Below are positions 1-64,000 of a stretch of 64,000 nucleotides of DNA, piece by piece (within the stretch, counting starts at the first letter, position 1; every line of letters starts with the position of its first letter). The stretch is from assembly GCF_017348835.2 (NCBI RefSeq), contig NZ_CP071375.1. The stretch is one strand, 5' to 3'. Made by a program: the position numbers and the translations under genes. The notes under the pieces are model-generated. The model saw nothing but the letters and a program-made list of their open reading frames with translations. It had not been told where the DNA came from and did no database searches. Source of the stretch: Escherichia coli. GTDB taxonomy: Bacteria > Pseudomonadota > Gammaproteobacteria > Enterobacterales > Enterobacteriaceae.

Positions 1-1047
1 CAGATCACCACCATTGGCCGCAGAGTTGATATCATCAATAGTAAAAGGGCCGGGTGGAACAGTAGTCTGATAAACATCGTATCCGTTCTGTTTTACACTC
101 ACTTGTGCGGTGCCACGGGCAATACCATGAATCACCGGAGCGAAACCATGTTGGCTATCGGGCAACATCGCTTCTGTTGAATTTATTTTGAGGCCACGAA
201 AGTTCACACTATCAAAAATATCGCCATCGGTATAACTATCACCTACCGTTAACCGTGAGCGTAAGGGAATAATGTCACGTTCAGCCGACGTATTGATATG
301 CTGCCATTTATTGCTGTCTGATGAATTGCTACTCCCACTGTTATAACTCCACGTTGAGTTATCGCGCAGTCGCCAACTACCAATGTTGATGCCACTCTGT
401 AAATTCAAATATGCATAGTTGGATTTTCCTGCATTATGGTTACTACGATTATTAATAGAATTACCATTAAAACTATAGTTTAGAAGCCCAGCATTTATTC
501 CTTCTTCCCACAGATCAGGAGAAACATAGCCGCGAGCCATTCTGCCAACATAAATTTGCGGAACGGAGAGTGACAAATGTTGCTGACCAACATCAAACTC
601 AGTTGATGCGTCAGCTAAACGATCCTGAAGTGGTGTGCATGCGCTGTTGTCCGGCACATGTTTTTCTGCTGAATGTTCGTTATTGTCTAATAACGCAGAT
701 TTTTTTATGCCAAGACTGACAAGAAGATCTGTACTTAGGCATGGGATGAGATCTGCGTTATTATCATCTGCAATAAAAGTAATATCCCGACTAGTCATAA
801 ATTCGTCGTTCAAATAAATGTCGACCCGATATGTACCAGGTGGTGCCTCGCGTCCCTTAGTAAAGGCGGATAAATCGACAGATTCAGCAAGATCATTGCT
901 TAAAAACCGTGGATTAAAATAATACTCTGCGTCAACGGGAAATACCGCAGTTGCTAAGCTAAGGGCAATGGTAAGCCGTACAAAGCGAGGCAGTAGTAAC
1001 ACCTGATGCATACGATATGCCTTAAATGCGGCACGAAAGGCTGTCAT
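1..1047 (-). CDS. Fimbrial outer-membrane usher, N-terminal ~349 codons; gene continues beyond window start
   Basis: Minus-strand frame from ATG at 1045-1047 is open to position 1 with no stop (absent from ORF track because it runs off the edge). Sits downstream of pilin and chaperone genes in classic chaperone-usher order. Confidence 0.7.
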   Translation of the reverse strand, partial: MTAFRAAFKAYRMHQVLLLPRFVRLTIALSLATAVFPVDAEYYFNPRFLSNDLAESVDLSAFTKGREAPPGTYRVDIYLNDEFMTSRDITFIADDNNADLIPCLSTDLLVSLGIKKSALLDNNEHSAEKHVPDNSACTPLQDRLADASTEFDVGQQHLSLSVPQIYVGRMARGYVSPDLWEEGINAGLLNYSFNGNSINNRSNHNAGKSNYAYLNLQSGINIGSWRLRDNSTWSYNSGSSNSSDSNKWQHINTSAERDIIPLRSRLTVGDSYTDGDIFDSVNFRGLKINSTEAMLPDSQHGFAPVIHGIARGTAQVSVKQNGYDVYQTTVPPGPFTIDDINSAANGGDL

Positions 1048-1088
1048 TATTAATTCCGATTGAGTTTATTATTAATTAGGTCACTGGC

Positions 1089-1808
1089 TTACTGCATGGT
1101 TGCCTTAATACGCGGAGTTAATGCACCGTAATCATTGATCGTCTGAAAACTGATATCCCCGGTTGCAGCATGCGGGATATCCACCGATACTTCACCTTTT
1201 GGCGGCACCATGGTGTTTGGGAGATTGCTATTTCCTGCTTTCATATTTGTTACGGTAATGAAGTAGGGCGTTGGATTAATAAGGGTGAGTTTGCTACCGC
1301 TGCGACGAAACCGAAGCATTGCAGGCGCTTCTTCAGGTGCCATTGCCAGGTTCGTGGGGCGATAAAACATTTTTATGCGGCTAATAATTGCCAGCTGTAA
1401 TGTATTCTCATTCTTCTGGTCTTTTTCCATAGCAGGAATAGCTTTAACATTCACCCAGAACAGGCTTTCACGGTCGCCTGGTAACTGATGATTAGTGGCA
1501 TTGATTATCCGCAGCGTATTCTCTTTTTTACCTTGCATGGAAAAAAGCGGTGGGGTAATGACAAACTGGGTGTCTTTTTGGTCACCTGCATTTTCTATCC
1601 ATGACTGAATGAGATAGACACTGGCAGGATCATTATTCGTGACAGGCAATAAAACCTGTTTCTGGTTTGCCGGATAAATTACCCGCGTCGCACCCAGTGC
1701 GACAGCTGCGTTGGCAACGGTGCTATGGCAAGCAAAGAGCAATAAAAGTAACACTGTCGCCATAAAGGAAATAGAGTAGGGGGTACGCGTAGTTTGCATC
1801 TGATGCAT
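1089..1808 (-). CDS. Periplasmic fimbrial chaperone (FimC/PapD-like)
   Basis: 239-aa ORF with N-terminal signal peptide (hydrophobic run ending in ANA) and chaperone-like sequence; lies between pilin and usher. Confidence 0.8.
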   Translation of the reverse strand: MHQMQTTRTPYSISFMATVLLLLLFACHSTVANAAVALGATRVIYPANQKQVLLPVTNNDPASVYLIQSWIENAGDQKDTQFVITPPLFSMQGKKENTLRIINATNHQLPGDRESLFWVNVKAIPAMEKDQKNENTLQLAIISRIKMFYRPTNLAMAPEEAPAMLRFRRSGSKLTLINPTPYFITVTNMKAGNSNLPNTMVPPKGEVSVDIPHAATGDISFQTINDYGALTPRIKATMQ

Positions 1809-2159
1809 TCTCCATGTGTTAAGAGGATAAGCGGGAAAACCGTTACATCAGACAATCGATAAATGTTGCTAATACATTGGCGAGTCGCCGGGTTTCCAGA
1901 CTTAATGCGTTTGTAATAAATGTTGGTTCTCTTTTAATAGGAAAACCTTGCTACAAAGTAAATATTTTAAATAACAGTAAGTTTAACTACTGTTGTTTAT
2001 TGATAGTTTAGATATTATGTGATTTTTCATAGCGCTCCAAATACAAACCACTCCTCATTAATAATGAGATTCACATTGGTGAATTGCTCGGGTGTGCGTA
2101 GCCATGCCACACACACCCTGTTTCAATTTCAGATGACGTATAGCCACCTTAAGATTGAA

Positions 2160-2723
2160 TTATAGATATTGAACCTTGAAGGTCGCATCTGCGTTTGCAG
2201 TACCAGCTACGGACTGCCCGAGTGCAATATAACGAGCCTGGAACGGCAGTATATTCGTGCCATCAATCAAGTCAGTTTTAGCGCTAAAAGTGGCACCATC
2301 AAGTATTAATACCTCACCCGTACGGTCCAAAATTTGGATACCGACATTTTGGGCAGAGCCTGCCGCTGAACTCTGCAGCGCTAACGTATCGTCATTACTG
2401 GTGACAGTAGTACCCAGGAATGCAACAGCTGCATTACTGGAAACATTGGTATCACAATCATTCAGCTTGATATTGAAGCCAACGGCGGAGCTGAGGTCAC
2501 CCGCTTTAGCCAGGCGAGAAGAACGAACCTGACCCAGCTCAACCGTTTGGTTCATTGATTCTGAATCAATCGCACAAGCGGCATTTACCACTTCACCTTT
2601 AAAATGAATAACACCGCCATTAACAGTGGTCGTTACTGATTCATCACCCTCGCCTGCGCTTACCGCAGCAGACGACATCGCCAACACAGAAACGACAATC
2701 ATACCAACATGTTTGAGTTTCAT
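2160..2723 (-). CDS. Major fimbrial subunit (FimA-like pilin)
   Basis: ORF with signal peptide [23 protein letters not shown], Cys pair and C-terminal FKVQYL pilin motif; GGAG ribosome-binding site upstream of ATG at 2723. Confidence 0.8.
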
Positions 2724-3156
2724 AATTCTCCAAAATTTATATTTAAGTAGCTGAATAAAGAGAGTTAACAATTAAGTCATTCTGTTATTGCTTATAAAAC
2801 AAGAATCATTCTTGATTGGTTGTTGCCCTGAGAATATAGTTTCCAGGATTATTACATTTCACGAAGAACGAGAATATCTTTAAATCACAAGGACACCTAA
2901 TCACAACAAGTTTATTGCTGCACTTGTTGAAGAGAGTATTTGCAAAAATATTTTATGTCGCTAAATAACATAACGATTTCATTATGCATGTTATTTATAA
3001 ACCGTGACTAAACAGAATATTATTGCGAACAAGGGAAGTGTCAGGAAAGGTCAAGGGCTACTAATGGTTTATATGGCTATAAATCATTAGCTATAGTTAA
3101 TGTTTGCCTGGTGTAACTAACACCGAATTGCTCTAAACAGATAAGTGCAGGGTTTA

Positions 3157-3411
3157 TTAAAGCTGACCGACAGACTTTCTTAACCTGGTAATATCTCTCT
3201 TAGGTGACTCTCCAAACATCTGCAAATATTCCCGGCGGAAATGGGATAAGCTTTCGTAACCGACAGCATAGGCTGCTGTGGTGACATCGTAATGTTCATT
3301 CAGCATCGTTCGCCTGACTTCATTGAGACGTAGCCATTTCTGATACCGGAGTGGACTCATTCCCGCAAGCTGCCTGAAGTGTTGATGGAAAGAGGGCGTG
3401 CTCATTTGCAC
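3157..3411 (-). pseudogene. yneL: AraC-family regulator fragment (C-terminal HTH only), yneL-like
   Basis: 84-aa ORF carries only the second AraC helix-turn-helix; the overlapping 3320..3577 ORF in another frame does not look like HTH1, so the gene appears truncated or frameshifted. Confidence 0.45.
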
Positions 3412-4117
3412 GCGGTTTGCCAGCTTGAGTCTTCAACGCTGGGAAGATGCGGCAAACGGCAAATCGGCATACCAGCCAGCCTATATCCGTCATGCACAGG
3501 CCAATTATGAAAGAGGAGAGGCTTAAGTTCTGGAACCCTGAACGAATAACGAGCACCGGAAAATCACTTCGTATCACTCAGATGCTATTTAACATAATAT
3601 ACATTATGCGCACCAATATAAACCAAGGGAGAATCTAGTCGTTGGCGGTCATGATTGTCCTGCTCATTAACAACGACCAAACCCCATATCTTACTCTTAC
3701 TTAATACCGTATTCCCGGCTTAACCGACCGTGCAACCTCAACACATTGGTTTCAACTGCCGTCACCACGTTCTCTGGAAAATCTGTCGGTAATGAAGTCT
3801 TCACGTTATCCAGTGCTGCCGGAATCATTCTGGCAAAGTCACTCAGGATTTCATGCATCTGCACTTCCGGGAATCTCAGCACCTTTGCTGTCGCCAAAAA
3901 ATGTCGCGGATAAATTTTATCGATTGCCGTTTTTTTGCCTTTGGATGCGTTAAGCCCCATTGCCAGTTTGAGATCGCTGATGTGTATTCCCGCGCCACCC
4001 AATACCGGAAATGCTGAAATGATGTCGTAAAATGGCGTGAGTCGATAACTGCCGCCAGCCTGAATAAATACGGAGAAGTTTTTTGCATGGCCATCCGTTG
4101 CGCCAATCAGTTCGCTG

Positions 4118-4547
4118 CATACCGGTCCGACCCCGTACTGCTCACGCAGCTTATCCAGCAGTGGCATTATTTTTTCCAGAGGCGGTCGAACTCCGCCTTC
4201 GCAAAATAAGCGGAAGCCTGGCGAAGGATATCGTTACTGCGGCGCAGTTCACGATTTTCACGTTCCAGCTCTTTCAGACGCTGACGTTCAGCGGTGGTGA
4301 GTCCACCATCACCACTCCCGGTATCCCGCTCATGCTGGCGAACCCAGACACGCAGAGTCTCCGGCGTACAGCCAATCTTTGGGGCAATGGAACAAATTGC
4401 CGCCCACTGTGAGTCATATTCATCCTGACTTTCCAGAACCATACGAATCGCCCGCTGACGGACTTCGGGGGAAAAACGAGTATTTTTAGTCATCCTGTTT
4501 ACCTCTTTCTCAGGGAGTTTAGTCTCCAGGATTTCCGGGGCGGTTCA
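4118..4547 (-). mobile_element. Truncated IS3-family element (IS629/IS1203-like): terminal repeat, complete orfA, first ~20 codons of orfB
   Basis: Bases 4118..4547 match the full copy at 56514..57823 (same end sequence, ending ggggcggttca); identity stops at 4118 inside orfB. Confidence 0.8.
4167..4493 (-). CDS. IS629-like transposase OrfA
   Basis: 108-aa ORF ([19 protein letters not shown]...), identical to the orfA at 57443..57769. Confidence 0.85.
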
Positions 4548-4841
4548 CAACGCTGTCTCGCCCTATTTCTGACAATAAATCAAACGGTTGTCTGGATTTG
4601 GCATGATAACGTTTAACGATCCGGTCACGTACAATCGGGCTATCGGGTAACAAGTTATCGAAGAAGTTAAATACGGCATCAGAGGTGATATTCCCCCTCT
4701 GCAATGGCAGCGAAAGTGACAACGGTCTGGCATAACGGCTGGCTAACCACTCCGGTGCATACTTAAAGGTGTGCGCGCCGTTGGCTAACTTCGTTAACTC
4801 GCCTACCCGCTGGTTGTTCATCCAAGTGACTAGTTTGGGCA

Positions 4842-5108
4842 TTACCACTCCAGATCTTGCTGTTCTGTTGATTCTGGCGAGGCATTTTTCGTGTCGCATA
4901 GCGTCATTGAGAGTTCAAGCGACTGTAAAATCTTAAAAAATGTCGTGAGCGAGGTATTGTCAGGGTTGTTTTCGAAATTGGAAATCGTCGCCTGCTTAAT
5001 GCCGATTTTTTTCGCCAGCTCGCTCTGCGTCCAGCCATTTTGCTGGCGAACCAGTTTCATTGCATTCGCTAATTGCGTTGGGCTATAGATCTTCTGAAAG
5101 CTCATCAT
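4842..5108 (-). CDS. hipB: HipB antitoxin / transcriptional repressor
   Basis: ORF matches HipB (MMSFQKIYSPTQLANAMKLVRQQNGWTQSELAKKIG...); stop overlaps the hipA start by 1 nt as in the known operon. Confidence 0.9.
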   Translation of the reverse strand: MMSFQKIYSPTQLANAMKLVRQQNGWTQSELAKKIGIKQATISNFENNPDNTSLTTFFKILQSLELSMTLCDTKNASPESTEQQDLEW

Positions 5109-5129
5109 GTCATACGTCCACAGCAAATT

Positions 5130-5243
5130 TATCCGCTTAAGGGGATATTATCAGTTTTATCCTTTAGTGAGGATAAAGTCAATCTGGAAACACATCTTAT
5201 CCGCTCTACGGGATAAACGCTGCGATATCCGCGATCGCGGATA
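5130..5243. promoter_or_regulatory. hipBA operator region: four TATCC-N8-GGATA HipB operators
   Basis: TATCC-N8-GGATA palindromes seen at 5130-5147, 5158-5175, 5198-5215 and 5226-5243, directly upstream of hipB. Confidence 0.8.
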
Positions 5244-5318
5244 AAAGGGAGGCTTTAAAAGCCGTTTGAAGTCGGCAATATTAAGCCGCATGCCATCTCG
5301 ACATGCGGCTTATACGGT

Positions 5319-8300
5319 TTACCAGCTATATTTCACTCCCAGCATGCCCTGAGTATCGCTATAGCCTTTATCACCTAGTTGCACACCGACATTCCCCCAC
5401 AGGCTAAGGTTGTTATTTACTTTCGCCTCAACCCCGGTACGTACTTCACCGAGATTACGCGCACCATCACGGCTTACGGTTTGACCATTCATCTTCACGG
5501 CGTAGACTTCGCTATTGTTGATCCAGTTCGCTTCAATGTAAGGCTGGAACTCACGCTGTTTACCATCGTCACGCTGGTGATGGCTATTCAGGTAGGTTTT
5601 CACCCCAAGTCGCGTTTGCACGTTTCCGTCGCCTTCCGTTTCAATGCGCGTTCCGTCTTTCCGGGTATGGTCAGAATCTTTCACACCCATCCAGGTGATT
5701 TGTACCTGTGGCTGGACGTACCAGGTATTCAGCGTCCCTTCGCTGCCACTAAATGTTCCCGCTTCAAAGGTATACCCACCCTCAACAGAGGCCGTCACAC
5801 CGCGAGAATCATAGTCGTCAGCAGAACGGTTATCGGAACTGACACTGTTATCAAACCAGTTATACAGCACCCAACTGTCAACATAAGCGCCGGTCTTATT
5901 CGCATCGTTCTGATACCAGGTCGCGTACAGCCCAGCGCTGTAACCGCTGATGCGCCCATCCGATTTATAACCCACACGATTACTCTGAGTATTACTGTGC
6001 TGATTGGCGTAGCCTGCCATCACGCCAAGATGCCAGCGATCCTGCGCGTTGCTACTCCACTGCGCCAAATCGCCGCCTAGCTGCAATACATAGCGGTTAG
6101 CCTGAGCATTTAGCTGGCCGTCACCGGTCCTGAAACGTTCGTGTCCCCCGACATGACGCATCCACATACTGCTTGCCGAACCCTGAGAAAGCCGTGAATC
6201 TGTATACTGCGGCTCACCCAGACGGTCGTGTAAGCGATGGCTAAACAGCGAGTTGGCTGCGGCAATGTTGCTGATATAGCTTCCGGCCTCCGGGCGATAA
6301 ACTGATGGGCCTTCCGGATCCACAACAGGGGGATTATTGATGGGATCGGGTGTATCCGCTGGCGTTACGCCGTCCCATTTACTGGTCAGATACCAGTTTT
6401 TCTCGTCATTCCCCTTCCCTTTAGCCAGCGTGTAGACGTAAGCCCCAGCTTCGACAGTTCCGGTGGTCAGCGCGAAGTTACCTGCAGAATTACCGCCAAC
6501 CTCAATGAGTTCAATACCGTTGACCGTTTGCGCACCGACGCCGCCAATGTTATCAACCCGAACGCGAGTGTTCCCTTGGGTATCGCCTTTCACGTTCATC
6601 TTATCGGTGGGTGAATTATCGCCGCCCAGCGTCGCGTTGAACGTTATCAGGCCATTGTTTCCGGTATAGTTGCCGTTAACGGTCAGTACATTCCCCGGTT
6701 TTCCTCCTTCACTGTTCATTTGAACCGTGCCGCCATTCTTCAGGTTGCCGCCGATTGTGGTTTTAGCGACACGCAGTGTCCCCCCAGACATAACGTTCAC
6801 ATCACCTGCAGTGGTGACATTTCCCGACATCACACCGCTGTTATGGATATTAATGTGTTGACTTACCGTATTAATGGCAGAGTCGGAACCGAAAGCAATT
6901 TCCCCCCCCCCACGATATCCGTCGTACCCTGATACGCCGAGGAATCGTTGTTAAGAGTCAGGATCCCGGTACCCAGTTTTGTCAAATCACCGCTACCGCT
7001 GATACTGTGCGTCATCGCCCAGCTACGCTCAGTGGAGATGGTGAGCAGGCCATTATTGATAACGGAAGCATCACCCAGGTTTTTCTGCTCGTTGACGCTG
7101 AGCGCGCTGCCTGTATCAATGTTGAATTGCCCCACAAAGCGGCTATTATCGCCATCCAGCTCTACATCTGTCCTGGCGGTTGCGCTCACGATACCCTTCC
7201 CGCTTATGCTATTACGCAGTTCGCCAGTCACGTTTTTTAGCGTTAACAGACCGTCATTGGCAATATTTCCTCTGCCTAACCCCTGCGTATTATCGAGGCT
7301 GACTTCCGCATTTGGGCTAACGCTGGTTAACGCATTGTAGCGTGCATTAAGCCCCTCAATAGCCAGCGTTCCCCCTGTAACATTCAGGTTTCCGCCACCT
7401 GTCAGTTCACCCTGACTGATCCCACCTTTGGACACCGTGGGAACCGTCCTGAACGCCCACCAATGAATATTCTTTGTTATTAATCAGTCCATTATTGGAA
7501 ATATTGACTTTGCCATTACCGAAATATCCATTATAGAGTCTGCGTACCGTGATGACAGAGTCTTGATCCTGCACATTCAGGGTTCCGACACCGGTGGCAT
7601 TGCCACCGATAATCGTATTTTCAGCCGTAATCAGTCCACCCTCGCGAATAGTCGCCTCCCCAGTTCCTTGATTACCAATTTGAAATTCAATTGAGGAATC
7701 GTTATTTTTCATTAGCCACTCGCCACCCTTTTCAACGACAACCTGGCCATTACTGCCCGCCTGATAGCCTAAAATGGCGACGATTGAACTCGTGACGTAA
7801 CCCTTATCCGTAATATTTAATGAGCCTGTACCGTAACTCCCTATTTCGAATAATTCGGTCGTCAAAACCGAGTCCTCTCCCTCAACATTAACCGTCCCGA
7901 CGCCTGCAGCTTGAGTACCTAATCTTAAATAGCCTCCATCGACGTGACCCTTCTGTTTAATATTCAGCGTCCCCGTTCCGGATTGACCCACATTTAAAGG
8001 CCTTGCATTATTTCCGCTATCATACAATCGCCAGGTGCCACCCAAAACATTAACGGTACCCTCCGAATCCTCATTACCGCCAATGACGCTGGTAGTAATA
8101 GTGGTTAAGGAGGCATTACCGCCAGCCAAAATATTAAGCACTCCAGTGCCATACCAGCCAACCAGGTAGGCATCATAAGCAACATCAGTATCAATATTGG
8201 TAATCTGACCATTATCAACTTCCAGACTCGCACCAGACGCTGAACCGCTTAGTGCCAGCAAAACACCCAGCGTCAATCTACTGAATTTCGTTGTCAGTCC

Positions 8301-8414
8301 AGAGGATTTACGCAAATTAACCGTCGATGTTTTACCTGCCCTGCGAGTTAATTCCGAGCAGGCCTGAAATACCTGTAGAGTGCAATTCCATATCACGCGA
8401 TAGATTCTATTCAT
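5319..8414 (-). pseudogene. yneO: AIDA/Ag43-type autotransporter adhesin, frameshifted into three ORFs (yneO-like)
   Basis: ORF 7407..8414 has an extended autotransporter signal peptide (MNRIYRVIWN...), ORF 6863..7435 a Gly/Thr-rich passenger, ORF 5319..6833 a beta-barrel ending in a W terminal residue; all three are in different frames. Confidence 0.8.
6902..6911. repeat. Homopolymeric tract, 10 x C on + strand (G10 on coding strand) at the frame break inside the autotransporter
   Basis: tcccccccccca read directly; both flanking reading frames are open across the tract. Confidence 0.9.
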
Positions 8415-8944
8415 ATAAACGCTCCATATACAAACAATACAGCCACGAAAGAGATGAGTCGTCAGACATTAAAAATGAAACTTATTAAATTGTCAGAGGT
8501 CTGTATTGAGTGTTAGTTGGAGGTGCGAAGGTGTCAATTTGGCTAATTTGCTAATGCTTTCGAATTGATAGATTAAAAATTGCATAGTTCTTATTTTATT
8601 TAAAAATGAACTATGAGTTATTGTTGCTTAATAAGAAAACTGTTTCTTTCAATAGGAAAATTATCATCATCATATTTAACAAAGAATAGCACTAATTGCT
8701 AAAAATCGAAGTTTATTAAACCCCTTTTGCATCCATTAATGTCTTTAGGAATATTCGCTATAAAATAAGGGTTATGCTTAATGCTTTAAGAAAAATAGCA
8801 ATTTTCCCTTGAATATAGTACTGGTGATGGAACGATGAATCTGCAAGCTGGCATTTAACAAGCCAGCTCTAAAAGAAGGGAAATAAGAAAAACTATACTC
8901 AAAAACTAACAGCCACGGTCATCATGATGTGGCTGTCAATGAAA

Positions 8945-10537
8945 CTATAACCCAGGCGCTTTCCATAACGACGTCGTCAGTCCATGATCAACCAGCCCCA
9001 ACTGATCCTGATAAACTGCCTGCCACTTATCGCGTGAATCCTGATAAAGTTCATGCTTTTCCGGGTCTGGTGTGTGCGTCCGTTCCCAGCGAACCAGGCG
9101 TTCTCCGGTTTCTGCCATTGATGAAAAAATTCCGGCACCGACGCCAGCTGCAATGGCACATCCTAATGCAGTGGCTTCTTTGACCACCGGAATATTGACG
9201 GGTAATCCCGAGACATCAGCGAGAATTTGACTCCATAATTTCCCTTTTGAACCTCCGCCAGCAAAAACCAGCGAGGTGGGATGAATATTCGAGAAATCAG
9301 CAATTTGCTGCAAGTTACACGCTGATACAATCGCCGCATTTTCTTCCAGCGCACGGAACAATGTCGCTTTGTTACATTTATCCGGGTCAATGGACAAGTT
9401 AATAAAGGAAGGTGCGGCGTGATACCAGGTTTTAAAGCGCATTCTGTCGGAGAATATCGGCATTACGCCCCACGACCCAGGCGGCACCCGACTGGCCATC
9501 TCTTCCAGCAGCGTATAGGTGTCGATGCCTAAACGTTCGGCAATCAGTTTTTCTTCGGCACAGAAAGCATCGCGGAACCAGCGCATGGTGAATCCGGTAA
9601 AAAAGCTTATAGATTCAGCTTGTACCATGCCAGGAATAACATGAGGATTAACGCGCACGTTCATTTCTGGGTCTGTCACCGGCGCGGCTAAATTTACAAC
9701 TTGCTGCCAGAATGTGCCGCCAAGAACCGCGGTTTGTGCCGGACGCACAACGCCTAACCCCAGGCAACCAAGCTGCACGTCGCCTCCTCCAACGACCACC
9801 GGAGTGCCCACCTTCAGACCGCAGAGTTCCGCCGCTTGTGAACTTACCACGCCCAGCAATGTGCCGGTTTCTTTGACAGGAGAAAGAATATCGGCACGCA
9901 GGCCAGCCATATCCAGCAATGCAGGTTTCCAGTCACGGATGGTTAGATCAAGAAGTCCCGTGGTGCCAGCGTTAGAGGGATCCACCGCAAGTTCGCCGCT
10001 GAGCATATAGGCCAGCCAGTCGCTGATCATGGTGATGGTTGATGCCTGACGGTAAATATCGGAACGATGGTGCGCCAGCCAAAGTAATCTGGGGATGGCA
10101 CTTAAAGCCAGTGTTTGTCCGGTCGCGCGATAAACTTCGTTTTCAAAGGTATTGTTGTGCAGTTCTTTAAGTTCGCTAACTTCACGCGCCGCTCTGGCAT
10201 CCACATTGGCGCAGGCCCAGATCGGTGTTCCTTCATTGTTATATAAAACAATGCCTTCACGCATCGAACATGCCGAAACGGCAGCGATATACTCCGGGGC
10301 TATGCCGGCGTTGTGCAACGCCTGGCGCATACACTCACACGCCAGTTGCCAGTTTTTGTTGAGATCAAATTCCATAGAACCAGGAACGTCCGGTACTGCC
10401 AGATGCCGCCACTCCGCCTGTCCCACTGCTATTTGATTGCCTTCCAGGTCGAATATCACAGCCCGAATACTTCCGGTGCCTGCATCCAGCGCCATCAGGT
10501 AGTACTTTGATTCTGAAGGGGTAAAGAGTCGAACCAT
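8945..10537 (-). CDS. lsrK: Autoinducer-2 kinase
   Basis: 530-aa FGGY carbohydrate kinase ORF; divergent from lsrACDBFG with lsrR between. Confidence 0.9.
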
Positions 10538-10615
10538 TAGATTATCCTCGGCTTATGCGTTCTGTCTGTTCCTCTATACGTTCTCCATCATTCCCGGTAA
10601 TAAGGTCATGCAAAT

Positions 10616-11569
10616 TTAACTACGTAAAATCGCCGCTGCTGTGTCCTGATCGGTAACCAGTGCGTTGATATAACCGCCTTTCATTGCAGCGGCAATTGCT
10701 TCGGCTTTATTTTCTCCCCCTGCCACGCCAACCCGGACGGGTATGGTCTTCAGCGCGCTTAAAGGTAAGCCAATCAGTTCGTTATGTATTTTGATATCCG
10801 TGACAACGTCACCTTTTGCATCAAAAAAGTAGCCTAAAATGTCGCCAACCGCCCCTTTTCGGCCAATCATTAACTGTTCGCCCTGGCTGATATAACCGGA
10901 GCGAATGATTGTCGCGTCGTCTTGTTGACTCACGGCCCCAATGCCGACAATCGCCACATCCGCTGCTTGCGCGGCTAGCAGAACATCTTTGACGCAATTT
11001 TCATTTTTTAGCGTACGGGCAATGTCAGCGGAGGATGCCCGCAACGGAGCCGGAATAATATTCACACTGCACGCCGCGTTAAGCTGCCCGATACCCGTCA
11101 TATAAGAACCGACGCCACCGGAGAGCGTGACCAGGCGAATTTGCTGTGACGAAATAAAACCACTTAAGCGTTGCAGCGTATTCATGGTTGCCTCGCCAAA
11201 ACCAATCGCCAGCATCTGTTGTGGTTGAAGTAAACTCATCAACATATGCGCCGCGCCTATCCCCAGTCGCCCGCCGACATCAGCATCCGCAAGCCCAGGG
11301 ATCACCCGGACATGTTGCAGCGAAAACTGACGACGTAAGTGAGTTTCATATTCCAGACAGCCTTCAAAGCGAGAATTAATCTGTACGCGAATAATGCCGG
11401 ACTGATGCCCTTTCTCCAGTAATCGCGACACTTTCAAACGTGTCAGGCCGAGACGATCGCTGATCTCGCTCTGGGTCAGCCCGTCGTGGTAGTAAAACCA
11501 CGCGATCCGCGCGACCTGTTCTTCTTCACACATTCCCTGTTCTGAAATTGCCGAATCGTTGATTGTCAT
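10616..11569 (-). CDS. lsrR: lsr operon repressor (SorC family)
   Basis: 317-aa ORF with N-terminal HTH and sugar-binding domain; position in lsr locus. Confidence 0.9.
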
Positions 11570-11817
11570 AATTCATTCTTCACTTTGAACATATTTAAAT
11601 CTTTAATGCAATTGTTCAGTTCTTGCGCATTTATATCTGTGATGGCAACCACAGTTTGACTCTACGAGCATGAACAAACGCAACCGTGAAAATCAAAATA
11701 GCATAAATTGTGATCTATTCGTCGGAAATATGTGCAATGCCCACCTAAGGTTATGAACAAATTAAAAGCAGAAATACATTTGTTCAAAACTCACCTGCAA
11801 AACTGAACGGGGGAAAT
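11570..11817. promoter_or_regulatory. Divergent lsrR / lsrA promoter region
   Basis: 248-bp AT-rich intergenic region between divergent lsrR and lsrA; individual binding sites not resolved by eye. Confidence 0.4.
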
Positions 11818-25519: not shown

Positions 25520-25619
25520 CGGGGTATCTCCTTTATGAGTCATGGTATGAAGATACGCAGATTTACTCTTGCTTTAAAATGAATAATATTAAGCCACTTA
25601 TTCACGAATCGAGAATATT

Positions 25620-26501
25620 ATGGATCTGACCCAACTGGAGATGTTCAACGCGGTTGCCGAAGCTGGCAGCATTACGCAGGCTGCAGCAAAAGTGCATCGC
25701 GTGCCGTCGAATCTCACTACCCGTCTACGCCAGCTGGAAACAGAACTGGGGGTAGATCTGTTTATTCGCGAGAATCAGCGTTTACGTCTCTCTCCTGCCG
25801 GGCATAACTTTTTACGCTATAGCCAACAAATTCTCGCGTTAGTGGATGAAGCGCGGAGCGTTGTCGCTGGCGATGAGCCGCAAGGTTTATTTTCTCTGGG
25901 TTCGCTGGAAAGCACCGCAGCAGTTCGCATTCCGGCCACGCTGGCGGAATTCAACCGTCGTTATCCCAAAATTCAGTTTTCACTTTCCACCGGCCCTTCC
26001 GGCACTATGCTGGAAGGTGTGCTGGAGGGAAAACTTAATGCGGCGTTTATTGATGGACCCATTAACCATACTGCCATTGACGGAATACCGGTATACCGCG
26101 AGGAGCTGATGATCGTCACGCCACAAGGTCATGCGCCAGTAATCCGTGCCAGTCAGGTTAATGGCAGTAACATTTATGCCTTCCGCGCCAATTGTTCGTA
26201 TCGTCGCCACTTCGAGAGCTGGTTTCATGCTGACGGTGCCGCTCCGGGAACTATCCATGAGATGGAGTCTTATCACGGAATGTTGGCCTGTGTGATCGCA
26301 GGAGCAGGCATTGCGCTTATTCCGCGCTCTATGCTGGAAAGTATGCCGGGGCATCACCAGGTTGAAGCATGGCCGTTAGCCGAGCAATGGCGTTGGTTAA
26401 CAACCTGGCTGGTCTGGCGTCGTGGTGCGAAAACGCGTCCGCTCGAGGCATTTATTCATCTGCTGGATGTGCCTGACTCGGCAAAACAGGGTTATCAATG
26501 A
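25620..26501 (+). CDS. yneJ: LysR-family transcriptional regulator
   Basis: 293-aa ORF with N-terminal LysR HTH, divergent from sad. Confidence 0.85.
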
Positions 26502-26578
26502 GCTATTTTTGATAGTTCTTGCGGCTAATATGCTCTATATAGTGATGTTCCGATGACTTATGACTATATGGGGCAAAT

Positions 26579-27693
26579 ATGGTTACGCCAGTAAGCATCA
26601 GCAATTACATATCTCTTCCTGAAGATTTTCCCGTACGTAATATTGCACCTCAGGTAAAAGAAGTTTTAAAGGATTTTATTGATGCACTTAGTACAATAAT
26701 ATGTGATGAAGAGTGGCGCACGTCTTTAAACATCAACTCAGCCACAAAAAAGATATTTAATAACCTTGACAACTTATCATATATTCAGAGGACTTCTTTT
26801 CGGGGTAACGACACGCTATACAATGAAAAGGTTCAGTTTAAACTCACTTATCCCGCCAGGAATGGAAGACACAAAGAAAATATTGAATTTCAGGTAGTAA
26901 TAAATTTAAGCCCTATTTATTTAGATAATTTCCGCCATGATGGAGAAATTAATATTTTTTGCGCTCCCAACCCAAAGCCTGTCACTATGGGGCGCGTATT
27001 TCAGACCGGCGTCGAGCGTGTGCTATTTCTGTTTCTGAATGATTTTATTGAACAATTTCCAATGATCAACCTTGGTGTTCCCATCAAAAGAGCGCATACA
27101 CCACATATTGAACCCCTGCCTCCGGATCACCATACCGCTGCAGATTACTTACGCCAGTTTGATTTGCTTGTCCTGAATTTTATCTCTCGCGGTAATTTTG
27201 TCATACTCCCCCGATTATGGAATAACTCTGAGGTTCACAGATGGTTCGTCAATAAAGATCCTAACTTGATCACCGCCATTCTCGACATAGCGGACAGCGA
27301 ATTAAAAGAGGATTTATTGCAAAGCCTGATGGATTCATTAGGTTCTAACAAACATGTACTACCCGAAGTCTGCATCTGCTTTTTATCCCTTTTAGCAGAA
27401 CAAGATTTTCCACATTTTCAGGACTTTTTTTATTTTTCGCCAATATGTTATTGCACTATCACCAATTTATGAATCCCAATGAAAGTGATTTGAATGACGT
27501 GTTAATGCCAGCATCATTAAGTGATGATAAAATTATCAAACATATGGCGCGCAAGACCCTCAAACTTTTTGTAAAAAATGAAACACCGCCAAAAGTTACT
27601 CATGAAGACCTGGTGAAAAACAGGCCTCGCTCCCCTGTCAGACCACCTATACCCGCAACCTCCAAAACGCCAGACATTCCTGATCGTCATTAA
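26579..27693 (+). pseudogene. yneK: yneK-like gene split by a frameshift (ORFs 26579..27472 and 27445..27693)
   Basis: Two consecutive ORFs in different frames (297 + 82 aa); both frames are open across a T-rich stretch at 27381-27436 that includes a T7 run. Confidence 0.55.
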
Positions 27694-27843
27694 ACCGTGA
27701 TGTTTACCATCTCTCTGACGCGTGAAAGAATCAGCGTCAGAGAAACGGAAAACGCGATCCAGATCACAAATGCATTGTATTCACATCATTAACCGTTTTA
27801 AGATCATTTCATCACTTTTTCGCAACTCACCCGATAATCTGTT

Positions 27844-29034
27844 ATGACAACAAACACTGTTTCCCGCAAAGTGGCGTGGCTACGGGTCGTTACGCTGGCA
27901 GTCGCCGCCTTCATCTTCAACACCACCGAATTTGTCCCTGTTGGCCTGCTCTCTGACATTGCGCAAAGTTTTCACATGCAAACCGCTCAGGTCGGCATTA
28001 TGTTGACCATTTACGCATGGGTAGTAGCGCTAATGTCATTGCCTTTTATGTTAATGACCAGTCAGGTTGAACGGCGCAAACTACTGTTCTGCCTGTTTGT
28101 GGTGTTTATTGCCAGCCACGTACTGTCGTTTTTATCGTGGAGCTTTACCGTTCTGGTGATCAGTCGCATTGGTGTGGCTTTTGCACATGCGATTTTCTGG
28201 TCGATTACGGCGTCTCTGGCGATCCGTATGGCTCCGGCCGGGAAGCGAGCACAGGCATTGAGTTTAATTGCCACCGGTACAGCACTGGCAATGGTATTAG
28301 GTTTACCTCTCGGGCGCATTGTGGGGCAGTATTTCGGCTGGCGAATGACCTTCTTCGCGATTGGTATCGGGGCGCTTGTTACCCTTTTGTGCCTGATTAA
28401 GTTACTTCCCTTACTGCCCAGTGAGCATTCCGGTTCATTGAAAAGCCTCCCGCTATTGTTCCGCCGCCCGGCATTGATGAGCATTTATTTGTTAACTGTG
28501 GTGGTTGTCACCGCCCATTACACGGCATACAGCTATATTGAGCCTTTTGTGCAAAACATTGCGGGATTCAGCGCCAACTTTGCCACGGCATTACTGTTAT
28601 TACTCGGTGGTGCGGGCATTATTGGCAGCGTTATTTTCGGTAAACTGGGTAATCAGTATGCGTCTGCGTTGGTAAGTACGGCGATTGCGCTGTTGCTGGT
28701 GTGCCTGGCACTGCTGTTACCTGCGTCGAACAGTGAAATACACCTCGGGGTGCTGAGTATTTTCTGGGGGATCGCGATGATGATCATCGGGCTTGGTATG
28801 CAGGTTAAAGTGCTGTCGCTGGCACCAGATGCTACCGACGTCGCGATGGCGCTATTCTCCGGGATATTTAATATTGGAATCGGGGCGGGTGCGTTGGTAG
28901 GTAATCAGGTGAGTCTGCACTGGTCAATGTCGATGATTGGTTATGTGGGCGCGGTGCCTGCTTTTGCCGCGTTAATATGGTCAATCATTATATTTCGCCG
29001 CTGGCCAGTGACACTCGAAGAACAGACGCAATAG
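27844..29034 (+). CDS. ydeA: MFS L-arabinose/IPTG exporter
   Basis: 396-aa 12-TM MFS ORF. Confidence 0.85.
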
Positions 29035-29037
29035 TTG

Positions 29038-29060
29038 AAAGGCCCATTCGGGCCTTTTTT
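29038..29060. terminator. Bidirectional intrinsic terminator between convergent ydeA and marC
   Basis: aaa-GGCCC-attc-GGGCC-tttttt hairpin with an A-run before and T-run after. Confidence 0.75.
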
Positions 29061-29724
29061 AATGGTACGTTTTAATGATTTCCAGGATGCCGTTAATAAT
29101 AAACTGCACACCCATACATACCAGCAGGAACCCCATCAGGCGGGAGATCGCTTCAATGCCACCCTTGCCCACCAGCCGCATAATTGCGCCAGAGCTGCGT
29201 AGACTTCCCCACAAAATAACCGCCACCAGGAAAAAAATCAGCGGCGGCGCAACCATCAGTACCCAATCAGCAAAGGTTGAACTCTGACGCACTGTGGACG
29301 CCGAGCTAATAATCATCGCTATGGTTCCCGGACCGGCGGTACTTGGCATTGCCAGTGGTACAAAAGCAATATTGGCACTGGGTTCATCTTCCAGCTCTTC
29401 CGACTTGCTTTTCGCCTCCGGTGAATCAATCACTTTCTGTTGCGGAAAGAGCATCCGAAAACCGATAAACGCGACGATTAAGCCGCCTGCAATTCGCAGA
29501 CCGGGAATCGAAATGCCAAATGTATCCATCACCAGTTGCCCGGCGTAATACGCCACCATCATGATGGCAAAGACGTACACCGAGGCCATCAACGACTGAC
29601 GATTACGTTCGGCACTGTTCATGTTGCCTGCCAGGCCAAGAAATAACGCGACAGTTGTTAATGGGTTAGCTAACGGCAGTAACACCACCAGCCCCAGGCC
29701 AATTGCTTTAAACAAATCTAACAT
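29059..29724 (-). CDS. marC: Inner-membrane protein MarC
   Basis: 221-aa membrane ORF divergent from marRAB. Confidence 0.9.
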
Positions 29725-29837
29725 TGGTGGTTGTTATCCTGTGTATCTGGGTTATCAGCGAAAAGTATAAGGGGTAAACAAGGATAAAGTGTCACTCTTT
29801 AGCTAACCTTGCATCGCATTGACCAAAACTTGAACCG

Positions 29838-29935
29838 ATTTAGCAAAACGTGGCATCGGTCAATTCATTCATTTGACTTATACTTGCCTGGGCAATATTA
29901 TCCCCTGCAACTAATTACTTGCCAGGGCAACTAAT
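29838..29935 (+). promoter_or_regulatory. marO: marbox, marRAB promoter (-35 TTGACT 29873-29878, -10 TATTAT 29896-29901) and two MarR operator palindromes
   Basis: Marbox-like gatttagcaaaacgtggcat at 29838-29857; MarR site I TACTTGCCTGGGCAATATTAT over the -10; site II TAATTACTTGCCAGGGCAACTAATG abutting the marR GTG start. Confidence 0.8.
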
Positions 29936-30370
29936 GTGAAAAGTACCAGCGATCTGTTCAATGAAATTATTCCATTGGGTCGCTTAATCCATATGGTTAA
30001 TCAGAAGAAAGATCGTCTGCTTAACGAGTATCTGTCTCCGCTGGATATTACCGCGGCACAGTTTAAGGTGCTCTGCTCTATCCGCTGCGCGGCGTGTATT
30101 ACTCCGGTTGAACTGAAAAAAGTGTTGTCGGTCGACCTGGGAGCACTGACCCGTATGCTGGATCGCCTGGTCTGTAAAGGCTGGGTGGAAAGGTTGCCGA
30201 ACCCGAATGATAAGCGCGGCGTACTGGTAAAACTTACCACCAGCGGCGCGGCAATATGTGAACAATGCCATCAATTAGTTGGCCAGGACCTGCATCAAGA
30301 ATTAACAAAAAACCTGACGGCGGACGAAGTGGCAACACTTGAGCATTTGCTTAATAAAGTCCTGCCGTAA
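29936..30370 (+). CDS. marR: Multiple antibiotic resistance repressor
   Basis: 144-aa ORF starting at GTG; winged-helix MarR sequence. Confidence 0.9.
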   Translation: MKSTSDLFNEIIPLGRLIHMVNQKKDRLLNEYLSPLDITAAQFKVLCSIRCAACITPVELKKVLSVDLGALTRMLDRLVCKGWVERLPNPNDKRGVLVKLTTSGAAICEQCHQLVGQDLHQELTKNLTADEVATLEHLLNKVLP

Positions 30371-30390
30371 ACAAAAAATGAGGTATGACG

Positions 30391-30774
30391 ATGTCCAGAC
30401 GCAATACTGACGCTATTACCATTCATAGCATTTTGGACTGGATCGAGGACAACCTGGAATCGCCACTGTCACTGGAGAAAGTGTCAGAGCGTTCGGGTTA
30501 CTCCAAATGGCACCTGCAACGGATGTTTAAAAAAGAAACCGGTCATTCATTAGGCCAATACATCCGCAGCCGTAAGATGACGGAAATCGCGCAAAAGCTG
30601 AAGGAAAGTAACGAGCCAATACTCTATCTGGCAGAACGATATGGCTTCGAGTCGCAACAAACTCTGACCCGAACCTTCAAAAATTACTTTGATGTTCCGC
30701 CGCATAAATACCGGATGACCAATATGCAGGGCGAATCGCGCTTTTTACATCCATTAAACCATTACAACAGCTAG
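30391..30774 (+). CDS. marA: AraC-family activator of the mar regulon
   Basis: [31 protein letters not shown]... two-HTH AraC protein. Confidence 0.9.
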
Positions 30775-30805
30775 TTGAAAACGTGACAACGTCACTGAGG
30801 CAATT

Positions 30806-31024
30806 ATGAAACCGCTTTTATCCGCAATAGCAGCTGCGCTTATTCTCTTTTCCGCGCAGGGCGTTGCGGAACAAACCCAGCAACCGCTCGTTACTTCCTG
30901 TGGCGATGTGGTGGTTGTTCCCCCATCGCAGGAACAACCACCGTTCGATTTAAATCACATGGGTACAGGCAGTGATAAGTCGGATGCGCTCGGCGTGCCC
31001 TATTATAATCAACACGCTATGTAG
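30806..31024 (+). CDS. marB: Periplasmic protein MarB
   Basis: 72-aa ORF with signal peptide. Confidence 0.85.
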   Translation: MKPLLSAIAAALILFSAQGVAEQTQQPLVTSCGDVVVVPPSQEQPPFDLNHMGTGSDKSDALGVPYYNQHAM

Positions 31025-31031
31025 TTTGTTC

Positions 31032-31055
31032 TGGCCCCGACATCTCGGGGCTTAT
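31032..31055 (+). terminator. Intrinsic terminator after marB
   Basis: GCCCCGA-catc-TCGGGGC hairpin followed by ttatt. Confidence 0.65.
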
Positions 31056-31954
31056 TAACTTCCCACCTTTACCGCTTTACGCCACCGCAAGCCAAATACA
31101 TTGATATACAGCCCGGTCATAATGAGCACCGCACCGAAAAATTGTAGACCCGTTAAGCGTTCATCCAACAATAGTGCCGCACTTGCCAGTCCTACTACGG
31201 GCACCAGTAACGATAACGGTGCAATCCGCCAGGTTTCATAGCGTCCAAGTAGTGTTCCCCAGATCCCATAACCAACAATTGTCGCCACAAACGCCAGATA
31301 CATCAGAGACAAGATGGTGGTCATATCGATAGTAACCAGACTGTGAATCATGGTTGCGGAACCATCGAGAATCAGCGAGGCAACAAAGAAGGGAATGATT
31401 GGGATTAATGCGCTCCAGATTACCAGCGACATCACCGCCGGACGCGTTGAGTGCGACATGATCTTTTTATTGAAGATGTTGCCGCACGCCCAGCTAAATG
31501 CTGCCGCCAGGGTCAACATAAAGCCGAGCATCGCCACATGCTGACCGTTCAGACTATCTTCGATTAACACCAGTACACCAAAAATCGCTAAGGCGATCCC
31601 CGCCAATTGTTTGCCATGCAGTCGCTCACCGAAAGTAAACGCGCCAAGCACGATAGTAAAAAACGCCTGTGCCTGTAACACCAGCGAAGCCAGTCCAGCA
31701 GGCATACCAAAGTTAATGGCGCAGAACAGAAAGGCAAACTGCGCAAAGCTGATGGTTAATCCATACCCCAACAGCAAATTCAGTGGTACTTTCGGTCGTG
31801 CGACAAAAAAGATGGCCGGAAAAGCCACCAGCATAAAGCGCAAACCGGCTAACATCAGCGGTGGCATGTTATGAAGTCCCACTTTGATGACCACAAAATT
31901 TAGCCCCCATACGACCACTACCAGTAGCGCCAACACCCCATCTTTTCGCGACAT
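31055..31954 (-). CDS. eamA: Cysteine/O-acetylserine exporter (DMT family)
   Basis: Polytopic ORF 31055..31975; likely start MSRKDGVLALL. Confidence 0.85.
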   Translation of the reverse strand: MSRKDGVLALLVVVVWGLNFVVIKVGLHNMPPLMLAGLRFMLVAFPAIFFVARPKVPLNLLLGYGLTISFAQFAFLFCAINFGMPAGLASLVLQAQAFFTIVLGAFTFGERLHGKQLAGIALAIFGVLVLIEDSLNGQHVAMLGFMLTLAAAFSWACGNIFNKKIMSHSTRPAVMSLVIWSALIPIIPFFVASLILDGSATMIHSLVTIDMTTILSLMYLAFVATIVGYGIWGTLLGRYETWRIAPLSLLVPVVGLASAALLLDERLTGLQFFGAVLIMTGLYINVFGLRWRKAVKVGS

Positions 31955-32148
31955 TCTACCGCCTCTGAATTTCATCTTTTGTCAGCAATCAACTTAGCTG
32001 AATTTACTTTTCTTTAACAGTTGATTCGTTAGTCGCCGATTACGACGGCATTAATGCGCAAATAAGTCGCTATACTTCGGATTTTTGCCATGCTATTTCT
32101 TTACATCTCTAAAACAAAACATAACGAAACGCACTGCCGGACAGACAA

Positions 32149-33336
32149 ATGAACTTATCCCTACGACACTCTACCAGCGCCCTTCTTGCCTCGTCGTTGT
32201 TATTAACCATCGGACGCGGCGCTACGCTGCCATTTATGACCATTTACTTGAGTCGCCAGTACAGCCTGAGTGTCGATCTAATCGGTTATGCGATGACAAT
32301 TGCGCTCACTATTGGCGTCGTTTTTAGCCTTGGTTTTGGTATCCTGGCGGATAAGTTCGACAAGAAACGCTATATGTTACTGGCAATTACGGCCTTCGCC
32401 AGCGGTTTTATTGCTATTCCCCTGGTGGACAGCGTCACGCTGGTGGTACTTTTTTTCGCACTCATCAACTGCGCCTATTCCGTTTTTGCCACAGTGTTGA
32501 AAGCCTGGTTTGCCGACAATCTTTCATCCACCAGCAAAACGAAGATCTTCTCGATCAACTACACCATGCTCAATATTGGCTGGACCGTCGGCCCGCCACT
32601 CGGCACGCTGTTGGTCATGCAGAGCATCAATCTGCCCTTTTGGCTGGCCGCTATCTGCTCTGCGTTTCCCATGTTTTTCATTCAAATTTGGGTAAAGCGC
32701 AGCGAGAAAATCATCGCCACGGAAACAGGCAGTGTCTGGTCGCCGAAAGTTTTATTACAAGATAAAGCACTGTTGTGGTTTACCTGCTCTGGTTTTCTGG
32801 CTTCCTTTGTTAGCGGCGCATTTGCATCATGCATTTCACAATATGTGATGGTGATTGCTGATGGGGATTTTGCCGAAAAGGTGGTCGCGGTTGTTCTTCC
32901 GGTGAATGCTGCCATGGTGGTTACGTTGCAATATTCCGTGGGCCGCCGACTTAACCCGGCTAACATCCGCGCGCTGATGACAGCAGGCACCCTCTGTTTC
33001 GTCATCGGTCTGGTCGGTTTTATTTTTTCCGGCAACAGCCTGCTATTGTGGGGTATGTCAGCTGCGGTATTTACTGTCGGTGAAATCATTTATGCGCCGG
33101 GCGAGTATATGTTGATTGACCATATTGCGCCGCCAGGAATGAAAGCCAGCTATTTTTCCGCCCAGTCTTTAGGCTGGCTTGGTGCCGCGATTAACCCATT
33201 AGTGAGTGGCGTAGTGCTAACCAGCCTGCCGCCTTCCTCGCTGTTTATCATCTTAGCATTGGTGATCATTGCTGCGTGGGTGCTGATGTTAAAAGGTATT
33301 AACGCCAGACCCCAGAGGCAACCAGCACTCTGTTGA
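32149..33336 (+). CDS. ydeE: MFS transporter
   Basis: 395-aa 12-TM ORF. Confidence 0.85.
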   Translation: MNLSLRHSTSALLASSLLLTIGRGATLPFMTIYLSRQYSLSVDLIGYAMTIALTIGVVFSLGFGILADKFDKKRYMLLAITAFASGFIAIPLVDSVTLVVLFFALINCAYSVFATVLKAWFADNLSSTSKTKIFSINYTMLNIGWTVGPPLGTLLVMQSINLPFWLAAICSAFPMFFIQIWVKRSEKIIATETGSVWSPKVLLQDKALLWFTCSGFLASFVSGAFASCISQYVMVIADGDFAEKVVAVVLPVNAAMVVTLQYSVGRRLNPANIRALMTAGTLCFVIGLVGFIFSGNSLLLWGMSAAVFTVGEIIYAPGEYMLIDHIAPPGMKASYFSAQSLGWLGAAINPLVSGVVLTSLPPSSLFIILALVIIAAWVLMLKGINARPQRQPALC

Positions 33337-33376
33337 CGTTCGTGCCGTTCCACTACTGGCACGGCTTCGCTAATCA

Positions 33377-33772
33377 TTATTCTGAGGCAAAGGCATAGCC
33401 TTCATCTTCCCAGCCGGTTATCCCGCCGAGCATGATTTTAACCGGCTTTCCGAGTCGAGCCAGTTTGAGTGCCGCACGGTCTGCACCGTTACAATGTGGC
33501 CCCGCGCAATACACCACAAATAGCGTATCGTCGGGCCATTCGGCCATTCTTTCTGCGGTCATTTGCTTATGGGGTAAATGGAGAGCGCCTGGGATATGCC
33601 GACGCGCGAAGTCCTCTTCACGTCCAACCACATGAAGTAAAACGAAATCATCGCCAATATAAGCCAGAGAGTCATGAACATCGGCGCAATCTGTTTCGAC
33701 ACTCAAGCGCGCGAGAAAATGCGCCTCAGCAACTTCTGGCTTCGCTGTGGTAAATTCAGTGACATAACGCAT
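33377..33772 (-). CDS. Rhodanese-domain protein (putative sulfurtransferase)
   Basis: 131-aa ORF with a rhodanese active-site Cys loop (VVYCAGPHCNGA). Confidence 0.7.
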   Translation of the reverse strand: MRYVTEFTTAKPEVAEAHFLARLSVETDCADVHDSLAYIGDDFVLLHVVGREEDFARRHIPGALHLPHKQMTAERMAEWPDDTLFVVYCAGPHCNGADRAALKLARLGKPVKIMLGGITGWEDEGYAFASE

Positions 33773-33845
33773 ATTGCTTTGTCCTTTTGGTTTGTTGTGT
33801 TAACAATAATGTAACTAATCTACCTTTCACTGACCGCCTCTCGAT

Positions 33846-34838
33846 ATGCCAGAAATGAGCAAAATGATGACAACGTTACAACGTCCGCTGGTCATTGCAC
33901 TGGCATATGACGGGCTATGTACTTTTGAATTTGGCGTTGCCGTTGAAATATTCGGCCTGCCACGACCGGAACTGGGCGATAATTGGTATCGTTTTGCTGT
34001 TGCTGCGGTAGAACCTGGTGCGCTACAAGCCACCGGGGGGATCCACGTGGTTGCAGATGGTGGACTGGAGTTATTGCCCAACGCCGATATGATTATTATT
34101 CCTGGCTGGCGCGGAATAGATGCCAAAGTGCCGGAGATGCTATGCCAGTCATTGCGCGAGGCACACCAGCGCGGTACTCGCCTGGTATCAATATGCTCTG
34201 GCGTGTTTGTCCTTGCTGCTGCGGGCCTTCTTCATCAGCGAAAAGCAACCACCCACTGGCGCTACACTGAACAACTCCAGCACCGTTACCCTTCAATCAG
34301 CGTAAGTGACAATGTGTTATATCAGGATGAAGGACAAGTGATGACCTCCGCCGGAAGCGCCGCGGGGATCGATCTGTGTTTACATATCGTGCGCAAAGAT
34401 TTTGGTCATGAGATTGCTAATAATGTCGCCCGGCGACTGGTCATTCAGCCACATCGCCAGGGGGATCAACCACAAAATCTGACGCGCCCAATGGCCTCAC
34501 CGCGTGAAAGCCAGACGTTAGGTGCCTTATTCGACTTTTTGCAGCAGAATCTGGCACAAACACATACTGTGTCTTCCCTCGCCGAACGGGTAAATATGAG
34601 TCCGCGCACTTTTTTAAGACGTTTTGAGGCGTTAACTGGCATGACGCCCGCCCGCTGGCTGCTCAATGAGCGCTTAATACGAGTACAGGATTATCTGCAA
34701 AATTCGGTTTTTAACATCGAGAAAATTGCCGAGCTGACGGGTTTTGGCAATTCAGCGTTATTGCGTCATCACTTTCACCAACGTTTTTTATTATCTCCTT
34801 CGCAATATCGCAAAAACAGCCGTTCCCCATCACAATAA
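33846..34838 (+). CDS. GlxA/FtrA-like regulator: DJ-1/PfpI domain fused to AraC HTH
   Basis: 330-aa ORF; N-terminal DJ-1/PfpI-like fold with nucleophile-elbow Cys (ICSGVFVLAAAG), C-terminal AraC double HTH. Divergent from the rhodanese gene. Confidence 0.75.
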   Translation: MPEMSKMMTTLQRPLVIALAYDGLCTFEFGVAVEIFGLPRPELGDNWYRFAVAAVEPGALQATGGIHVVADGGLELLPNADMIIIPGWRGIDAKVPEMLCQSLREAHQRGTRLVSICSGVFVLAAAGLLHQRKATTHWRYTEQLQHRYPSISVSDNVLYQDEGQVMTSAGSAAGIDLCLHIVRKDFGHEIANNVARRLVIQPHRQGDQPQNLTRPMASPRESQTLGALFDFLQQNLAQTHTVSSLAERVNMSPRTFLRRFEALTGMTPARWLLNERLIRVQDYLQNSVFNIEKIAELTGFGNSALLRHHFHQRFLLSPSQYRKNSRSPSQ

Positions 34839-34945
34839 TCGCCTGATTCAGCCTTTGTTTAGATAACCTCTGCTAATATCTTTCTCATTGAGATGAAAAT
34901 TAAGGTAAGCGAGGAAACACACCACACCATAAACGGAGGCAAATA

Positions 34946-35041
34946 ATGCTGGGTAATATGAATGTTTTTATGGCCGTACTGGGAATAATTTTATTTTCTG
35001 GTTTTCTGGCCGCGTATTTCAGCCACAAATGGGATGACTAA
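34946..35041 (+). CDS. mgtS: Small membrane protein MgtS (31 aa)
   Basis: ATG at 34946 after GGAGG; translation MLGNMNVFMAVLGIILFSGFLAAYFSHKWDD; below the ORF-track size cutoff. Confidence 0.85.
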   Translation: MLGNMNVFMAVLGIILFSGFLAAYFSHKWDD

Positions 35042-35068
35042 TGAACGGAGATAATCCCTCACCTAACC

Positions 35069-35107
35069 GGCCCCTTGTTACAGTTGTGTACAAGGGGCCT
35101 GATTTTT
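35069..35107 (+). terminator. Intrinsic terminator after mgtS
   Basis: GGCCCCTTGT-tacagttgtgt-ACAAGGGGCC hairpin followed by tgattttt. Confidence 0.75.
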
Positions 35108-35116
35108 ATGACGGCG

Positions 35117-35218
35117 AAAAAAAACCGCCAGTAAACCGGCGGTGAATGCTTGCATGGATAGATTTGTGTTTTGCTTTTACGCTAACAGGCATTTTCCTGC
35201 ACTGATAACGGATCGTTG
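35117..35218 (-). ncRNA. mgrR: PhoP-dependent small RNA MgrR (approximate ends)
   Basis: Minus-strand terminator (ccgccggtttactggcgg + T8, + coords 35117-35142) about 100 nt downstream of a perfect PhoP box; matches the known mgtS-dgcZ intergenic location of mgrR. 5' end estimated. Confidence 0.55.
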
Positions 35219-35247
35219 ACACAGTAGCATCAGTTTTCTCAATGAAT

Positions 35248-35265
35248 GTTAAACGGAGCTTAAAC
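35248..35265 (-). promoter_or_regulatory. PhoP box (GTTTAA-N5-GTTTAA direct repeat)
   Basis: Minus-strand GTTTAAGCTCCGTTTAAC; overlaps the dgcZ stop codon and lies upstream of the inferred mgrR start. Confidence 0.7.
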
Positions 35266-36150
35266 TCGGTTAATCACATTTTGTTCGTCAATAAACATGC
35301 AGCGATTTCTTCCGGTTTGCTTACCCTCATACATTGCCCGGTCTGCTCTTCCAATGACCACATCCAGAGGCTCTTCAGGAAATGCGCGACTCACACCTGC
35401 TGTCACGGTAATGTTGATATGCCCTTCAGAATGTGTGATGGCATGGTTATCGACTAACTGGCAAATTCTGACACCTGCACGACATGCTTCTTCATCATTA
35501 GCCGCTTTAACAATAATGATAAATTCTTCGCCCCCGTAGCGATAAACCGTTTCGTAATCACGCGTCCAACTGGCTAAGTAAGTTGCCAGGGTGCGTAATA
35601 CTACATCGCCGATTAAATGCCCGTAGGTATCATTAACCAATTTAAATCGGTCAATATCCAACAACATTAAATAAAGATTCAGAGGATCAGTGTTGCGTAA
35701 CTGATGATCAAAGGATTCATCAAGAACCCGACGCCCCGGCAATCCCGTCAAAACATCCATATTGCTACGGATCGTCAGCAAATAAATTTTGTAATCGGTT
35801 AATGCCGCAGTAAAAGAAAGCAACCCCTCCTGAAAGGAGTCGAAATGCGCGTCCTGCCAGTGATTTTCAACAATAGCCAGCATTAATTCCCGACCACAGT
35901 TATGCATATGTTGATGGGCAGAATCCATTAGCCGAACGTAAGGTAATTCATCGTTATCGAGTGGCCCCAGATGATCAATCCACCGACCAAACTGGCACAG
36001 TCCATAAGAATGGTTATCCGTTATTTCTGGCTTACTGGCATCTCTCGCGACCACGCTGTGAAACATACTCACCAGCCACTGGTAGTGGGCATCGATAGCC
36101 TTATTGAGATTTAACAAGATGGCATCAATTTCCGTTGTCTTCTTGATCAT
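35260..36150 (-). CDS. dgcZ: Zinc-sensing diguanylate cyclase
   Basis: ORF with N-terminal CZB domain and C-terminal GGEEF; start MIKKTTEIDAIL. Confidence 0.9.
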   Translation of the reverse strand: MIKKTTEIDAILLNLNKAIDAHYQWLVSMFHSVVARDASKPEITDNHSYGLCQFGRWIDHLGPLDNDELPYVRLMDSAHQHMHNCGRELMLAIVENHWQDAHFDSFQEGLLSFTAALTDYKIYLLTIRSNMDVLTGLPGRRVLDESFDHQLRNTDPLNLYLMLLDIDRFKLVNDTYGHLIGDVVLRTLATYLASWTRDYETVYRYGGEEFIIIVKAANDEEACRAGVRICQLVDNHAITHSEGHINITVTAGVSRAFPEEPLDVVIGRADRAMYEGKQTGRNRCMFIDEQNVINRV

Positions 36151-36404
36151 TGCCACTCCTTTTTCACAGTTCCTTGTGCGCGCTATTCTAACGAGAGAAA
36201 AGCAAAATTACGTCAATATTTTCATAGAAATCCGAAGTTATGAGTCATCTCTGAGATAACATTGTGATTTAAAACAAAATCAGCGGATAAAAAAGTGTTT
36301 AATTCTGTAAATTACCTCTGCATTATCGTAAATAAAAGGATGACAAATAGCATAACCCAATACCCTAATGGCCCAGTAGTTCAGGCCATCAGGCTAATTT
36401 ATTT

Positions 36405-36797
36405 TTATTTCTGCAAATGAGTGACCCGAACGACGGCCGGCGCGCTTTTCTTATCGAGACTGCCGCTAATGTTGATCATCTGGTCCGGCTGAACTTCTCG
36501 TCCATCAAAGACGGCCGCAGGAATCACGACATTAATTTCACCGCTCTTATCGCGAAAAACGTAACGGTCCTCTCCTTTGTGAGAAATCAAATTACCGCGT
36601 AGTGAAACCGAAGCGCCATCGTGCATGGTTTTTGCGAAATCAACGGTCATTTTTTTTGCATCATCGGTTCCGCGATAGCCATCTTCTATTGCATGAGGCG
36701 GCGGTGGCGCTGCATCCTGTTTTAAACCGCCCTGGTCATCTGCCAACGCATAAGGCATGACAAGAAAACTTGCTAATACAATGGCCTGAAATTTCAT
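36405..36797 (-). CDS. ydeI: Periplasmic OB-fold (BOF/YgiW family) stress protein
   Basis: 130-aa ORF with signal peptide. Confidence 0.85.
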
Positions 36798-37072
36798 ACT
36801 GACTCCTTAATTGCGTTTGGTTTGACTTATTAAGTCTGGTTGCTATTTTTATAATTGCCAAATAAGAATACTGCCAATTGTTATAAGGCATTTAAAATCA
36901 GCCAACTAGCTGTCAAATATACAGAGAATTTAACTCACTAAAGTTAAGAAGATTGAAGAGTCTTAAACATATTTTCAGAATAATCGGATTTATAAATTTG
37001 AATATTATTATAATGGAAGAGCATACAGAAAAAGCAAATCACCTTTACATATAATAGCGTGGACAAAAAACA

Positions 37073-37591
37073 GTGAACATTAATAAAGATAAAATTGTAC
37101 AACTCGCAGATACCGACACTATTGAAAACCTGACATCCGCGTTGAGTCAAAGACTTATCGCGGATCAATTACGCTTAACTACCGCCGAATCATGCACCGG
37201 CGGTAAGTTGGCTAGCGCCCTGTGTGCAGCTGAAGATACACCCAAATTTTACGGTGCAGGCTTTGTTACTTTCACCGATCAGGCAAAGATGAAAATCCTC
37301 AGCATAAGCCAGCAATCTCTTGAACGATATTCTGCGGTGAGTGAGAAAGTGGCAGCAGAAATGGCAACCGGTGCCATAGAGCGTGCGGATGCTGATGTCA
37401 GTATTGCCATTACCGGCTACGGCGGACCGGAGGGCGGTGAAGATGGTACGCCAGCGGGCACCGTCTGGTTCGCGTGGCATATTAAAGGCCAGAACTACAC
37501 TGCGGTTATGCATTTTGCTGGCGACTGCGAAACGGTATTAGCTTTAGCGGTGAGGTTTTCCCTCGCCCAGCTGCTGCAATTACTGCTATAA
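37073..37591 (+). CDS. ydeJ: CinA C-terminal-domain / PncC-like protein
   Basis: 172-aa ORF. Confidence 0.8.
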   Translation: MNINKDKIVQLADTDTIENLTSALSQRLIADQLRLTTAESCTGGKLASALCAAEDTPKFYGAGFVTFTDQAKMKILSISQQSLERYSAVSEKVAAEMATGAIERADADVSIAITGYGGPEGGEDGTPAGTVWFAWHIKGQNYTAVMHFAGDCETVLALAVRFSLAQLLQLLL

Positions 37592-37635
37592 CCAGGCTGG
37601 CCTGGCGATATCTCCAGGACAGCCATTGGTGGTGT

Positions 37636-39681
37636 TTATACGTTCAAGCCACGATGTTGCAGCATCGGCATAATCTGAGGTGCCTTACCGCGCCATTGTC
37701 GATACAGGCGTTCCAGATCTTCGCTGTTACCTCTGGAAAGGATCGCCTCGCGAAAACGCAGCCCATTTTCACGCGTTAGTCCGCCCTGCTCAACAAACCA
37801 CTGATAACCATCATCGGCCAACATTTGCGTCCACAGATAAGCGTAATAACCTGCGGCATATCCGCCACCAAAAATATGGGCGAAATAACTGCTGCGATAG
37901 CGTGGCGGTATAGCAGGAAGATCCATATTTTCCGCCACCAGCGCCCGCAATTCGAAATCATCGACATCCTGCATTGCTTCGTTTTCTTCCAGGCAATGCC
38001 AGCGCATATCGAGAAGTGCGGCGCTAAGCAGTTCGCTCATCTCATACCCTTTGTTGAACAGGCTGGCATTACGCATTTTCTGTTGCAGTTCGTCAGGCAT
38101 TGCTGCCCCGCTCTGATAATGCCGGGCGTAGCGAGCGAATACCTGCGGATGCGTTGCCCAGTGTTCGTTGATTTGCGAAGGAAATTCGACAAAATCACGC
38201 GGCGTGTTGGTGCCGGAAAGCGTGGCATAACGCTGGCGGGCAAAAAGGCCGTGCAGCGTATGACCAAATTCATGGAATAAGGTTATGACATCATCCCAGA
38301 GTAACAACGTAGGCTCACCGGCAGCAGGTTTCTGATAATTGCAGACGTTATAAATTACCGGATGCGTTTCATTAAGCGTTGATTGCTCAACAAAATTGCC
38401 CATCCATGCACCGCCGCTTTTTGAATCACGGGCGAAGAAATCACCGTAAAATAACGCCAGCCCCACGCCATTATGATCAAAAATTTCCCACACCCGAACG
38501 TCAGGATGGTAGACAGGAATATCAAAACGTTCGACAAACTTAATACCGAAGAGCTGATTCGCGGTCCAGAATACACCTTCATTCAACACCGTGTTTAATT
38601 CAAAATATGGCTTGAGCTGCGCCTCATCAAGATCAAATTTCTCCCGCCGTACCTGTTCGGCATAAAATGCCCAGTCCCACGGCTGCGCGCTAAACCCGCC
38701 TTGCTGCTTATCGATAACCGCCTGTATGGAGGCTAATTCATCGCTCGCACGTTGACGCGCCGCTGGAACAATTTCCCGCATAAAGTTAAGTGCTGCTTCA
38801 GGTGTTTTTGCCATCTGATCGGCGATTTTCCATGCGGCATAATGAGGAAAACCAAGTAATGTCGCCTGTTGTGCACGGATCTCCACCAGACGTTGAATGA
38901 TAGCGCGGGTATCATTGGCATCATTTTTTTCCGCTCGCGTCCAGCCCGCAATAAACAGTTTTTCACGCGTCGCACGATCGCGCATTTCGGCAAGCGCCGG
39001 TTGTTGGGTGGTATTCAGCAGCGGAATCAGCCATTTGTTATCCAGACCTTTCTCGCGAGCCGCCTCTGCCGCCAGCGCAATCTCTTGCTCACTCATTCCT
39101 GCCAGCTGCGCGATATCGTTCACAACCAGACCGCCGGATTTATTTGCTGCCAGTAATCGCTGGTTAAACTGGCTGGTCAGGGTCGCAGCTTCTGTATTCA
39201 GTACTTTTAATTTTGCTTTATCAGCTTGAGCAAGTTTGGCTCCGGCAAGGACAAAACGTTGATGAATCACCTCCACCAGGCGGATGGATTCACTATCAAG
39301 CCCCAGGGATTCACGGCGCTGCCAGACAGCATCTACCCGCGCGAATAATTCACCGTTCAGATAGATATCATTAGCAAGTTCCGCCAGTTCAGCGGAAAAC
39401 TGTTCATCAAGACGCTGTAATTCATCATTGGTATGCGCCGCAGTCATCGCAAAAAAGACGCTGGTAACGCGGGTAAGTAATTCTCCGCTTTGTTCCAGTG
39501 CCAGAATAGTATTGTTGAAATCAGGCGTTTGCGGGTTAAGCGCGATGGCAGCAATTTCTGCCCGCTTTTGCTGCATTCCCTCATCGAATGCCGGGCGATA
39601 GTGATGATTGGCAATTTGATCAAAATGAGGAGCCAGATACGGCAATGTGCTTTGCACAAGGAAAGGATTCATTGTTGTCAT
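37636..39681 (-). CDS. dcp: Dipeptidyl carboxypeptidase II (M3 family zinc peptidase)
   Basis: ORF 37636..39747 with HEFGH zinc motif; likely start MTTMNPFLVQ. Confidence 0.9.
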   Translation of the reverse strand: MTTMNPFLVQSTLPYLAPHFDQIANHHYRPAFDEGMQQKRAEIAAIALNPQTPDFNNTILALEQSGELLTRVTSVFFAMTAAHTNDELQRLDEQFSAELAELANDIYLNGELFARVDAVWQRRESLGLDSESIRLVEVIHQRFVLAGAKLAQADKAKLKVLNTEAATLTSQFNQRLLAANKSGGLVVNDIAQLAGMSEQEIALAAEAAREKGLDNKWLIPLLNTTQQPALAEMRDRATREKLFIAGWTRAEKNDANDTRAIIQRLVEIRAQQATLLGFPHYAAWKIADQMAKTPEAALNFMREIVPAARQRASDELASIQAVIDKQQGGFSAQPWDWAFYAEQVRREKFDLDEAQLKPYFELNTVLNEGVFWTANQLFGIKFVERFDIPVYHPDVRVWEIFDHNGVGLALFYGDFFARDSKSGGAWMGNFVEQSTLNETHPVIYNVCNYQKPAAGEPTLLLWDDVITLFHEFGHTLHGLFARQRYATLSGTNTPRDFVEFPSQINEHWATHPQVFARYARHYQSGAAMPDELQQKMRNASLFNKGYEMSELLSAALLDMRWHCLEENEAMQDVDDFELRALVAENMDLPAIPPRYRSSYFAHIFGGGYAAGYYAYLWTQMLADDGYQWFVEQGGLTRENGLRFREAILSRGNSEDLERLYRQWRGKAPQIMPMLQHRGLNV

Positions 39682-39817
39682 TTTCTTCTCCTGAACGCGA
39701 GGTGTTCCATAGCGTAGGCTTACTGATAACGGAGTGCAATCTTGCAAACCAGTATTACCCGCTCTTAAGCATCACGTGCTATGTTATTGACACACAAAAG
39801 CGTTGAGGAACAGTGAG

Positions 39818-40564
39818 ATGATCGTTTTAGTAACTGGAGCAACGGCAGGTTTTGGTGAATGCATTACTCGTCGTTTTATTCAACAAGGGCATAAAGTTAT
39901 CGCCACTGGCCGTCGCCAGGAACGGTTGCAGGAGTTAAAAGACGAACTGGGAGATAATCTGTATATCGCCCAACTGGACGTTCGCAACCGCGCCGCTATT
40001 GAAGAGATGCTGGCATCGCTCCCTGCCGAGTGGAGCAATATTGATATCCTGGTAAATAATGCTGGCCTGGCGTTGGGCATGGAGCCTGCGCATAAAGCCA
40101 GCGTTGAAGACTGGGAAACGATGATTGATACCAACAATAAAGGCCTGGTATATATGACGCGCGCCGTCTTACCGGGTATGGTTGAACGTAATCATGGTCA
40201 TATTATTAACATTGGCTCAACGGCAGGTAGCTGGCCGTATGCCGGTGGTAACGTTTACGGTGCGACGAAAGCGTTTGTTCGTCAGTTTAGCCTGAATCTG
40301 CGTACGGATCTGCATGGTACGGCGGTGCGCGTCACCGACATCGAACCGGGTCTGGTGGGTGGCACCGAGTTTTCCAATGTCCGCTTTAAAGGCGATGACG
40401 GTAAAGCGGAAAAAACCTATCAAAATACCGTTGCATTGACGCCGGAAGATGTCAGCGAAGCCGTCTGGTGGGTGTCAACGCTGCCTGCTCACGTCAATAT
40501 CAATACCCTGGAAATGATGCCAGTTACCCAAAGCTATGCCGGGCTGAATGTCCACCGTCAGTAA
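39818..40564 (+). CDS. ydfG: NADP-dependent 3-hydroxy acid dehydrogenase (SDR family)
   Basis: SDR ORF with TGATAGFG Rossmann motif; start MIVLVTGA. Confidence 0.9.
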   Translation: MIVLVTGATAGFGECITRRFIQQGHKVIATGRRQERLQELKDELGDNLYIAQLDVRNRAAIEEMLASLPAEWSNIDILVNNAGLALGMEPAHKASVEDWETMIDTNNKGLVYMTRAVLPGMVERNHGHIINIGSTAGSWPYAGGNVYGATKAFVRQFSLNLRTDLHGTAVRVTDIEPGLVGGTEFSNVRFKGDDGKAEKTYQNTVALTPEDVSEAVWWVSTLPAHVNINTLEMMPVTQSYAGLNVHRQ

Positions 40565-40652
40565 TTTTTATACCCGGCGTAACTGCCGGGTTATTGCTTG
40601 TCATAAAAAAGTGGTAGACTCATGCAGTTAACTCACTCACAAGCAAGAACGA

Positions 40653-41339
40653 ATGACCGTCGAAACGCAACTTAATCCCACACAGCCTGTCAATCAGCAG
40701 ATTTATCGTATCCTTCGTCGCGACATTGTCCATTGCCTGATTGCTCCAGGCACACCGTTGTCGGAAAAAGAAGTTTCTGTTCGTTTCAATGTGTCACGCC
40801 AGCCGGTTCGTGAAGCCTTTATTAAACTGGCGGAAAATGGTCTGATTCAAATTCGTCCGCAGCGTGGCAGCTACGTCAACAAAATTTCCATGGCCCAGGT
40901 GCGCAACGGCAGTTTTATCCGTCAGGCCATTGAGTGCGCGGTGGCGCGTCGGGCGGCGAGCATGATTACCGAAAGCCAGTGCTACCAACTGGAACAAAAT
41001 CTTCACCAGCAACGCATTGCCATTGAGCGCAAGCAACTGGATGATTTTTTTGAACTTGATGACAACTTCCATCAACTCCTGACGCAGATTGCCGACTGTC
41101 AACTGGCGTGGGATACCATTGAGAACCTGAAAGCGACCGTTGATCGCGTGCGCTATATGAGTTTCGACCATGTTTCTCCACCAGAAATGCTGTTACGCCA
41201 GCATCTTGATATTTTCTCTGCCCTGCAAAAACGTGATGGCGATGCGGTAGAACGTGCAATGACGCAACATTTGCAGGAAATCAGCGAATCCGTGCGCCAG
41301 ATCCGCCAGGAAAACAGCGACTGGTTTAGCGAAGAGTAA
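40653..41339 (+). CDS. ydfH: GntR/FadR-family transcriptional regulator
   Basis: 228-aa ORF with N-terminal GntR HTH. Confidence 0.85.
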
Positions 41340-41515
41340 TTCATTTCCTCTCATCCCATCCGGGGTGAGAGTCTTTTCCCCCACCTTATGGCTCATGCAT
41401 GCATCAAAAAAGATGTGAGCTTGATCAAAAACAAAAAATATTTCACTCGACAGGAGTATTTATATTGCGCCCGTTACGTGGGCTTCGACTGTAAATCAGA
41501 AAGGAGAAAACACCT

Positions 41516-41719
41516 ATGACGACCTACGATCGTAACCGTAACGCAATCACCACTGGCAGCCGTGTTATGGTTAGCGGCACCGGTCACACTGGCAAGATCC
41601 TGTCGATTGATACTGAAGGTCTGACCGCTGAGCAAATCCGCCGCGGAAAAACCGTAGTTGTTGAAGGTTGTGAAGAGAAACTGGCACCTCTGGACCTGAT
41701 TCGTCTCGGCATGAACTAA
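41516..41719 (+). CDS. ydfZ: Small protein YdfZ
   Basis: 67-aa ORF with ribosome-binding site. Confidence 0.8.
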
Positions 41720-41726
41720 GCGTGTG

Positions 41727-41757
41727 AATGCCGCCGATGGCGGCATTGCTTTTTTTA
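41727..41757 (+). terminator. Intrinsic terminator after ydfZ
   Basis: AATGCCGCC-gatg-GCGGCATT hairpin followed by gc + T7. Confidence 0.8.
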
Positions 41758-43215
41758 CTTCACGGAATATTTCGCCGCGGTCGCTTTCGCGCCATGCGCT
41801 AATAAAGACAAGTACGCTTCCGTCACTTTTGCAGTAAACAAGCTATTGTCTGGCAAATCATCACCAAAGATTGCCTTAATCGCCAGCAATGACTGGACGC
41901 GCGCTTTACCTTCGGCACTACTTTGTACAGCCTTCTGAATAACAGGTAACAGTGGGTCACTGATTTCAATCGGATTTCCCTGTTCATCAACACCACCGAC
42001 ATAACGCATCCAACCCGCGACGCCCAGCGCCAGCAGATCGAACTTGCTGTCATGCGCCAGATGCCAGCGAACAGAATCCAACATCCGCTGTGGCAATTTC
42101 TGGCTGCCATCCATCGCAATCTGCCAGGTTCGATGGCGTAACGCCGGGTTGCTATAGCGTGCAATTAATCGGTTAGCGTAATCTTGCAAATCAACGCCCT
42201 TCACTTTCAGCGTCGGCGCTTGTTCCTGCAACATCAAGCCATACGCCGCATGACGATAATGTTCATCTTCCATACAGTCATTAATGTGCTGATATCCGCT
42301 AAGATAACCCAGATACGCCAGGAATGAATGACTGCCGTTGAGCATGCGCAACTTCATCTCTTCATAAGGCAGTACATCGCTAACCAGTTCTGCTCCCGCT
42401 TTTTCCCATTCCGGACGTCCGGCAACAAAATTATCTTCTATTACCCACTGGCGGAAAGGTTCACAGGCAACGCCAGCAGGATCGCGCACACCGGTAAGTT
42501 GTTCGATTTTCGCCAGCGTATCCTCTGTCACTGCGGGCACAATACGGTCCACCATTGTTGATGGGAAAGTCACGTTATCTTCGATCCATTGTGCCAGTTT
42601 TACATCAACGGCTTGTGCGTAAGAAGTGACAACGTCACGCGCAACATGACCGTTTTCTGGCATGTTGTCACATGACATGACGGTAAATGCGGGAAGTCCT
42701 GCCGCTTTACGGCGAGCCAGCGCCTCAACAATCACCCCTGTTGCTGTTTTCGGCTGGTGGGGATTTTGCACGTCGGCAGCGACCATCGGGTGATCGAGCA
42801 TTAACTGTCCGGTCGCCGGAGAGTGGAAATACCCTTTTTCGGTGATTGTCAGAGAGACAATCGCGATTTGTGGTTCACACATCGCAGCCAACACGGTTTC
42901 TAAGCCATCTATCTGTACGTGCAAGGCTTTTTTAACGACGCCAACGACGCGAGCCGTCCACGCATCGGCCGACATTTCCGCAACGGTATAAAGATTATCT
43001 TGCTGTTGTAAATCGGCAATTTGCTGTTCGCCACCGATTATGTTGACCTCATAATATCCCCAGTCACTGAAATGTTCTGTAGCAAGAATATCGGCATACA
43101 CGCCCTGATGCGCACGGTGAAATGCACCAAAGCCTAAATGAACAATTCTTGGGGCCAGGTTATTACGATCATAAACAGGGAGCGTCGCTTTTGCTGATAA
43201 CAAATTATTTCCCAT
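41755..43215 (-). CDS. ydfI: Mannitol-dehydrogenase-family oxidoreductase
   Basis: 486-aa ORF. Confidence 0.85.
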
Positions 43216-43304
43216 AACTATTCCTTAAATATAAATATGGCAAGCTACATGTTTTGTTATATGAATAAAAAATCCCCTCTCCGGTAAGAGAAGGGATTGA
43301 GGAT

Positions 43305-44588
43305 TTACAGACTTCTGGAAGGTTGCGCAGCTCTTACAACACGCGGTTGATCTTCCGCGGCGTCTTCCAGCGCACTTAAATCACGGTCTTTCACTTCTGG
43401 CATTTTCAGCGCAGAGATTAAACCAATCACTGAATATGCCATGATCATAATGGCGATCGGATACCAGGATTCCGTCATGGTGCAGAAAATACCCGCCAGG
43501 ATAGGACCAAAACCGGAAGCGATAAGACCACCAATTTCTTTAGAAATAGCCATCCGGGTAAAGCGGTTTTTACAGCCGAACATTTCTGCCATGGTAATGT
43601 TTTCCAGAGCAAATAATCCCAGCACCGCACAGTTATGAATCACAATCAGTGCAACCATAATGGTGCTCGGGGCATAGCTTTTATCTACGATGATAGAAAG
43701 CATTGGCCATGCCAGCACAATCGCAGAGGTATTCATAATAATATACGGGATCCGGCGACCAATTTTATCGGATAACCAACCAAGGAACGGAATGGTCATA
43801 AAGCCGAGAATCGAACTGATCATCAATGCATCTGTTGGAATTGCTTTGTTAAACAATAACGTCTGTACTAAATAGCCTGCAAGGAAAGTCTGAATTAAAC
43901 CGGAGTTACCCGCCTGACCAAAACGCAGCCCTGTTGCCAGCCAGAAGGATTTGCTCTGGAACATGCTACCAGCAGGTGCAGGTTTTGCTGTCGGTTGGTT
44001 GCTGTCGTTAACCTTCTCAAAGACCGGGCTTTCTTTCAGATTCATACGCAACCAGATAGCAAAGACCATCACGACAACGCTCGCCAGGAACGGTATACGC
44101 CATCCCCACGCCAGCAGTTCCTCTTTACTGAGAATGAAGAACATAAAGGCCCAGATTGCCGTTGCGCTTAAGGTTCCGCAGTTAGTTCCCATAGCCACAA
44201 ATGAGGAGATAATTCCGCGCTTACCTTTTGGCGCATATTCCGCCAGCATCGTACCGGCACCGGAAATTTCCGCACCCGCACCCAACCCCTGAATAATACG
44301 CAGCGTCACCAGCAAGATGGGGGCAAAAACACCAATCTGTGCATAGGTCGGTAACACTCCAATTAAGGTGGTACAGATCCCCATCATGGTGATGGTAATA
44401 AAGAGCACTTTTTTACGCCCTATTCTGTCGCCCATTTTGCCGAAAATAAATGCTCCGACAATACGCGCCACATAACCTGCACCGCAGGTTCCCATTGCCA
44501 AAATTAACGCCATTGCCGTTGATGATTCAGGAAAAAATATTTCATGAAACACTAACGCAGCGCCGAGCGAATATAACTGGAAATCCAT
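43305..44588 (-). CDS. ydfJ: MFS metabolite:H+ symporter, probably N-terminally truncated at the prophage junction
   Basis: 427-aa ORF begins inside the first transmembrane region; the conserved GDRIGRK motif is close to the N-terminus. Confidence 0.7.
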   Translation of the reverse strand: MDFQLYSLGAALVFHEIFFPESSTAMALILAMGTCGAGYVARIVGAFIFGKMGDRIGRKKVLFITITMMGICTTLIGVLPTYAQIGVFAPILLVTLRIIQGLGAGAEISGAGTMLAEYAPKGKRGIISSFVAMGTNCGTLSATAIWAFMFFILSKEELLAWGWRIPFLASVVVMVFAIWLRMNLKESPVFEKVNDSNQPTAKPAPAGSMFQSKSFWLATGLRFGQAGNSGLIQTFLAGYLVQTLLFNKAIPTDALMISSILGFMTIPFLGWLSDKIGRRIPYIIMNTSAIVLAWPMLSIIVDKSYAPSTIMVALIVIHNCAVLGLFALENITMAEMFGCKNRFTRMAISKEIGGLIASGFGPILAGIFCTMTESWYPIAIMIMAYSVIGLISALKMPEVKDRDLSALEDAAEDQPRVVRAAQPSRSL

Positions 44589-45192
44589 AATTCACAGGTG
44601 TTTTTTCCCATCCTGTGGTTTCCTTGGCGTTTTCTAGGTTTTTTCAGATAGTTGCATTTTTTAAAAAGCATCCTAAGTTCGATCTCAGTGTCTATCTGGG
44701 GCCTATTTCTGTCCCATATATGCCCCAAAAAAAACTCCCCAACAGATAAGTAGTTTTTTCATGGATTTATGCGTAAAATCAAGAACGGCTGGAAATCATT
44801 CAATACTCACACTATCGAAAAATTTACCAGCCAACCGCAGCACGTTCTTGCATAAGGCGTGTCTGCGGTTTTTCAACTATTCAGATACATCACTCCCATC
44901 ACATTCATTCCTCCGCATCAAAGGCATATAGGCTATATCACCTTGATATTTTTATTTTTCAGATAAAAACTGTTATCTATGTATACTTTTAAACCCAATC
45001 CGTGTAGAGTCTCTGCATAAGATAGTTTGCAGTTGCCGCTTCAGCTTGCGCCATAAATCGCCTGATTTTTGCTGCCACCTGTTAGCATTCCTGTATACCT
45101 GAAACGACAATGTTTATCTACGAACTTTAAGAACACCCAAGATAAAAATTGTCAACTATATCATATATAACACATTACTAATTCGAGGCTAT

Positions 45193-45306
45193 ATGAACAG
45201 CATACTGATAATCACATCTCTCCTTATCATATTCAGCATTTTTAGTCATGCCCTAATAAAATTAGGGATTGGCATATCCAATAACCCAGACAAAACCGAT
45301 GTATAA
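45193..45306 (+). CDS. Hypothetical small hydrophobic protein (37 aa)
   Basis: [37 protein letters not shown]; one predicted TM helix; weak ribosome-binding site. Confidence 0.3.
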
Positions 45307-45374
45307 GTCAACATATCCTGAATCAGACATACAATATCGCAATGAAAATCAATAATATTTTAAGGAATATCTTC

Positions 45375-45608
45375 ATGAAATCAAAAGACACCCTAAAGTG
45401 GTTCCCTGCGCAGCTTCCTGAAGTAAGAATTATCCTAGGGGATGCTGTAGTGGAAGTAGCAAAACAGGGAAGACCTATCAATACCAGAACATTGCTTGAT
45501 TACATTGAAGGAAACATAAAGAAAAAATCATGGCTGGATAACAAAGAATTATTACAAACAGCGATATCAGTTCTTAAAGACAACCAAAATTTAAATGGTA
45601 AAATGTAA
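45375..45608 (+). CDS. ydfK: Prophage cold-shock-associated small protein
   Basis: ORF starting MKSKDTLKWFPAQLPEVRIILGD after AAGGAA. Confidence 0.75.
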   Translation: MKSKDTLKWFPAQLPEVRIILGDAVVEVAKQGRPINTRTLLDYIEGNIKKKSWLDNKELLQTAISVLKDNQNLNGKM

Positions 45609-45924
45609 TATAATAAACTTACTTTTTTATCATTTTTCCACTTTAACAACATTTTGCTCCACTTTTCCACGACCAAACAACTTGAAATCTGGTTAAAATA
45701 ACACGCAACACTATTCTTCTTCCTTGAGTCCGCCCGGAACTCGAAAAACAAACCGAGTTAAAGCCATTTTTCACAAAATCGATTTTGGGTCTCACCAAAA
45801 TTACGGGGTTGCATACGCATTCGTTTATTTTCGAACGTGTACATACAAATATGCACAAAAATAATCAAAATTATTTTCTGAGATGCATTATGATATGAAC
45901 ACCAATTTCGTATAGAGTCTCACT

Positions 45925-46515
45925 ATGTCTCGAATTTTTGCTTACTGTCGGATATCAACGCTGGATCAGACCACCGAAAATCAACGCCGGGAAATCGAAA
46001 GTGCAGGTTTTAAAATCAAACCTCAGCAAATAATCGAAGAACACATTAGCGGCTCAGCAGCAACCAGTGAGCGTCCTGGTTTTAACCGGTTGCTTGCTCG
46101 CCTGAAATGTGGTGATCAATTGATTGTGACAAAACTGGATCGCCTTGGTTGTAATGCAATGGATATCAGGAAAACAGTGGAACAACTGACCGAAACAGGT
46201 ATCAGAGTGCATTGCTTAGCATTGGGGGGCATTGACCTGACCAGTCCAACAGGAAAAATGACGATGCAAGTAATTTCAGCAGTCGCTGAATTTGAACGAG
46301 ACCTTTTACTTGAACGCACTCATTCCGGGATAGTAAGAGCCCGGGGCGCAGGGAAACGTTTTGGTCGACCACCTGTGTTAAATGAAGAACAGAAACAGGT
46401 GGTATTCGAACGAATTAAGTCAGGTGTAAGTATAAGTGCCATTGCCCGGGAATTCAAAACCTCGCGGCAAACCATTTTAAGAGCCAAAGCAAAACTTCAG
46501 ACACCTGACATATAA
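45925..46515 (+). CDS. pinQ: Serine recombinase (DNA invertase/resolvase family)
   Basis: 196-aa ORF with N-terminal catalytic motif YCRISTLDQ and C-terminal HTH. Confidence 0.8.
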
Positions 46516-46612
46516 AAAATAATCTCGGTGTGAGATGCTTTACGTCTTCCAAGCCACCTTCCTTGCCGTAAATGGAAAGATACATCTAATTATAGAATTT
46601 ATATGTTTTACC

Positions 46613-47188
46613 CTACGGCAGTGCTGGCCATTCAATATCCTGTGCAGTTGACGTATCAACACGGTTCAGCAATACCCGATACTTTTTCCATGCTTCCAGC
46701 AACGAGATTTCTTCCTCCGTTGCAATTTCCAGATCTGCAGCATCCTGAAGCGGCGCAATATGCTCACTGGCTACCTGCATCAGGCTGTTTTTTGTTTCTT
46801 CCGCCTCCCGGATCCGGAACAGTTTTTCTGCTTCCGTATCCTTCACCCAGGCTGTGCCGTTCCACTTCTGATATTCCCCTCCCGGCGATAACCAGGTAAC
46901 ATTTTCCGGTAACGGACCGAGTTCAGAAATAAATAACGCGTCGCCGGAAGCCACGTCATAAACCGTTTTACCCCGATGATCTTCAACGAGATGCCACGAT
47001 GCCTCATCACTGTTGAAAACAGCCACGAAGCCTGCCGGAATATCTGGCGGTGCAATATCGATACTGTTTGCTGGCAGACCTGTATGAGGCGGAATATATG
47101 CGTCACCTTCACCAATAAATTCATTAGTTCCGGCCAGCAGATTATAAATTTTTATGGTCCGTGGTTGTTCACTCATTCTGAATGCCAT
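46613..47188 (-). CDS. tfaQ: Tail fibre assembly protein
   Basis: 191-aa Tfa-like ORF directly downstream of the tail-fibre C-terminus. Confidence 0.8.
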
Positions 47189-48741
47189 TATGCAAGCCTC
47201 ACAATATAGTTAAATGCGATGTTTTTGACGGTGTTTTCCGCGTTACCAGCAGCGTTAACGGTGATGGTATGTCCATGTGAACCAATCGCAACGGAGTGCG
47301 TATGAGCACCAATACCGACAGTATGTGCGTGTGCACCTGCGCTTGCAGCAGTACCCGATACAGAGTGCGTATGAGCGCCTGCAGAAGAAGTGTTAACACT
47401 GTATTTAGAGTAATCAGGTGATCCACTTCCCGGAGCACCACTGGAACCACCTGAAACAAATGTCATCGAATGGGTATGTGCACCGGCTGAAGCAGCCGTA
47501 CCGCTAACACTATGGGTATGCGCACCAGTGTTATTCGTGGATTTAGTGCCGTAATCAAACGACGATGTGGTTTTCGTCCCCAAATCCGTACTGGATACGC
47601 TGGCGCTGTGGGTGTGTGATTTAATGCCGTCCTGTTCCTGAGACAATACGGCTCGATCACTGGCGGGCTTGCCCTTAATCGTCCAGCCACGCATATCCCC
47701 TTTCGTTTTCATCCAGTCTTTGACAATCTGCACCCAGGTGGTGAACGGGCTGTACGCTGTCCAGATGTGAAAGGTCACACTGTCAGGTGGCTCAATCTCT
47801 TCACCGGATGACGAAAACCAGAGAATGCCATCACGGGTCCAGATCCCGGTCTTTTCGCAGATATAACGGGCATCAGTAAAGTCCAGCTCCTGCTGGCGGA
47901 TGACGCAGGCATTATGCTCGCAGAGATAAAACACGCTGGAGGGGTCATCCGGCGTCCATTTGAGGCCAAACGGCGTCTCTTTGTCGCCAAATTTAAGATA
48001 CTGCTCCTCCCCGCAGTGCGGGCAGGCAACATGAAAACGCATAAAATGCGGGGATTCACTGGCTGCACGCTCAATCTGGCAGGTGCCTCTCACTTTGGGC
48101 GTGGAGCCACGGATGGACTTTGGCCAGACCGAGCCTTCAATACGTTTGTCGCCAAGGAACGTCGGAGAGCCTTCCTGTTCAATATCCTCATCAAAGGCAG
48201 CAAGTTCATCATAACCCGCCACATCCACCGACTTTTCACGGTAGTTTTTTGCCGCTTTACCGCCCAGGCACCAGAAGCCACGACCATTGGAAAAACGCTT
48301 CATAGTGAGCGTGTTATCCCGGTGCTTTTTGCCATACCACGGAGCCAGCGCCAGCAGCGACGGAATATCGCGGATGGTCGGCTCAACGTGGGTTTTCATA
48401 AAGTTCTCGGCATCACCATCCGTCGGCAACCAGATAAGTGTGTTGCGCTGCTTATGCTCTATAAAGTAGACATAAACACCCAGCAGCATTTTGGAATAAC
48501 CGACACGGGCAGACTTCACCACATTCACCTCACGGATGTAGTCGCTGCCCATCGCATTCATGATGGCCCGCTGAAAGGGCAGTGTTTCCCAGCGCCCTTC
48601 CTGGTATGCGGATTCTTTCGGGAGATAGTAATTAGCATCCGCCCATTCAACGGCGGTCTGTGGCTCCGGCCTGAACAGTGAGCGAAGCCCGGCGCGGACA
48701 AAATGCCGCAGCCTGTTAACCTGACTGTTCGATATATTCAC
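47188..48741 (-). pseudogene. stfQ: In-frame fusion: lambda gpA-like large terminase N-terminal ~350 aa (47694..48741) joined to a side tail fibre C-terminus (47188..47693)
   Basis: ORF starts [23 protein letters not shown]... (lambda A) to ...[10 protein letters not shown], then switches to His-rich tail-fibre sequence ([20 protein letters not shown]...). Confidence 0.8.
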
Positions 48742-49261
48742 TCAGCAACCCCGGTATCAGTTCATCCAGCGCGGCTGCTTTGTTCATGGCTTTGATGATA
48801 TCCCGTTTCAGGAAATCAACATGTCGGTTTTCCAGTTCCGGAAAACGCCGCTGCACCGACAGGGGGATCCCGTCGAGAATACTGGCAATTTCACCTGCGA
48901 TCCGCGACAGCACGAAAGTACAGAATGCGGTTTCCACCACTTCAGCGGAGTCTCTGGCATTTTTCAGTTCCTGTGCGTCGGCCTGCGCACGCGTAAGTCG
49001 ATGGCGTTCGTACTCAATAGTCCCTGGCTGGAGATCTGTCTCGCTGGCCTGCCGCAGTTCTTCAACTTCCCGGCGCAGCTTTTCGTTCTCAATTTCAGCA
49101 TCCCTTTCGGCATACCATCTTATAACGGCGGCAGAGTCATAAAGCACCTCATTACCCTTGCCACCGCCTCGCAGAACGGGCATTCCCTGTTCCTGCCAGT
49201 TCTGAATGGTACGGATACTCGCACCGAAAATGTCAGCCAGCTGCTTTTTGTTGACTTCCAT
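48716..49261 (-). CDS. nohA: Terminase small subunit (lambda Nu1 homologue)
   Basis: 181-aa [45 protein letters not shown]...; overlaps the A start as in lambda. Confidence 0.9.
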
Positions 49262-49450
49262 TGTTCATTCCACGGACAAAAACAGAGAAAGGAAACGACA
49301 GAGGCCAAAAAGCCCGTTTTCAGCACCTGTCGTTTCCTTTCTTTTCAGAGGGTATTTTAAATAAAAACATTAAGTTATGACGAAGAAGAACGGAAACGCC
49401 TTAAACCGGAAAATTTTCATAAATAGCGAAAACCCGCGAGGTCGCCGCCC
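49262..49450 (-). other. Lambda-type cos site: cosN 12-nt cohesive end at 49439..49450, cosB region between cosN and nohA
   Basis: Minus strand reads CCGACAGGTTACG-GGGCGGCGACCT-CGCGGGTTTTCGCTATTTATGAAAATTTTCCGGTTTAAGG, the lambda end junction, then a lambda-like region up to the Nu1 start. Confidence 0.85.
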
Positions 49451-49649
49451 CGTAACCTGTCGGATCACCGGAAAGGACCCGTAAAGTGATAATGATTATC
49501 ATCTACATATCACAACGTGCGTGGAGGCCATCAAACCACGTCAAATAATCAATTATGACGCAGGTATCGTATTAATTGATCTGCATCAACTTAACGTAAA
49601 AACAACTTCAGACAATACAAATCAGCGACACTGAATACAGGGCAACCTC

Positions 49650-49844
49650 ATGTCAACGAAGAACAGAACCCGCAGAACAACAACCCGCAACATCCGCTTT
49701 CCTAACCAAATGATTGAACAAATTAACATCGCTCTTGATCAAAAAGGGTCCGGGAATTTCTCAGCCTGGGTCATTGAAGCCTGCCGCCGGAGACTAACGT
49801 CAGAAAAGAGAGCATATACATCAATCCAGAGTGATGATGGATGA
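49650..49844 (+). CDS. Small prophage protein, YlcI/YnfO-like
   Basis: 64-aa basic ORF immediately beyond cos. Confidence 0.5.
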   Translation: MSTKNRTRRTTTRNIRFPNQMIEQINIALDQKGSGNFSAWVIEACRRRLTSEKRAYTSIQSDDG

Positions 49845-50094
49845 ACATCCCGGTTTCTTTACCTTCCCTCCCTCCCCGCACAGAACTGGCGAGCGTGAGG
49901 GACCAATATGTGAGCCATAAATGCCTTATCTTCAGAAATGCAGTTGGTATCCGAACAGGACGATATTGTAAATTCACCTAAATACGAGGCATTGCTGTAG
50001 TTGAATTGCAGTACTGTATTAGCCTGACAGTGACAGAATACGATATTGACTCTGTCACTTGTGAAATGGTCAGAATGGTTAGCAGTTATGGTGA

Positions 50095-50301
50095 TCAGTC
50101 AACCAACAGGGAATAATCCTTCGTATTCTTATCGTGCTTTACTAACGCGGCCTCAATTGCCCTGAATGCTTCCAGAGATACTTGATGTTCTATACATGCA
50201 ATTACAACATCCGGGTAACCCATCGAAATGGTGCTATTAAGCATAGTTTTTACACGAACCTGCTCCTGGGAGGGGGCATCAATGTATTGATCTTTATGCA
50301 T
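50095..50301 (-). CDS. Hypothetical prophage protein
   Basis: 68-aa ORF; function unknown. Confidence 0.4.
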
Positions 50302-50596
50302 TTTGTCGCTCCATTCGTTTGCTCTTCACTTGCGGCTAAAAATATAACGTCAAATCACTCAGCATGAAAGAGTGAAAGTTTCAGCGCGTTTCCCTTACAT
50401 AATCTGTCGTTTGTATTCTCTTCAGGCATACCGGAAAGACTAGGTATTGTCACACAACCAATACCATCGACAATCGAGATTTATATCTATTCGGTAATGT
50501 TTAAATATAACAAAACCCCGTAAAAACGAGGTTTATGGGTAATTTGTATTGTTGAATAGCATCTGATGAGAAATTGATGCTAATACTATAAACATG

Positions 50597-50770
50597 CTAG
50601 ATTAAATCAATCTTGATATCATAGCTTTCAAGACCAGTCATTTTTTCCCGTGCAGTAAACTGGATACTGGTAACTTCTTTCCCGGTCTTTTTCTTAAGCT
50701 CAATGATTTTTTTTGTTATATATTCAGAAATATCTGCTTCTGTTTTTGTTTTTAACTCTTCAATGTTCAT
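50597..50770 (-). CDS. gnsB: GnsA/GnsB-family protein
   Basis: 57-aa ORF MNIEELKTKTEADISEYITKKIIELKKKTGKEV...ESYDIKIDLI; GAGG ribosome-binding site. Confidence 0.7.
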   Translation of the reverse strand: MNIEELKTKTEADISEYITKKIIELKKKTGKEVTSIQFTAREKMTGLESYDIKIDLI

Positions 50771-50942
50771 CATTTCCTCTTTTAGTCTGTTATGACTGTC
50801 CTGGTACACAGTAGTGTCAATTATATGGAGCAAACGTATAAAAGATAAGATGAAACATCGCAATAATCAACATACGACGGTCTAAATTTCACACAAACAG
50901 ATAAAAATGATTATCATTTATTATCAATGCATTAGAATCAAA

Positions 50943-51173
50943 TCAATTCAAGAGTCTCATTGCTGCTTCCAGAATTTCTTCTGAAGTTACATGTCGATCC
51001 GCTGCTACATAAATGACTTTATGATCTCCGGTCAGAGATGGAAACCCTGCAGCCATTACAGTGAGGTGTGTTGTTTCGCCATTTGGATATTCACGCATGA
51101 TGGTGTTAACTCCGGTCATCACTGGCACTACCATTGCTGGTTCAGAGTTAAAAAAAACTATTATTTTTTTCAT
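50943..51173 (-). CDS. Small prophage protein (YnfN-like); start codon uncertain
   Basis: ORF 50943..51212 with several possible in-frame starts. Confidence 0.4.
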   Translation of the reverse strand: MKKIIVFFNSEPAMVVPVMTGVNTIMREYPNGETTHLTVMAAGFPSLTGDHKVIYVAADRHVTSEEILEAAMRLLN

Positions 51174-51444
51174 AATGTTACCGTAATATGTGAGTATCCA
51201 TCGACTAGACACTAAGCAAAAAAGCTCCCGAAGGAGCCTTCATTTTCACTTTCTTAAATCTAACGACAGATGGCTAACATTTAAGTATTGTGAAATATTA
51301 TCAAATGTAATCATCATTGATTTACAAAAGATACATTTTGCCCCGAAAGGATTTCTGTCAGAAACATCAAAAGATGATGTTCTATACTGAGAACCATGGC
51401 AACACGGGCATCTAAAGTGAATATGGTTTGTAATATTTTCTACC

Positions 51445-51657
51445 TCAAAGTGCCACTACATGAACAGCTGCAGGGCCTTTAGGTCCGTTCTCAATACCAA
51501 ATTCGACTTCCTGATTCTCAGTTAACGTTTTGAAATCGTTGCTCTGAATAGCTGAGAAATGCACAAACACATCTTTGCTACCATCTTTCGGCGTGATGAA
51601 ACCAAAACCTTTTTCAGGGTTAAACCATTTCACTAAACCAGTCATTTTGTTAGACAT
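51445..51657 (-). CDS. cspI: Cold-shock protein
   Basis: 70-aa cold-shock-domain ORF ([21 protein letters not shown]...). Confidence 0.9.
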
Positions 51658-52020
51658 CATTATTACCTTTTGAAGAAGTTAGCCCTTGGGCAGAATGGTC
51701 CGAAAAAAAATATCAGAGAGAAAAACCAACAAGGAAATCTCAAGAGGTACAAATAATAAAATTATAACAATGACTGCTTCAGATAATTTTGTAACAAACC
51801 AGAACACCATTAACGCATGATTAACCAACCATAGCAAGGATTACTTTTGTAAAGAAAAACACACGAATGAAACAATAGCTTTATTTATTAATAAAACGTG
51901 TCATTCTGTCTAATGACCTTTTATCTTACCCTTAAGATTTCAAGGATTTTGACTCATGGAAGAGTCCTTTTTATTTAAATTTCACATTCAGCGCTAAAAA
52001 TAATCCGATTTAATATTAAT

Positions 52021-53050
<1,030 letters not shown>

Positions 53051-53163
53051 GGATATTTATCAGGATTTATCGGCTTCAAATCCCCGGATATGTTAAATCT
53101 TACCTCACCAGTGATGGGCACTGGCGGGAGGAGGATGTCAATCTGATAAACACAGAGGTGACT

Positions 53164-53424
53164 ATGGATTACACAAATCTACCAAAACAAACTTTTGCTG
53201 ATTTAATCGCACTCAGGCAAGCAGTCGTAGCTCTAATCAACTTGTTGCCGGAGAAGGAAAAGGAATTAGTTAAAGCGCTTCTTAACAGAACTGCCGCCGA
53301 TTTTTCATCATATCCACTGACAGATGACCTTGCGGACCTTCCTGAATTAATTGCAGCGTCCGCCATTAAGCTTACTGAAGAGATTTACCCTCCTCAAAAA
53401 TCTTCACAAAATTCCTGCGAGTAA
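53164..53424 (+). CDS. Hypothetical acidic protein on the opposite strand inside the lysis cassette
   Basis: 86-aa ORF from ATG at 53164, preceded by AGAGG at 53153-53157; helical acidic sequence; no homologue recognised. Confidence 0.4.
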   Translation: MDYTNLPKQTFADLIALRQAVVALINLLPEKEKELVKALLNRTAADFSSYPLTDDLADLPELIAASAIKLTEEIYPPQKSSQNSCE

Positions 53425-53923
53425 CTTCAATGCAATAATCGTAAAACGCCGCAAACTGCTCATCGCGGCGTTTTTTTTCATCTTCAGAAGGAATCAGCAC
53501 CGACAATTTTTTATTCAGATCAGCGACGCTGCCCTCCAGTTTTTCAATGGGCGATTCAATATCATCTTTTTCTGACCGCAATGCCGTCGGTGGCGTCTTC
53601 AGAGAACCAGTAATTCTTCCCGGTAGCTTTCCTTTGTAGGTTATCCACACATTCTGCGCCTCTAAAATTATGGGGCGCTTTTCCGGCGACTGCTCATCCC
53701 CTTCACATAACCCGGCAGCAACATCCAGGAAGACCTGTCTGATGCTCATTCTGGCTGCTGCCTCATAAAACTCCAGCGCGGCACCTTCAACACGGTCCAG
53801 CGAGATGTCCAGGTCAAAAATTTCACCGTCAAAGCGTTCTTTGTCCTGTAATGCTAAAGTTACCGTAACTTTATTCTCAAAATTGCGGATCCCTTTCACA
53901 ATCAGTTCATAGTTTTGAGTCAT
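53372..53923 (-). CDS. Prophage protein between holin and endolysin (YdfR-like position)
   Basis: 183-aa ORF; same position as K-12 ydfR, but that gene is recalled as shorter. Confidence 0.5.
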   Translation of the reverse strand: MTQNYELIVKGIRNFENKVTVTLALQDKERFDGEIFDLDISLDRVEGAALEFYEAAARMSIRQVFLDVAAGLCEGDEQSPEKRPIILEAQNVWITYKGKLPGRITGSLKTPPTALRSEKDDIESPIEKLEGSVADLNKKLSVLIPSEDEKKRRDEQFAAFYDYCIEVTRRNFVKIFEEGKSLQ

Positions 53924-53927
53924 TGAA

Positions 53928-54143
53928 TTACTCTCCTCTCGCAGCCTTACGCCTGTCTTCTTTAATCTTGAAATAAAGATTTGTCAGATACGTCAGCAGG
54001 CCAAAAACCAGGCTACCCAGCACACCGATTGCAGCCCACTGTGACGGAGTTACTTTATCGAGTAACTGCAATGCCCAGAAACCAGCATTACCCGCCGATG
54101 TGCCATAGGCAACACCTGTTGTTAACTTATCCATTGATTTCAT
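53928..54143 (-). CDS. essQ: Holin (phage-21 S-type pinholin-like)
   Basis: [71 protein letters not shown]; two TM helices and a charged C-terminus. Confidence 0.85.
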
Positions 54144-54363
54144 ATCCTCACCCCGATGTACACGGATGGTGCAATATGTTTGAAAAGATCGGAGTCTACG
54201 GGGTAGTTTTGACAGCACACGTTGTTCTCAACGGCGCTAAAGAAACATACACATTAAAAATGTGAGTAATTATTTTTTAAAGAAAGTCATATATAAAATA
54301 ATAATACGAGAAATGTTTTCATATTTAGTGTACTGTATACGGCCATTTATACAGGAAAAGCCT

Positions 54364-54534
54364 ATGTCAGAACGTAAAGACTCAAAATCACGCCGTAATT
54401 ATCTCGTTAAATGTTCCTGCCCAAACTGCACCCAAGAGTCAGAACACAGTTTTTCAAGAGTACAAAAAGGTGCCCTTTTGATCTGCCCTCATTGCAACAA
54501 AGTATTCCAGACAAATCTTAAAGCTGTAGCCTGA
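54364..54534 (+). CDS. Small zinc-ribbon protein (56 aa, two CxxC pairs)
   Basis: MSERKDSKSRRNYLVKCSCPNCTQESEHSFSRVQKGALLICPHCNKVFQTNLKAVA; ribosome-binding site AGGAAAAG. Confidence 0.55.
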   Translation: MSERKDSKSRRNYLVKCSCPNCTQESEHSFSRVQKGALLICPHCNKVFQTNLKAVA

Positions 54535-54593
54535 TTGATTTTATTAGTAACAAGTATTTTTTATATTTTAATAATATATTTAAAGCAGATAAT

Positions 54594-54617
54594 AAAAAAC
54601 CCGCCTGAGCGGGTTTG
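54594..54617. terminator. Bidirectional intrinsic terminator
   Basis: A-run + CCCGC-ctga-GCGGG + ttt. Confidence 0.7.
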
Positions 54618-54897
54618 AGATTGTGGTGCTTTTTGTGGGAGTCATCCACTTACGCACTTTGTTTTGCCATGCCAGCAGTTAGCTTCTGCTGTAAAACTAT
54701 TCATGCAGCAAACCTGCACTTCACCACAATGGTTAGCATACTTTTCCTGATTAAGATTTTGCCAAATATGCTGGCCATTGTTTCATGTATTGGACCTCCT
54801 TAATTTTCATTAAAGAGATCCAATATTCACTACTCTGTCCGTATCTCTACTCAGGCATCAGCCTTCTTCGTTATCGTATACAGACGAGCGATGAATT

Positions 54898-55113
54898 TTA
54901 ATCAGTAATGATGACATTTGCTGCTGCAGGACCTTTAGCACCACTCTCTATAGAGAAGGTAACCTTTTGACCTTCAAATAAGGTTCGATAATTATCATTC
55001 TGAATCGCAGAAAAATGCACAAACACATCTTTACTACCATCAACAGGAGAAATAAAGCCGAAACCTTTATCAGCGTTAAACCATTTTACTAAACCAGTCA
55101 TTTTATTTGACAT
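54898..55113 (-). CDS. cspB: Cold-shock protein
   Basis: 71-aa cold-shock-domain ORF. Confidence 0.9.
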
Positions 55114-55411
55114 TCTACATTCCTTAACTTGAGCCTTTCGGCATAAATGGTTTGCATAACAGAAACGACTTCGTACTTAATTGGAGAGACTCAAAGAAGG
55201 AATAAGTGAATAACACCTGAAATGAGAACTGCTTTAGTAAACTACTTCGTATATCGTCTGTTCTTCAAACCGACGCAGTCATTAACTCATAGTTGAACAT
55301 ATGAAGCAATGTTTATTTTAGACATCCAGCCACCTTCAACCCTATCAAAAAAGTAGTTTTCTCCAGGAACGTGTGTATGGTGCACCAGGTTATCAGTATT
55401 AAGGAGTTTTT

Positions 55412-55625
55412 CTGTCCCCTAAAATGACAGGAATTGTCAAAAACTTTGACTACAAAAGCAGCAAAGGTCTTATATTCCCATCCGATGGCGTATCGATGCC
55501 CAGCTTCACGTTTCAGCTCTCAATCTTCGAGATGCAGAAGAAATTACCACAGGATTACGCGTGGAATTTTGCCGGATAAATGGTTCGCGTGGACCTTCAA
55601 CTGCCAATGTTTATCCCGGGATGAG
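55412..55625 (+). pseudogene. cspF: cspF/cspH-like cold-shock gene with a frameshift
   Basis: N-terminal MTGIVKNFD...PSDG is in one frame; the rest ([42 protein letters not shown]) is in another frame that runs on to 55950. Confidence 0.45.
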
Positions 55626-55656
55626 ATTCAATATCTCTATTGCCCCATTTAAAGCA

Positions 55657-55690
55657 CAAAAACCCGCTTATAAGCGGGTTTTCTACTTTT
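55657..55690 (+). terminator. Intrinsic terminator
   Basis: aaaaa-CCCGC-ttataa-GCGGG-tttt. Confidence 0.7.
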
Positions 55691-55788
55691 TTCTAAACGT
55701 CGGATACACAAAGCCCATCGTTGAGAAAATCTTATCCATGTTTTTTGAAAAATGCAAACATCATGTCGCCATCTTCAGCAAAAATCAT

Positions 55789-56513
55789 TTATCTCGTCAC
55801 CTTCCTCAATTGCGCTTCCGCGTATGCTTCTTCCTGCCAGCACTTTGTTACCAGTTTACCAATGACGTCAGCATACCCCTTATACCACTGATAATCGGTC
55901 AGGTCTGGTACCAGCTTCTGGACATGACGTCGTGCCAGCGTGGTCGGTAAACGACTAAACCGGTTTCCATTACAACGCCCACAAATCTTATATACCGGTA
56001 CGCCATGAAACCGGGTTCTTTTTTCATCCAGAACAATCCCTTTACCCTTACACCCTCTGCACGCTGTGCTGACTTCGCCCTTACCATGGCAATGCTGACA
56101 TAGTTCCTTTACCCATTCTTCCTTGATTACAGATTCCCCGCGTCTGTAGTGTTTCACCACTTCGCGCAATACATTATAAAATCCCGTACCTGAACAATGC
56201 TCACAGCGAGCCTTACTTGCCGCAGACCTAGAGTAATCAGCAAAGGCAAAATTCACGAGGTAAGGAATAATCTGTAACCGGATTTCTTCACTCAATTTGT
56301 TCAATGTCGGGTTATCCAGTGCCATCGCGTAATTTAGCAGGCCTTCAATCGCAAACTGAGGGTCCTGAACACCAACTTTTGCCAGAAATAAGGCCAACCC
56401 AAGTGGTGCTTTCGACTGCACCATCCCCTGCGCTGCCATTACATCCGTAATTGTTAAACAACCGGTGCCTGTCGCTGGAGCGTCATCGCTCAATTTTGGA
56501 GATTTTGGGGAGT
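55789..56513 (-). CDS. quuQ: Late-gene antiterminator Q-like protein with four CxxCxGxG zinc motifs; 5' end removed by IS629
   Basis: 234-aa ORF starts at TTG 20 bp from the IS end; frame is open right up to the IS boundary at 56514. Sits upstream of the cold-shock morons and lysis genes. Confidence 0.6.
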
Positions 56514-56555
56514 TGAACCGCCCCGGGTTTCCTGGAGAGTGTTTTATCTGTGAAC

Positions 56556-57443
56556 TCAGGCTGCCAGATCATTATTTCCGATGGAAGCATAATAAGCTTT
56601 TTCTGCTTCTGCCGGAGGAATATGGCCCAGCCTTTCCAGCAATCGTCGATTGTTATACCAGTCCACCCACGTTAGTGTGGCCAGTTCCACTTCTGTCCGG
56701 TTTTTCCAGCTCTTACGGTGTATTACCTCCGCTTTGTAAAGACCATTGATGCTCTCAGCCATCGCGTTGTCATACGAGTCGCCAGTACTCCCTGTTGATG
56801 CCAGTAATCCGGCTTCCTTAAGCCGCTGCGTGTAGGCCAGCGATACATACTGAGAACCTTTATCACTGTGATGGATTGTGCCGGACGGCCGACGGGCCCA
56901 CAACGCCTGCTCCAGTGCATCCAGCACGAATGTTGTTTCCATGGATGATGAGACCTGCCATCCCACGATGTATCCGGCGAACACATCAATGATGAACGCC
57001 ACATAAACGAAGCCCTGCCATGTGCTTACCCAGGTAAAATCAGCCACCCACAACTGGTCTGGACGTTCTGCCACGAACTGACGGTTTACGCGGTCGCATG
57101 CGGCAACGGCTTTCCGGCTGACGGTAGTGCGGACCTTTTTACCCCGGAGAACACCGGCAAGTCCCATAACTGCCATGAGACGTGCCACAGTGCATCTGGC
57201 CACTCTGATACCTTCCCGTAACAACTGACGCCAGACTTTACGCACACCGTATACCTGGTGATTTTCATCGTATACGCGCTGTATCTCTTTCTTCAGCCAG
57301 TCATCGTGCTGCGCACGGGCACTGCGTTTATCCGGATGATGTCGCTGTTGCTGACAATGGTAATACGTTGACGGGGCAATATGCAGTTCGCTGCATACCG
57401 GTCCGACCCCGTACTGCTCACGCAGCTTATCCAGCAGTGGCAT
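56556..57443 (-). CDS. IS629-like transposase OrfB (DDE); expected to be made as an OrfAB fusion by -1 frameshift
   Basis: 295-aa ORF; A-rich slippery stretch (GGAAAAAATAATG) at the orfA/orfB overlap. Confidence 0.9.
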   Translation of the reverse strand: MPLLDKLREQYGVGPVCSELHIAPSTYYHCQQQRHHPDKRSARAQHDDWLKKEIQRVYDENHQVYGVRKVWRQLLREGIRVARCTVARLMAVMGLAGVLRGKKVRTTVSRKAVAACDRVNRQFVAERPDQLWVADFTWVSTWQGFVYVAFIIDVFAGYIVGWQVSSSMETTFVLDALEQALWARRPSGTIHHSDKGSQYVSLAYTQRLKEAGLLASTGSTGDSYDNAMAESINGLYKAEVIHRKSWKNRTEVELATLTWVDWYNNRRLLERLGHIPPAEAEKAYYASIGNNDLAA

Positions 57444-57769
57444 TATTTTTTCCAGAGGCGGTCGAACTCCGCCTTCGCAAAATAAGCGGAAGCCTGGCGA
57501 AGGATATCGTTACTGCGGCGCAGTTCACGATTTTCACGTTCCAGCTCTTTCAGACGCTGACGTTCAGCGGTGGTGAGTCCACCATCACCACTCCCGGTAT
57601 CCCGCTCATGCTGGCGAACCCAGACACGCAGAGTCTCCGGCGTACAGCCAATCTTTGGGGCAATGGAACAAATTGCCGCCCACTGTGAGTCATATTCATC
57701 CTGACTTTCCAGAACCATACGAATCGCCCGCTGACGGACTTCGGGGGAAAAACGAGTATTTTTAGTCAT
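57443..57769 (-). CDS. IS629-like transposase OrfA
   Basis: 108-aa ORF identical to 4167..4493. Confidence 0.9.
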
Positions 57770-57874
57770 CCTGTTTACCTCTTTCTCAGGGAGTTTAGTC
57801 TCCAGGATTTCCGGGGCGGTTCATTAAAGATTTTTTTGTGCATGCCGATAGTGCTTTTTTAAAAGGAGAAATCT

Positions 57875-58207
57875 ATGTCTGTCACAATTCAGGGAAATAC
57901 CTCAACCGTTATTTCAAACAACTCCGCCCCGGAAGGAACATCAGAAATAGCCAAAATCACAAGACAAATTCAGGTGCTGACTGAAAAGCTTGGGAAAATC
58001 TCATCGGAAGAGGGGATGACGACACAGCAGAAAAAAGAAATGGCTGCATTGGTACAGAAGCAAATTGAAAGCCTCAGGGCTCAACTGGAGCAGTTGTTAA
58101 GGCAGCAGGCAGAGAAAAAGAATGAAGACGCGACAGTTCAGCCTGATAAAAAAGAAGAGAAAAAAGACGATACAAATACCGCTGGCACCATTGATATTTA
58201 CGTCTAA
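57875..58207 (+). CDS. flxA: Prophage protein FlxA
   Basis: 110-aa ORF MSVTIQGNTSTVISNNSAPEGTSEIAKITRQIQVLTEKLG... with ribosome-binding site. Confidence 0.7.
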   Translation: MSVTIQGNTSTVISNNSAPEGTSEIAKITRQIQVLTEKLGKISSEEGMTTQQKKEMAALVQKQIESLRAQLEQLLRQQAEKKNEDATVQPDKKEEKKDDTNTAGTIDIYV

Positions 58208-58221
58208 GTGACAGCCGTATT

Positions 58222-58245
58222 GTGGCCCTCATCGGGCCACTTTTC
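58222..58245 (+). terminator. Intrinsic terminator after flxA
   Basis: GTGGCCC-tcatc-GGGCCAC-ttttc. Confidence 0.75.
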
Positions 58246-58643
58246 GCCATCAGCCTTTTCTTTAAAGACATATTATCTTTGTATCATTTCTGATAGTTAA
58301 CATTACAAGATATAAGTAATGGACGCACTCCCAATTAGTCTATTTAAATCGCCACGAGTTTAACTGACAACCCATGATCAATTATGAATTGCAACTATTT
58401 CTGTAGTCACTTTTGTGGGGACAGTCCACAAAACTGCCAACTTCCGCTTCTTGCTCTTAGCGGACATTAGCATAGGCTATTTACCATAACGCCTCATTAC
58501 GCGCACCGCCCAGACTGACTCAGCGCGTTTCTGGCATATCCCCGGTAAAACAAGTAACAAACCACCCGAAAATGAACACCAGAAACGCGACTTAAGAATC
58601 TACCCTATGAATGGATATGCACTCAACCGAATCGATCTTGGTT

Positions 58644-59985
58644 TCAATCTTTTTTATCGGGATCAGGCTTCTTTTTAGGTAACTTCGGGGGCTTAACTTG
58701 CTGATGACTTTGCGTTCGGCGCGTAAGCCAGGGATGGTCAGCTTTAGGTTTAACATAGTATTTTGAGCGTAAATCAATACGGGCATTATCCACTCGTTCA
58801 TGGACACTCTTTTCATCATCCAGTGGTATAGGCTCCGGGCCATCAACATACTTTTCCCAGCCCAGCGCTTTCCCGTCATACAGAACGTTAATTTCACCGT
58901 CAAAGTTCTCGCATACAGTAACAACCGAATGCCTAAGTCGATATCCCCGGCCCTCACTGCGTACCTGAAACGCACTGCTTTTGTACTGGAAAGTGAGATT
59001 TTTAGACAGAACGCGCTTCGCCTGTAGGCTGAAGATATAACCCAGTTCCTCTTCAGAATGGTGCACATCAAGATGAGCATTATCAGTAGTACGAGGCGAC
59101 GTAGCGAACCGGTTGTTATAGGCTTCAATAAAGGTCGGCAACCATGCATTTGCTGTTTCAATATCACTGATATTCTGAAGCCGCATTTCTTTGACCAGCC
59201 TGTCCTGTAGTGTCTGATTGGCGCGCTCTACCCGCCCTTTTGCCTGCGGGCTGTTGGCATGGATTGGCTCGATGCCCAGTGTCTTTATCGCACGAGTGAA
59301 CTGGGTCAGCTCACCTTCCCGCTCTGGGTTATTTACCCTGAATATACTGTGTCTATCAGAGTAGAGAGCGAGCGGTACGCCATGATCATTAAGGTAACCC
59401 CGGAGGGTTTCCATGTAAGCCCGGGTTGTTTCAGCAGGCACAAAACGCAACGCCATCAACGCACTGGTGGCATCATCAATGAAAACGATCAGTGTACATC
59501 TGGGGCCTCGATTTTCAAACCAGTCATGAGGTGAGCCATCAATCTGGATCAGTTCACCGTAAGATGGTCGTCGCATGCGGCGTTGATATATACGGGCAAT
59601 TTTACGACGGCGTTCACGCCATACCCCCCTCTTCTATCATCCACTTTCTGAGAGTTTCAACGGATAAAGATAAACCGTGTATCTCGCGCAATTTTTCGCA
59701 CGCAAACGTAGGTCCAAAATCAGCGTAACGGCCTTTGAGGAGTGAAATTACTGTTGCTCTGAATTCAGTAGAAAAGGAATTATTAGGACGCTTTCCACGT
59801 CGGTGGGAAACCAGACCAGAAGGCCCTTCATTTCTATACCGTTGCACCAGACGTTTAACCTGCCGAATAGAAATGCCAATGCGTGCCGCAGCTTGTTCCT
59901 GAGTAATATGTCGATTAATTGACTCCTGAATAATCTGAAGTCGGTGGAGTTCCTTATGACTCATCGTAACAGTTTCTTTGGTCAT
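58644..59985 (-). pseudogene. HTH + DDE (integrase-core) transposase split into two frames (IS481/ISNCY-like)
   Basis: N-terminal HTH ORF 59614..59985 and DDE ORF 58644..59576 are in different frames; a C7 run sits at the junction (59625-59631). Confidence 0.6.
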
Positions 59986-60319
59986 GAAAAATCCCCCAGA
60001 GAATTGTCTGGGGACATTTTAGAATGGTTCAAAGGGGACATTACAGCTTGGTGTTAACAATAGCCTGCTTCTCCTTGCCTTTCGGCACGTAAGAGGCTAA
60101 CCTACATGTGTCTGGCATGAAATTGGCCTCAGATTAATGTTAAGCGTCTTGCAGGACGCGTAATGTTAACTGGGGCTTTTCTCTACCTGCCGTTGGTGTT
60201 CGTGCCCGAGGCAGATAGCCTCAAGCACCCGCAGTCATTCTACTTAACTAAGATTTCCCCGCAAACCGTTTTTGTCCAGCACAGTAAATATCCAACTAAA
60301 CCAATGGAGTTCGCTGTAT

Positions 60320-60499
60320 TTACCGCCAGTATTCAATGCACATGACCGCCATGAACACCCCTAAAAAAAGGGCATTTATATATCCAAATATTAATATCAA
60401 AACATCAACTTTTTCCATATACCTTGCTGTGAAGATGATGGGCATACATGATGCGAACAACCAGAACGCAACAAACAAAAACTGCAATGCGTTTTTCAT
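60320..60499 (-). CDS. Hypothetical small membrane protein (59 aa, two predicted TM helices)
   Basis: ATG at 60499 four nt after a perfect AGGAGG; MKNALQFLFVAFWLFASCMPIIFTARYMEKVDVLILIFGYINALFLGVFMAVMCIEYWR. Confidence 0.5.
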   Translation of the reverse strand: MKNALQFLFVAFWLFASCMPIIFTARYMEKVDVLILIFGYINALFLGVFMAVMCIEYWR

Positions 60500-61651
60500 T
60501 ATTCCTCCTACAATCAATGTGCAATTACATTTAAACACACCTCAATTTGGCCGGACATATAAATATCTAAACCAGAAAAAATCACTTACATAGCGTTACA
60601 AACTCTTTAGTCTAAAGGTTCATCGTAAAACATTCCCCATACTTATCAGTCCGTTCCGCGCCAGGTAGCTCATTGCCTTATCTGGCAACCTGTAATCAGG
60701 TTTCCGCTTTTTCAGTTGGCTGGTCGTTTAACCGACATAGTTAACCCATTAATCTAGTTGCCGGATGTTGGTGGATTTTCGCGTTTTAGTTGTTCATAAA
60801 AGTGCACAGCTTTAACCAATTCTTCTGATGTAACCGGGACTGGTGAGGCAGTGAATAAGGCCTGAATTTGATAGTTCGGCCTGTCGTTACAATCCTCTTT
60901 TTTCGGTACATATTTCCAGTCACCAGACCACTACTTCCCCTGAAAGTCCGTAACGCCTTTTTTCACGTAGCGATATCGCCATGTCACTGGTTTTGCTTGC
61001 CCCGCCGTTTCATGCCCTTCCTGATAATTAATCTCGCTCATTCATCGCCCCACTCATCACAATATGCTTCGACCGGAGTTTTTCCCGCTTCATAGTCATC
61101 ACGCTAGGATTCGACATCAGCAGCACTTCCACCGCGTAACTCACCATAGTCCATTAATAGTTCATCCCGCTCTTCAAAACTGATGTTATATTTAGCTGAA
61201 CAAAAATCAGCCACTTTGTTCTTCCTCATCGTCTTTTATTTCGTGGTATGAGTAATTGCAGTAGTTAAAGAAAATTTCTTATGCTCCGTCATGAATTTCA
61301 TCAGGTGTTGCGTCATCGTCCACTTCGAATACATCCTCAAAATCTCCACCAGCTATTCCCGTTTCAATAATAATTTTGAACTTTCGCATTTCACTACCGC
61401 CCTTTCGGGCGGCCTCCTGATGTTCTGAGGGTGCAGAAATCCATCCGGTTAAGGATTAAGTTTTATTTACAGAACTGAATTTAATTATTCAGATATACGT
61501 ATCTGTAACCTTACGAATCTACTCACTGGATGCCTCTTTCATAAAAATAATCCAGTGGGTTTTATCGTTTTTTCCCTGTTCGTTGACAGATAACAGGCTT
61601 TCTATCTGTCAGTGCCAGAATCTGGCTTACCGGTATTTGCGTTTCATTCCA

Positions 61652-62008
61652 TTAAAAAATCAGAACGCCGTGCGGCCTCAACACCCGAAAAGCTTCTTTA
61701 AATCTCTGTCGCAAATCATCACGCCAGGCATCTTTATTCAGCCGTCCATATTTCTTTCCCATCCAGGCGTTATCACCAACACGCTCAAGATGCGGAGGGT
61801 CTAATACAACCATCGAAAAAGATGCGTCTGCAAATGATAATGCACGAAAATCTGCGATAATGTCAGGGCTGATAATCAAGCGTCTCCCATTGCGTAATGT
61901 GTATCCTTCTTTTCTGATATCGCTAAATATCGCCCGTTCGTCAGACTTATCGAACCAGAACATGCGGCTGCCACAGCACATATCAAGAATGGTTGCCGGT
62001 GCACTCAC
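61652..62008 (-). pseudogene. DNA methyltransferase fragment (motif I, DPPH motif IV; C-terminus missing)
   Basis: 118-aa ORF from GTG: DMCCGSRMF, VVLDPPHL, RVLRPHGVLIF, then stops abruptly. Confidence 0.5.
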
Positions 62009-62535
62009 TGCGCCACGTCCTGAAAATTACCCTGATAGAAAGCCAGTATGCGCTGCATAACTTCGCTCTTCCGGCACTCGCGACAGATTATGTTTAGGCG
62101 ACTGTCGTAGCGACGTATTTCTCCGTCAGGTGATGACCAGATAAGGTCCGGATCAACCACAGCAGGTTTCTTCACCTTTGCCCTCGAGAGTTTTTTGCGG
62201 GCGTTTTGCCAGTCCTTACGCGCCTGTTCAGAGGGGAATAACCCGTATCTGATATCCCAAAAAATGAAACCGCACCGGAAGCTGAACCATCTGTAGAGCG
62301 TGAGGGGCCGTTCTATTTCCTCTTCGCAGATAAGGACGGAGAAAAATACGGTCGCGCAAACAAACTTTCTGGTCTGGATAAGGCACTGGCTGCTGGCGCC
62401 ACTGAAATCACAAAAGAAGAATATTTTGCCCGAAAAAATGGCACATACACGGGCTTACCGCAAAATGTAGATACCGCTGAAGATTCAGAACAACCAGAGC
62501 CGATAAAAGTTACCGCTGACGAAGTAAACAAAATT

Positions 62536-63615
62536 ATGCAGGCAGCCAATATCAGCCAGCCTGACGCCGATAAGTTGCTTGCTGCATCACGTGGTGAATT
62601 TGTTGAAGGGATTAGTGACCCGAATGATCCGAAATGGGTTAAGGGGATCCAGACCCGCGATTCTGTGAACCAGAACCAGCATGAATCGGAACGGAACTAC
62701 CAAAAAGCGGAACAAAACAGCCCAAATGCGTTACAAAACGAGCCAGAAACGAAACAGCCTGAATCAGTGGCGCAACAGGAAGTGGAAAAAGTCTGCACCG
62801 CCTGCGGTCAGACCGGCGGCGGCAACTGCCCTGATTGTGGCGCGGTGATGGGCGACGCAACATACCAAGAAACATTCGATGAAGAGTATCAGGTTGAAGT
62901 TCAGGAAGATGATCCGGAGGAAATGGAAGGCGCTGAACATCCACACAAGGAGAACGCTGGCGGCAATCAGCATCACGATAGCGATAATGAAACTGGCGAG
63001 ACGGCAGATCACTCAATTAAGGTGAACGGTCATCACGAAATCACATCCACCAGCAGGACGTGTGACCATCTAATGATCGACCTTGAAACCATGGGAAAAA
63101 ATCCTGATGCCCCGATCATCTCAATAGGTGCAATATTTTTCGATCCGCAAACCGGAGATATGGGACCGGAATTTAGTAAGACTATCGATCTGGAAACTGC
63201 TGGCGGAGTCATTGATCGGGACACCATTAAATGGTGGCTTAAGCAATCACGCGAAGCGCAATCGGCCATTATGACCGATGAAATCCCGTTAGATGATGCA
63301 CTGTTACAATTGCGGGAATTTATCGACGAAAACTCCGGTGAATTTTTTGTTCAGGTTTGGGGAAATGGAGCCAACTTCGACAACACGATTTTGCGCCGTT
63401 CATACGAACGGCAGGGGATCCCCTGCCCGTGGCGTTACTACAACGATCGCGATGTACGCACAATCGTTGAGCTGGGGAAAGCCATAGACTTCGATGCCAG
63501 AACGGCTATTCCATTCGAAGGTGAGCGCCATAATGCACTTGATGACGCCCGTTACCAGGCAAAATACGTTTCAGTTATCTGGCAAAAACTGATCCCGAGT
63601 CAGGCTGATTCTTAA
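62536..63615 (+). CDS. Prophage protein with zinc ribbon and C-terminal DEDD (DnaQ-like) 3'-5' exonuclease domain
   Basis: 359-aa [19 protein letters not shown] zinc ribbon; exonuclease motifs [25 protein letters not shown]. The frame is open upstream to 62242 without a start codon. Confidence 0.7.
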
Positions 63616-63687
63616 TGTTCAACTGTCGCCGGTTGTGACTGGTATTCTGCAACCGGCGCTCGTCTGATGTAAGAGATAAAGAAATCG

Positions 63688-63939
63688 ATGAGCGAAGTAA
63701 TCATGATTGTCTCTCCCGGCAAATGGGTATCCGAAGAGCAGTTAATTGCGCTGAAAGGAATAAAAAAAGGTACGTTAAAAAAGGCCCGGGAAAAATCGTT
63801 TATGGAAGGAAGGGAATATAAGCATGTCGCTCATGACGGTATGCCATGGGATAACAGTCCATGCTTTTACAACCTGGAAGAAATTGATCGCTGGATTGAG
63901 CGCCAGGCATCAGCAAGACCAAGACGTCATCTTACTTGA
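63688..63939 (+). CDS. Excisionase-like small DNA-binding protein
   Basis: 83-aa basic ORF immediately upstream of the integrase start. Confidence 0.5.
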   Translation: MSEVIMIVSPGKWVSEEQLIALKGIKKGTLKKAREKSFMEGREYKHVAHDGMPWDNSPCFYNLEEIDRWIERQASARPRRHLT

Positions 63940-63974
63940 CTAAAAGCCACACTAACTAATGAGAGAAGTTGAAA

Positions 63975-64000
63975 TGAAATATCCGACAGGCGTGGAAAAC
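63975..64000 (+). CDS. Start of a tyrosine integrase gene (IntR-like N-terminus MKYPTGVEN...), truncated by window end
   Basis: ATG at 63975 followed by MKYPTGVEN, resembling the N-terminus of Rac-type integrases; only 9 codons are in the window. Confidence 0.4.

Follow-up and report, generated by a model that had tools for sequence, protein, structure and literature searches.

Pseudogene density at the replication terminus of an Escherichia coli clone with active IS629 is probably a local composite

Does a stretch of chromosome crowded with broken genes report the decay of a whole lineage, or the history of one locus? The question is raised by a 64,000-nucleotide stretch of Escherichia coli DNA (the window, the whole stretch analysed), in which a sequence-only reading had named twelve interrupted genes and, pointing also to IS629, proposed a lineage undergoing gene decay. 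All twelve interruptions are present. The list was sound as far as it went, but further lesions are present: ydfJ is truncated, ydfR survives as a remnant, ynfR has a stop, and there is a terminase/tail-fibre chimera. We consider it probable that the density of pseudogenes arises locally, as a composite of four layers, and does not signal reductive evolution of the genome as a whole.

The window is the dif/hipBA–lsr–mar–Qin replication-terminus region of a clone related to PE164, a LEE-positive O108:H9 atypical EPEC from a pig (PMC12233904). Its K-12 counterpart is 1.589-1.653 Mb (NC_000913.3), and the backbone order is fimbrial operon, yneL, dif, hipBA, autotransporter, lsr, mar, ydfJ and a Qin-like prophage. 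PE164 is 99.97-100% identical to the window, the sequences not being the same, and a second sister strain, F2_81, is 99.9% identical; these two are independent assemblies, from China and Australia. Because the window and PE164 each have private SNPs (3 versus 2-3), they represent independent genomes, and fewer than 10 backbone SNPs separate sister strains across 64 kb. ECNB21-M121, an unrelated ordinary strain, served as the sole sampled comparator, while junctions and exact 61-mers were searched in 5426 complete genomes. The backbone features are as follows.

3157..3426, minus strand: yneL-like HTH regulator remnant, an ancient pseudogene (partial according to PGAP in PE164, F2_81 and ECNB21-M121)
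3587..3614, minus strand: dif, chromosome dimer resolution site and terminus marker (exact match to the 28-bp dif sequence, 0 expected by chance)
3697..4109, minus strand: hipA 3' fragment, nt 911-1323, 100% identical to the intact F2_81 hipA
4110..4547, minus strand: IS629 left-end fragment, 438 bp, internally fused to hipA (recognised by identity to the complete IS629 copy)
4548..4842, minus strand: hipA 5' fragment, nt 1-295 (4842-4548), from comparison with F2_81 hipA
4845..5108, minus strand: hipB, an intact antitoxin gene without its toxin (tblastn 88/88 aa, 96.6% identity, no stops)
5319..8414, minus strand: ECSE_1600/YneO-type autotransporter pseudogene, with an internal deletion and a poly-C tract
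21225..22643, minus strand: dgcF, 472-aa form, nonsense mutation Q330* (CAA>TAA at 21654-21656)
26579..27693, plus strand: yneK, one T lost from a T8 run (T7 at 27425-27431)
43305..44588, minus strand: ydfJ, 5' end cut off by prophage integration (PGAP 'missing N-terminus' in PE164, F2_81 and ECNB21-M121)

Part of this damage is shared with distant strains. The two-frame layout of the yneL remnant matches the K-12 yneL pseudogene, and the boundary of the ydfJ truncation is identical in K-12. The autotransporter has lost 2.3 kb internally near 7430, which alters the reading frame; besides the window, this junction occurs in PE164 only among the 5426 genomes. Its poly-C tract (6902-6911) has a length of 10 in the window, 11 in PE164 and 8 in K-12 and ECNB21-M121. 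In both of the latter the gene (yneO in K-12) is also a pseudogene through different lesions, an IS1 insertion in the case of ECNB21-M121, and it has been broken independently in several lineages. The same backbone stretch carries 6 flagged genes in ECNB21-M121 and about 9 decayed genes in K-12. Remnants also seen in K-12 and/or the unrelated strain (yneL, the prophage-cut ydfJ and the autotransporter) would form the first layer. The suggestion that several of the interrupted genes are intact in K-12 is borne out for hipA, yneK, rrrQ, cspF and ydfT, but not for yneL and the autotransporter, which are pseudogenes there; K-12 dgcF is open, yet itself a 498-bp deletion variant.

Other lesions are private to the clone. 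The exact 61-mer carrying dgcF Q330* was found in PE164 and F2_81 only, among 5426 genomes, while the yneK lesion is common to the window and PE164, the gene being intact in F2_81, ECNB21-M121 and K-12. Clone-private backbone lesions in the window (hipA, dgcF, yneK and the autotransporter deletion) exceed the number predicted from the genome-wide rate. We assume relaxed selection near the terminus, which, like the deletion mechanism discussed below, we infer.

At hipA, 615 bp are gone and the 438-bp IS629 end fragment stands in their place. Over positions 4108-4547 the sequence agrees 100% with 57384-57823, and the fragment gives a match to the ALIL pseudoknot. The hipA/IS629 junction at 4108/4109 was found in 0 of 5426 complete genomes and is thus unique to the window. 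PE164 has a full IS629 at the corresponding point, with a CAAC target duplication on both sides. F2_81, in which hipA is intact, has lost lsrK-lsrB plus the autotransporter.

That sisters have lost different neighbouring modules could indicate that the clone-private losses (the hipA toxin, the dgcF cyclase, the autotransporter and other adhesins, and lsr in F2_81) are pathoadaptive, having been selected in the pig attaching-effacing niche as opposed to accumulating by neutral decay. Surface adhesins have been struck repeatedly (the autotransporter, a YadA-like protein and FdeC), and a c-di-GMP cyclase is gone. However, the comparison covers two sister strains, and the numbers are too small for telling selection from chance. 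The autotransporter is moreover broken in K-12 and the unrelated strain, suggesting that E. coli can generally do without it. We therefore regard selection of this kind as unlikely.

The remaining features belong to the prophage or lie within it.

44589..64000, no strand assigned: Qin-like cryptic lambdoid prophage, collinear with K-12 Qin from ynfT to ydfT
47188..48741, minus strand: chimeric ORF, terminase large-subunit N-terminal part plus tail-fibre C-terminus (blastn against the intact ECNB21-M121 prophage)
52515..53050, minus strand: rrrQ endolysin, +TA frameshift at 52719-52720 (61-mer search)
53588..53923, minus strand: ydfR remnant, homology limited to nt 1-206
55412..55614, plus strand: cspF, one base pair lost at about 55488 (PE164 and F2_81 carry the flag too)
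55789..56513, minus strand: Q antiterminator (ydfT) without its first 28 nt and without the upstream early genes, cut by IS629
56514..57823, minus strand: complete IS629, 1310 bp, orfA 108 aa and orfB 295 aa, without target duplication
58644..59985, minus strand: remnants of ISEsa1 (IS1202-like) transposase, one ORF with an HTH and one with an integrase core (PGAP, Pfam)
60620..61389, minus strand: two broken early ORFs (PGAP in PE164 and F2_81)
61519..61963, minus strand: SAM-dependent methyltransferase pseudogene (PGAP frameshift and internal stop; Pfam methyltransferase fragment)
62005..62247, minus strand: DUF977 C-terminal fragment (Pfam profile positions 82-134 of 134)
62275..63615, plus strand: prophage 3'-5' exonuclease, N-terminal half gone (PGAP 'missing N-terminus')

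About half of the lesions in the window fall inside this cryptic prophage, which extends past the window end at xis/int and has an early region and integrase unlike those of K-12. PGAP flags 10 of its ~34 CDS in PE164. Nucleotides 1-1048 of the chimeric ORF match the terminase gene of the ECNB21-M121 prophage by blastn, and nucleotides 1045-1554 match the 3' end of its tail-fibre gene. On this alignment the chimera is the scar of a ~20 kb deletion with which the morphogenesis module has gone; automatic annotation labels the ORF intact. The early ORFs comprise a hypothetical gene with a frameshift and a stop (60620-61041) and a DUF7167 gene interrupted by a stop (61207-61389). The exonuclease domain itself is complete (Pfam Rv2179c-like, positions 2-177 of 177). 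The second layer would be the ordinary erosion of such a prophage, with loss of the morphogenesis genes and much of the early region. The exact 61-mer containing the rrrQ +TA change is, like that of dgcF, restricted to PE164 and F2_81 among the 5426 genomes. Together, dgcF Q330*, yneK -1, rrrQ +2 (+TA) and cspF -1 would constitute the third layer, of clone-private point mutations.

Lesions of this kind might be sequencing or assembly artefacts, through homopolymer errors or collapsed IS repeats: the yneK change is a T8 to T7 contraction, the poly-C tract differs by one between the window and PE164, and the internal hipA/IS629 junction is known from the window alone. In contrast, dgcF Q330*, rrrQ +TA and cspF -1 lie outside homopolymers and recur in PE164 and F2_81, from different continents. 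The window and PE164, as independent genomes, both have yneK T7, hipA::IS629 and the autotransporter deletion, and the IS insertions of PE164 have proper target duplications. Each break is common to PE164 and/or F2_81, so that an artefactual origin is scarcely credible, and the breaks had rightly been read as real.

The IS629 copies of the sequence-only reading amount to one complete copy plus one fragment. The former shares 99.5% identity with the element deposited as IS629 from phage BP-4795, and the frameshift pseudoknot is present. This copy, next to Q, is without target duplication and therefore points to an adjacent deletion. Indeed, F2_81 retains an intact Q plus ydfU, rem, hokD, relBE and ydfV, with 3139 bp absent from the window. 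The deletion alleles at both IS629 loci differ between the window and PE164. In a census of IS629 only, 32 chromosomal matches were found in PE164 and 26 in F2_81; carrier genomes have a median count of 4 and reach 53 at most. Of the IS629 sites tested, 5/5 are private to PE164 or to F2_81. IS629 is thus expanded in the clone and active. Elsewhere in PE164, IS629 has broken genes for a YadA-like adhesin and paoC-prfH, and internal stops interrupt fdeC and aphA.

The fourth layer would be recent insertion of IS629 into hipA and beside Q, followed by deletions, one of 1.5 kb that spans both hipA and the IS, and one of 3.1 kb at Q by which the genes from ydfU to ydfV were lost. These were probably IS-adjacent or microhomology-mediated; the IS-excision enhancer (IEE) is reported to promote IS629 excision and deletion (PMC9943667). 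IS629 has expanded to ~30 copies and is currently mobile, as it is in attaching-effacing E. coli of the O157, O103 and O26 types, leading to strain-to-strain gene inactivation and small deletions. What was observed directly comprises every lesion, the genomes in which it recurs, the number of IS copies and the fraction of pseudogenes in the samples.

The claim of a high pseudogene density holds. In PE164, 19/78 CDS (24%) are flagged in the equivalent region and 20/347 (5.8%, 95% CI 3.6-8.8%) elsewhere (Fisher p = 4.7e-6), the latter 'genome-wide' rate being that of seven 50-kb samples (350 kb, 7% of one genome) and consisting of PGAP flags with gene fragments counted too. The rate in ECNB21-M121 was 7/196 (3.6%), from which 5.8% does not differ significantly (p = 0.31); PE164 may have a modest excess, of about 1.6-fold, over this comparator. 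The overall pseudogene load thus appears to be within the ordinary E. coli range.

These rates bear on whether the whole lineage is in IS-driven reductive evolution like Shigella/EIEC, with the window a representative sample. An IS629 count at the upper end of that seen in E. coli, the strain-private sites, several IS-associated deletions separating sisters within 64 kb that differ by fewer than 10 backbone SNPs, and the genes broken elsewhere in PE164 are all in line with such a process. However, the sampled fraction is indistinguishable from that of an ordinary strain and four times below the window, the PE164 genome of 5.03 Mb is not reduced, and the locus is pseudogene-rich in unrelated strains too. 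Some 32 IS629 copies, with IS629 alone counted here, are also set against a total of ~70-290 IS in EIEC/Shigella (PMC7373316). We consider lineage-wide decay very unlikely, an ordinary genome-wide rate having apparently been found, and the step from window to whole lineage mostly fails.

On the reading of a local composite, the window combines known biology: a decay-prone terminus, a dead prophage and an active IS629. With the K-12 terminus it shares the backbone gene order, a prophage in ydfJ and the yneL and autotransporter pseudogenes; with Qin it shares the order ynfT-ydfK-pinQ-tfaQ...cspI-rzpQ-rrrQ-ydfR-essQ-cspB-cspF-ydfT and the loss of morphogenesis genes. K-12 differs in having a dicB/dicF early region and a broken intQ, whereas the early arm of the window consists of the methyltransferase, DUF977, exonuclease, xis and int, plus IS629. 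The fimbrial usher is truncated in K-12 (ydeT) and full-length in PE164 and F2_81, the window having its 3' end only.

As in Shigella/EIEC, chromosomal genes are inactivated by IS insertion or by deletions associated with an IS, and close strains differ in their pseudogenes. The proposed likeness goes no further, with published loads there of about 70-290 IS copies and far more gene loss (PMC7373316), compared with tens of copies of one IS and a sampled pseudogene fraction of about 6% in the clone; total IS per E. coli genome has a median of 32 (IQR 22-57; PMC7373316). The IS629 load follows the O157-type pattern, far below Shigella, and 'O157-type rather than commensal' was a fair guess, the nearest strain being an attaching-effacing pathogen, a LEE-positive O108:H9 atypical EPEC. 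In EHEC O157:H7, and in attaching-effacing E. coli other than O157, IS629 drives small structural polymorphism, and O157 has 19-21 chromosomal copies (PMC3271280), a number similar to or below the ~32 matches here. The element is the same (99.5%, 1310 bp, orfA/orfB, frameshift pseudoknot), insertions favour prophages and accessory genes at strain-specific sites, and IS-adjacent deletions lack target duplications in both. In contrast to O157, the host here is an stx-negative pig O108:H9 atypical EPEC/ExPEC hybrid clone, whose sisters share 0/5 tested IS629 sites where O157 strains share many.

The window is most closely matched by the chromosome of PE164 (NZ_CP114128.1; 99.97-100% identity), a strain isolated in Nanjing from a pig showing diarrhoea and blood, with F2_81, from an Australian pig rectal swab, as the runner-up (~99.9%). 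PE164 is an O108:H9 atypical EPEC/ExPEC hybrid that carries the LEE type III secretion system, chuA and one 41.7-kb plasmid (PMC12233904). No exact counterpart of the window was found in 5426 complete genomes. In a three-way comparison that left out the recombining prophage tail, private differences amounted to 3 SNPs for the window, 2-3 for PE164 and 6 for F2_81, a pattern that makes the window strain and PE164 sisters and places F2_81 slightly further away; backbone divergence between PE164 and F2_81 is ~1-2 SNPs per 10 kb. Relative to PE164, 1488 bp spanning hipA and IS629 are missing from the window, the IS629 copy beside the antiterminator gene Q is reversed in orientation with its junction displaced by 3-4 bp, and a 1.28-kb flxA-ydfW segment lost from PE164 is retained. 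One alternative was that the window represents an earlier version of the PE164 assembly in which IS copies were misassembled. This was ruled out by the flxA-ydfW segment, which is 100% identical to that of F2_81, together with the private SNPs. The SNPs between the window and F2_81 bunch at 46800-50000 (tail-assembly, terminase and nohA genes), with ~25 in 3 kb where 29 kb of backbone shows 5 differences, which suggests recombination between prophages.

Two further polymorphisms were observed in the backbone. MarR (29936-30370, + strand) has a K140N substitution that only the window and PE164 show (K in F2_81, K-12 and the unrelated comparator strain ECNB21-M121), as well as G103S and Y137H, which the window shares with F2_81, unlike K-12. 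A rhodanese-like gene and ftrA (33377-34838) lie between ydeE and mgtS; neither is present in K-12 or ECNB21-M121, and this presence-absence is an ordinary insertion/deletion polymorphism.

The K-12 counterpart of the window is found at ~1.589-1.653 Mb. The gene order runs from a fimbrial operon through yneL, hipBA, the yneO autotransporter, the lsr operon, tam, yneE, uxaB, dgcF, the mar locus and ydfJ to a Qin-like prophage. An exact match to the 28-bp dif sequence shows that the window spans the replication terminus. All of the interruptions named in the sequence-only reading were found, as follows.

Features of the window and lesions of its genes
3587-3614, - strand: dif, exact 28-bp match, between the yneL remnant and the hipA 3' end
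yneL-like gene: partial HTH remnant
hipA: nt 1-295 and nt 911-1323 kept, with a 438-bp IS629 end fragment in between
4845-5108, - strand: hipB, intact beside the destroyed hipA
Autotransporter gene: 2.3-kb internal deletion shifting the reading frame
dgcF: Q330* (CAA>TAA)
yneK: T8 run shortened by one T
47188-48741, - strand: terminase/tail-fibre fusion ORF of 1554 nt, comprising the first 1048 nt of the terminase gene and the tail-fibre 3' end
rrrQ (endolysin): TA dinucleotide gained
cspF: one base lost
Q (ydfT): first 28 nt cut off by a complete IS629
56514-57823: complete IS629, 1310 bp, both ends read, imperfect terminal inverted repeats (TGAACCGCCCCGG...)
Prophage early region: ISEsa1 transposase remnants, broken methyltransferase gene, DUF977 fragment, two more broken ORFs
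Prophage exonuclease: N-terminal half gone, catalytic domain complete

Other lesions had escaped that reading, namely the truncation of ydfJ, a stop within ynfR, what remains of ydfR, and the terminase/tail-fibre fusion. The fusion ORF passes for an intact gene ('terminase large subunit family protein') in the annotations of PE164 and F2_81; it is the scar of a ~20 kb deletion that took the head and tail genes. With hipA destroyed and hipB intact, the antitoxin is orphaned. The dgcF gene of K-12 (315 aa; comparison stretch L003, 26682-27966) has itself undergone a 498-bp deletion relative to the 472-aa sensor-domain diguanylate cyclase of other strains (as in stretch L014, 26034-27816). A sok antitoxin RNA match (Rfam, 99.8 bits) was also seen, and a tblastn search of the window with hokD returned only a weak C-terminal Hok remnant adjoining it; together these (60059-60230, - strand, and 60295-60327, + strand) suggest that the early region of the prophage contains a hok/sok module in decay.

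The breaks could in principle be sequencing errors, a possibility that the sequence-only reading had itself raised. They recur in independent genomes, and are therefore real. The dgcF, rrrQ and cspF lesions lie outside homopolymers and are present in both PE164 and F2_81; exact 61-mers spanning the first two occur only in these two strains among the 5426 genomes. PE164, a genome independent of the window, shares with it the yneK T7 tract (its distribution being based on five genomes), the IS629 insertions in hipA and at Q, and the autotransporter deletion. The autotransporter poly-C tract (6902-6911) counts 10 C in the window, 11 in PE164, and 8 in both K-12 and ECNB21-M121; either this homopolymer is hypermutable or its length was misread. 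Without reads, the sole points that cannot be verified are this length (10 vs 11) and the internal junction of hipA with IS629 specific to the window.

The distribution of the lesions across these strains separates them by age. Some are widespread: yneL is also a pseudogene in K-12 and ECNB21-M121, and ydfJ is cut by the prophage in every one of these strains. For the autotransporter gene, K-12 has a pseudogene (yneO) and ECNB21-M121 an IS1 insertion, which shows that the gene has been lost repeatedly and independently. Others are found at the level of the clone and are common to F2_81, comprising dgcF Q330*, the rrrQ, cspF and ydfR lesions and the decayed early region. A younger set is confined to the window and PE164: hipA::IS629, yneK T7, Q::IS629 accompanied by removal of ydfU-rem-hokD-relBE-ydfV, and the deletion in the autotransporter gene, the age of which is uncertain because F2_81 has lost that region. 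Each strain also has private events. These are a 1.5-kb hipA/IS629 deletion in the window, the flxA-ydfW deletion in PE164, and ynfC::IS629 plus a 10.7-kb lsrK-lsrB-autotransporter deletion in F2_81. This last deletion (stretch L006, 33601-34012, corresponding to window 5538-16208) takes most of the autotransporter gene, lsrK, lsrR, lsrA, lsrC, lsrD and most of lsrB, and no IS was found at its junction.

Elements of the IS629 type are ~1.31 kb long, with overlapping orfA (~108 aa) and orfB (~296 aa), a -1 frameshift at a pseudoknot and target duplications of 3-4 bp. The complete element in the window encodes an orfA of 108 aa and an orfB of 295 aa, contains an ALIL frameshift pseudoknot at 57372-57488 (Rfam, 120 bits), and is 99.5% identical over all 1310 bp to the 'transposase OrfA/OrfB of IS629' of phage BP-4795 (AJ556162). 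Size, ORFs, identity and target duplications thus identify it as IS629 (IS3 family). Target duplications were found in PE164 at hipA (CAAC), the YadA-like gene (ATT) and two prophage sites (GAC and CCG), and in F2_81 at ynfC (TTT); the CAAC bordering the PE164 hipA insertion is the mark of true transposition. Four of the six PE164 copies examined have 3-4 bp duplications, and the other two (Q and paoC/prfH) lie beside deletions and have none. No target duplication was found at the window Q copy either, consistent with an adjacent deletion. The window and PE164 carry different IS629-linked deletion alleles at both loci (window junctions 4108/4109 at hipA, and 56513/56514 and 57823/57824 at Q). 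The 4108/4109 junction, which falls inside both hipA and IS629 with a 2 bp overlap, is present in none of the 5426 complete genomes.

Given so many interruptions alongside IS629 copies, the sequence-only reading had proposed a lineage undergoing gene decay. The PE164 stretch matching the window does carry 19 pseudogene flags among 78 CDS (24%), compared with 20 of 347 (5.8%, 95% CI 3.6-8.8%) in seven 50-kb samples around the chromosome, an estimate drawn from 7% of one genome in which flags count gene fragments. The local excess is real (p = 4.7e-6). The sampled rate itself appears ordinary: four samples of ECNB21-M121, annotated with the same pipeline, gave 7 of 196 (3.6%), which does not differ significantly from PE164 (p = 0.31), and lineage-wide decay is thus not supported. 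The same backbone stretch holds 6 flags in ECNB21-M121 and ~9 decayed genes in K-12, including truncated ydeT, ydfJ, nohA and stfQ, which makes the locus a general E. coli hot spot for pseudogenes. About half of the window lesions lie inside the cryptic prophage, and the region brings together the replication terminus, a prophage that is dead and two events caused by IS629. A single window can therefore mislead, with 24% pseudogenes in a genome whose sampled rate is ~6%. All of the features are of kinds already known, namely erosion of the terminus region and of cryptic prophages, and IS629 microevolution of attaching-effacing E. coli.

Broken genes were also observed elsewhere in PE164, where IS629 splits a YadA-like adhesin gene, internal stops interrupt fdeC and aphA, ynfF is frameshifted, and paoC is joined to prfH through an IS629-associated deletion. 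These genes lie in four PE164 comparison stretches (L007, 21423-27589; L012, 7873-12126 and 31851-35098; L013, 6225-6938; L020, 7851-8701).

The same reading was right in seeing an O157-type, IS629-active pathogen lineage. Chromosomal IS629 matches number 32 in PE164 and 26 in F2_81, against a median of 4 and a maximum of 53 among carriers; the chromosomes of O157:H7 strains hold 19-21 copies, and K-12 has none (PMC3271280). The clone has the properties of IS629-rich attaching-effacing E. coli: ~20 or more copies, sites that differ from strain to strain, and IS-adjacent deletions. All five IS629 sites tested, a tiny sample with a biased choice, are private to one strain (hipA, Q, YadA-like and paoC in PE164; ynfC in F2_81). 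That PE164 and F2_81 share none of the five hints at a very recent burst, although we consider it improbable that this pig O108:H9 atypical EPEC/ExPEC clone stands at the start of one. If the lack of sharing held genome-wide, IS turnover per SNP would equal or exceed that reported for Shigella sonnei, and the clone would then offer a natural model, at an early stage, of how IS elements degrade the genome of an emerging hybrid pathogen. In this emerging hybrid-pathogen clone of pigs, IS629 is very dynamic and could serve for strain typing, and its activity may change adhesin, toxin-antitoxin and c-di-GMP gene content among isolates.

The prophage resembles Qin of K-12 in its integration in ydfJ and in the order of its late and lysis genes. 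It differs in the early region, where the dicA/dicC/dicF/dicB, ydfE and intQ arrangement of Qin is replaced by another early arm and integrase; tblastn found no match in the window for dicA, dicB, dicC or ydfA-D. A likeness to Shigella or EIEC, also proposed from the sequence, is unsupported by either pseudogene fraction or IS load. Those genomes carry ~70-290 IS copies in total, against a chromosomal median of 32 (IQR 22-57) in E. coli (PMC7373316), whereas PE164 is on a far lower scale, with its ~32 IS629-type chromosomal matches and, among other IS families, one IS1 copy in the 350 kb sampled. IS629 is described in EHEC as inactivating genes and leaving adjacent deletions, the pattern seen in the window clone. 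In EHEC such events are aided by the IS-excision enhancer, with the ends joined through microhomology (PMC9943667), and the 2 bp overlap at the window hipA/IS629 junction would fit end joining of this kind.

Follow-up and report, generated by a model that had tools for sequence, protein, structure and literature searches.

We found that positions 1..3010 of the window, i.e., the whole 64,000-nucleotide stretch of Escherichia coli DNA analysed here, most probably represent the half nearest the promoter of the F9 (Fml/Yde) chaperone-usher fimbrial operon of E. coli, with the site between ydeP and hipBA being ancestral; based on sequence comparisons, we place the probability of this reading at about 0.87. 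The F9 operon is a paralogue of type 1 fimbriae, and its detection here is a correct finding but an ordinary one, already known. On the minus strand of the window the order is pilin, PapD-like chaperone and usher start, with all frames open. The features discussed in this study are as follows:

1..1047, minus strand: F9 outer-membrane usher, first 349 codons; open frame running past the window start.
1089..1799, minus strand: F9 periplasmic PapD-like chaperone, 236 aa; PapD_N (E 8e-40) and PapD_C (E 5e-12).
1800..2159, minus strand: pilin-chaperone intergenic region, about 360 nt; folds better than shuffled sequence.
2090..2118, minus strand: hairpin GGGUGUGUGUGGC-AUG-GCUACGCACACCC with a 13-bp stem, 42 nt past the pilin stop codon, no U-tract.
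2160..2723, minus strand: F9 major subunit (FimA-like pilin), 187 aa; Pfam Fimbrial (E 6e-31).
2724..2974, minus strand: f9 transcript 5' UTR, 251 nt; start-site G at 2974, exactly 251 nt upstream of the ATG.
2981..3010, minus strand: f9 promoter; -35 TAGTCA (3010..3005), 18-bp spacer, -10 CATAAT (2986..2981), from a consensus scan.
3157..3426, minus strand: yneL-like pseudogene, 89 aa, C-terminal HTH remnant of an AraC-family regulator; HTH_18 match only.
1..2902, no strand: part inside the window of the K-12 MG1655 deletion, from BLAST of PE164 against MG1655 and junction inspection.

A preliminary description of this region had reported a pilin, a chaperone and the N-terminus of an usher whose open frame is cut by the window start, and the three genes were borne out: all are open on the minus strand with strong family matches, and the usher frame runs from 1047 to 1 through 349 codons without a stop. 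The pilin gene also stood, but its extent to 2771 did not; that position is a mechanical TTG from the list of open reading frames, and we moved the start to the ATG at 2723 given the RefSeq call in a near-identical record and the signal-peptide-like N-terminus that follows it. The chaperone start was likewise corrected to 1799 from 1808. Open reading frames on the opposite strand in 1..2771 were rated mechanical, as all are at most 91 aa long and lie inside coding genes.

Together with the distal genes of its relatives, the cluster has the components of a chaperone-usher pathway, i.e., a PapD-like two-domain chaperone, an usher and Fimbrial-domain subunits, all far above the Pfam gathering scores. 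Within the window the usher is visible only as its signal peptide, the PapC_N domain (residues 43-195) and the beginning of the barrel (Usher, from residue 213), while a full-length orthologue matches PapC_N (E 6e-46), Usher (E 2e-200) and PapC_C (E 4e-22). All three products are identical to proteins of strain PE164, namely WP_096220629.1 (pilin), WP_001195165.1 (chaperone) and, for the N-terminus, WP_089553542.1 (usher, 883 aa in full in the closest genomes). Amino-acid identity to O157:H7, B2 strain NC101 and the K-12 type 1 counterpart was, respectively, 99.5%, 98.4% and 66.3% (FimA) for the pilin, 99.6%, 97.9% and 58.9% (FimC) for the chaperone, and 98.6%, 97.8% and 57.5% (FimD) for the usher. 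The comparison with F9-type operons that had been proposed for this locus therefore yielded orthologues: all six F9 operon genes have open frames, and their products share 97-99.6% identity with the counterparts in O157:H7 and B2 strains (including NC101), the lineages in which F9 was characterised, and it is this near-identity to characterised F9 proteins of O157:H7 and B2 UPEC that establishes orthology.

Chromosomal position points to the same locus. F9 has been described as lying between hipBA (5') and ydeP (3'), and we found hipB and a disrupted hipA at window positions 3697..5108, on the 5' side of the operon, with ydeP next after ydeQ in PE164, F2_81 and draft contigs. Site and gene order in the window lineage are those of F9/Fml/Yde in CFT073 (c1931-c1936), O157:H7 (F9) and UTI89 (Fml, FmlH), and compared with these systems only allelic differences were seen: TAGTCA instead of the TAGTCG of CFT073 in the -35 hexamer, a private C-to-T change at +3, and N78S in the lectin domain of the nearest genome. 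The window lineage is also rich in IS1203-type rearrangements. The junction between hipA and the IS in the window had no match in complete E. coli genomes (three records with at least 80% coverage were two-piece matches at 97.5%), and the open reading frame at this junction was not found in the protein-to-contig index.

The window contains the pilin, the chaperone and 349 of the 883 usher codons, while the remainder of the operon is known from relatives alone, at 99.95-99.98% identity. Among complete genomes, PE164 and F2_81 come closest (1-2 mismatches over 4.1 kb), and PE164 is collinear with the window over ~56 kb with 10 mismatches; the source strain belongs to a porcine-associated lineage near these two. 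An intact usher of 883 aa and, after it, genes of 176, 167 and 304 aa were found in PE164, F2_81 and the drafts L012, L015, L016 and L017, and in PE164 and F2_81 the leftward continuation consists of the usher, ydeS, ydeR and ydeQ, all intact. Truncation or frameshift of the usher just beyond the window, which had been named as the observation that would overturn the preliminary description, was thus absent from all six. The lectin domain of PE164 YdeQ is identical to crystallised FmlH (PDB 6AOW) at 159 of 160 positions, the sole change being N78S, and the FmlH ligand contacts Y46, K132 and R142 (PMC5866590) are conserved in it.

It follows from such comparisons only with high probability, rather than directly, that the operon is intact in the source strain, with the distal usher lying outside the window. 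The leading alternative is a break further left, e.g., by an usher::ydeP deletion, in an operon whose three genes inside the window are intact, so that no fimbria is made. Indeed, two genomes with the identical pilin allele, L011 (ERR13361288) and L014 (GCA_043511345.1), lack 3,217 bp between usher codon ~604 and the interior of ydeP, which leaves a fused open reading frame of 1,359 or 1,347 aa; roughly one in three E. coli has a disrupted f9 locus, and the frequency of IS1203-type rearrangements in this lineage would also favour a break outside the window. Yet the full six-gene set was present in 6 of the 8 distinct contig contexts with the exact pilin allele of the window, and the deletion carriers belong to an F2_81-like sublineage in which the lsr genes have been lost and 3 positions differ from the window, whereas the window retains the lsr side and is nearest to PE164, L012, L015 and L017 (1 mismatch each), all with the full operon. 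We thus consider a broken operon unlikely.

Far less probable is the possibility that the open F9 frames belong to a decaying pseudo-operon that is no longer maintained by selection and has simply not yet acquired stops. F9 is silent in standard laboratory conditions and has been repeatedly lost across lineages, as this explanation would predict; against it, six genes totalling 6.4 kb remain open in lineages that have diverged by 1.5-3% in DNA (protein identity 97-99.6%), the lectin domain is almost invariant, and orthologues have been published as expressed at 20 C, as binding glycans and as having phenotypes in colonisation or UTI.

Type 1 fimbriae (fimAICDFGH) share with F9 the chaperone-usher class, the solved folds and the order of pilin, chaperone, usher, FimF-like subunit, FimG-like subunit and FimH-like two-domain adhesin, while differing in fimI, the recombinases FimB/FimE, the invertible promoter fimS and the mannose-specific FimH, as well as in their control (phase inversion in type 1, H-NS and temperature in F9). 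The weakest alternative takes its cue from the RefSeq pilin name and reads the cluster as the type 1 (fim) operon itself or a duplicate of it. It draws on the NCBIfam FimA, FimF and FimG cut-offs exceeded by the pilin (173.6 vs 140 bits), YdeS and YdeR, and on FimA, FimC (with SfaE, for the chaperone), FimD and FimH being the best solved relatives, but is refuted by position (ydeP-hipBA, not beside gntP) and identity (only 43-66% to K-12 Fim proteins), with chaperone and usher below the FimC and usher equivalog cut-offs, no fimI, fimB, fimE or accepted fimS-like switch in the cluster, and an adhesin, FmlH in relatives, that binds galactosides rather than mannose. Of five inverted-repeat pairs found around the locus, none was accepted as a fimS-like invertible element, mainly because there is no recombinase gene nearby. 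One of these pairs (I3; arms at 2934-2944 and 3221-3231, 276 nt apart) has a span that encloses the -10, the -35 and the start site; it is imperfect (91%), and the AraC remnant contains its outer arm.

The F9 reading extends to the transcription signals. In CFT073, the f9 promoter has -10 CATAAT, -35 TAGTCG and an 18-bp spacer, with a start site mapped by 5'-RACE to 251 nt upstream of the ATG (PMC3966885). The window matches the published -10 hexamer, spacer and leader length, and its -35 is one base off CFT073. The -35 variant follows lineage, being TAGTCG in B2 strains and TAGTCA in the window lineage, K-12 and O157:H7. The leader is AT-rich (28.7% G+C over window positions 2701-3000) and had no significant fold relative to shuffled sequence (z = -0.23), which does not suggest a riboswitch or thermometer-like structure.

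By contrast with the shuffled controls, the intergenic region between pilin and chaperone had a minimum free energy of -92.3 kcal/mol (z = -3.86; window positions 1809..2165), and its mean column identity across five strains was 97%. The hairpin in this region is invariant in the same number of strains while its flanks vary, and so it offers no covariation to assess. A terminator scan found no intrinsic terminator 3' of the pilin gene. An Rfam scan of window positions 1..6000 at E <= 1 found nothing in the f9 leader or intergenic region, the only matches being the ALIL pseudoknot of an IS remnant and a sub-threshold chance match. A second element, a perfect 10/11-bp inverted repeat, TAAATAACAT(G)-N14/16-(C)ATGTTATTTA, lies at 2962..2997 around the -10 hexamer and start site, and is weakened by the private +3 C-to-T change of the window.

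We regard a regulatory role for these two elements as a long shot suggested by conservation and position: the conserved hairpin may give rise to a stable small RNA derived from the 3' UTR, and the inverted repeat may be the operator of a dimeric regulator. The small-RNA idea is modelled on K-12 type 1 fim, where the fimA 3' hairpin and FimR2 region sit analogously; FimR2 is annotated directly after the paralogous fimA, and the hairpin at 2118..2090 could be its counterpart. Apart from these ideas, the same hairpin is a putative element that stabilises or attenuates the transcript and so raises the ratio of pilin to assembly proteins. No regulatory role for either element was found in the F9 literature examined.

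Upstream of the promoter, the AraC-like gene described earlier as a fragment is indeed one, with 89 aa, HTH_18 alone and stops throughout the region upstream of it. It aligns to residues ~199-279 of 284, or 241-318 of 327, in full-length AraC-family models, and is annotated as missing its N-terminus in every strain inspected, being frameshifted in one and shorter in K-12. No full-length version was found among the other E. coli inspected, where the gene is either truncated or frameshifted, or other genes take its place. The remnant is best described as a neighbour of the operon.

The same locus is a deletion remnant in K-12, as the preliminary description had stated, and both our MG1655 comparison and the published scoring of the MG1655 f9 locus as 'D', i.e., disrupted (PMC3966885), agree with its being F9-type. 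The further claim that K-12 keeps only an usher fragment does not hold: besides ydeT, the C-terminal part of the usher, K-12 retains intact ydeS, ydeR and ydeQ and the f9 promoter. Specifically, MG1655 lacks a 3,280-bp segment corresponding to window positions 1..2902 plus 377 bp further left, with 1 bp of microhomology at the junction, and a direct check found no MG1655 sequence matching 1..2901. This one deletion took out the pilin and chaperone genes, usher codons 1-475 and, from about +73 of the leader onwards, most of the 5' UTR, and it accounts for the loss of these genes in K-12 and many phylogroup A strains. The K-12 remnant (ydeQRST-yneL, b1502-b1506) shares locus, flanks, promoter and AraC remnant (yneL) with the window, and its ydeS, ydeR and ydeQ match their counterparts in the nearest intact genome at 97.6-98.9% identity. 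As natural isolates of human, chicken, waste-water and civet origin share this end-point, we interpret the deletion as a polymorphism of lineages rather than something that arose in the laboratory. Among 5,426 complete E. coli genomes, the segment was carried by 3,820 (3,537 at >=80% coverage) and the whole operon, at >=80% coverage, by 3,644; carriage of about 65-67% agrees with the published ~60% (60% in a set of 42 genomes, 61% in the ECOR collection).

Taken as an F9 operon, the locus would work as follows. Transcription would start at a sigma-70 promoter (mapped in CFT073) and proceed through the 251-nt AT-rich leader into pilin, PapD-like chaperone and usher, followed by the distal genes seen in the closest relatives only, i.e., FimF-like YdeS, FimG-like YdeR and the two-domain adhesin YdeQ (FmlH). 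By analogy with the solved Fim and Pap systems, Sec would carry the subunits over the inner membrane, the chaperone would hold them by donor-strand complementation, and the usher would polymerise them by donor-strand exchange, adhesin first. The YdeQ tip lectin would, from literature on orthologues, bind terminal Gal, GalNAc or Gal-beta-1,3-GlcNAc glycans. The same literature suggests that H-NS would silence transcription at 37 C, with relief near 20-28 C; this control by H-NS and temperature was shown by experiment in CFT073 and O157:H7, and the AT-rich leader is the one feature of the window that may point to it. In strains that have been studied, F9 stays cryptic at 37 C, and open frames alone are no proof of expression.

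The importance of this locus beyond correct annotation is slight. The RefSeq label of the pilin ('fimA: type 1 fimbrial major subunit FimA') is misleading, and the locus should be read as F9; its K-12 remnant is a textbook case of lineage-specific fimbrial decay. Most likely, the source strain would carry the F9/Fml fimbria in complete form; this adhesin is common in E. coli and has been implicated in biofilm formation at low temperature, in the colonisation of plants and cattle, and in chronic urinary tract infection.

The preliminary description had placed a pilin, a chaperone and the N-terminus of an usher at the left end of the window. All three are present there as open minus-strand frames with Pfam matches, subject to small corrections of their coordinates:

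1047..1, minus strand: N-terminal part of the usher, with ATG at 1047 (349 codons, stop-free, in frame with the window edge)
1799..1089, minus strand: chaperone, a 236-aa ORF (PapD_N, E 8e-40; PapD_C, E 5e-12)
2723..2160, minus strand: pilin, a 187-aa ORF (Pfam Fimbrial, E 6e-31)

The usher frame begins with a signal-peptide-like stretch followed by EYYFNPRFL, and its full-length orthologue matches PapC_N (E 6e-46), Usher (E 2e-200) and PapC_C (E 4e-22); the Pfam assignments of pilin, chaperone and usher orthologue are far above chance. The chaperone start at 1799 is the RefSeq call and is favoured by GGAGA spacing over an alternative ATG at 1808, while position 2771, previously given as the end of the region, is a mechanical upstream TTG from the ORF list only. 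About 360 nt separate the pilin and chaperone genes.

Window positions 1..4000 were matched in 5,421 of 5,426 complete E. coli genomes. The best-matching records were PE164 (pig, Nanjing) and F2_81 (pig, Australia), with 1 and 2 mismatches, respectively, over 1..4109; PE164 is collinear with the window across ~56 kb with 10 mismatches, IS-associated rearrangements excepted. In both genomes the minus-strand order is lsr, an autotransporter pseudogene, hipB, hipA, an AraC remnant, pilin, chaperone, usher (883 aa), ydeS (176 aa), ydeR (167 aa), ydeQ (304 aa), ydeP, safA and ydeO. In the proposed comparison with F9-type operons, this order proved to be the published f9 arrangement of six structural genes with ydeP 3' and hipBA 5', where a variable region with hypothetical regulators lies directly upstream of f9 (PMC3966885). 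The six PE164 F9 proteins share 98.2-99.6% identity with their counterparts in an O157:H7 strain and 97.0-98.4% with those in the B2 strain NC101; the window encodes exactly the same pilin, chaperone and usher N-terminus as PE164. The YdeQ lectin domain matches the crystallised F9 adhesin FmlH (PDB 6AOW) at 159 of 160 residues (sole change N78S) and retains Y46, K132 and R142, named as FmlH ligand contacts (PMC5866590). Since earlier publications describe the f9 locus fully, the operon is not a new finding.

RefSeq names the pilin "fimA: type 1 fimbrial major subunit FimA" on the strength of an NCBIfam model (173.6 bits against a cut-off of 140). We nevertheless rejected the fim operon as the identity of the cluster: its proteins share only 43-66% identity with their K-12 Fim counterparts, its chaperone and usher fall below the NCBIfam FimC and usher equivalog cut-offs, fimI, fimB and fimE are all missing from the cluster, and its chromosomal site differs from that of fim. 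An inverted-repeat search returned five pairs, one of which (I3; arms 2934-2944 and 3221-3231) encloses the promoter; none was interpreted as a fimS-like switch, chiefly for want of a nearby recombinase. The F9 cluster is a paralogue working like type 1 fimbriae. The best structural relatives of its proteins are the solved Fim and Pap systems, by analogy with which subunits would be exported by Sec, captured by the chaperone through donor-strand complementation and polymerised adhesin-first by the usher via donor-strand exchange, with YdeQ as the predicted tip, YdeR and YdeS as adaptors and the 187-aa pilin as the rod. Published work on F9 orthologues describes silencing by H-NS at 37 °C and expression at 20-28 °C, and fimbriae that recognise plant xyloglucan as well as Gal-beta-1,3-GlcNAc, TF or Tn glycans and play a part in biofilms, in the colonisation of calves and in chronic UTI.

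To assess intactness beyond the window, we considered all contigs on record encoding the exact pilin allele, which represent 8 distinct contexts. Six carry genes of 187, 236, 883, 176, 167 and 304 aa followed by ydeP. In the other two (L011 and L014), a fused ORF of 1,359 or 1,347 aa combines PapC_N, Usher and Molybdopterin domains. Alignment traced this ORF (L011:10677-14756 and L014:10713-14756) to a deletion of 3,217 bp that begins at usher codon ~604 and reaches into ydeP, fusing the frames and taking out ydeS, ydeR and ydeQ. Since this deletion starts beyond the last usher codon in the window (349), the window is compatible with it. L011 and L014, however, belong to an F2_81-like sublineage that has lost the lsr genes and differs from the window at three positions, whereas the window still has the lsr side and lies nearest to PE164 and three draft contigs (L012, L015 and L017), with one mismatch each; all four have the complete operon. 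From these relatives, and with the window ending at usher codon 349, we put the probability that the operon is intact in the source strain at roughly 85-90%.

The MG1655 locus reads ydeQ, ydeR, ydeS, ydeT, a yneL pseudogene, hipA and hipB, with ydeT annotated as a 382-aa usher-domain protein. Alignment with PE164 resolved the K-12 lesion as one clean 3,280-bp deletion with 1 bp of junction microhomology; it begins 377 bp outside the left edge of the window and ends at window position 2902. Lost with it are usher codons 1-475, both the chaperone and the pilin genes, and the leader from roughly +73 onwards. Everything in 1..2771 is consequently absent from K-12, in line with the preliminary description, but the usher fragment said to be all that K-12 keeps is accompanied by three intact subunit genes. 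In K-12 (L003:12080) the f9 promoter and ~72 nt of leader survive, joined directly to usher codon 476, leaving the ydeT-ydeS-ydeR-ydeQ remnant still behind its native, H-NS-silenced promoter. The original reading, that this strain may have a functional chaperone-usher fimbria at a locus reduced to a deletion remnant in K-12, is supported.

In CFT073, f9 transcription starts at a G that lies 251 nt before the pilin ATG, served by a -10 CATAAT, an 18-bp spacer and a -35 TAGTCG (PMC3966885). The corresponding elements, and a hairpin in the pilin-chaperone spacer, are as follows:

2974, minus strand: f9 start site (2723 + 251 = 2974), base G
2986..2981, minus strand: -10 CATAAT, matching the published hexamer
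3010..3005, minus strand: -35 TAGTCA (TAGTCG in CFT073)
2090..2118, minus strand: hairpin with an invariant 13-bp stem, 42 nt past the pilin stop, without a U-tract

The -35 is TAGTCG in B2 strains and TAGTCA in the window lineage, K-12 and O157:H7. No part of the region has a higher AT content than the leader and promoter (28.7% G+C over 2701-3000), which is consistent with the published direct H-NS binding. Position 2972, +3 of the mapped transcript, carries a private T (minus strand); of the 15 other loci compared, 13 have C and one has A. The -10 hexamer and start site are bracketed at 2962..2997 by a perfect inverted repeat (TAAATAACAT / ATGTTATTTA), whose arms are 11 bp in most strains and 10 bp in the window owing to the private change, and the 10-bp core is invariant in 16 of 16 sequences compared. 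The repeat, which is not among the f9 features noted from PMC3966885, may be an operator or a chance occurrence in AT-rich DNA. The spacer between pilin and chaperone is more stably folded than shuffled versions (z = -3.86), and its hairpin would stabilise the pilin-proximal transcript or attenuate read-through, as commonly seen with genes for major subunits. The hairpin occupies a place comparable to that of the one after fimA, the site of the K-12-annotated small RNA FimR2, although sequence likeness is confined to a common ACGTCAT and the CACCC end.

Two degraded genes lie upstream:

3426..3157, minus strand: AraC-like piece, 89 aa, C-terminal HTH_18 domain only
3697..4109: C-terminal part of hipA, separated by an IS remnant from the N-terminal part (4549..4842)

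The AraC-like regulator had been called only a fragment, and rightly so: its alignment with full-length AraC-family models covers their final ~80 positions, and stops occur throughout the frame upstream. Wherever it was inspected, the remnant proved to be a pseudogene: PE164, F2_81, O157:H7 and Z142-4 have it annotated as "missing N-terminus", in Z142-3 it has a frameshift as well, and the K-12 copy is shorter; a different gene set adjoins it in some strains, and NC101 lacks it. Three alternative hypothetical regulators are reported at this site, with no evidence of f9 control (PMC3966885). The hipA toxin gene is destroyed (3697..4842) and hipB intact, the interrupter being a 441-bp IS3-family remnant (IS1203/IS629-like) with orfA and an ALIL frameshift pseudoknot at 4096..4212. 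PE164 has a complete IS here, the window being 1,488 bp shorter; L012 has lost the IS wholly, plus 733 bp still in the window (3815..4547). The window's hipA-IS junction was shared by no complete genome in the collection. Downstream of hipB, a large autotransporter (5319..~9900; yneO / ECSE_1600 family) is a pseudogene in the window, as it is in K-12 and in PE164 (frameshifted, split). Within 56513..59106, a full IS3-family copy (56513..57823) is oriented opposite to that at the corresponding PE164 site, and the next 1,283 bp (Qin-prophage flxA, ydfW and part of an ISEsa1 transposase) are missing in PE164 and present in F2_81, indicating that the three close relatives differ mainly by IS-associated events.

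The segment deleted in K-12 was found in 3,820 of 5,426 complete genomes, with at least 80% coverage in 3,537 (65%). The whole six-gene stretch reached at least 80% coverage in 3,644 (67%), and at least part of it occurred in 5,349. The K-12-type end-point appeared in 7 of 30 records sampled at even spacing from the ranking, and is also carried by natural isolates of human, chicken, waste-water and civet origin. [quoted passage not shown] Taken with these surveys, our counts identify the intact f9 operon as the majority state, and the K-12 state as a common minority one.

Follow-up and report, generated by a model that had tools for sequence, protein, structure and literature searches.

Probable two-step loss of the hipA toxin gene in an Escherichia coli strain through IS629 insertion and a later deletion, with hipB left as an orphan

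The hipA gene analysed here is dead, and very probably became so through insertion of IS629 followed by one deletion of 1,488 bp, made by illegitimate end joining, on a known haplotype of Escherichia coli. By the window we mean the whole stretch of DNA that was analysed, 64,000 nucleotides (64 kb) in length. All features of the hipA locus, comprising hipB, the pieces of hipA and a remnant of the insertion sequence, lie on its minus strand within positions 3697-5243. In E. coli K-12, hipBA is a type II toxin-antitoxin module in which the Ser/Thr kinase HipA is accompanied by HipB, a repressor acting at four operators of the form TATCC-N8-GGATA. The locus described here retains the repressor and its operators and has lost the kinase, and chance similarity accounts for none of its features.

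The hipB gene (4842-5108, minus strand) is intact. It encodes a helix-turn-helix antitoxin/repressor that translates into 88 aa, is positioned directly upstream of hipA and overlaps the hipA start. Its DNA is 100% identical to the gene of strain PE164, where the product is annotated as WP_001613070.1; the same accession stands beside the intact hipA of strain ES5. The hipBA promoter region carries four exact matches to the HipB operator motif (5130-5147, 5158-5175, 5198-5215 and 5226-5243), which are the only exact sites in the whole 64-kb window against an expectation of 0.04, and four or more were found in 0 of 100 shuffles. The claim in the original prediction that hipB and all four operators are intact is thus borne out on both counts. 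Furthermore, positions 4548-5537, which span the promoter-operators, hipB and the 5' part of hipA, are 100% identical to two loci with intact hipBA (L017 and L021). Loci whose module works thus share both the promoter-operator region and hipB with the window at 100% identity. Production of HipB probably continues, and the protein probably also goes on repressing its own promoter, as an orphan acting without HipA as co-repressor.

Conversely, hipA survives only as two fragments. The 5' fragment (4548-4842, minus strand) comprises codons 1-98 plus 1 nt, is identical to residues 1-98 of intact HipA and includes, at 4548-4551, the CAAC that represents the retained copy of a 4-bp target duplication. 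Its reading frame continues into the end of the IS as far as a stop at 4519, for a product of 107 aa that consists of HipA 1-98 and nine extra codons (VNRPGNPGD); the Pfam domain Couple_hipA (PF13657) is recorded for exactly this product. The boundary at 4547/4548, where HipA residues 1 to about 97 had been said to meet the IS terminal repeat, proved exact, with residues 1-98 preserved. The 3' fragment (3697-4109, minus strand), delimited by alignment and residue mapping, extends from codon 304/305 to the stop, in agreement with the expectation that HipA resumes at about residue 305. Between the two, 615 bp or 205 codons of hipA are missing, close to the 200 or so first estimated; the loss covers residues 99-303/304, or 99-304 if an ambiguous leucine at the join is counted.

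Residue mapping reveals that the missing segment included Ser150, the VAGAQEKT stretch next to it and Lys181, and that Asp309 and Asp332 are retained in the 3' fragment. Ser150 is the autophosphorylation site of HipA, and Asp309 and Asp332 are catalytic residues. The full-length kinase of about 440 aa that belongs to a functional hipBA module is therefore absent, and from established HipA biochemistry we infer that no active HipA kinase can be made, since Ser150, the VAGAQEKT stretch and Lys181 are lost.

The sequence that separates the fragments is a piece of IS629. It occupies 4110-4547 on the minus strand (IS nt 1-438), or 4108-4547 (IS nt 1-440) if a 2-bp overlap with hipA is included, and over these 440 bp is 100% identical to positions 57384-57823 of a full-length copy that lies outside the hipA locus. 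This reference copy (56514-57823, minus strand) is 1310 bp long, possesses both terminal inverted repeats (TGAACCG...CGGTTCA) and matches the depositor-annotated IS629 of phage BP-4795 (AJ556162.1) at 99.5% identity over 1310 bp; the Stx-phage copies listed are 98.3% identical to the element. The name 'IS629-like' is justified by that full-length identity of 99.5%, and nucleotide identity lies above the 95% threshold for assignment to a named element, but the remnant itself is short of a complete element of about 1310 bp with both ends. What remains is the left terminal repeat, a complete orfA (4167-4493, minus strand; 108 aa in the ORF list), the frameshift region and codons 1-20 of orfB. The 870 bp that are lost, against a first estimate of about 880 bp, comprise the right terminal repeat and all of orfB beyond codon 20.

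The damage extends to the signal that stimulates frameshifting between orfA and orfB. The ALIL pseudoknot of the remnant (4096-4212, minus strand; Rfam RF01497) scores 88.9 bits, compared with 120.3 bits for that of the full copy (57372-57488; RF01497), in which all pairs are standard. In the remnant the last 12-14 nt have been replaced by hipA sequence and positions of the 3' stem are mispaired, and the score drops because the 3' strand is now hipA sequence. With orfB cut after codon 20, the remnant has lost the combination of orfA/orfB frameshift, ALIL and DDE transposase that characterizes the element. It is immobile and cannot transpose, having one end and no transposase.

The intermediate of this decay is preserved in a sister strain. 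The best match to the window among 5,426 complete E. coli genomes was PE164 (NZ_CP114128.1; pig, Nanjing), which is 99.97% identical over 56 kb, the differences across about 56.5 kb being 10 mismatches and 2 gaps. The hipA locus of PE164 has flanks 100% identical to those of the window and is 1,488 bp longer. A full-length IS629 (1309 bp, IS3-family, annotated as frameshifted) sits at the identical position in hipA and in the same orientation, flanked by two copies of CAAC (4 bp), of which intact hipA has one. PE164 retains the whole of hipA, as two pieces, and the window equals PE164 minus a single block of 1,488 bp. No exact record was found for the 340-aa ORF formed by the 3' part of hipA in PE164, and relatives were found via the neighbouring fimbrial protein instead.

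PE164 is accompanied by further relatives. The same junction between the N-terminal part of hipA and the IS occurs in contigs of at least 16 samples, taken from draft assemblies and Logan (including L007-L014), all of which break inside the IS, and three partner contigs (L022-L024) begin in the right IS end and run into hipA at codon 98/99, which is the PE164 state. One other contig (L025, SRR17771774) stops 300 bp past hipA and contains no IS sequence; it was judged an uninformative contig break. The flanking haplotype of the window is also found with an uninterrupted 440-aa hipA in four cases (L017, L018, L020 and L021; 0-3 mismatches in 4.1 kb). Since both the PE164 intermediate and an intact hipA of the same haplotype exist, the order of events runs from intact gene to IS629 insertion to 1,488-bp deletion. 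Hence the comparison of related genomes proposed at the outset has yielded intact hipA (the four cases above and ES5) as well as the predicted IS629 intermediate (PE164), and supports the view that an insertion was followed by a second deletion that left hipB an orphan.

The identical hipA/IS629 junction has also been found on a divergent hipBA allele, in one of the Logan contigs (L014, SRR30937708; equivalent to window 4520-5509). Between this allele and the window, 9 of 990 positions differ, each of them in hipB or the 5' part of hipA, and the 107-aa product of the allele is unchanged. It reflects either an independent insertion at the same nucleotide, which would then be a hot spot, or recombinational import.

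The deletion junction was placed by setting the window against both the hipA side and the IS side of PE164. Homology to hipA continues up to 4109 and homology to the IS begins at 4108; the dinucleotide CA at 4108-4109 is a 2-bp microhomology common to the IS interior and hipA, and the join lies at 4109/4110. The point at which the IS was first thought to be cut and joined to hipA, 4118, was wrong by 9 bp. Random joins would share 2 bp or more by chance in 16% of cases, and the join is therefore effectively homology-free.

In the sequence of events that we favor, IS629 (1310 bp, IS3-family) first entered hipA after nt 294, at codon 98/99, in the orientation of hipBA and with duplication of CAAC, a step that can be read directly from the relatives. 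The 1,488-bp deletion, evident as a sequence difference, then took IS nt 441-1310, one copy of CAAC and hipA codons 99-303/304. The anatomy of the junction suggests that this second step most likely proceeded by RecA-independent illegitimate recombination, in the form of end joining of a resected break or of replication slippage. The loss is roughly symmetrical around the right end of the IS, with 870 bp inside and 619 bp outside, which would fit a break at or near that end, albeit as an indication and not as proof. Recombination between two IS copies was considered and rejected, as there is no IS sequence at the hipA-side breakpoint in either PE164 or ES5.

It could be argued that the deletion was made by the transposition machinery of IS629 itself, whether by cleavage at the right end, resection and microhomology joining through the IS-excision enhancer (IEE), or by 'sloppy' strand transfer. 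IEE-dependent excision of IS629 is reported to produce deletions beside the element, ranging in size from a few nt to more than 40 kb, through microhomology joining after resection (PMC9943667; bioRxiv 10.1101/2023.06.07.543989). The DNA lost here does span the right IS end, IS629 is abundant in the lineage (31 places in PE164 for a probe that includes the IS piece), and a second IS629-linked rearrangement, in the Qin prophage, separates PE164 from the window. Nevertheless, we regard this route as unlikely. A transposase-made adjacent deletion joins an IS terminus to a distant site, but here the surviving IS end remains on its original flank with the duplication, and the deletion has brought orfB-internal sequence (IS nt 438/440) up against hipA-internal sequence. 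With no IS terminus taking part in the join, and with the surviving end on its original flank, transposase did not make the junction. Moreover, iee (Sakai ECs_1305) is not in the 64-kb window, and a chimeric probe, made so as to list PE164 in any case, found one place on its chromosome and no second match that would be iee, as opposed to two places in other genomes of the same list. End joining by IEE in vitro is reported to have needed at least 4 bp of homology (PMC9943667), compared with the 2 bp seen here. The IS copy at hipA in PE164 is annotated as frameshifted, though transposase could act in trans. IEE was accordingly set aside as the leading mechanism and kept as a rival, iee having been searched for in the 64-kb window and on the PE164 chromosome. 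Illegitimate end joining remains the reading that we prefer.

The junction is unique so far and known from one assembly. A 120-bp probe across it gave no match covering at least 80% of its length in the 5,426 complete E. coli genomes, and a 41-nt probe had 0 matches in metagenome contigs. That it is found in one sequence only, with one end within a multicopy repeat, raises the question of an assembly or consensus artefact at 4109/4110 that conceals a true structure like that of PE164. We think such an artefact very unlikely. With only 2 bp common at the join, no k-mer path could create the junction, and the break is located away from the repeat boundary. Every short-read contig of the hipA locus stops at the IS, but the window is contiguous across a complete 1310-bp IS and therefore points to a long-read or finished assembly. 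Additionally, the remaining 56 kb differ from PE164 only by the mismatches and gaps given above.

The deletion has also created a chimeric ORF that the original prediction did not contain. It extends from 3697 to 4167 on the minus strand and fuses OrfB residues 1-20 in frame to HipA residues 305-440, giving 156 aa; an in-frame outcome had a one-in-three chance. Pfam HipA_C is matched in the fusion only over model positions 128-212 of 213. A search of an index of 153 billion genes returned no gene with exactly such a product, which is weak as a negative because short-read contigs would truncate the ORF. A simple scan for terminator-like sites returned none on the minus strand from hipB to the hipA stop. 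As hipB, the hipA 5' fragment, orfA and the orfB'::'hipA fusion are all co-directional with no recognizable terminator between them, they may be co-transcribed, and read-through from the hipBA promoter is plausible.

It is tempting to ask whether any of these products has acquired a role. Here we see only a slim chance that the 107-aa hipA fragment, HipS-sized and bearing Couple_hipA, acts in a HipS-like manner on another HipA-family kinase, or that OrfA dampens other IS629 copies. If so, the N-terminal fragment would bind or neutralize a HipA-family kinase encoded elsewhere in the genome, or constitutive OrfA from an immobile remnant would lower the transposition and excision of roughly 30 other IS629 copies in trans. 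IS629 excision was depressed when orfA was provided by itself, in work that has been reviewed (bioRxiv 10.1101/2023.06.07.543989). Our analysis provides no support for selection on a HipS-like or OrfA effect, the deleted allele having been seen once.

A last reading, in which the HipA-like pieces are a naturally short or split paralogue of the hipS/hipT type, could appeal to the Couple_hipA domain of the 107-aa N-terminal product and to HipS being of about the same size. HipS does correspond to the N-terminus of HipA (PMC9325769). This reading has next to no probability. The pieces match full-length hipA alleles at the same chromosomal position, part for part, with 98.6-100% DNA identity and are split by an IS remnant, the C-terminal piece has no Ser150, VAGAQEKT stretch or Lys181, all of which a HipT-type kinase would require, and the two pieces jointly have no residues 99-304, unlike the separate hipS and hipT genes of a HipBST system, which encode a complete kinase. 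The alignment to hipA and to the full IS copy at 56514-57823 that had been suggested as a check, extended to intact hipA of the same haplotype, thus refutes a short paralogue or HipS-HipT split.

Other parts of the window bear marks of rearrangement as well. The full IS629 copy is located in the Qin prophage, where its boundaries (56513/56514 and 57823/57824) exhibit no target duplication, the flanks being GAGT and TTAA. Compared with strain F2_81 (L015, 861-3999), which carries no IS at this place, about 3.1 kb are missing exactly beside this copy, namely the 5' end of ydfT together with ydfU, rem, hokD, relE, relB and ydfV; relBE and hokD are two more toxin-antitoxin modules absent beside IS629 in the window. 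Set against window 56510-59106, the Qin IS of PE164 (2626845-2628155, L006) is inverted relative to that of the window and has its left boundary 4 bp further left, and PE164 is also without 1,283 bp that correspond to window 57824-59106 (flxA, ydfW and the start of an ISEsa1 remnant). On these comparisons the window is derived at hipA and PE164 at Qin, each lineage having undergone an IS629-linked rearrangement of its own since their split. PE164 carries about 30 copies or pieces of IS629, comparable to the counts listed for O157 strains, and no iee was detected on its chromosome.

The immediate neighbors of hipBA are likewise degraded. Upstream of hipB, an autotransporter gene of the ECSE_1600 family (about 5319-8850, minus strand) has become a pseudogene too. 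Its PE164 annotation gives a frameshifted gene in two parts, one with the beta-barrel and one with the ESPR signal peptide, which together measure about 3.1 kb compared with 5.4 kb in ES5. Between hipA and the fimbrial operon lies a fragment of an AraC-type helix-turn-helix gene (3157-3411, minus strand), which is annotated as incomplete in both PE164 and ES5, with its N-terminus missing, and which fits the variability reported 5' of the F9 fimbrial operon (PMC7232551).

Lesions in hipA are not rare. The gene was kept to at least 80% in one place in 4,849 of the 5,426 complete genomes, and about 10% did not keep it so. In HH35 and PO06021, hipA is interrupted at nt 774 by a different insertion, also of the IS3 family, O157:H7 genomes with a truncated hipA were found, and other genomes have internal hipA deletions. 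A further deletion lies between flanks identical to those of the window: in GCA_014583015.1 (L019), an IS-free internal deletion of 683 bp (equivalent to L001 1916-2598) leaves a 209-aa product. It is a third independent hipA lesion on one haplotype. A literature search returned no relevant report on the combination of hipA and IS629. The kind of event is common: it is routine two-step pseudogenisation and ordinary gene decay, and only the survival of the intermediate in a sister strain is unusual.

The locus resembles several described systems and departs from each. It shares with hipBA of K-12 its chromosomal position upstream of the F9/yde fimbrial genes (context in PMC7232551); unlike it, the hipA of the window is without codons 99-304, is interrupted by 438-440 bp of IS629 and is no longer part of a toxin-antitoxin pair. 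With the hipA::IS629 allele of PE164 and the related drafts it has in common the insertion point, the orientation, the 4-bp duplication and the 100% identity of the retained 440 bp and flanks, whereas PE164 keeps the whole IS and all of hipA and the window is without the 1,488 bp across the right IS end. The same element is known to inactivate genes and then to be followed by IS-adjacent deletion in E. coli O157 and other STEC/ETEC; in contrast to the IS629/IEE deletions of STEC/ETEC, the deletion here stops within the IS, of which an immobile stump with one end remains. Finally, orphan higA genes are antitoxins left after toxin loss in E. coli strains (PMC7232551), and hipB similarly represents an antitoxin/repressor retained after loss of its toxin partner, but here remnants of the toxin gene persist together with the IS that caused the loss, and the path of decay is directly readable.

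Taken together, our findings assemble four stages of decay on one haplotype, from the intact gene through IS insertion to a deletion that immobilizes the IS, with an independent IS-free deletion beside them. The hipA locus is thus a clean worked example of the decay of a chromosomal toxin-antitoxin module, and is usable as a lineage marker for a pig-associated clone. Published accounts have HipA phosphorylating glutamyl-tRNA synthetase and so blocking translation. The strain cannot use HipA-dependent persistence and carries an orphan hipB, a consequence that matters little beyond the description of the strain itself. Three hipA lesions on a single haplotype, considered together with the loss of relBE and hokD beside IS629, contribute to the view that E. 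coli strains rich in IS elements readily lose chromosomal toxin genes.

Follow-up and report, generated by a model that had tools for sequence, protein, structure and literature searches.

The window, that is, the whole 64-kb stretch of Escherichia coli DNA analyzed here, carries a complete IS3-family element beside a gene for a Q-type antiterminator and a truncated copy of this element inside hipA. The complete copy occupies positions 56514-57823 on the minus strand (1310 bp, with IRR at 56514 and IRL at 57823), in agreement with the IS3-family length of ~1.2-1.5 kb. It is bounded by imperfect inverted repeats of the TG...CA type, the termini TGAACCGCCCCGG being identical at 13 of 13 positions and at 22 of the first 25. 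Its orfA (57443-57769; HTH) and orfB (56556-57443; DDE/rve) overlap at ATGA, a slippery A-run precedes the orfA stop codon, and the ALIL frameshift pseudoknot (Rfam RF01497) was recognized at 57372-57488 with 120.3 bits. The NCBIfam model NF033516 (transpos_IS3, cut-off 160 bits) covers orfA with profile positions 1-86 and orfB with positions 93-369 at 311.8 bits, and the Pfam domains HTH_Tnp_1, HTH_21, and rve are all found. The element is flanked by GAGT and TTAA and so has no target-site duplication. On the IRR side it directly adjoins ydfT', the Q-type antiterminator gene lacking its first 28 nt (55789-56513, minus strand), and flxA (57875-58207, plus strand) begins 51 bp past IRL.

The junction of ydfT' with IRR recurs independently in assembly GCA_019365205.1, where it lies at an end of contig JAEOKZ010000034.1. 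The junction of IRL with the flxA side was found nowhere else, its 40-mer being absent from metagenome contigs. When both junctions were sought in complete genomes, all matches with at least 80% query coverage proved to be two-piece joins of separate loci. Two apparent cases of an IS beside flxA were set aside: in ET846 the site is a different one, ~112 bp upstream, and is occupied by an older degenerate copy, and in OkiPb01711 the matching pieces are unlinked. The 234-aa and 245-aa protein forms of ydfT' have no database record. The 216-aa form was discarded as a lineage marker, being common to genomes with intact ydfT as well, and only GCA_019365205.1 is informative in this respect; the protein of the ISNCY N-terminal ORF is also too widespread to mark the lineage.

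The truncated copy lies at 4108-4547 on the minus strand and corresponds to IS positions 1-440. It retains IRL (outer end at 4547) and an intact orfA (4167-4493), along with the slippery A-run and 60 nt from the start of orfB; since the DDE catalytic domain and IRR are missing, this relic is immobile. The ALIL pseudoknot is still matched at 4096-4212, with 88.9 bits compared to 120.3 bits in the full copy. Alignment to K-12 identifies the host gene on both sides: the hipA 5' fragment (4548-4842, minus strand, codons 1-98, PF13657 Couple_hipA) adjoins IRL on one side and hipB (4842-5108) on the other, and the hipA 3' fragment (3697-4107, minus strand, HipA residues 305-440, PF07804 HipA_C) continues in frame into the first 20 orfB codons, forming a chimeric ORF of 156 aa (3697-4167).

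Comparison within the window shows that 4108-4547 and 57384-57823, the latter being the IRL-proximal third of the complete element, form an exact direct repeat of 440 bp with a start-to-start distance of 53,276 bp. Both copies are on the minus strand, 100% identical, and uninterrupted, and the match ends sharply at either side. A chance origin is excluded, because the match is perfect over 440 bp in 64 kb, and no further IS629-like fragments were detected in the window besides these two. The initial annotation had placed a partial copy in hipA and a full copy of the same orientation beside Q, and the repeat comparison and the ORFs bear this out. It was also correct about the identity of the shared sequence; the length is 440 bp instead of about 430 bp, and the left end, given as 4118, was placed 10 bp too far right, the exact start being 4108. 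The pair of IS629 copies in direct orientation flanking a segment of ~53 kb is thereby confirmed.

The unique interval between the copies extends from 4548 to 56513 (51,966 bp). According to the alignment to K-12 positions 1,591,882-1,643,213 and the annotation of PE164, a genome colinear with the window at 99.97% identity, its left part contains hipA', hipB, a pseudogene of a yneO-type autotransporter, lsrKR-ACDBFG, tam, uxaB, glsB, sad, and ydeA. These are followed by marCRAB, eamA, ydeE, a rhodanese gene with ftrA, mgtS, dgcZ, dcp, ydfG, rspR, ydfI, and ydfJ', and then by a Qin-type late region with pinQ, tfaQ, terminase, cspI, lysis genes, cspB/F, and ydfT'. The lsr, mar, and prophage late genes are thus located between the copies, as had been proposed, together with hipB. 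The interval as a whole consists of ordinary core chromosome and a Qin-type prophage, located and arranged as in K-12, F2_81, and PE164. None of its orthologues is known to be essential in K-12 according to the knockout collections, and with hipA disrupted hipB is no longer needed, so that loss of the interval would presumably be viable.

The complete copy is 100% identical to a copy on plasmid NZ_CP023734.1. Its identity to plasmid copies annotated as IS629 OrfB or IS1203 family is 95.6-96.2% over all 1310 bp, the reference for isoform-level identity (at least ~95%) being ISfinder/X51586. Subtypes of IS629 differ by 4-5% (PMC3271280), and we assign the element to the IS629 group because the observed identity lies inside this spread. 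It shares with IS629, IS1203, and IS3411 the length of 1310 bp, the TG...CA ends, the overlapping orfA and orfB with a -1 frameshift at an A-run, the ALIL pseudoknot, a 4-bp target duplication at the hipA insertion, and a multicopy, prophage-enriched distribution (PMC3271280), whereas the nucleotide sequence diverges by ~4% from the labeled IS629/IS1203 copies. In RefSeq, the PE164 copies are labeled merely "IS3 family transposase". Two junction searches with IS-containing queries matched 31 and 33 places in PE164, which corresponds to ~30 copies; PE164 and F2_81 each gave ~25-33 matching places in such searches. Near-identical genomes of this pig-associated E. coli clone vary in their IS629 insertions, so the element is evidently active in it.

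The history of the hipA locus can be read from two relatives. F2_81 is free of the IS at both loci, with flanks 100% identical to the window; in PE164 a full-length IS occupies the identical hipA position, in codon 99, in the arrangement CAAC-IS-CAAC versus the native CACCAACGCTG. The 4-bp CAAC duplication fits the short (3-4 bp) target duplications of the IS3 family. Compared to PE164, the window has lost ~1.49 kb, namely 870 bp of the IS (positions 441-1310, IRR included) and 621 bp on the hipA side, and the deletion ends meet at a 2-bp CA microhomology. Hence insertion of the IS with duplication of CAAC came first and was followed by the ~1.49-kb deletion in the lineage of the window. In this clone, hipA is inactivated by an IS629-type element.

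The junction between the hipA 5' fragment and IRL is independently present in PE164 (100% identical) as well as in 16 Logan and draft contigs (8 of them listed). For the internal junction of the hipA 3' fragment with the IS (4107/4108), represented by one assembly, no second occurrence was seen in the other public sequences searched: its 40-mer is absent from GTDB species representatives and metagenome contigs, a 400-bp query had no match in complete E. coli genomes, and neither the chimeric ORF nor two plausible contig-edge truncations of it had an exact-protein match. This singularity could mean that the 440-bp relic is an assembly artefact and that the real genome has a full IS in hipA, like PE164; moreover, where draft contigs of the lineage extend to the 3' side of hipA, they carry the junction of a full-IS IRR with hipA. 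However, a clean loss of 1.49 kb with a 2-bp microhomology and otherwise perfect flanks is typical of a real deletion, and we consider an artefact very improbable. Besides, a full-length copy in hipA would still form direct repeats, of 1310 bp, and would strengthen the deletion prediction considered below.

At the Q-side locus, the complete copy occupies a site where 3,140 bp of F2_81 are missing, including the 5' end of ydfT, ydfU, rem, hokD, relBE, and ydfV. PE164 has here a different IS629 copy (four substitutions), in the opposite orientation and also with no target duplication; its left breakpoint is 4 bp from that of the window, and 4,427 bp are missing. The three near-clonal genomes therefore present three states of the locus: no IS in F2_81, an IS on the minus strand in the window, and an inverted IS in PE164. 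Because the PE164 copy is inverted, the direct orientation is lineage-specific, and for the same reason a crossover in PE164 would yield an inversion and not a deletion. We rejected a derivation of the Q-side structures of the window and PE164 from a single ancestor, as no such path works without a flip of the IS.

A missing target duplication typically results from recombination between IS copies or from an adjacent deletion (PMC11708052), and its absence at the Q-side copy suggests that a deletion accompanied or followed the insertion. The structure probably arose by an adjacent deletion, by recombination between a pair of copies, or by an insertion coupled to a deletion. The last of these might take the form of break capture, in which case natural isolates would here document insertion-with-deletion by an IS of the copy-out-paste-in type: a break next to the end of a resident IS, or at that end itself, would have been widened and then sealed by another IS629 circle, in place of standard transposition and a separate deletion. 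We consider this version unlikely.

These two scars resemble events described in enterohemorrhagic E. coli, where IS629 is behind many deletions, and where IEE and the transposase give microhomology-joined deletions beside the IS (PMC9943667). The hipA relic has a 2-bp microhomology joint and a deletion that runs across the IS end and host DNA, and the Q-side copy, devoid of a target duplication, replaces 3.1 kb. In contrast, the IEE events on record eliminate the IS and neighboring DNA alike, whereas in hipA the IRL-proximal third of the element persists. Replication slippage explains the hipA relic equally well as IEE-type excision.

Over 440 bp the two copies are identical and directly oriented, which makes a RecA-type deletion between them possible. 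RecA-dependent recombination needs far less homology than 440 bp, and the objection that the shared segment might be too short or too divergent fails at this length and 100% identity. A crossover within the chromosome or between sister chromosomes would remove 53,276 bp, made up of the 51,966-bp interval, 870 bp of the IS, and one 440-bp repeat. The predicted chromosomal product has the order hipA 3' fragment, 440-bp relic, flxA, so that flxA would become the right neighbor of the relic; the other product would be a non-replicating circle with the interval and one complete IS. This predicted 53,276-bp deletion is mechanistically sound. The hipA-3' flank was found within 1.5 kb of the flxA flank in none of 5,426 complete E. 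coli genomes, a result that has no power and is uninformative, since the parental hipA-3'/IS junction is likewise missing from these genomes. The proposal of the initial annotation that a crossover would delete the lsr, mar, and prophage segment thus has its substrate, and it holds as a conditional prediction, with no sign of such an event here and the joint unseen in the 5,426 genomes. Overall, we conclude with considerable confidence that the window contains two copies of a highly active IS629/IS1203-group element, which are scars of past IS-linked deletions, and that as direct repeats they can delete 53,276 bp. The past of both copies is better documented than their possible future.

Another route to the loss of the interval would involve the transposase rather than homologous recombination: an IS3-type strand transfer would join the relic's IRL (4547) to the full copy's IRR (56514). 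Formation of IRL-IRR junctions is established for the IS3 family, both of these ends are intact and face the interval, one of them belongs to the element that still has a complete transposase gene and the frameshift signals, and the activity of IS629 in the clone is evident from the numbers of matching places and the differing insertions. At the same time, the ends are 52 kb apart, IS3-family transposases prefer the two ends of a single element, and no abutted IRL-IRR junction occurs in the window. This route would leave such a junction, with relic and full IS arranged in tandem instead of a single 440-bp copy, and we give the route little credence. Finally, it is hardly credible that the lsr-mar-prophage segment is the mobile cargo of a composite transposon or translocatable unit: although IS sequences of the same orientation flank it, and an excised circle with a complete IS could re-enter at any other IS629 copy, the left copy stops at IS position 440, without orfB and the required outer IRR (the missing outer repeat being the ground on which the composite reading was rejected), the interval is core chromosome and prophage placed as in the three genomes named above, and the two insertions have separate histories.

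Homologous recombination between the direct repeats, our preferred route, belongs to an ordinary and already known class of IS-mediated structural variation. In the long-term evolution experiment, deletions reportedly arose by homologous recombination between dispersed IS copies. Recombination within an IS5A pair tens of kb apart deleted CP4-44 and 30 genes (PMC5009759). The rate of homologous recombination between IS copies is ~4.5e-5 per genome per generation, and deletions between pre-existing copies made up the smaller part, 14 of 98 events, in mutation-accumulation lines (PMC5009759). The main text of Kato and Hashimoto (2007) on large deletions names none of the genes considered here. 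The present pair resembles these E. coli systems in having direct repeats tens of kb apart around non-essential genes and a cryptic prophage, and differs from them in that one partner is just a 440-bp fragment and the event is unobserved.

The pair is generic, as the same is true of any repeated IS and PE164 has ~30 copies, and its importance beyond strain-level bookkeeping is small. It illustrates the active remodeling of this clone by IS629-type elements: they are present in ~30 copies, hipA is inactive, and the Qin-type prophage no longer has its relBE/hokD region. Of the many repeat pairs able to remove DNA, this one could take out 53 kb, with the loci for lsr quorum sensing and mar resistance regulation among the genes lost; should deletions of this kind appear in populations, they would alter the uptake of AI-2 and the antibiotic tolerance that depends on mar.

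Base-by-base extension identified an exact 440-bp direct repeat, 4108-4547 and 57384-57823, at an offset of 53,276 bp; similarity ends sharply on either side, and a repeat scan found it to be the one long direct repeat in the whole window. Chance origin of such a perfect match is not an issue. Together with a sensitive BLAST search using the full element as query, which returned no further IS629-like copies in the window, the repeat confirms the pair of directly oriented copies reported in the initial annotation. Its coordinates hold except for the start, which is 4108 and not 4118, and the shared length of "about 430 bp" is corrected to 440 bp.

A complete 1310-bp element (56514-57823, minus strand), lying beside the Q-type antiterminator gene ydfT', contains the right-hand repeat as its IRL-proximal third. 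The ends of the element, TGAACCGCCCCGG..., are inverted and agree at 13/13 terminal bases and at 22 of the first 25. On the same strand lie orfA (57443-57769; 108 aa, Pfam HTH_Tnp_1) and orfB (56556-57443; 295 aa, HTH_21 and rve domains), the latter scoring 311.8 bits against NCBIfam transpos_IS3 (cut-off 160); the two frames overlap by ATGA directly past an A-run. Rfam assigns an ALIL frameshift pseudoknot to 57372-57488 (120.3 bits). A copy on plasmid NZ_CP023734.1 is 100% identical over the entire length, and full-length copies annotated as 'IS629 transposase OrfB' or 'IS1203 family' are 95.6-96.2% identical. IS629 subtypes differ by 4-5%, and IS1203 and IS3411 are isoforms (PMC3271280). 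Since the observed identity falls inside this subtype spread, 'IS629-like' seems a fair name, as judged against annotated copies. Both elements are members of a long-known IS group.

The left repeat, a relic within hipA (4108-4547, minus strand), keeps IRL, orfA in intact form (4167-4493) and 60 nt from the start of orfB; having neither the catalytic domain nor IRR, it is unable to transpose. Codon 98 of hipA is followed directly by IRL (window 4548), and at the other end HipA residue 305 (window 4107) is fused to IS position 440. This creates an in-frame chimeric ORF (3697-4167, minus strand) of OrfB residues 1-20 and HipA residues 305-440 with the HipA_C domain. The ALIL match of the relic (4096-4212) scores 88.9 bits, versus 120.3 bits in the full copy, because its last 12 nt are hipA sequence. 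The frameshift pseudoknot at the chimeric ORF is shortened by these 12 nt; a -1 frameshift out of the intact orfA would give an OrfA-OrfB'-HipA' protein of ~265 aa.

The origin of the relic is clarified by PE164, a complete genome from a pig in China that is 99.97% identical to the window across 52 kb. PE164 carries a full-length IS at the identical hipA site, bounded by a 4-bp duplication (CAAC-IS-CAAC versus the native ...CACCAACGCTG...). Compared with this state the window lacks ~1.49 kb (1,490 bp by PE164 coordinates): the IS is short of 870 bp, and the hipA side of 621 bp, made up of 617 bp of unique hipA and a single copy of the duplication. The deletion ends meet at a 2-bp CA microhomology. 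The hipA-5'/IRL junction recurs in draft and sequencing-run assemblies at identities of at least 99.1% (16 contigs read, 8 shown, 7 of these 8 at 99.96% or more), every such contig stopping at the IS; three draft contigs that reach the opposite hipA side have the full-IS junction. At the same time, the truncation joint 4107/4108 had no second occurrence among GTDB species representatives, complete E. coli genomes, metagenome contigs and exact-protein look-ups, so it is either confined to the source strain or, with lower probability, an error of assembly, in which case the homology between the copies would only be longer. The truncation could have arisen when a break at the IRR end was closed through microhomology, a process proposed for events involving IS629 transposase plus IEE (PMC9943667); it could equally reflect replication slippage. 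In related E. coli, hipA has been inactivated several times independently: the PE164/window clone has the IS629 insertion (window 3697-4842), in HH35 and PO06021 an IS3-family element interrupts another codon, and GCA_014583015.1 has lost 683 bp from within the gene, between 11-bp repeats.

Perfect direct homology of 440 bp is a good RecA substrate. A crossover between the copies would leave a hipA-3'-[440 bp]-flxA chromosome, and 53,276 bp would be lost as a circle with one full IS and without a replication origin. The window aligns to K-12 as the hipBA-lsr-mar-Qin region, and this alignment and the PE164 annotation place the lsr, mar and prophage late genes between the copies, as had been claimed. 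The intervening DNA carries hipA', hipB, a yneO-type autotransporter pseudogene, the lsr operon, tam, uxaB, glsB, sad, marCRAB, eamA, ydeE, dgcZ, dcp, ydfG, rspR, ydfIJ and the Qin-type late genes as far as ydfT'. No gene of the interval is known to be essential in K-12, and with hipA already disrupted, hipB is dispensable. IS-IS recombination occurs at ~4.5e-5 per genome per generation, and a deletion between pre-existing IS copies tens of kilobases apart removed a cryptic prophage and 30 genes (PMC5009759). The hipA-3' flank lay within 1.5 kb of the flxA flank in 0 of 5,426 complete E. coli genomes, a result without power because the parental junction is likewise absent from them, and short-read assemblies stop at the IS and so are unable to show the hipA-3'/flxA joint. 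In PE164, two IS-containing junction searches gave 31 and 33 places, which makes this pair one among hundreds of possible pairs. The prediction of a deletion is sound in mechanism and correct but generic: the behavior is textbook, and there is no sign that such a deletion has taken place here. The transposase could also remove the interval by joining the interval-facing IRL and IRR, but this is unlikely, given that these ends are 52 kb apart; the product would differ from that of recombination and be diagnosable. A composite transposon is excluded, as the left copy lacks an outer IR.

The history of the Q-side copy is seen by comparison with F2_81, a strain from a pig in Australia, whose sequence lacks the IS and matches the window at 100% identity on either side of the site. 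The element stands in place of 3,140 bp of F2_81 (L038 3861-7000), namely the ydfT 5' end, ydfU, a hypothetical gene, rem, hokD, relE, relB and ydfV. Its flanks (...GGGGAGT and TTAAAG...) show no target-site duplication; such a pattern is known to result from two-copy recombination, adjacent deletion, or insertion plus deletion (PMC11708052). The ydfT'/IRR junction is independently present in GCA_019365205.1, where it terminates a 52,118-bp contig whose opposite end is hipA-5'/IRL; the contig exactly matches the interval between the two copies. The loss at this site also cost the Qin-type prophage two toxin-antitoxin modules.

Only one feature is mildly unusual, a Q-side discordance between the near-clonal genomes. 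The Q-side IS of PE164 (L015 39783-41093, set against window 56510-59107) has the opposite orientation to that in the window and differs from it at 4 bases, with identical flanks; its left edge is shifted leftward by 4 bp (...TTTTGGG before IRL), and its IRR adjoins window position 59107, within an ISNCY relic. The flxA gene was not found anywhere in the PE164 genome, from which flxA-ydfW is missing entirely. The direct orientation behind the predicted deletion is therefore lineage-specific: the PE164 loci are inverted repeats, and recombination there would invert 52 kb, not delete it. Derivation of both Q-side structures from a single ancestor fails without an IS flip or replacement, and no simple one-step derivation connects them.

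The ISNCY (ISEsa1-like) transposase relic itself (58644-59985, minus strand) is broken into ORFs of 123 and 310 aa. In other genomes (L040, L047) IS3-family elements have inserted into it, and in PE164 the right-hand breakpoint falls within it, so that it looks like a recurrent IS target. Past it, in the prophage early region, is a sok antitoxin RNA match (60059-60230). Leaders of the cspA-thermoregulator type precede the cspI-like and cspB genes (51399-51815 and 54882-55274); the two form the 73% repeat family D2 of the repeat scan. The yneO/ECSE_1600-type autotransporter (5319-8414, minus strand) is split into three ORFs of 335, 190 and 504 aa, the last two of which are joined as one 705-aa ORF in GCA_019365205.1; F2_81 has a deletion spanning the autotransporter to lsrB. 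Finally, between ydeE and mgtS a 1.5-kb segment (33337-34845) that is not in K-12 and is present in PE164 holds genes for a rhodanese-like protein and a regulator of the FtrA/AraC type.

Follow-up and report, generated by a model that had tools for sequence, protein, structure and literature searches.

The homopolymer of ten G residues that breaks the frame of an autotransporter adhesin gene in the 64-kb stretch of Escherichia coli DNA analysed here (hereafter the window) is best explained as a slippage-prone tract, a mutational hotspot left behind in a dead gene, and not as an operating switch, a reading to which we give a probability of about 0.78. A sequence-only reading of the window had singled out this tract, at positions 6902–6911, and had seen in it the typical layout of slipped-strand phase variation. 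As a possibility at the level of the species, this proposal stands; for the genome under study it falls, since translation of the gene stops after 335 amino acids whatever the length of the tract.

The gene is E. coli yneO (formerly ydeK/ydeU; b4696 in K-12 MG1655), which RefSeq assigns to the "ECSE_1600 family" of autotransporters. It covers positions 5319–8414 on the minus strand (ATG at 8414, stop codon at 5319–5321) and sits between lsrK and hipB, which is the orthologous position in the locus order lsrK-yneO-hipBA, with a DNA identity of 97–98% to the ECSE_1600 genes annotated at the same locus. Each module of a type Va (AIDA-I-type) autotransporter can be recognised, from the N-terminal signal peptide and the passenger repeats through the autochaperone/pertactin region to the C-terminal 12-strand barrel domain, with matches to TIGR04393 (repeats) and TIGR01414 (barrel) in NCBIfam and to AC_1, Pertactin and Autotransporter in Pfam. 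Instead of forming the single continuous ORF of a type Va autotransporter, these modules are split over three minus-strand ORFs in two frames, which tile the region from 8414 to 7407 (335 aa), from 7435 to 6863 (190 aa) and from 6833 to 5319 (504 aa). The N-terminal ORF (7407–8414) encodes an ESPR-type extended signal peptide, also called in the RefSeq annotation of the sister strain PE164, followed by T5SS passenger repeats, and it loses its frame at a deletion junction before stopping at 7407. The middle ORF holds, in its own frame, the retained distal segment of the passenger (6912–7428), which ends in the G tract. The minus-strand frame that follows the tract holds both the autochaperone (AC_1)/pertactin-like domain (6426–6746) and the autotransporter β-barrel domain (5388–6167; PF03797/TIGR01414).

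The same picture emerges from the NCBIfam model of the family, NF011422, which matches the three ORFs at profile positions 1–329, 1104–1280 and 1303–1806. These fragments score 711.6, 369.5 and 1169.5 bits, respectively, compared with 4177.7 bits for an intact allele (L004), and none of them provides the full-length match to the 1806-position profile, at a curated cut-off of 2335 bits, by which membership is defined. Judged by its sequence, the window copy is a deleted, frameshifted derivative of an ECSE_1600 family member and not a functional member. Family, domain and locus evidence agree in this respect with the initial identification of the gene as an autotransporter adhesin pseudogene. 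The family takes its name from a 1806-aa protein of SE11, a commensal strain; according to the paper that described it, MG1655, E24377A and Sakai carry truncated versions and phylogroup B2 strains lack the gene (PMC2608844). The intact ECSE_1600 of SE11 and the yneO pseudogene of K-12 are close points of comparison, being the same gene at the same locus with the same domain order and 97–98% DNA identity, but the MG1655 copy is broken at a second G run and has a G8 tract, whereas the window copy combines a G10 tract with a 2.3-kb deletion.

On the plus strand the tract reads as C10, and on the minus, coding strand its context is GATATCGT followed by GGGGGGGGGG (the G10 itself) and then by AAATTGC. 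It is the sole G/C run of at least eight nucleotides in the window; dinucleotide-preserving shuffles yield an expectation of 0.03 such runs, which were present in 2 of 100 shuffles. In intact alleles the tract is G8, read as GTG GGG GGG GAA (Val-Gly-Gly-Glu, residues ~1276–1279) about 55 codons before the autochaperone domain, and relative to these alleles the window tract has two additional nucleotides and is out of frame. The passenger (middle) frame enters the tract as QGTTDIVGGG and continues with KLLSVPTLPLIR to a stop codon. The barrel (downstream) frame includes GYRGGGEIAFGSDS and spans the tract as GGGEIAFGSDS. Its open stretch begins 14 codons before the tract, across which the two frames overlap.

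The G10 lies exactly at the frame break, and translation of each frame confirms that both are open across it, as had been noticed initially. The prediction that 8 or 11 G would join the passenger frame to the barrel frame was reproduced with simulated tract lengths. Indeed, with G8 or G11 the segment starting at 7435 is fused up to the stop at 5319 (704 or 705 aa), and with G6, G7, G9, G10 or G12 it ends after 186–190 aa. The tract therefore displays one hallmark of contingency loci, a simple repeat within coding sequence of which the length sets the reading frame (G8 and G11 in frame, the other lengths truncating).

The second frame break, placed near 7407–7435 and outside any repeat by the sequence-only reading, is real and proves to be a deletion junction and not a simple frameshift. 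Alignment to the intact allele L004 positions the junction at 7429–7431 on the minus strand, with an orphan C at 7430. A total of 2,328 nt is missing (nt 985–3312 of the intact gene, ~776 codons), and since the net change, with the orphan C, is −2327 nt, the deletion is out of frame; no notable microhomology is found at its ends. Translation from the ATG at 8414, which is the sole start that bears a signal peptide, yields no more than 335 aa for any tract of 6 to 12 G, in line with the initial remark that one slip alone could not restore the protein. As a consequence of this out-of-frame deletion, the tract cannot switch anything in this genome. A further hallmark of contingency loci, that a change in length turns a functional product on or off, is thus absent here and is seen, in silico, only in other strains. 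That the tract is a working phase-variation switch in this very genome is hardly conceivable: such a role would be suggested by its location exactly at a frame break and by the joining of the two downstream frames with 8 or 11 G, but the early stop caused by the deletion refutes it in silico, and the fused middle and barrel ORF would be without a signal peptide.

The deletion (−2327 nt) and the tract (+2 nt) add up to −2325 nt, a multiple of three, and the N-terminal and barrel ORFs share the same frame. Rescue of the frame by this sum is ruled out by the 518-nt middle segment, which is out of frame and leads to the stop at 7407. Recoding at the G10 through transcriptional or ribosomal slippage is irrelevant here, because translation already ends upstream.

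When the second break was compared across related genomes with a junction-spanning query, the same junction was found in PE164 only. This query also ruled out that the deletion is common to the 69 genomes that cover at least 80% of a 3.4-kb query; other genomes among those 69 bear different internal deletions. Several independent internal deletions have hit the passenger/barrel region in other lineages. Examples are the loss of 232 nt in O26/O111-like STEC (gene nt 4711–4942) and of 12 nt in O26; those of an O157:H7 sublineage, SA31-1, 98209 and KTa008 are larger.

PE164 is the nearest genome to the window and differs from it by six SNPs in 46 kb, the sole indel being the tract itself (G11 in PE164, G10 in the window). 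In the neighbourhood of yneO, at 3697–4493, an IS3-family element disrupts hipA in the window and in PE164 alike. The window is devoid of 1,488 bp that are present in PE164 beside this element (a piece of hipA and what remains of the IS), and the junction at ~4109, where GCGCCAATCA is joined to GTTCGCTGC, looks like an IS-adjacent deletion that tells the window strain from PE164. Further away, a gene with a diguanylate-cyclase domain (21225–22643, minus strand) is interrupted by a stop at codon 330, and the frame of yneK (26579–27693, plus strand) is shifted; as both lesions are common to PE164, the lineage has several other pseudogenes nearby. According to the annotation of the sister strain, the prophage remnant genes ydfK, pinQ, tfaQ, terminase and nohA are found at ~45000–50000.

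Tract length was compared across 5,426 complete E. coli genomes with 28-nt and 33-nt queries made of the conserved flanks around Gn, the counts being exact matches after removal of 81 partial hits that also scored 100%. The site is present in ~4,150 of these genomes, as G7 (~293 genomes), G8 (~2575), G9 (~356), G10 (~43), G11 (~6) or an interrupted, synonymous allele, GTG GGT GGT GAA (~582); G6 was also seen in an evenly spaced sample of genomes. G8 makes up 79% of the uninterrupted tracts, about 21% of which do not keep the frame. The comparison across relatives invited by the initial observation thus reveals a length that varies from G6 to G11, with in-frame G8 as the mode and G11 in the nearest relative. 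The interrupted allele, carried by ~14% of genomes, occurs with an intact gene and is naturally stabilised; the homopolymer is not required by the protein.

Length also changes between alleles that are otherwise identical or nearly so. No SNP separates MRSN346595 (G10) from 4/2-1 (G9), or SJ3 (G10) from 7_29_23A (G11), over 6.4 kb, and yet their tracts differ; MG1655 and MRSN346595 are distinguished by two SNPs, plus differences at two G runs. Length polymorphism between close strains, another hallmark of contingency loci, is thus found at this site (G6–G11). At the same time, lengths are coherent within lineages, G10 being shared by four MRSN isolates, five mouse isolates and ~12 related STEC isolates, and G9 by the O26 isolates, which argues against random miscalls.

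Long G/C homopolymers are error-prone on several sequencing platforms, and the G10 call in the window may be a sequencing or assembly artefact, the true length being G11 as in PE164, or another one. Besides this general proneness, an artefact would account for the tract being the sole indel relative to PE164 in 46 kb, and K-12 assemblies from the same stock are known here to differ by one G. We nevertheless consider it quite unlikely. None of the eight A8/T8 runs of the window differs from PE164 and the six SNPs are clean, which indicates separate genomes whose assemblies are well polished elsewhere, and G10 is called in 43 other genomes forming lineage-coherent groups. Moreover, the gene is dead with G10 as with G11, and the main conclusion is independent of the call. 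As a control, a T8 run in ydeI (36650–36657) was changed in 0 of 60 evenly sampled genomes versus 10 of 58 for the G tract (Fisher p = 5e-4); being an A/T run in a functional gene under purifying selection, this control bounds generic miscalling (<~5%) and not G-specific error.

K-12 assemblies disagree at the tract and at a second G run downstream of it. Both runs are G8 in the MG1655 reference and in GM4792 and G7 in DH5alpha, whereas ATCC MG1655 (CP009685) and ER1709 combine a first run of G7 with a second one of G8. This disagreement may reflect either instability in laboratory stocks or sequencing error. Systematic compression of G8 into G7 would fit DH5alpha, but it fails for ATCC MG1655 and ER1709, in which G8 is kept at the second tract. 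Against our preferred reading of a slippage hotspot, it may thus be objected that G10 rather than G11 in the window could be an assembly error, and that the disagreeing K-12 assemblies could result from technical error and not from biology.

The tract is not the only G run in this gene: runs of at least six G number five in the 5.4 kb of an intact copy, compared with three G/C runs of that size in the rest of the window (58 kb). The second run, G6 in the window (6780–6785, minus strand), lies 125 nt downstream of the tract. In K-12 MG1655 (allele L007), this second run, at nt 3955 of the gene, is changed from G6A to G8 (+1), and the tract itself is an in-frame G8; it is therefore the lesion in the second run, and not the tract, that makes yneO a pseudogene in K-12 and yields the 1325-aa YdeK fragment. 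In O55:H7 one G is lost from a G7 at nt 1314, and in 81EVA one G is gained at nt 4033. The other 1-nt frameshifts among the sampled genomes (O55:H7, MG1655 and 81EVA) are thus all located within G runs.

In lineages in which the gene is otherwise intact, the tract could be a true contingency locus, reversibly ON at G8 and G11 and OFF at G7, G9 and G10, with switching frequent enough to count within a population, while being irrelevant in the window lineage. Either in-frame length can accompany an intact gene, as G8 does in WCHEC035148 and G11 in PK8276, where an intact CDS of 1807 aa is annotated; PCN033 and ST2747 combine the interrupted allele with an intact gene. An ORF of 1806 aa is regained when the tract is set to G8 in MRSN346595 (G10), in 4/2-1 (G9) or in the assembly of DH5alpha (G7), which identifies the tract as the only lesion inactivating the gene in these three cases. 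The ~21% of uninterrupted tracts that are out of frame, the length changes between alleles without any SNP and a layout like that of the coding poly-G tracts of Bordetella bapC/tcfA point in the same direction. However, other observations make a true contingency locus possible but unlikely. In the O157:H7 lineage the gene has already been lost, and G8 is nevertheless unchanged in nearly all of the ~50 genomes listed; the modal tract thus does not behave as a fast switch. For high-frequency, reversible switching within a clonal population, a last hallmark of contingency loci, the indirect evidence points both ways, with this constancy on one side and the disagreeing assemblies of K-12 stocks on the other. 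Out-of-frame G10 (43 genomes) outnumbers in-frame G11 (6 genomes), and selection for ON lengths is thus not apparent. Many out-of-frame alleles bear extra lesions, which persist after resetting of the tract in D2, SJ3 and O26 RM10386, ~14% of genomes have the stable GGTGGT allele and phylogroup B2 is without the gene, a pattern that fits ordinary pseudogene decay. Finally, slippage rates at 8-nt runs are low in mismatch-repair-proficient E. coli, which we also count against a contingency locus.

Among the systems described so far, bapC and tcfA of Bordetella pertussis offer the closest parallel. There as here, a coding G/C homopolymer of ~8–11 nucleotides lies in a type V autotransporter gene and changes of one or two bases truncate the product; length differs between strains, and certain reference alleles have lost the frame but would regain it through a single slip (PMC1891110). 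They differ from the present case in that mixed lengths were shown there within single-colony cultures (PMC1891110), whereas the E. coli tract is known from assemblies. In addition, the modal G8 of E. coli seems fairly stable and the window gene is irreversibly dead.

In E. coli itself, the classical cases of adhesin phase variation are Ag43, controlled by Dam/OxyR methylation, and type 1 fimbriae, controlled by inversion of fimS. The outcome would be alike, in that a surface adhesin belonging to the AIDA-I-type autotransporters would be turned ON or OFF, but those mechanisms are epigenetic or recombinase-based, regulated and exerted at the promoter, whereas any switching here would result from replication slippage in coding sequence. 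No description of the tract was found in the literature on yneO/ydeK/ydeU/ECSE_1600/UpaI or on slipped-strand phase variation of E. coli autotransporters. In a study of long-term stationary phase, the mutations recorded in yneO were IS2 insertions and one substitution, with no tract changes.

The hotspot reading that we favour would involve slipped-strand mispairing during replication, which would add G residues to the tract or remove them; homopolymer instability through slippage rises with tract length. In intact alleles, lengths of 3n+2 (8 or 11) keep the protein whole. Any other length uncouples the passenger from the autochaperone and the barrel, and the protein is truncated 8–25 codons later, leaving no surface protein. 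In the window lineage, the 2,328-nt out-of-frame deletion destroyed the gene first or independently, and the tract, which is without phenotypic consequence here, would have drifted neutrally to 10 (11 in the sister strain PE164). Neutral drift in an irreversibly dead gene is most likely what the tract undergoes, as deduced from these two genomes. The anatomy of the gene, its frames, the deletion and a length polymorphism that spans the species and is coherent within lineages are read directly from the sequences; slippage as the mechanism, neutrality in this lineage and any rate of switching are what we infer. That E. coli cells can change such a tract is illustrated by the G10 of Bordetella tcfA, which expanded and contracted once cloned in E. 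coli (PMC1891110).

To conclude, the tract matters little for this genome, where it is a relic in a dead gene. Beyond this genome, many of the cases in which a widespread adhesin gene of 1806 aa is annotated as "frameshifted", a large share of the total, go back to a single short G run. The site also calls for practical caution in pseudogene calling and in cgMLST and SNP pipelines. Close relatives diverge at the tract before anywhere else in the locus, and alleles with 8 G and with 11 G both encode whole proteins. How the tract behaves in G8, G9, G10 and G11 strains is relevant to the question of whether phase variation by repeat slippage exists in E. coli. It is rather doubtful that yneO/ECSE_1600 would be a homopolymer-driven phase-variable adhesin, toggled at this tract in lineages with an intact gene, in which the G runs 125 and 200 nt downstream would be auxiliary and at least nine G residues would raise switching to the rates of contingency loci. 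If true, however, E. coli, whose phase variation is thought to depend on methylation and DNA inversion, would possess one of the rare switches based on a coding repeat.

Follow-up and report, generated by a model that had tools for sequence, protein, structure and literature searches.

A recent two-step frameshift pseudogene of yneK in Escherichia coli, very probably one of several recurrences of slippage in the same T run

In a 64,000-nucleotide stretch of Escherichia coli DNA, here referred to as the window, two open reading frames (ORFs) lie in different frames where the single gene yneK would be expected. This raises the question of whether yneK is truly interrupted in this strain and, if so, by which sequence of events the interruption arose. 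The two ORFs of 297 and 82 aa that had been described in an earlier note on this DNA are both present (Table 1). The stretch over which the note had found both frames open, 27381-27436, is contained in a longer co-open stretch, 27349-27472, which includes a T7 run that is the longest homopolymer within yneK. The assignment to yneK likewise held, and the split-ORF pattern is not due to chance, since together the two ORFs align with a single known gene along its whole length and are located between ptrR (yneJ) and ydeA. The position is conserved, and the locus order sad, ptrR, yneK, ydeA and marC is that of other E. coli.

A query with the 1301-nt region matched 5,417 of 5,426 complete E. coli genomes, the top match being the pig strain PE164 (NZ_CP114128.1) at 100%. 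The PE164 pseudogene (LZG51_RS12535) is 100% identical to the window over the gene and occupies identical coordinates within the region, and PGAP labels this sequence 'putative protein YneK, frameshifted'. Intact orthologues consist of one uninterrupted 1116-bp ORF of 371 aa (K-12-like, 042, F2_81 and TB06052), and the window yneK runs into a stop after codon 297. The closest sister sequence, which carries a run of eight T residues (T8) and equals the window apart from one T, matched the NCBIfam model NF033404 (YneK, equivalog) over positions 1-371 of 371 with 807.7 bits at a cutoff of 40. Judged from these sequences, the window yneK appears to be a pseudogene of the YneK family and not a functional member. 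Independent translation of the 82-aa ORF is unlikely, as the bases read upstream of its ATG show nothing like a Shine-Dalgarno sequence. A scan for promoters and terminators yielded no signal exceeding shuffled expectation and detected no terminator in the yneK-ydeA interval.

Table 1. Features of the yneK locus, in window coordinates
Feature	Position	Strand	Description
yneK pseudogene	26579..27693	+	1115 bp, compared with 1116 bp and 371 aa when intact; syntenic between ptrR and ydeA
Upstream ORF	26579..27472	+	297 aa: 284 native residues (with L283F) and a 13-residue out-of-frame tail, YFSPICYCTITNL
C-terminal coding remnant	27430..27693	+	stranded in the -1 frame; native codons 285-371 plus stop
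Downstream ORF of the mechanical ORF list	27445-27693	+	82 aa, start ATG 27445
T7 run, frameshift site	27425..27431	+	located by alignments; probably derived from T8 (F2_81), itself from ancestral TTGTTTTT
T6 run, second slippage site	26955..26960	+	intact in the window; T5 (frameshift) in ~627 other genomes
A6 run, third slippage site	27573..27578	+	intact in the window; A5 in strain 13C1079T

The lesion was located by alignment. K-12 yneK (b1527, UniProt P76150, NF033404), which lies at the same locus between ptrR and ydeA, shares ~98% nucleotide identity with the window gene, which would encode the same 371-aa protein if one T were put back. Compared with K-12, the window gene is one base shorter, is frameshifted at codon 285 and carries L283F. 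The K-12-like and O157 references read CTTGTTTTTA where the window reads CTT-TTTTTA, with one base missing. The alignment to K-12 proposed in the earlier note thus returned the single-base frameshift in the T run that the note had suspected, and this is the sole indel inside the gene. The continuous ORF of K-12, which the note had regarded as a finding against a split gene, shows only that the window strain carries a mutation. The slippage substrate, on the other hand, had to be refined: the K-12 site is TTGTTTTT, without a T run. Taken by itself, the K-12 alignment would resemble the deletion of the G, creating the T7 run. As a separate difference from K-12, the window carries a 1-nt T insertion at 27703 in the intergenic region between yneK and ydeA; this extra base offsets the one lost from yneK and leaves the 1301-nt region as long as that of K-12.

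A different picture emerges from the nearest intact relative, the pig strain F2_81 (NZ_CP043542.1). At this site F2_81 reads GAC TTT TTT TTA, that is, T8 with L283F, and it encodes a 371-aa protein. Within yneK, T7 versus T8 is the sole difference between the window and F2_81; the flanks differ by 1 SNP over 4.3 kb of ungapped alignment, and across the 31.5 kb that the two share the T-run indel is the sole indel. T8 is still intact in F2_81 and also in six contigs from draft or Logan assemblies, and at each of these six loci T8 was read at the DNA level. The ancestral site is GAC TTG TTT TTA, and TTG is present in the next relatives (TB06052, OZ197100 and 042) as well as in K-12 and O157. On the window's haplotype (haplotype A), the public collection has the intact T8 protein in 151 indexed blocks and the truncated product on 13 contigs, so that T8 is the prevailing as well as the ancestral state of this lineage.

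The two steps demonstrated by this comparison are a G-to-T substitution turning TTG TTT TT into TTT TTT TT, which brought about the tolerated L283F change together with an uninterrupted T8 run, and the subsequent loss of one T, from T8 to T7. The T was most likely lost by strand slippage in DNA replication; in E. coli, indels are known to concentrate at mononucleotide runs (PMC8510543). As translation demonstrates, the frame then shifts at codon 285, which is the first residue deviating from F2_81 YneK, and a stop 13 codons further on leaves the 297-aa product without the 87 native residues of the conserved C-terminus. In this strain, yneK is most likely non-functional. The order of events on the window's haplotype was inferred by parsimony and by analogy with a second flanking haplotype (haplotype B). 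The window yneK is therefore best described, with high though not complete confidence and on sequence comparison, as a recent, real and inherited two-step pseudogene that is one of several recurrences of the same slippage.

The G may alternatively have been deleted directly from ancestral TTGTTTTT, the T8 of F2_81 then representing an independent G-to-T change or a later, frame-restoring gain of one T. Like the preferred sequence of events, this is a two-event history (loss of the G, then gain of a T in the F2_81 lineage), and it is what the K-12 alignment alone would suggest. However, it requires two independent hits on one nucleotide in sister lineages that are 1 SNP apart. In addition, T8 is far more common than T7 on the haplotype by the block and contig counts given above, and on haplotype B T7 is nested inside T8 clades. 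With T8 as the majority state of the lineage, direct deletion appears less parsimonious than slippage of T8, and we regard it as very unlikely. That recombination brought in T8 or T7 from haplotype B was also considered and rejected as improbable, since the tract would have to fit between the haplotype-A-specific SNPs at 27412 and ~27492, that is, into less than 80 bp.

The T8-to-T7 change is not confined to the window's lineage. The yneK genes of O104:H4 (2011C-3493), 55989 and UK_Dog_Liverpool show the same change at the same nucleotide positions and are likewise labelled 'frameshifted' by PGAP. These and other yneK pseudogenes differ from that of the window in having the other flanking haplotype and mostly a second, upstream T6-to-T5 change, and are of independent origin. 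Counts of exact 61-62-nt matches had made T7 and T8 each appear private to one genome, which turned out to be an artefact of haplotype-specific flanks. Starting from strains annotated as 'frameshifted', the second haplotype was found with T7 in UK_Dog_Liverpool and TKEC21-17 and with T8 in E2865. Taken from identity bands of short BLAST queries, and hence approximate and specific to each haplotype, the population counts for this second haplotype are ~751 of 5,426 complete genomes with T8 (including O26, O103 and ATCC 8739) and ~346 of 5,426 with T7 (including the O104:H4 outbreak strains and 55989). In at least three places, a tree built from the flanks of 14 sampled sequences puts T7 beside a T8 sister: in the pair of the window and F2_81 (1 SNP apart), in the pair of S1 and ATCC 8739 (2 SNPs apart), and in a T7 clade of 55989, O104:H4 and 13E0767 that is nested among T8 strains. 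Among these 14 sequences, T8 to T7 thus appears to have arisen independently at least three times. Furthermore, all four combinations of T6 or T5 with T8 or T7 exist, a distribution that calls for repeated mutation or for recombination inside a 470-bp interval.

Recoding would offer a way to keep the interrupted gene useful: the transcript could gain one U by transcriptional slippage, or the ribosome could slip by -1 on the U7 run, so that a leaky gene would give useful amounts of full-length YneK. With either an added U or a -1 shift on C UUU UUU, the product would be precisely the F2_81 protein (D-F-F-L-F-F-A), and a modest hairpin of -16.9 kcal/mol begins 7 nt downstream. Transcriptional slippage at A/T runs that rescues frameshift alleles has been documented (PMC1088944). 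However, a run of 7 nt falls short of the 9 nt at which selection against slippage-prone runs typically shows (PMC1088944), and the hairpin does not clearly stand out from shuffled sequence (z = -1.75, equalled by 11 of 200 shuffles). The site is neither an in-phase X XXY YYZ heptamer nor an A/T run of ~9 nt or more: in the zero-frame context C UUU UUU the phase of the heptamer does not allow perfect tandem re-pairing, the first position being mismatched after a -1 shift, and the P site would read CUU. Nor is a frameshifted organisation conserved among the orthologues examined, several of which are single ORFs, as stated above and also in OZ197100, T-HYM1 and ATCC 8739, with T7 being derived and recurrent. 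Finally, T7 occurs also in lineages already broken upstream by T5, and thus has the character of a neutral mutation rather than of a recoding site that is being maintained. A rescue of the window yneK by recoding is very unlikely.

We regard it as similarly improbable that the run serves as a contingency locus, in which reversible switching between T8 and T7 would turn yneK on and off as an adaptive phase variation. Both tract lengths do occur among very close relatives, in the three T7/T8 sister pairs or clades of the flank tree, and both are common in the population; moreover, the presence of yneK has been statistically associated, without a mechanism, with adherence to bovine recto-anal cells (PMC11540155). 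A tract selected for reversible switching throughout the species was not found. Most E. coli carry the interrupted, stable TTGTTTTT: wherever the site was read in genomes without an exact match to the T7 or the T8 query, it was TTGTTTTT, and the stable interrupted tract was present in all seven sequences read that lack both T7 and T8 (TB06052, OZ197100, 042, K-12-like, O157 and T-HYM1). A T9 allele was sought on the window haplotype and not found, and no clear reversal from OFF to ON was seen. Since T5 has already inactivated many of the T7 and T8 copies, tract changes in these are neutral, and the irreversible lesions of yneK, deletion and nonsense, indicate decay and not regulation. A still more specific proposal would be that the T8 created by L283F is a mutational on/off switch of an Escherichia-specific orphan influencing host-cell adherence, with the T8-to-T7 losses, and possible reversions, being host-selected instead of neutral; this we consider a long shot.

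The preferred reading, slippage of an inherited T8 run, presupposes that T7 is present in the genome and not only in the assembly. The exact 297-aa truncated product was called on 13 contigs from independent assemblies and projects, including drafts and a Logan assembly, and all three contigs inspected carry T7 on the same haplotype. Over ~6.9 kb, these differ from the window by 1 SNP (GCA_019365205.1), 5 SNPs (GCA_002229695.1) and 2 SNPs (Logan assembly of ERR14374684). The RefSeq PE164 sequence also has T7. Across the 64 kb, it differs from the window by 6 SNPs, by a C10 versus C11 run at 6901 and in IS content, which is why we consider the window to be another assembly or isolate of the PE164 lineage. 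Since T7 occurs on the same haplotype in independent assemblies at 1-5 SNPs from the window, these assemblies point to a real, derived allele of a sub-lineage, and sequencing error is essentially excluded; of the two causes that the earlier note had left side by side, slippage stands and sequencing error falls away. That the true genome is T8 and the homopolymer was under-called is barely credible, for although T8 to T7 is typical of long-read homopolymer errors, one further homopolymer (the C run) differs in length between the window and RefSeq PE164 and T7 on the window haplotype is found in just 1 of 5,426 complete genomes, the truncated product recurs on the 13 contigs, the three examined being T7 from distinct isolates, and no other indel occurs across the stretch shared with F2_81.

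Slippage in the T run is only one of the ways in which yneK has been lost. In addition to the T6-to-T5 and A6-to-A5 changes listed in Table 1, O157:H7 yneK carries a nonsense codon (E263*), strain S1 yneK has an additional early stop, and in ~1,155 genomes yneK is deleted to a remnant of ~100 bp. Many truncated YneK clusters exist in protein databases, for instance a 258-aa form of Shigella sonnei with 3,818 members. At least a third of the complete E. coli genomes are without an intact yneK. yneK has hence been inactivated repeatedly across E. coli, by at least five different lesions, and this general pattern of decay indicates that the gene is dispensable in many lineages.

The protein itself offers few clues to a function. 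The sole family for YneK is its own NCBIfam equivalog, NF033404, and no Pfam domains were found in YneK or in either fragment. Where the source is named, relatives retrieved by a word-index search come from E. coli, Shigella sonnei and E. albertii only, and an exhaustive HMMER search of 1.84 billion representatives returned fragments at 55% identity or more and no remote homologues. The GC content of yneK is 39%, compared with 47% for the window. YneK thus appears to be a low-GC orphan limited to Escherichia and Shigella. Taken together, the repeated inactivation, the low GC content and the genus-restricted distribution support the view of yneK as a dispensable orphan gene. The truncation removes constrained sequence, since some residues of the lost C-terminus do not vary even in a homologue of 68% identity and the dN/dS of intact copies is 0.13-0.34. 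An AlphaFold2 model built on a shallow alignment of 8 sequences was too poor to be used (mean pLDDT of 41.9); its helices at 280-332, predicted at low confidence, provide at most a weak hint. In the literature, YneK is described as uncharacterised, and knocking out yneK made no significant difference in a validation of CAST host factors (PMC12757027).

In its general features, the window yneK resembles other homopolymer-slippage pseudogenes, with a 1-nt change in a run of at least 7 and recurrence at one site; it is unusual only in that the run was first made by a substitution beside a T5 run. It is an ordinary frameshift pseudogene of this kind and is already recorded in public annotation (RefSeq). 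What is added here is modest, namely that the lesion is real rather than an assembly error and that it arose in two steps, a substitution making T8 and the slippage of that T8. Pangenome association studies on the presence or absence of yneK (e.g., PMC11540155) should take such frameshift alleles into account.

The comparison with PE164 and F2_81 also revealed a number of differences elsewhere in the window. The C run at 6901 lies in an autotransporter gene (within 5318-7445) that is annotated as frameshifted and partial, and could represent a second hypermutable tract or assembly uncertainty. Copies of IS3-family elements at 4108-4548 and 56514-59107 mark IS-associated structural differences from PE164 and F2_81, and hipA is interrupted in the window and PE164 and intact in F2_81. 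The lsr operon for autoinducer-2 uptake is present from lsrK through lsrB in the window (8945-16401) and in PE164; in the otherwise near-identical F2_81 lsrK-lsrB is deleted (window 8945-16401 corresponding to 9412-9823 of the F2_81 stretch, L006). A diguanylate-cyclase gene at the yneF/dgcF position (21225-22643, minus strand) is annotated as an internal-stop pseudogene in PE164 and F2_81, and the window differs from PE164 at 21336 within this gene.

Close to yneK, the window has a synonymous A at 26369 in ptrR where PE164, F2_81 and all three draft or Logan assemblies have G; this A is private to the source of the window. In marR (29936-30370), the base at 30355 results in a K140N change of MarR relative to F2_81 and the common allele WP_000843419.1; K140N is shared by PE164 (MarR WP_207184209.1) and GCA_019365205.1 and absent from GCA_002229695.1. 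At 29912, in the mar operator/promoter region 24 nt upstream of the marR start codon, the window has T and PE164 has C. A Qin-like defective prophage occupies 45000-64000 and contains many frameshifted or partial genes (rrrQ, cspF, an ISEsa1 transposase and a methyltransferase). SNPs relative to F2_81 are clustered in the tfaQ region, a pattern that suggests recombination.

Follow-up and report, generated by a model that had tools for sequence, protein, structure and literature searches.

The marR gene in the 64,000-nucleotide stretch of Escherichia coli DNA that we analyzed (here called the window) is very probably an ordinary allele, encoding a common form of MarR that recently acquired one further substitution, K140N, and operating in a normal mar circuit. 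The locus would be the ordinary chromosomal marC/marRAB region of an E. coli strain very near the porcine O108:H9 strain PE164. The variation seen here is ordinary allelic variation in a well-known operon, and the exact allele is already in RefSeq.

The gene lies at positions 29936 to 30370 on the plus strand, starts with GTG, and encodes a winged-helix repressor of 144 amino acids, as indicated by the list of open reading frames, the match to PDB 3VOE, the NCBIfam models, and the annotation of PE164. The references for comparison were the wild-type K-12 MarR of PDB 3VOE and the MG1655 gene b1530 (NC_000913, positions 1619120 to 1619554). All 144 residues aligned to 3VOE (E = 1.7e-91) with three mismatches, and the amino acid differences from K-12 are exactly G103S, Y137H, and K140N (141/144 residues identical). 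Being direct differences in sequence, they do not depend on chance. At the nucleotide level, the gene differs from that of MG1655 at 8 of 435 positions, of which three are nonsynonymous and five synonymous (30016, 30121, 30124, 30211, and 30295). Codon 103 (30242 to 30244) is AGC for Ser where K-12 has GGC for Gly (30242 G>A), codon 137 (30344 to 30346) is CAT for His where K-12 has TAT for Tyr (30344 T>C), and codon 140 (30353 to 30355) is AAT for Asn where K-12 and almost all other E. coli have AAG for Lys (30355 G>T). The alignment to K-12 MarR, which a first-pass annotation of this DNA had proposed as a check on its own reading, thus found three residues that are not identical; it bears out both G103S and Y137H, and K140N, which had been listed as a possible difference, is equally real. 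The resulting S103/H137/N140 protein is the same as that of PE164 and corresponds to RefSeq WP_207184209.1.

The protein matched the NCBIfam equivalog NF008565 over residues 1 to 144 of 144 with 317.7 bits (cutoff, 240) and Pfam PF01047 with 66.6 bits (cutoff, 24.6). Its identity of 98% to the structures 3VOE, 1JGS, and 5H3R indicates a winged helix-turn-helix fold with flanking N- and C-terminal helices. The AF2 model (pLDDT, 82.9) placed helices at residues 5 to 36, 40 to 52, 57 to 64, 68 to 80, 102 to 115, 118 to 124, and 129 to 142 and strands at residues 84 to 88 and 96 to 100. In this model, residue 103 is at the start of the helix from 102 to 115, right behind the wing, and residues 136 to 140, including both 137 and 140, are inside the C-terminal helix from 129 to 142. 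In the sequence, Cys80 and the DNA-binding residues are the same as in K-12. Compared with the K-12 MarR locus (b1530; PDB 1JGS, 3VOE, and 5H3R), the window has the same MarR length, GTG start, Cys80, winged-helix region, operator sites, and promoter.

Alleles were counted in 5,426 complete E. coli genomes by megablast with 33-nt queries designed so that each 28-nt seed word had to cover the variant site. The counts for codons 137 and 140 total 5,406 of the 5,415 marR-bearing genomes, so that nearly all are accounted for. Ser103 was found in 4,202 of the 5,426 genomes and the K-12 residue Gly103 in 1,189. His137 together with Lys140 was found in 4,213/5,426, the K-12 type (Tyr137 with Lys140) in 1,192/5,426, and His137 with Asn140 in 1/5,426, which gives ∼4,214 genomes with His137 overall (4,213 plus 1). 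The Ser103/His137 state therefore accounts for ∼77% of the genomes and the K-12 form for ∼22%. Ser103/His137 is the species-typical E. coli allele, and K-12 is a minority outlier. The first-pass annotation had described G103S and Y137H as common natural polymorphisms, which understates the case, since they are the majority state. It had also described them as regarded as neutral, a description supported by the variability of the two positions in orthologues and by published work. Other enterobacteria, sampled by 79 orthologue cluster representatives, have E, D, H, S, Q, or N at residue 103 and any of Y, H, L, Q, F, and A at residue 137; both positions are hypervariable, and neither is constrained. 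Most published work likewise treats the two changes as harmless. The G103S/Y137H pair is present in fully susceptible isolates (levofloxacin MIC, 0.016 to 0.25 µg/mL) and has no association with levofloxacin resistance (PMC4317672), it is the commonest MarR substitution pair in livestock isolates from Norway (PMC7082582), it has not by itself been demonstrated to increase AcrAB-TolC activity (PMC8597741), and it has been stated to have no effect on repressor activity (PMC11753663).

A different reading appears in some genome surveys, which describe G103S and Y137H as resistance mutations or ascribe acrAB upregulation to them (PMC11504656 and PMC8976530). Applied to this strain, it would mean that the two substitutions confer resistance and that the mar operon is derepressed. 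We consider this very improbable and effectively already refuted by a frequency of ∼77% among 5,426 complete genomes, by the susceptible isolates without a resistance association (PMC4317672), by the report that repressor activity is not altered (PMC11753663), and by the hypervariability of both positions in orthologues. Although of little biological importance, the matter has some practical weight: resistance gene pipelines and many genome papers take K-12 as the reference for marR and so list G103S and Y137H as "mutations." Given that the K-12 form makes up only ∼22% of complete genomes and Ser103/His137 ∼77%, such calls should not be taken as resistance determinants.

Whereas G103S and Y137H have the high natural frequency expected of common polymorphisms, K140N does not. 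It is the sole rare change of the three: PE164 alone carries it among the 5,426 complete genomes, and beyond these it occurs in a few dozen other assemblies. The first-pass annotation was thus correct that all three substitutions are real but treated as an afterthought the only one that is rare (1/5,426). Because K140N is rare, its neutrality cannot be deduced from its frequency. The exact N140 protein was found in 15 contigs in one count and in 31 index blocks in another, whereas the two major alleles are each found in at least 1,000 contigs. Exact-sequence lookups in the sequence collection returned no N140 protein on a G103/Y137, G103/H137, or S103/Y137 background. It is important to note that the 90% identity cluster of MarR holds 3,030 distinct sequences, so that rare single-residue alleles are commonplace.

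A single base that produces a rare variant could in principle be a sequencing or assembly error in the window. The probability of such an error is negligible here, and this explanation is already refuted by independent assemblies: the AAT codon is also present in the complete genome of PE164, in the independent assemblies SRR17241678 and GCA_032490375.1, and in 21 similar places, and the site lies outside any homopolymer run. PE164 (NZ_CP114128; from a pig in Nanjing) has a marR DNA sequence 100% identical to that of the window. It is an O108:H9 aEPEC/ExPEC hybrid isolated from a piglet, and strains with its fused colanic-acid/O108 gene cluster belong mostly to phylogroup E (PMC12233904). We rejected the idea that the window is the same sequence as PE164, as the two differ by 9 bases over 52 kb and by an IS3-associated deletion; PE164 is a close relative.

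After PE164, the complete genome nearest to the window is that of F2_81, a pig isolate from Australia, whose MarR is WP_000843419.1 with Lys140 (AAG). Across the core region from 16209 to 45000, the window and F2_81 differ only at 21043, 26369, and 30355 and by a 1-nt indel at 27424. Since F2_81 is nearly identical and yet has Lys140, K140N is recent and derived within this lineage. WP_000843419.1 (S103/H137/K140), which is found in O145:H28, O157:H7, F2_81, and PK8568, is the direct ancestor of the window MarR, from which it differs at residue 140 alone. Asn140 thus arose recently through one base change (AAG>AAT) in the common S103/H137 allele and was inherited by one sublineage. K140N can be used as a marker of this porcine O108:H9-related sublineage.

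The substitution has also arisen elsewhere. In ERR12666591 (L005), codon 140 (L005:3418 to 3420) encodes Asn as AAC, not AAT, and the background is unlike that of the window: there are 47 differences over 2 kb, the T insertion described below for the marR-marA spacer is missing, marB is K-12-like, and a 6-phospho-beta-glucosidase gene and a porin gene are found downstream of marB. The nearest complete genomes to ERR12666591 are PK8568 (chicken) and SZQ1 (sludge), which differ from it at 3 of 6,435 bases and have AAG at codon 140. A different codon on an unrelated background whose relatives have AAG means that K140N has had at least two independent origins. By itself, this recurrence supports selection only weakly, since so many distinct MarR sequences are already present in the 90% identity cluster.

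The elements that control the operon were compared in a four-way alignment of the marC-marR intergenic region, marO (29725 to 29935, plus strand). Only two positions differ from K-12, 29806 (A versus G) and 29823 (C versus A); both are upstream of the marbox. O145, PE164, and ERR12666591 have the same two variants, which are therefore common. Position 29823 lies ∼86 nt ahead of the start of transcription, within the Fis-site region of the mar promoter. The segment at 29837 to 29856 (plus strand; GATTTAGCAAAACGTGGCAT), which we take to be the marbox, the activator site of MarA, SoxS, and Rob, is identical to that of K-12. So is the marRAB promoter at 29873 to 29901 (plus strand), TTGACT and TATTAT separated by 17 nt, which matched 10 of 12 positions in a promoter scan. 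The core of MarR site I (29881 to 29895, plus strand; TACTTGCCTGGGCAA) contains an internal palindrome, TTGCC-N2-GGCAA, and is located between the −35 and −10 elements, and the core of site II (29916 to 29930, plus strand; TACTTGCCAGGGCAA) is located just upstream of the marR GTG. Both cores belong to the direct-repeat family D2 and are 93% identical to each other. They are identical to the K-12 sites, which are the established MarR binding sites of marO, and their positions overlap both the promoter and the leader of marR. The first-pass description of the operator as unaltered thus holds for the −35 and −10 elements, both MarR sites, and the marbox but misses the two SNPs at 29806 and 29823. 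The marR leader of PE164 carries a T>C change (L001:2977, equivalent to window position 29912) a few bases before the site II core, at a position occupied by T in the window, K-12, O145, and F2_81.

The gene order, with a divergent marC followed by marR, marA, and marB, is canonical, and synteny is the same as in MG1655 (b1529 to b1532), with ydeA upstream and eamA downstream as in K-12. MarR, MarA, MarB, and MarC all scored well above their NCBIfam equivalog cutoffs. The divergent marC (29059 to 29724, minus strand) encodes an NAAT-family membrane protein (NCBIfam NF008228, 374.8 bits; cutoff, 162; Pfam MarC) with a single substitution relative to K-12, A98V. The AraC-family activator gene marA (30391 to 30774, plus strand; NCBIfam NF008564, 294.3 bits) carries two synonymous changes, at 30618 and 30759, and its protein is identical to that of K-12, in agreement with the first-pass statement that marA is unaltered. 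The same statement about marB (30806 to 31024, plus strand; 72-aa product; NCBIfam NF007508) was wrong, as MarB differs from that of K-12 by six substitutions (S5L, T25Q, V28L, A33G, N34D, and H44Q), of which S5L, A33G, and H44Q are reported to be frequent in clinical isolates (PMC8597741). The window further differs from K-12 by an extra T in the marR-marA spacer at 30379 (ACAAAAAATGAGG versus ACAAAAAAGAGG), directly 5′ of the marA Shine-Dalgarno sequence GAGG. The exact 33-mer with this insertion was found in only 63 of the 5,426 complete genomes, including O145:H28, and is far rarer than G103S/Y137H.

MarR is a winged-helix homodimer that binds two sites in marO and represses marRAB (see also PMC11259696). 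In the window, a MarR dimer on the two near-identical sites (TACTTGCC-W-GGGCAA) would keep marRAB repressed. MarR is released by salicylate-type ligands or when Cu(II) drives the oxidation of Cys80, after which MarA is made and activates acrAB-tolC and the rest of the mar regulon. Every sequence element of this circuit is intact and K-12-like here, and on that basis we predict that the window MarR very probably confers normal, inducible repression. K140N is most likely to have very little or no phenotype.

As the main alternative, K140N could be a mild loss-of-function (hypomorphic) allele with slight derepression of marRAB. Loss of the charge of Lys140 would break an i,i+4 pair with Glu136 and slightly destabilize the dimer, and the resulting low-level multidrug tolerance would have been selected recurrently in antibiotic-exposed pig or poultry lineages. 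Several observations favor this alternative or speak against an ordinary allele. Position 140 is not free to vary: among the 79 non-E. coli representatives, it is Lys in 63 and Arg in 7 (70/79, or 89% basic), the other eight aligned sequences have T, S, or A, and Asn at this position is found only in the present allele in the representative alignment. Further, among 93 representatives, Glu136 pairs with Lys or Arg at 140 in 79 of 80 cases, the exception being the N140 allele, and an uncharged residue is found at 140 only where residue 136 is Tyr or Asn. This pattern is compatible with an i,i+4 ion pair. The C-terminal helix, in which residue 140 lies, is presumably, from the crystal structures, part of the dimer interface or dimerization region and remote from the DNA, and a small effect of K140N on MarR stability is conceivable. 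Moreover, K140N arose twice independently, through different codons and in livestock-associated backgrounds both times; it is among just three SNPs that separate the window from F2_81 in the ∼29-kb core; and the further change of PE164 adjoining MarR site II would, under this alternative, reinforce derepression.

We nevertheless consider a hypomorphic allele unlikely. The covariation of positions 136 and 140 probably stems from a single clade and thus from one or two evolutionary events, and position 140 can be T, S, or A in functional orthologues. The change from Lys to Asn is conservative and on a likely solvent-exposed face. With 3,030 distinct alleles, any single substitution is expected to recur without selection, and although the chance probability of one marR hit among three SNPs is only ∼4 to 5%, this is a post hoc figure. 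A full-text literature search on marR K140N returned no report, including none that links the substitution to resistance, and a search for a deep mutational scan of MarR returned nothing relevant. The documented loss-of-function marR mutants, from selected or clinical isolates, carry frameshifts, deletions, or changes such as A70E/T or a deletion of residues 97 to 107. In contrast, the window has none of these lesions: neither its reading frame nor its DNA-binding domain or wing is disrupted, and no frameshift, stop, deletion, or proven derepressing substitution was found in the intact 144-aa ORF. If K140N proved to weaken repression, it would be a minor addition to the list of mar-derepressing alleles.

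Beyond the mar locus, the window has several further features. The hipA gene (3697 to 4899) is broken by a 441-bp remnant of an IS3-family element at 4108 to 4548. In PE164, the IS3 in hipA is complete, and relative to that genome the window is without ∼1.49 kb made up of part of the IS and part of hipA; in F2_81, hipBA is intact. The otherwise nearly identical F2_81 lacks the region from 5537 to 16209, which contains autotransporter pseudogenes, lsrK, lsrR, and lsrACDB; at the junction it carries a truncated lsrB and autotransporter fragments. A diguanylate cyclase gene (21225 to 22643, minus strand) has an internal stop at codon 330, and the annotations of PE164 and F2_81 both list it as a pseudogene. 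In yneK (26579 to 27693), a run of seven T residues at 27424 to 27430 is shared by the window and PE164, while F2_81 has a run of eight, and the difference frameshifts the gene. It is annotated as a pseudogene in PE164; as the site is a homopolymer, this may be a real frameshift or a sequencing artifact.

Downstream of the mar operon, at ∼33377 to 34838, a rhodanese-like gene and ftrA are located between ydeE and mgtS, whereas in K-12 ydeE is directly followed by mgtS. The last part of the window, from 45000 to 64000, is a Qin-like defective prophage (pinQ, tfaQ, nohA, cspI/B/F, essD, rzpQ, and ydfT) that has a copy of IS3 inside it at ∼56514 to 57823. Of the 34 differences between the window and F2_81, 28 cluster at 45058 to 50246, which suggests a patch of recombination.

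Follow-up and report, generated by a model that had tools for sequence, protein, structure and literature searches.

A divergent FtrA–rhodanese gene pair in Escherichia coli: a conserved putative regulator–target unit, apparently ancestral and deleted from K-12

The window analyzed here is a stretch of 64,000 nucleotides of E. coli DNA. Between ydeE and mgtS, it contains two open reading frames only—a rhodanese gene and the regulator gene ftrA. The left flank is formed by ydeE, which is convergent with the rhodanese gene; the right flank is formed by mgtS, followed by mgtT. The features of the locus are the following, with the source of each assignment in parentheses:

32149..33336, plus strand: ydeE, MFS efflux transporter (ORF list and RefSeq annotation of the 99.8%-identical O157:H7 locus)
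33377..33772, minus strand: rhodanese gene, 131 aa (ORF list; Pfam)
33773..33866, no strand: divergent intergenic region, 94 bp (sequence; alignments across enterics and alphaproteobacteria)
33867..34838, plus strand: ftrA, 323 aa (RefSeq start; NCBIfam; Pfam)
34828..34838, plus strand: right edge of the K-12-type deletion (junction alignments)
34946..35041, plus strand: mgtS (RefSeq annotation)
35041–35145: mgtT (RefSeq annotation)
35035..35248, minus strand: STnc560/MgrR sRNA region, flank only (Rfam RF01407, 281.9 bits)

With ydeE ending at 33336 and dgcZ at 35260, the ydeE–dgcZ gap measures 1923 bp, in agreement with the approximately 1.9 kb given in a preliminary description of this DNA. 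The same description had placed a divergent rhodanese–regulator pair between ydeE and mgtS, beside the mgtS/mgrR locus; the two genes indeed lie on opposite strands, and mgtS and STnc560/MgrR follow directly downstream. Among the loci sampled, adjacency of mgtS and ftrA occurs only in Escherichia and Citrobacter amalonaticus, and the FtrA–rhodanese module is not conserved together with mgtS. The two-gene locus is already known: RefSeq annotates its products as "rhodanese-like domain-containing protein" and "transcriptional regulator FtrA," and it is catalogued as O-island 59 of EDL933, in which the regulator is Z2164 and which is absent from MG1655 (PMC2907692).

The rhodanese matches the Pfam family Rhodanese PF00581 over residues 52–123 (E = 3.3e-11), and alignment places its Cys89 at the Cys of the canonical CAGRTRS loop in domain 2 of 1yt8, a thiosulfate sulfurtransferase of P. 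aeruginosa; the earlier identification as a rhodanese that has a Cys loop at its active site is thereby borne out. No signal peptide was found in the 131-residue sequence. An alignment of 15 homologs features three invariant cysteines: Cys29; Cys89 at the catalytic position; and Cys94 in the active-site loop. This loop, part of the motif YCAGPHCNGAD, has six residues with the catalytic-position Cys first. Cys89 is followed by A-G-P-H-C, which places a second Cys inside the loop and leaves His93 as the sole possible charge; the basic residues typical of thiosulfate:cyanide sulfurtransferases are missing. In NCBIfam, no functional equivalog was reached, the best match scoring 26 bits against a cutoff of 115. 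The nearest solved structure is BH2092 of Bacillus halodurans (3o3w and 3nhv; 1e-17), a structural-genomics rhodanese of the same subfamily, which aligns over residues 10–124 with the N-terminal helix included. BH2092 carries the two-Cys loop YCWGPACNGA and has no equivalent of Cys29, and the match gives no functional transfer. Further relatives of solved structure are a thiosulfate sulfurtransferase, fusions of rhodanese and β-lactamase-type domains, and rhodanese fusions with FAD-dependent pyridine nucleotide-disulphide oxidoreductases and an NADH oxidase. The mean pLDDT of an AlphaFold2 model built from the 15 aligned sequences was as low as 57.6, and the model was set aside. The GlpE, PspE, and YgaP proteins of E. 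coli K-12 are likewise small one-domain rhodaneses. Their catalytic Cys follows a β-strand, and the loops of K-12 single-domain rhodaneses, of the types CYHGNSS and CNAGRQS, carry polar or basic residues and a single Cys—unlike CAGPHC with its second invariant Cys. None of the three is known to have a dedicated divergent AraC-type regulator.

FtrA matches the NCBIfam equivalog NF006902 with 555.1 bits (cutoff 425) over residues 3–320 of 323; GbdR is the second-best NCBIfam match (1e-37). In Pfam, the protein features an N-terminal DJ-1_PfpI domain, which is GATase1-like (residues 39–176, 4.5e-18), and a C-terminal AraC-type HTH (HTH_18, residues 238–316, 3.7e-19). The "GlxA-like" DJ-1/PfpI–AraC regulator of the preliminary description is thus recovered as a regulator of the GATR type. 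The open reading frame spans 33846–34838 on the plus strand; the RefSeq start at 33867 yields 323 aa, and other annotated starts lie at 33846 (330 aa) and 33855 (327 aa, Z2164 of EDL933). Glu21, Cys110, Ser111, Gly112, and His130 are invariant across 62 orthologs, Cys110 being the nucleophile-elbow residue within SICSG. The closest solved relative of the sensor domain is the isonitrile hydratase InhA/ICH of the DJ-1 superfamily (approximately 1e-17), whose catalytic Cys101/Thr102 align with Cys110/Ser111. Both proteins have almost the same motifs, S-(I/V)-C-(S/T)-G...AAGLL...ATTHW, and Glu21 corresponds to Asp17 of ICH by manual alignment only. ICH, however, is an enzyme in its own right; in FtrA, the corresponding domain is joined to a DNA-binding one. 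For the HTH region, the best solved match is the DNA-binding domain of AdpA (3w6v, 1.2e-16). AdpA of Streptomyces shares with FtrA the architecture of a DJ-1-like dimerization domain and an AraC domain; it regulates development pleiotropically through hundreds of targets, whereas FtrA is a putative dedicated regulator of one gene.

The two genes travel together across classes. A rhodanese-based scan with one genome per species yielded at least 585 species with a relative, and the best 80 loci were examined. In 76 of these 80, which belong to alpha- and gammaproteobacteria, an FtrA ortholog is divergent from the rhodanese gene, and in 72 of the 76 paired loci, the two are directly adjacent with a gap of approximately 90–190 bp. 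The flanking genes are wholly different between rhizobia, Caulobacter, Methylobacterium, and enterics; the host taxa are mostly soil- and plant-associated. Three genomes carry the rhodanese without FtrA nearby. GATR homologs of 49% identity to FtrA or less have no rhodanese nearby, and in all three of those with called neighbors, the divergent partner is another gene. Between the two classes, the rhodanese is 62–78% identical (mostly at least 64%) and FtrA less so (mostly 52–70%). A short MetE-like homocysteine methyltransferase gene (PRK06520, 722 bits) follows the rhodanese gene in 25 of the 80 loci, all of them enteric and none in Escherichia or among the alphaproteobacteria, and in three loci, a secreted MTA/SAH-nucleosidase-like gene lies between rhodanese and ftrA. 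A word-indexed protein search with FtrA returned close enteric orthologs only; paralogs were reached with an exhaustive representative search. As judged by this synteny, FtrA and the rhodanese appear to form a conserved two-gene regulator–target unit that is widespread in alpha- and gammaproteobacteria. The self-contained sensor–effector module envisaged earlier agrees with the persistence of the divergent pair despite changing flanks and with a conserved repeat in the intergenic region.

This repeat is the candidate FtrA operator at 33847..33872 on the minus strand. In the direction of the rhodanese gene, it reads TGTCA-N16-TGGCA, a direct repeat of 21 bp from start to start. The distal half-site (TGACA at 33868–33872 on the plus strand) overlaps with the start codon of ftrA (33867), and the proximal one (TGCCA at 33847–33851) contains the ATG at 33846. 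Of 73 orthologous intergenic regions, 53 contain the pattern TG[GT]CA-N16-TG[GT]CA, as do approximately none of the shuffled ones, a control that ignores the relatedness of the loci. The distance from the repeat to the rhodanese start is roughly constant—89–114 nt at most loci and up to 140 nt. The repeat is common to both classes, the intergenic DNA of which is otherwise unalignable; further TGCCA elements of other taxa are degenerate in E. coli. Conservation in enterics could partly reflect coding constraint, since the proximal half-site contains an in-frame ATG. The alphaproteobacterial proximal half-site has no ATG and, hence, points to a DNA signal rather than coding sequence. For the same reason, use of ATG 33846 as the true FtrA start was rejected as the main explanation of the conservation, although such a contribution is possible in enterics. 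The recognition site of AdpA, TGGCSNGWWY, begins with TGGC and resembles the conserved TGGCATGATC half-site. A promoter scan of the 94-bp region (33773..33866), in which the promoters of both genes are predicted, returned 0 sigma-70 consensus sites, which fits activator-dependent promoters. The three matches of a terminator scan all lie inside coding sequence and are at chance level. FtrA is predicted to bind this repeat.

Within E. coli, the preliminary description had the pair absent from K-12, which proves correct. On K-12-like chromosomes, 126 bp separate the ydeE stop from mgtS, and junction alignments contain no trace of rhodanese or ftrA at this site. The identical empty junction is found in 5025 of 5426 complete genomes, and the pair is carried by 381 (approximately 7%), most of them O157:H7 or O55:H7. 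This skew, together with the listing among O-islands that are specific to EDL933 and missing from MG1655 (PMC2907692), would suit a horizontally acquired island of O157:H7-like pathogens inserted into a K-12-like backbone. Such an origin is largely refuted, and we regard it as highly improbable. The GC content of 0.46–0.55 is similar to that of neighboring genes; a search for flanking direct or inverted repeats gave nothing beyond short matches expected by chance; and the ORF list contains no mobility genes. The carriers fall into two deep alleles, one of O157:H7/O55:H7 type and one of IAI39 type, that are approximately 84% identical—thus approximately 16% apart—at one and the same site, whereas the flanks are 98% identical. 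Moreover, the last 8 bases of ftrA (CACAATAA) are kept at the empty site. E. ruysiae and Pseudocitrobacter have the pair at this site in identical synteny, the order mgtS–ftrA–rhodanese is present in C. amalonaticus, and other enterics likewise carry the genes here. With the site filled in these two relatives, E. ruysiae and Pseudocitrobacter, the pair is ancestral to Enterobacteriaceae and was deleted from K-12 and approximately 93% of E. coli. A single deletion would have removed it from the now-dominant lineage of E. coli alleles, K-12 included. The locus is a clean case of an "O-island" that turns out to be ancestral DNA: most of the species has lost the segment, two deep allelic lineages have kept it, and it is a reminder that absence from K-12 does not mean acquisition.

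The proposal as a whole—an ancestral unit lost by deletion, in which FtrA senses a reactive compound and activates the rhodanese gene—is, in our judgment, probable. FtrA would be a GATR-type activator with a DJ-1/GATase1-like sensor and dimerization domain joined to an AraC DNA-binding domain. Probably as a dimer, it would occupy the two TG(G/T)CA half-sites 21 bp apart, upstream of a weak rhodanese promoter and overlapping the start of ftrA itself. Occupation or covalent modification of the pocket around Glu21, Cys110, and Ser111 by a small reactive compound would render FtrA active; the rhodanese gene would be switched on, probably along with autoregulation. In the cytoplasmic rhodanese, Cys89 would serve as persulfide carrier, and Cys94 of the same loop, possibly with Cys29, would act as resolving or relay thiol. 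The enzyme would thereby transfer or detoxify a reactive sulfur or cyano compound, for which sulfane sulfur, thiosulfate, and cyanide are candidates. Synteny in 76 of 80 loci and the conserved intergenic repeat argue for activation of the neighboring gene by FtrA, and the mode of action would be activation, not repression. A covalent role of Cys110 is suggested rather than implied: characterized GATRs sense amine compounds noncovalently and control catabolic operons, and a conserved elbow Cys is common among them, so that Cys110 alone does not imply thiol sensing. The chemical nature proposed for signal and substrate is likewise inferred, and sulfur or electrophile stress as the signal is a guess. 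The most specific version of the proposal, in which a nonamine species—sulfane sulfur, cyanide or isonitrile, or an electrophile—is sensed covalently at Glu21/Cys110/Ser111 and FtrA induces a two-Cys-loop rhodanese that removes the inducer, is tentative and more doubtful than probable.

FtrA could instead be an ordinary GATR with a reversible, organic amine-like ligand, possibly sulfur-containing such as a sulfonium or thiol betaine analogue, with Cys110 merely lining the pocket and the rhodanese as a catabolic or salvage helper rather than an enzyme of stress detoxification. Every GATR with a known ligand responds to small amines, GbdR is the runner-up in NCBIfam, and soil- and plant-associated hosts would be in keeping with such ligands; the MetE-like and MTA/SAH-nucleosidase-like neighbors are a pointer to sulfur amino-acid metabolism. 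However, the MetE-like gene is confined to enterics other than Escherichia, neither a catabolic enzyme nor a transporter accompanies the pair, and the invariant Glu-Cys-Ser matches the constellation of a catalytically active relative, which leaves this explanation unlikely. Alternatively, the rhodanese-like protein may be no sulfurtransferase effector but a redox enzyme, an arsenate-reductase/phosphatase-type enzyme, or a partner that modifies FtrA or signals to it, for example by persulfidating Cys110, in a two-protein sensor regulating genes elsewhere. The atypical CAGPHC loop with its second Cys and without an Arg/Lys/Ser/Thr pattern would agree with such a role, as would the failure to reach an equivalog. 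The conservation of the rhodanese, unusually high and above that of FtrA, would fit a protein–protein interface. Against this stand the nearest sequence relatives of solved structure, which are sulfur-handling rhodanese domains; the six-residue loop, which has the length of rhodaneses and not the seven residues of Cdc25/Acr2; and the divergent regulator–target layout usual for GATRs. We consider a role of this kind quite improbable.

Relative to the GATR family (GbdR, CdhR, SouR, ArgR, and CahR of Pseudomonas; COG "GlxA"), the proposed activator FtrA shares the two-domain architecture, the elbow Cys, and an adjacent, often divergent target gene. It differs in that FtrA orthologs are locked to a single rhodanese gene, whereas known GATRs control catabolic operons. 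The coupling of FtrA and rhodanese and the operator-like repeat make the pair a simple, testable system for identifying what an uncharacterized GATR subfamily binds and what a rhodanese with a two-cysteine loop does. If covalent sensing were true, FtrA would be the first thiol-based GATR sensor, and a function would be assigned to the "FtrA" and BH2092-type rhodanese families. The stakes are modest, and the locus does not challenge current understanding.

A literature search returned no functional paper on FtrA paired with a rhodanese and no experiment linking FtrA to a rhodanese promoter; most matches are either to a different FtrA, the iron permease of FtrABCD, or bare annotation mentions. 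For Z2163, Z2165, ECs2142, and ECs2143, the search gave only a microarray-control mention of both ECs tags and an unrelated Z2163 match, and for "O-island 59" only the RpoS paper. One paper reports mild acid sensitivity of a Rhizobium tropici strain with a transposon in an FtrA homolog, possibly an ortholog with a rhodanese partner. In EDL933, Z2164 is expressed, with a 6-fold RpoS dependence in stationary phase (PMC2907692, Table 4).

The interval between ydeE and mgtS carries a rhodanese gene and, divergent from it, a gene for a regulator with a DJ-1/PfpI domain followed by an AraC-type helix–turn–helix domain. This arrangement agrees with the preliminary description and is borne out by the Pfam domains. 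The region is laid out as follows:

upstream of ydeE, marA, marB, and eamA (31055-31954, minus strand), from ORF scan and RefSeq annotation
32149-33336, plus strand, ydeE
33377-33772, minus strand, 131-aa rhodanese ORF (Pfam Rhodanese, 3.3e-11)
94 bp, divergent spacer between the rhodanese and regulator ORFs
ending at 34838, plus strand, ftrA ORF of 323-330 aa (DJ-1_PfpI, 4.5e-18, then AraC-type HTH_18, 3.7e-19)
34946-35041, mgtS, then mgtT
35035-35248, minus strand, STnc560 sRNA family, MgrR included
35260-36150, minus strand, dgcZ, then ydeI and ydeJ

The distance from ydeE to dgcZ is 1923 bp, matching the expected gap of about 1.9 kb, and the locus indeed lies beside mgtS/mgrR. This neighbourhood is not conserved with the FtrA–rhodanese module, and a PhoP link of the pair is unsupported. 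The 40-bp spacer between the convergent stop codons of ydeE and the rhodanese gene contains an inverted repeat of 6 bp (CGTGCC...GGCACG) around an 11-nt loop (33341-33363), which could be a shared terminator; a T-run is absent there, and the terminator scan made no call at this repeat.

The pair had been described as absent from K-12, and in a K-12-like chromosome the stop of ydeE and mgtS are indeed only 126 bp apart. Both genes occur in 381 of 5426 complete E. coli genomes (near-full length in 380), always as a single chromosomal copy, and the empty K-12 junction is found in 5025 at a threshold of at least 80% coverage; presence in K-12 or in most E. coli is therefore excluded. Identity to the window is at least 99% in 320 genomes—O157:H7, O55:H7, and O169:H41 among them, with strain PapRG-06-5 at 100%—and only about 84% in 58 genomes with a second allele, e.g. 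IAI39. The O157 strain ATCC 43889 (NZ_CP015853.1, 618898-619361) has nothing left of the pair but the 3' third of ftrA (its last 464 bp), annotated as "helix-turn-helix domain-containing protein"; this truncation arose independently and more recently.

Both genes already have names in RefSeq: WP_001271101.1 is a "rhodanese-like domain-containing protein" and WP_001310251.1 is "transcriptional regulator FtrA", the latter scoring 555 bits against a cut-off of 425 for the curated NCBIfam equivalog NF006902. [quoted passage not shown] A functional study of this FtrA or rhodanese was not found in the literature. The locus is an already catalogued variable region, real and correctly described, but ordinary; this analysis adds, modestly, which way the indel went, the existence of two deep alleles, how widely and strictly the two genes are paired, and a candidate operator.

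The pair is very probably ancestral and deleted from most E. coli. Its GC content (0.46-0.55) is like that of the flanks, and ORF scan and repeat search found neither mobility genes nor terminal repeats at the pair. The order in E. ruysiae is identical, marRAB-eamA-ydeE-rhodanese-ftrA-mgtS-mgtT-dgcZ-ydeI-ydeJ-dcp, and the same cluster takes in E. whittamii and unnamed Escherichia species. Pseudocitrobacter has ftrA-rhodanese-ydeE-eamA-marA, several other enterics share this order except for one further gene, for a short MetE-like methyltransferase, between rhodanese and ydeE, and Citrobacter amalonaticus has mgtS-ftrA-rhodanese. In addition, the empty K-12 site reads ...TGTTGA TTTAAGTCGAA CACAATAA AGATTTAATTCAGCC... 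and retains CACAATAA, which in junction alignments is the final two codons and stop of ftrA followed by shared downstream sequence. Together, these features indicate one deletion of about 1.5 kb and no insertion.

The IAI39-type allele matches the window at 84.7% in the rhodanese gene and 83.2% in ftrA, E. ruysiae at 89.1% and 86.7%: the two E. coli alleles differ more from each other than the window allele does from E. ruysiae. Among E. coli, the flanking mgtS and dgcZ share 98-99% identity; deep allelic lineages, or introgressed copies, therefore exist at this site beside the deletion allele. The eamA gene of the window shows 87.4% identity to that of O157:H7 strain Z563 and 97% to K-12-type and IAI39-type copies, whereas rhodanese and ftrA match O157:H7 at 99.7-100%; recombination has thus made a mosaic of the mar-eamA-ydeE-ftrA stretch, with a very divergent eamA allele in O157:H7.

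When one genome per species was scanned with DFVLLHVV and YCAGPHCN, two motifs of the rhodanese, as seeds, a relative turned up in at least 585 species. In the best 80 loci, the gamma side is represented by Enterobacteriaceae, Pectobacterium, and Rouxiella and the alpha side by many alphaproteobacteria: Ensifer, Mesorhizobium, Agrobacterium, Methylobacterium, Caulobacter, Asticcacaulis, Roseibium, and Azospirillum. An FtrA ortholog lies upstream on the opposite strand in 76 of these 80, mostly at 52-70% identity and, in 72 loci, with a gap of about 90-190 bp; the 76 include locus L089 with a weak, partial match (42%). One of the other four ends at a contig end, and three truly lack FtrA nearby. 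These three—L019 (Enterobacter sp. BIGb0383), L047, and L079 (Labrys)—carry a rhodanese ortholog of 65-75% identity with no FtrA homolog within 6 kb; in L019, loss of the regulator seems to have taken place between dcp and rhodanese. Neighbour-ORF clustering leaves only rhodanese and ftrA common to the whole set. Four homologs at 39-49% identity, of the same GATR class of regulators with a GATase1/DJ-1-like domain and AraC helix–turn–helix, have no rhodanese nearby: three have a PLP decarboxylase, a cyclase, and a lumazine-binding protein as divergent partners, and the fourth is the only gene called on its short contig. Given this contrast with the 76 paired loci, rhodanese pairing is a property of the FtrA orthologous group, and the proposed self-contained module is well supported by comparative evidence.

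Further genes accompany the pair in some loci. In 25 of the 80 (L010-L041 and other enteric loci), rhodanese is followed in the same orientation by a gene for a short MetE-like protein of 367 aa (NCBIfam PRK06520 subfamily, 722 bits), beyond which lies ydeE or an ABC transporter operon of the periplasmic-binding-protein type. The MetE-like gene is absent from Escherichia and Pseudocitrobacter and may hint at a function connected with sulfur amino-acid metabolism. Three loci of Pluralibacter and other Enterobacteriaceae (L025, L033, L040) have an insertion of about 1.18 kb between ftrA and rhodanese, whose gene encodes a 284-aa protein that resembles MTA/SAH nucleosidase (1e-20 to 5e-28) and has an N-terminus like a signal peptide.

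The rhodanese is strikingly conserved, with 62-78% identity between classes in the best 80 loci. The active-site Cys loop noted earlier holds: Cys89 aligns with the catalytic Cys of the canonical CAGRTRS loop. The loop, CAGPHC, contains a second invariant Cys, and a third occupies position 29 in an N-terminal helical extension. BH2092 of Bacillus halodurans, the closest structure, shares the two-Cys loop and gives no function to transfer. Among solved structures, the closest to the sensor domain of FtrA is isonitrile hydratase (~1e-17), with almost identical S-I/V-C-S/T-G, AAGLL, and ATTHW motifs; the catalytic Cys101/Thr102 of the hydratase align with Cys110/Ser111. Glu21, Cys110, Ser111, Gly112, His130, His173, and His196 are invariant in 62 FtrA orthologs, and by manual alignment Glu21 would take the place of Asp17 in the hydratase and Glu18 in DJ-1.

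Among the possible signals, reactive sulfur or cyano species sensed at Cys110 rank first, albeit tentatively. Cys110 is only suggestive of thiol-type sensing because a conserved elbow Cys is common in amine-ligand GATRs. Second comes an organic metabolite, possibly containing sulfur, that would bind reversibly as ligands of other GATRs do; this is a rather unlikely signal. Less likely still, the rhodanese would act as partner or sensor and not as effector.

FtrA probably regulates the rhodanese gene through a repeat element in the intergenic region. Enteric regions share TTGTCAT-N13-TCTGGCAT and alphaproteobacterial ones TTTGGCATGATCTTGAC-N-ATATATGGCAA-N4-TGCCA-N-CTGCCA; the core of both is TG(G/T)CA repeated at 21 bp, i.e. 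two helical turns, present in 53 of 73 regions versus approximately none in shuffles and starting in most loci 89-114 nt upstream of the rhodanese start codon. The best solved match to the FtrA DNA-binding domain is AdpA (1.2e-16), whose site TGGCSNGWWY resembles the conserved half-site TGGCATGATC. FtrA would bind the candidate repeat. The promoter scan found no consensus sigma-70 promoter in the spacer, which fits activator-dependent promoters. In the window, the core lies at 33847-33872; its distal half-site overlaps the ftrA start codon at 33867, and its proximal one includes ATG 33846, a start in some annotations. Because the alphaproteobacterial proximal half-site has no ATG, this half-site is read as a putative DNA signal. 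The 5' end of ftrA carries four in-frame ATGs within 24 bases (33846, 33855, 33864, and 33867), three of which serve as starts in public annotations: 33846 (330 aa), 33855 (327 aa, Z2164), and 33867 (323 aa, RefSeq).
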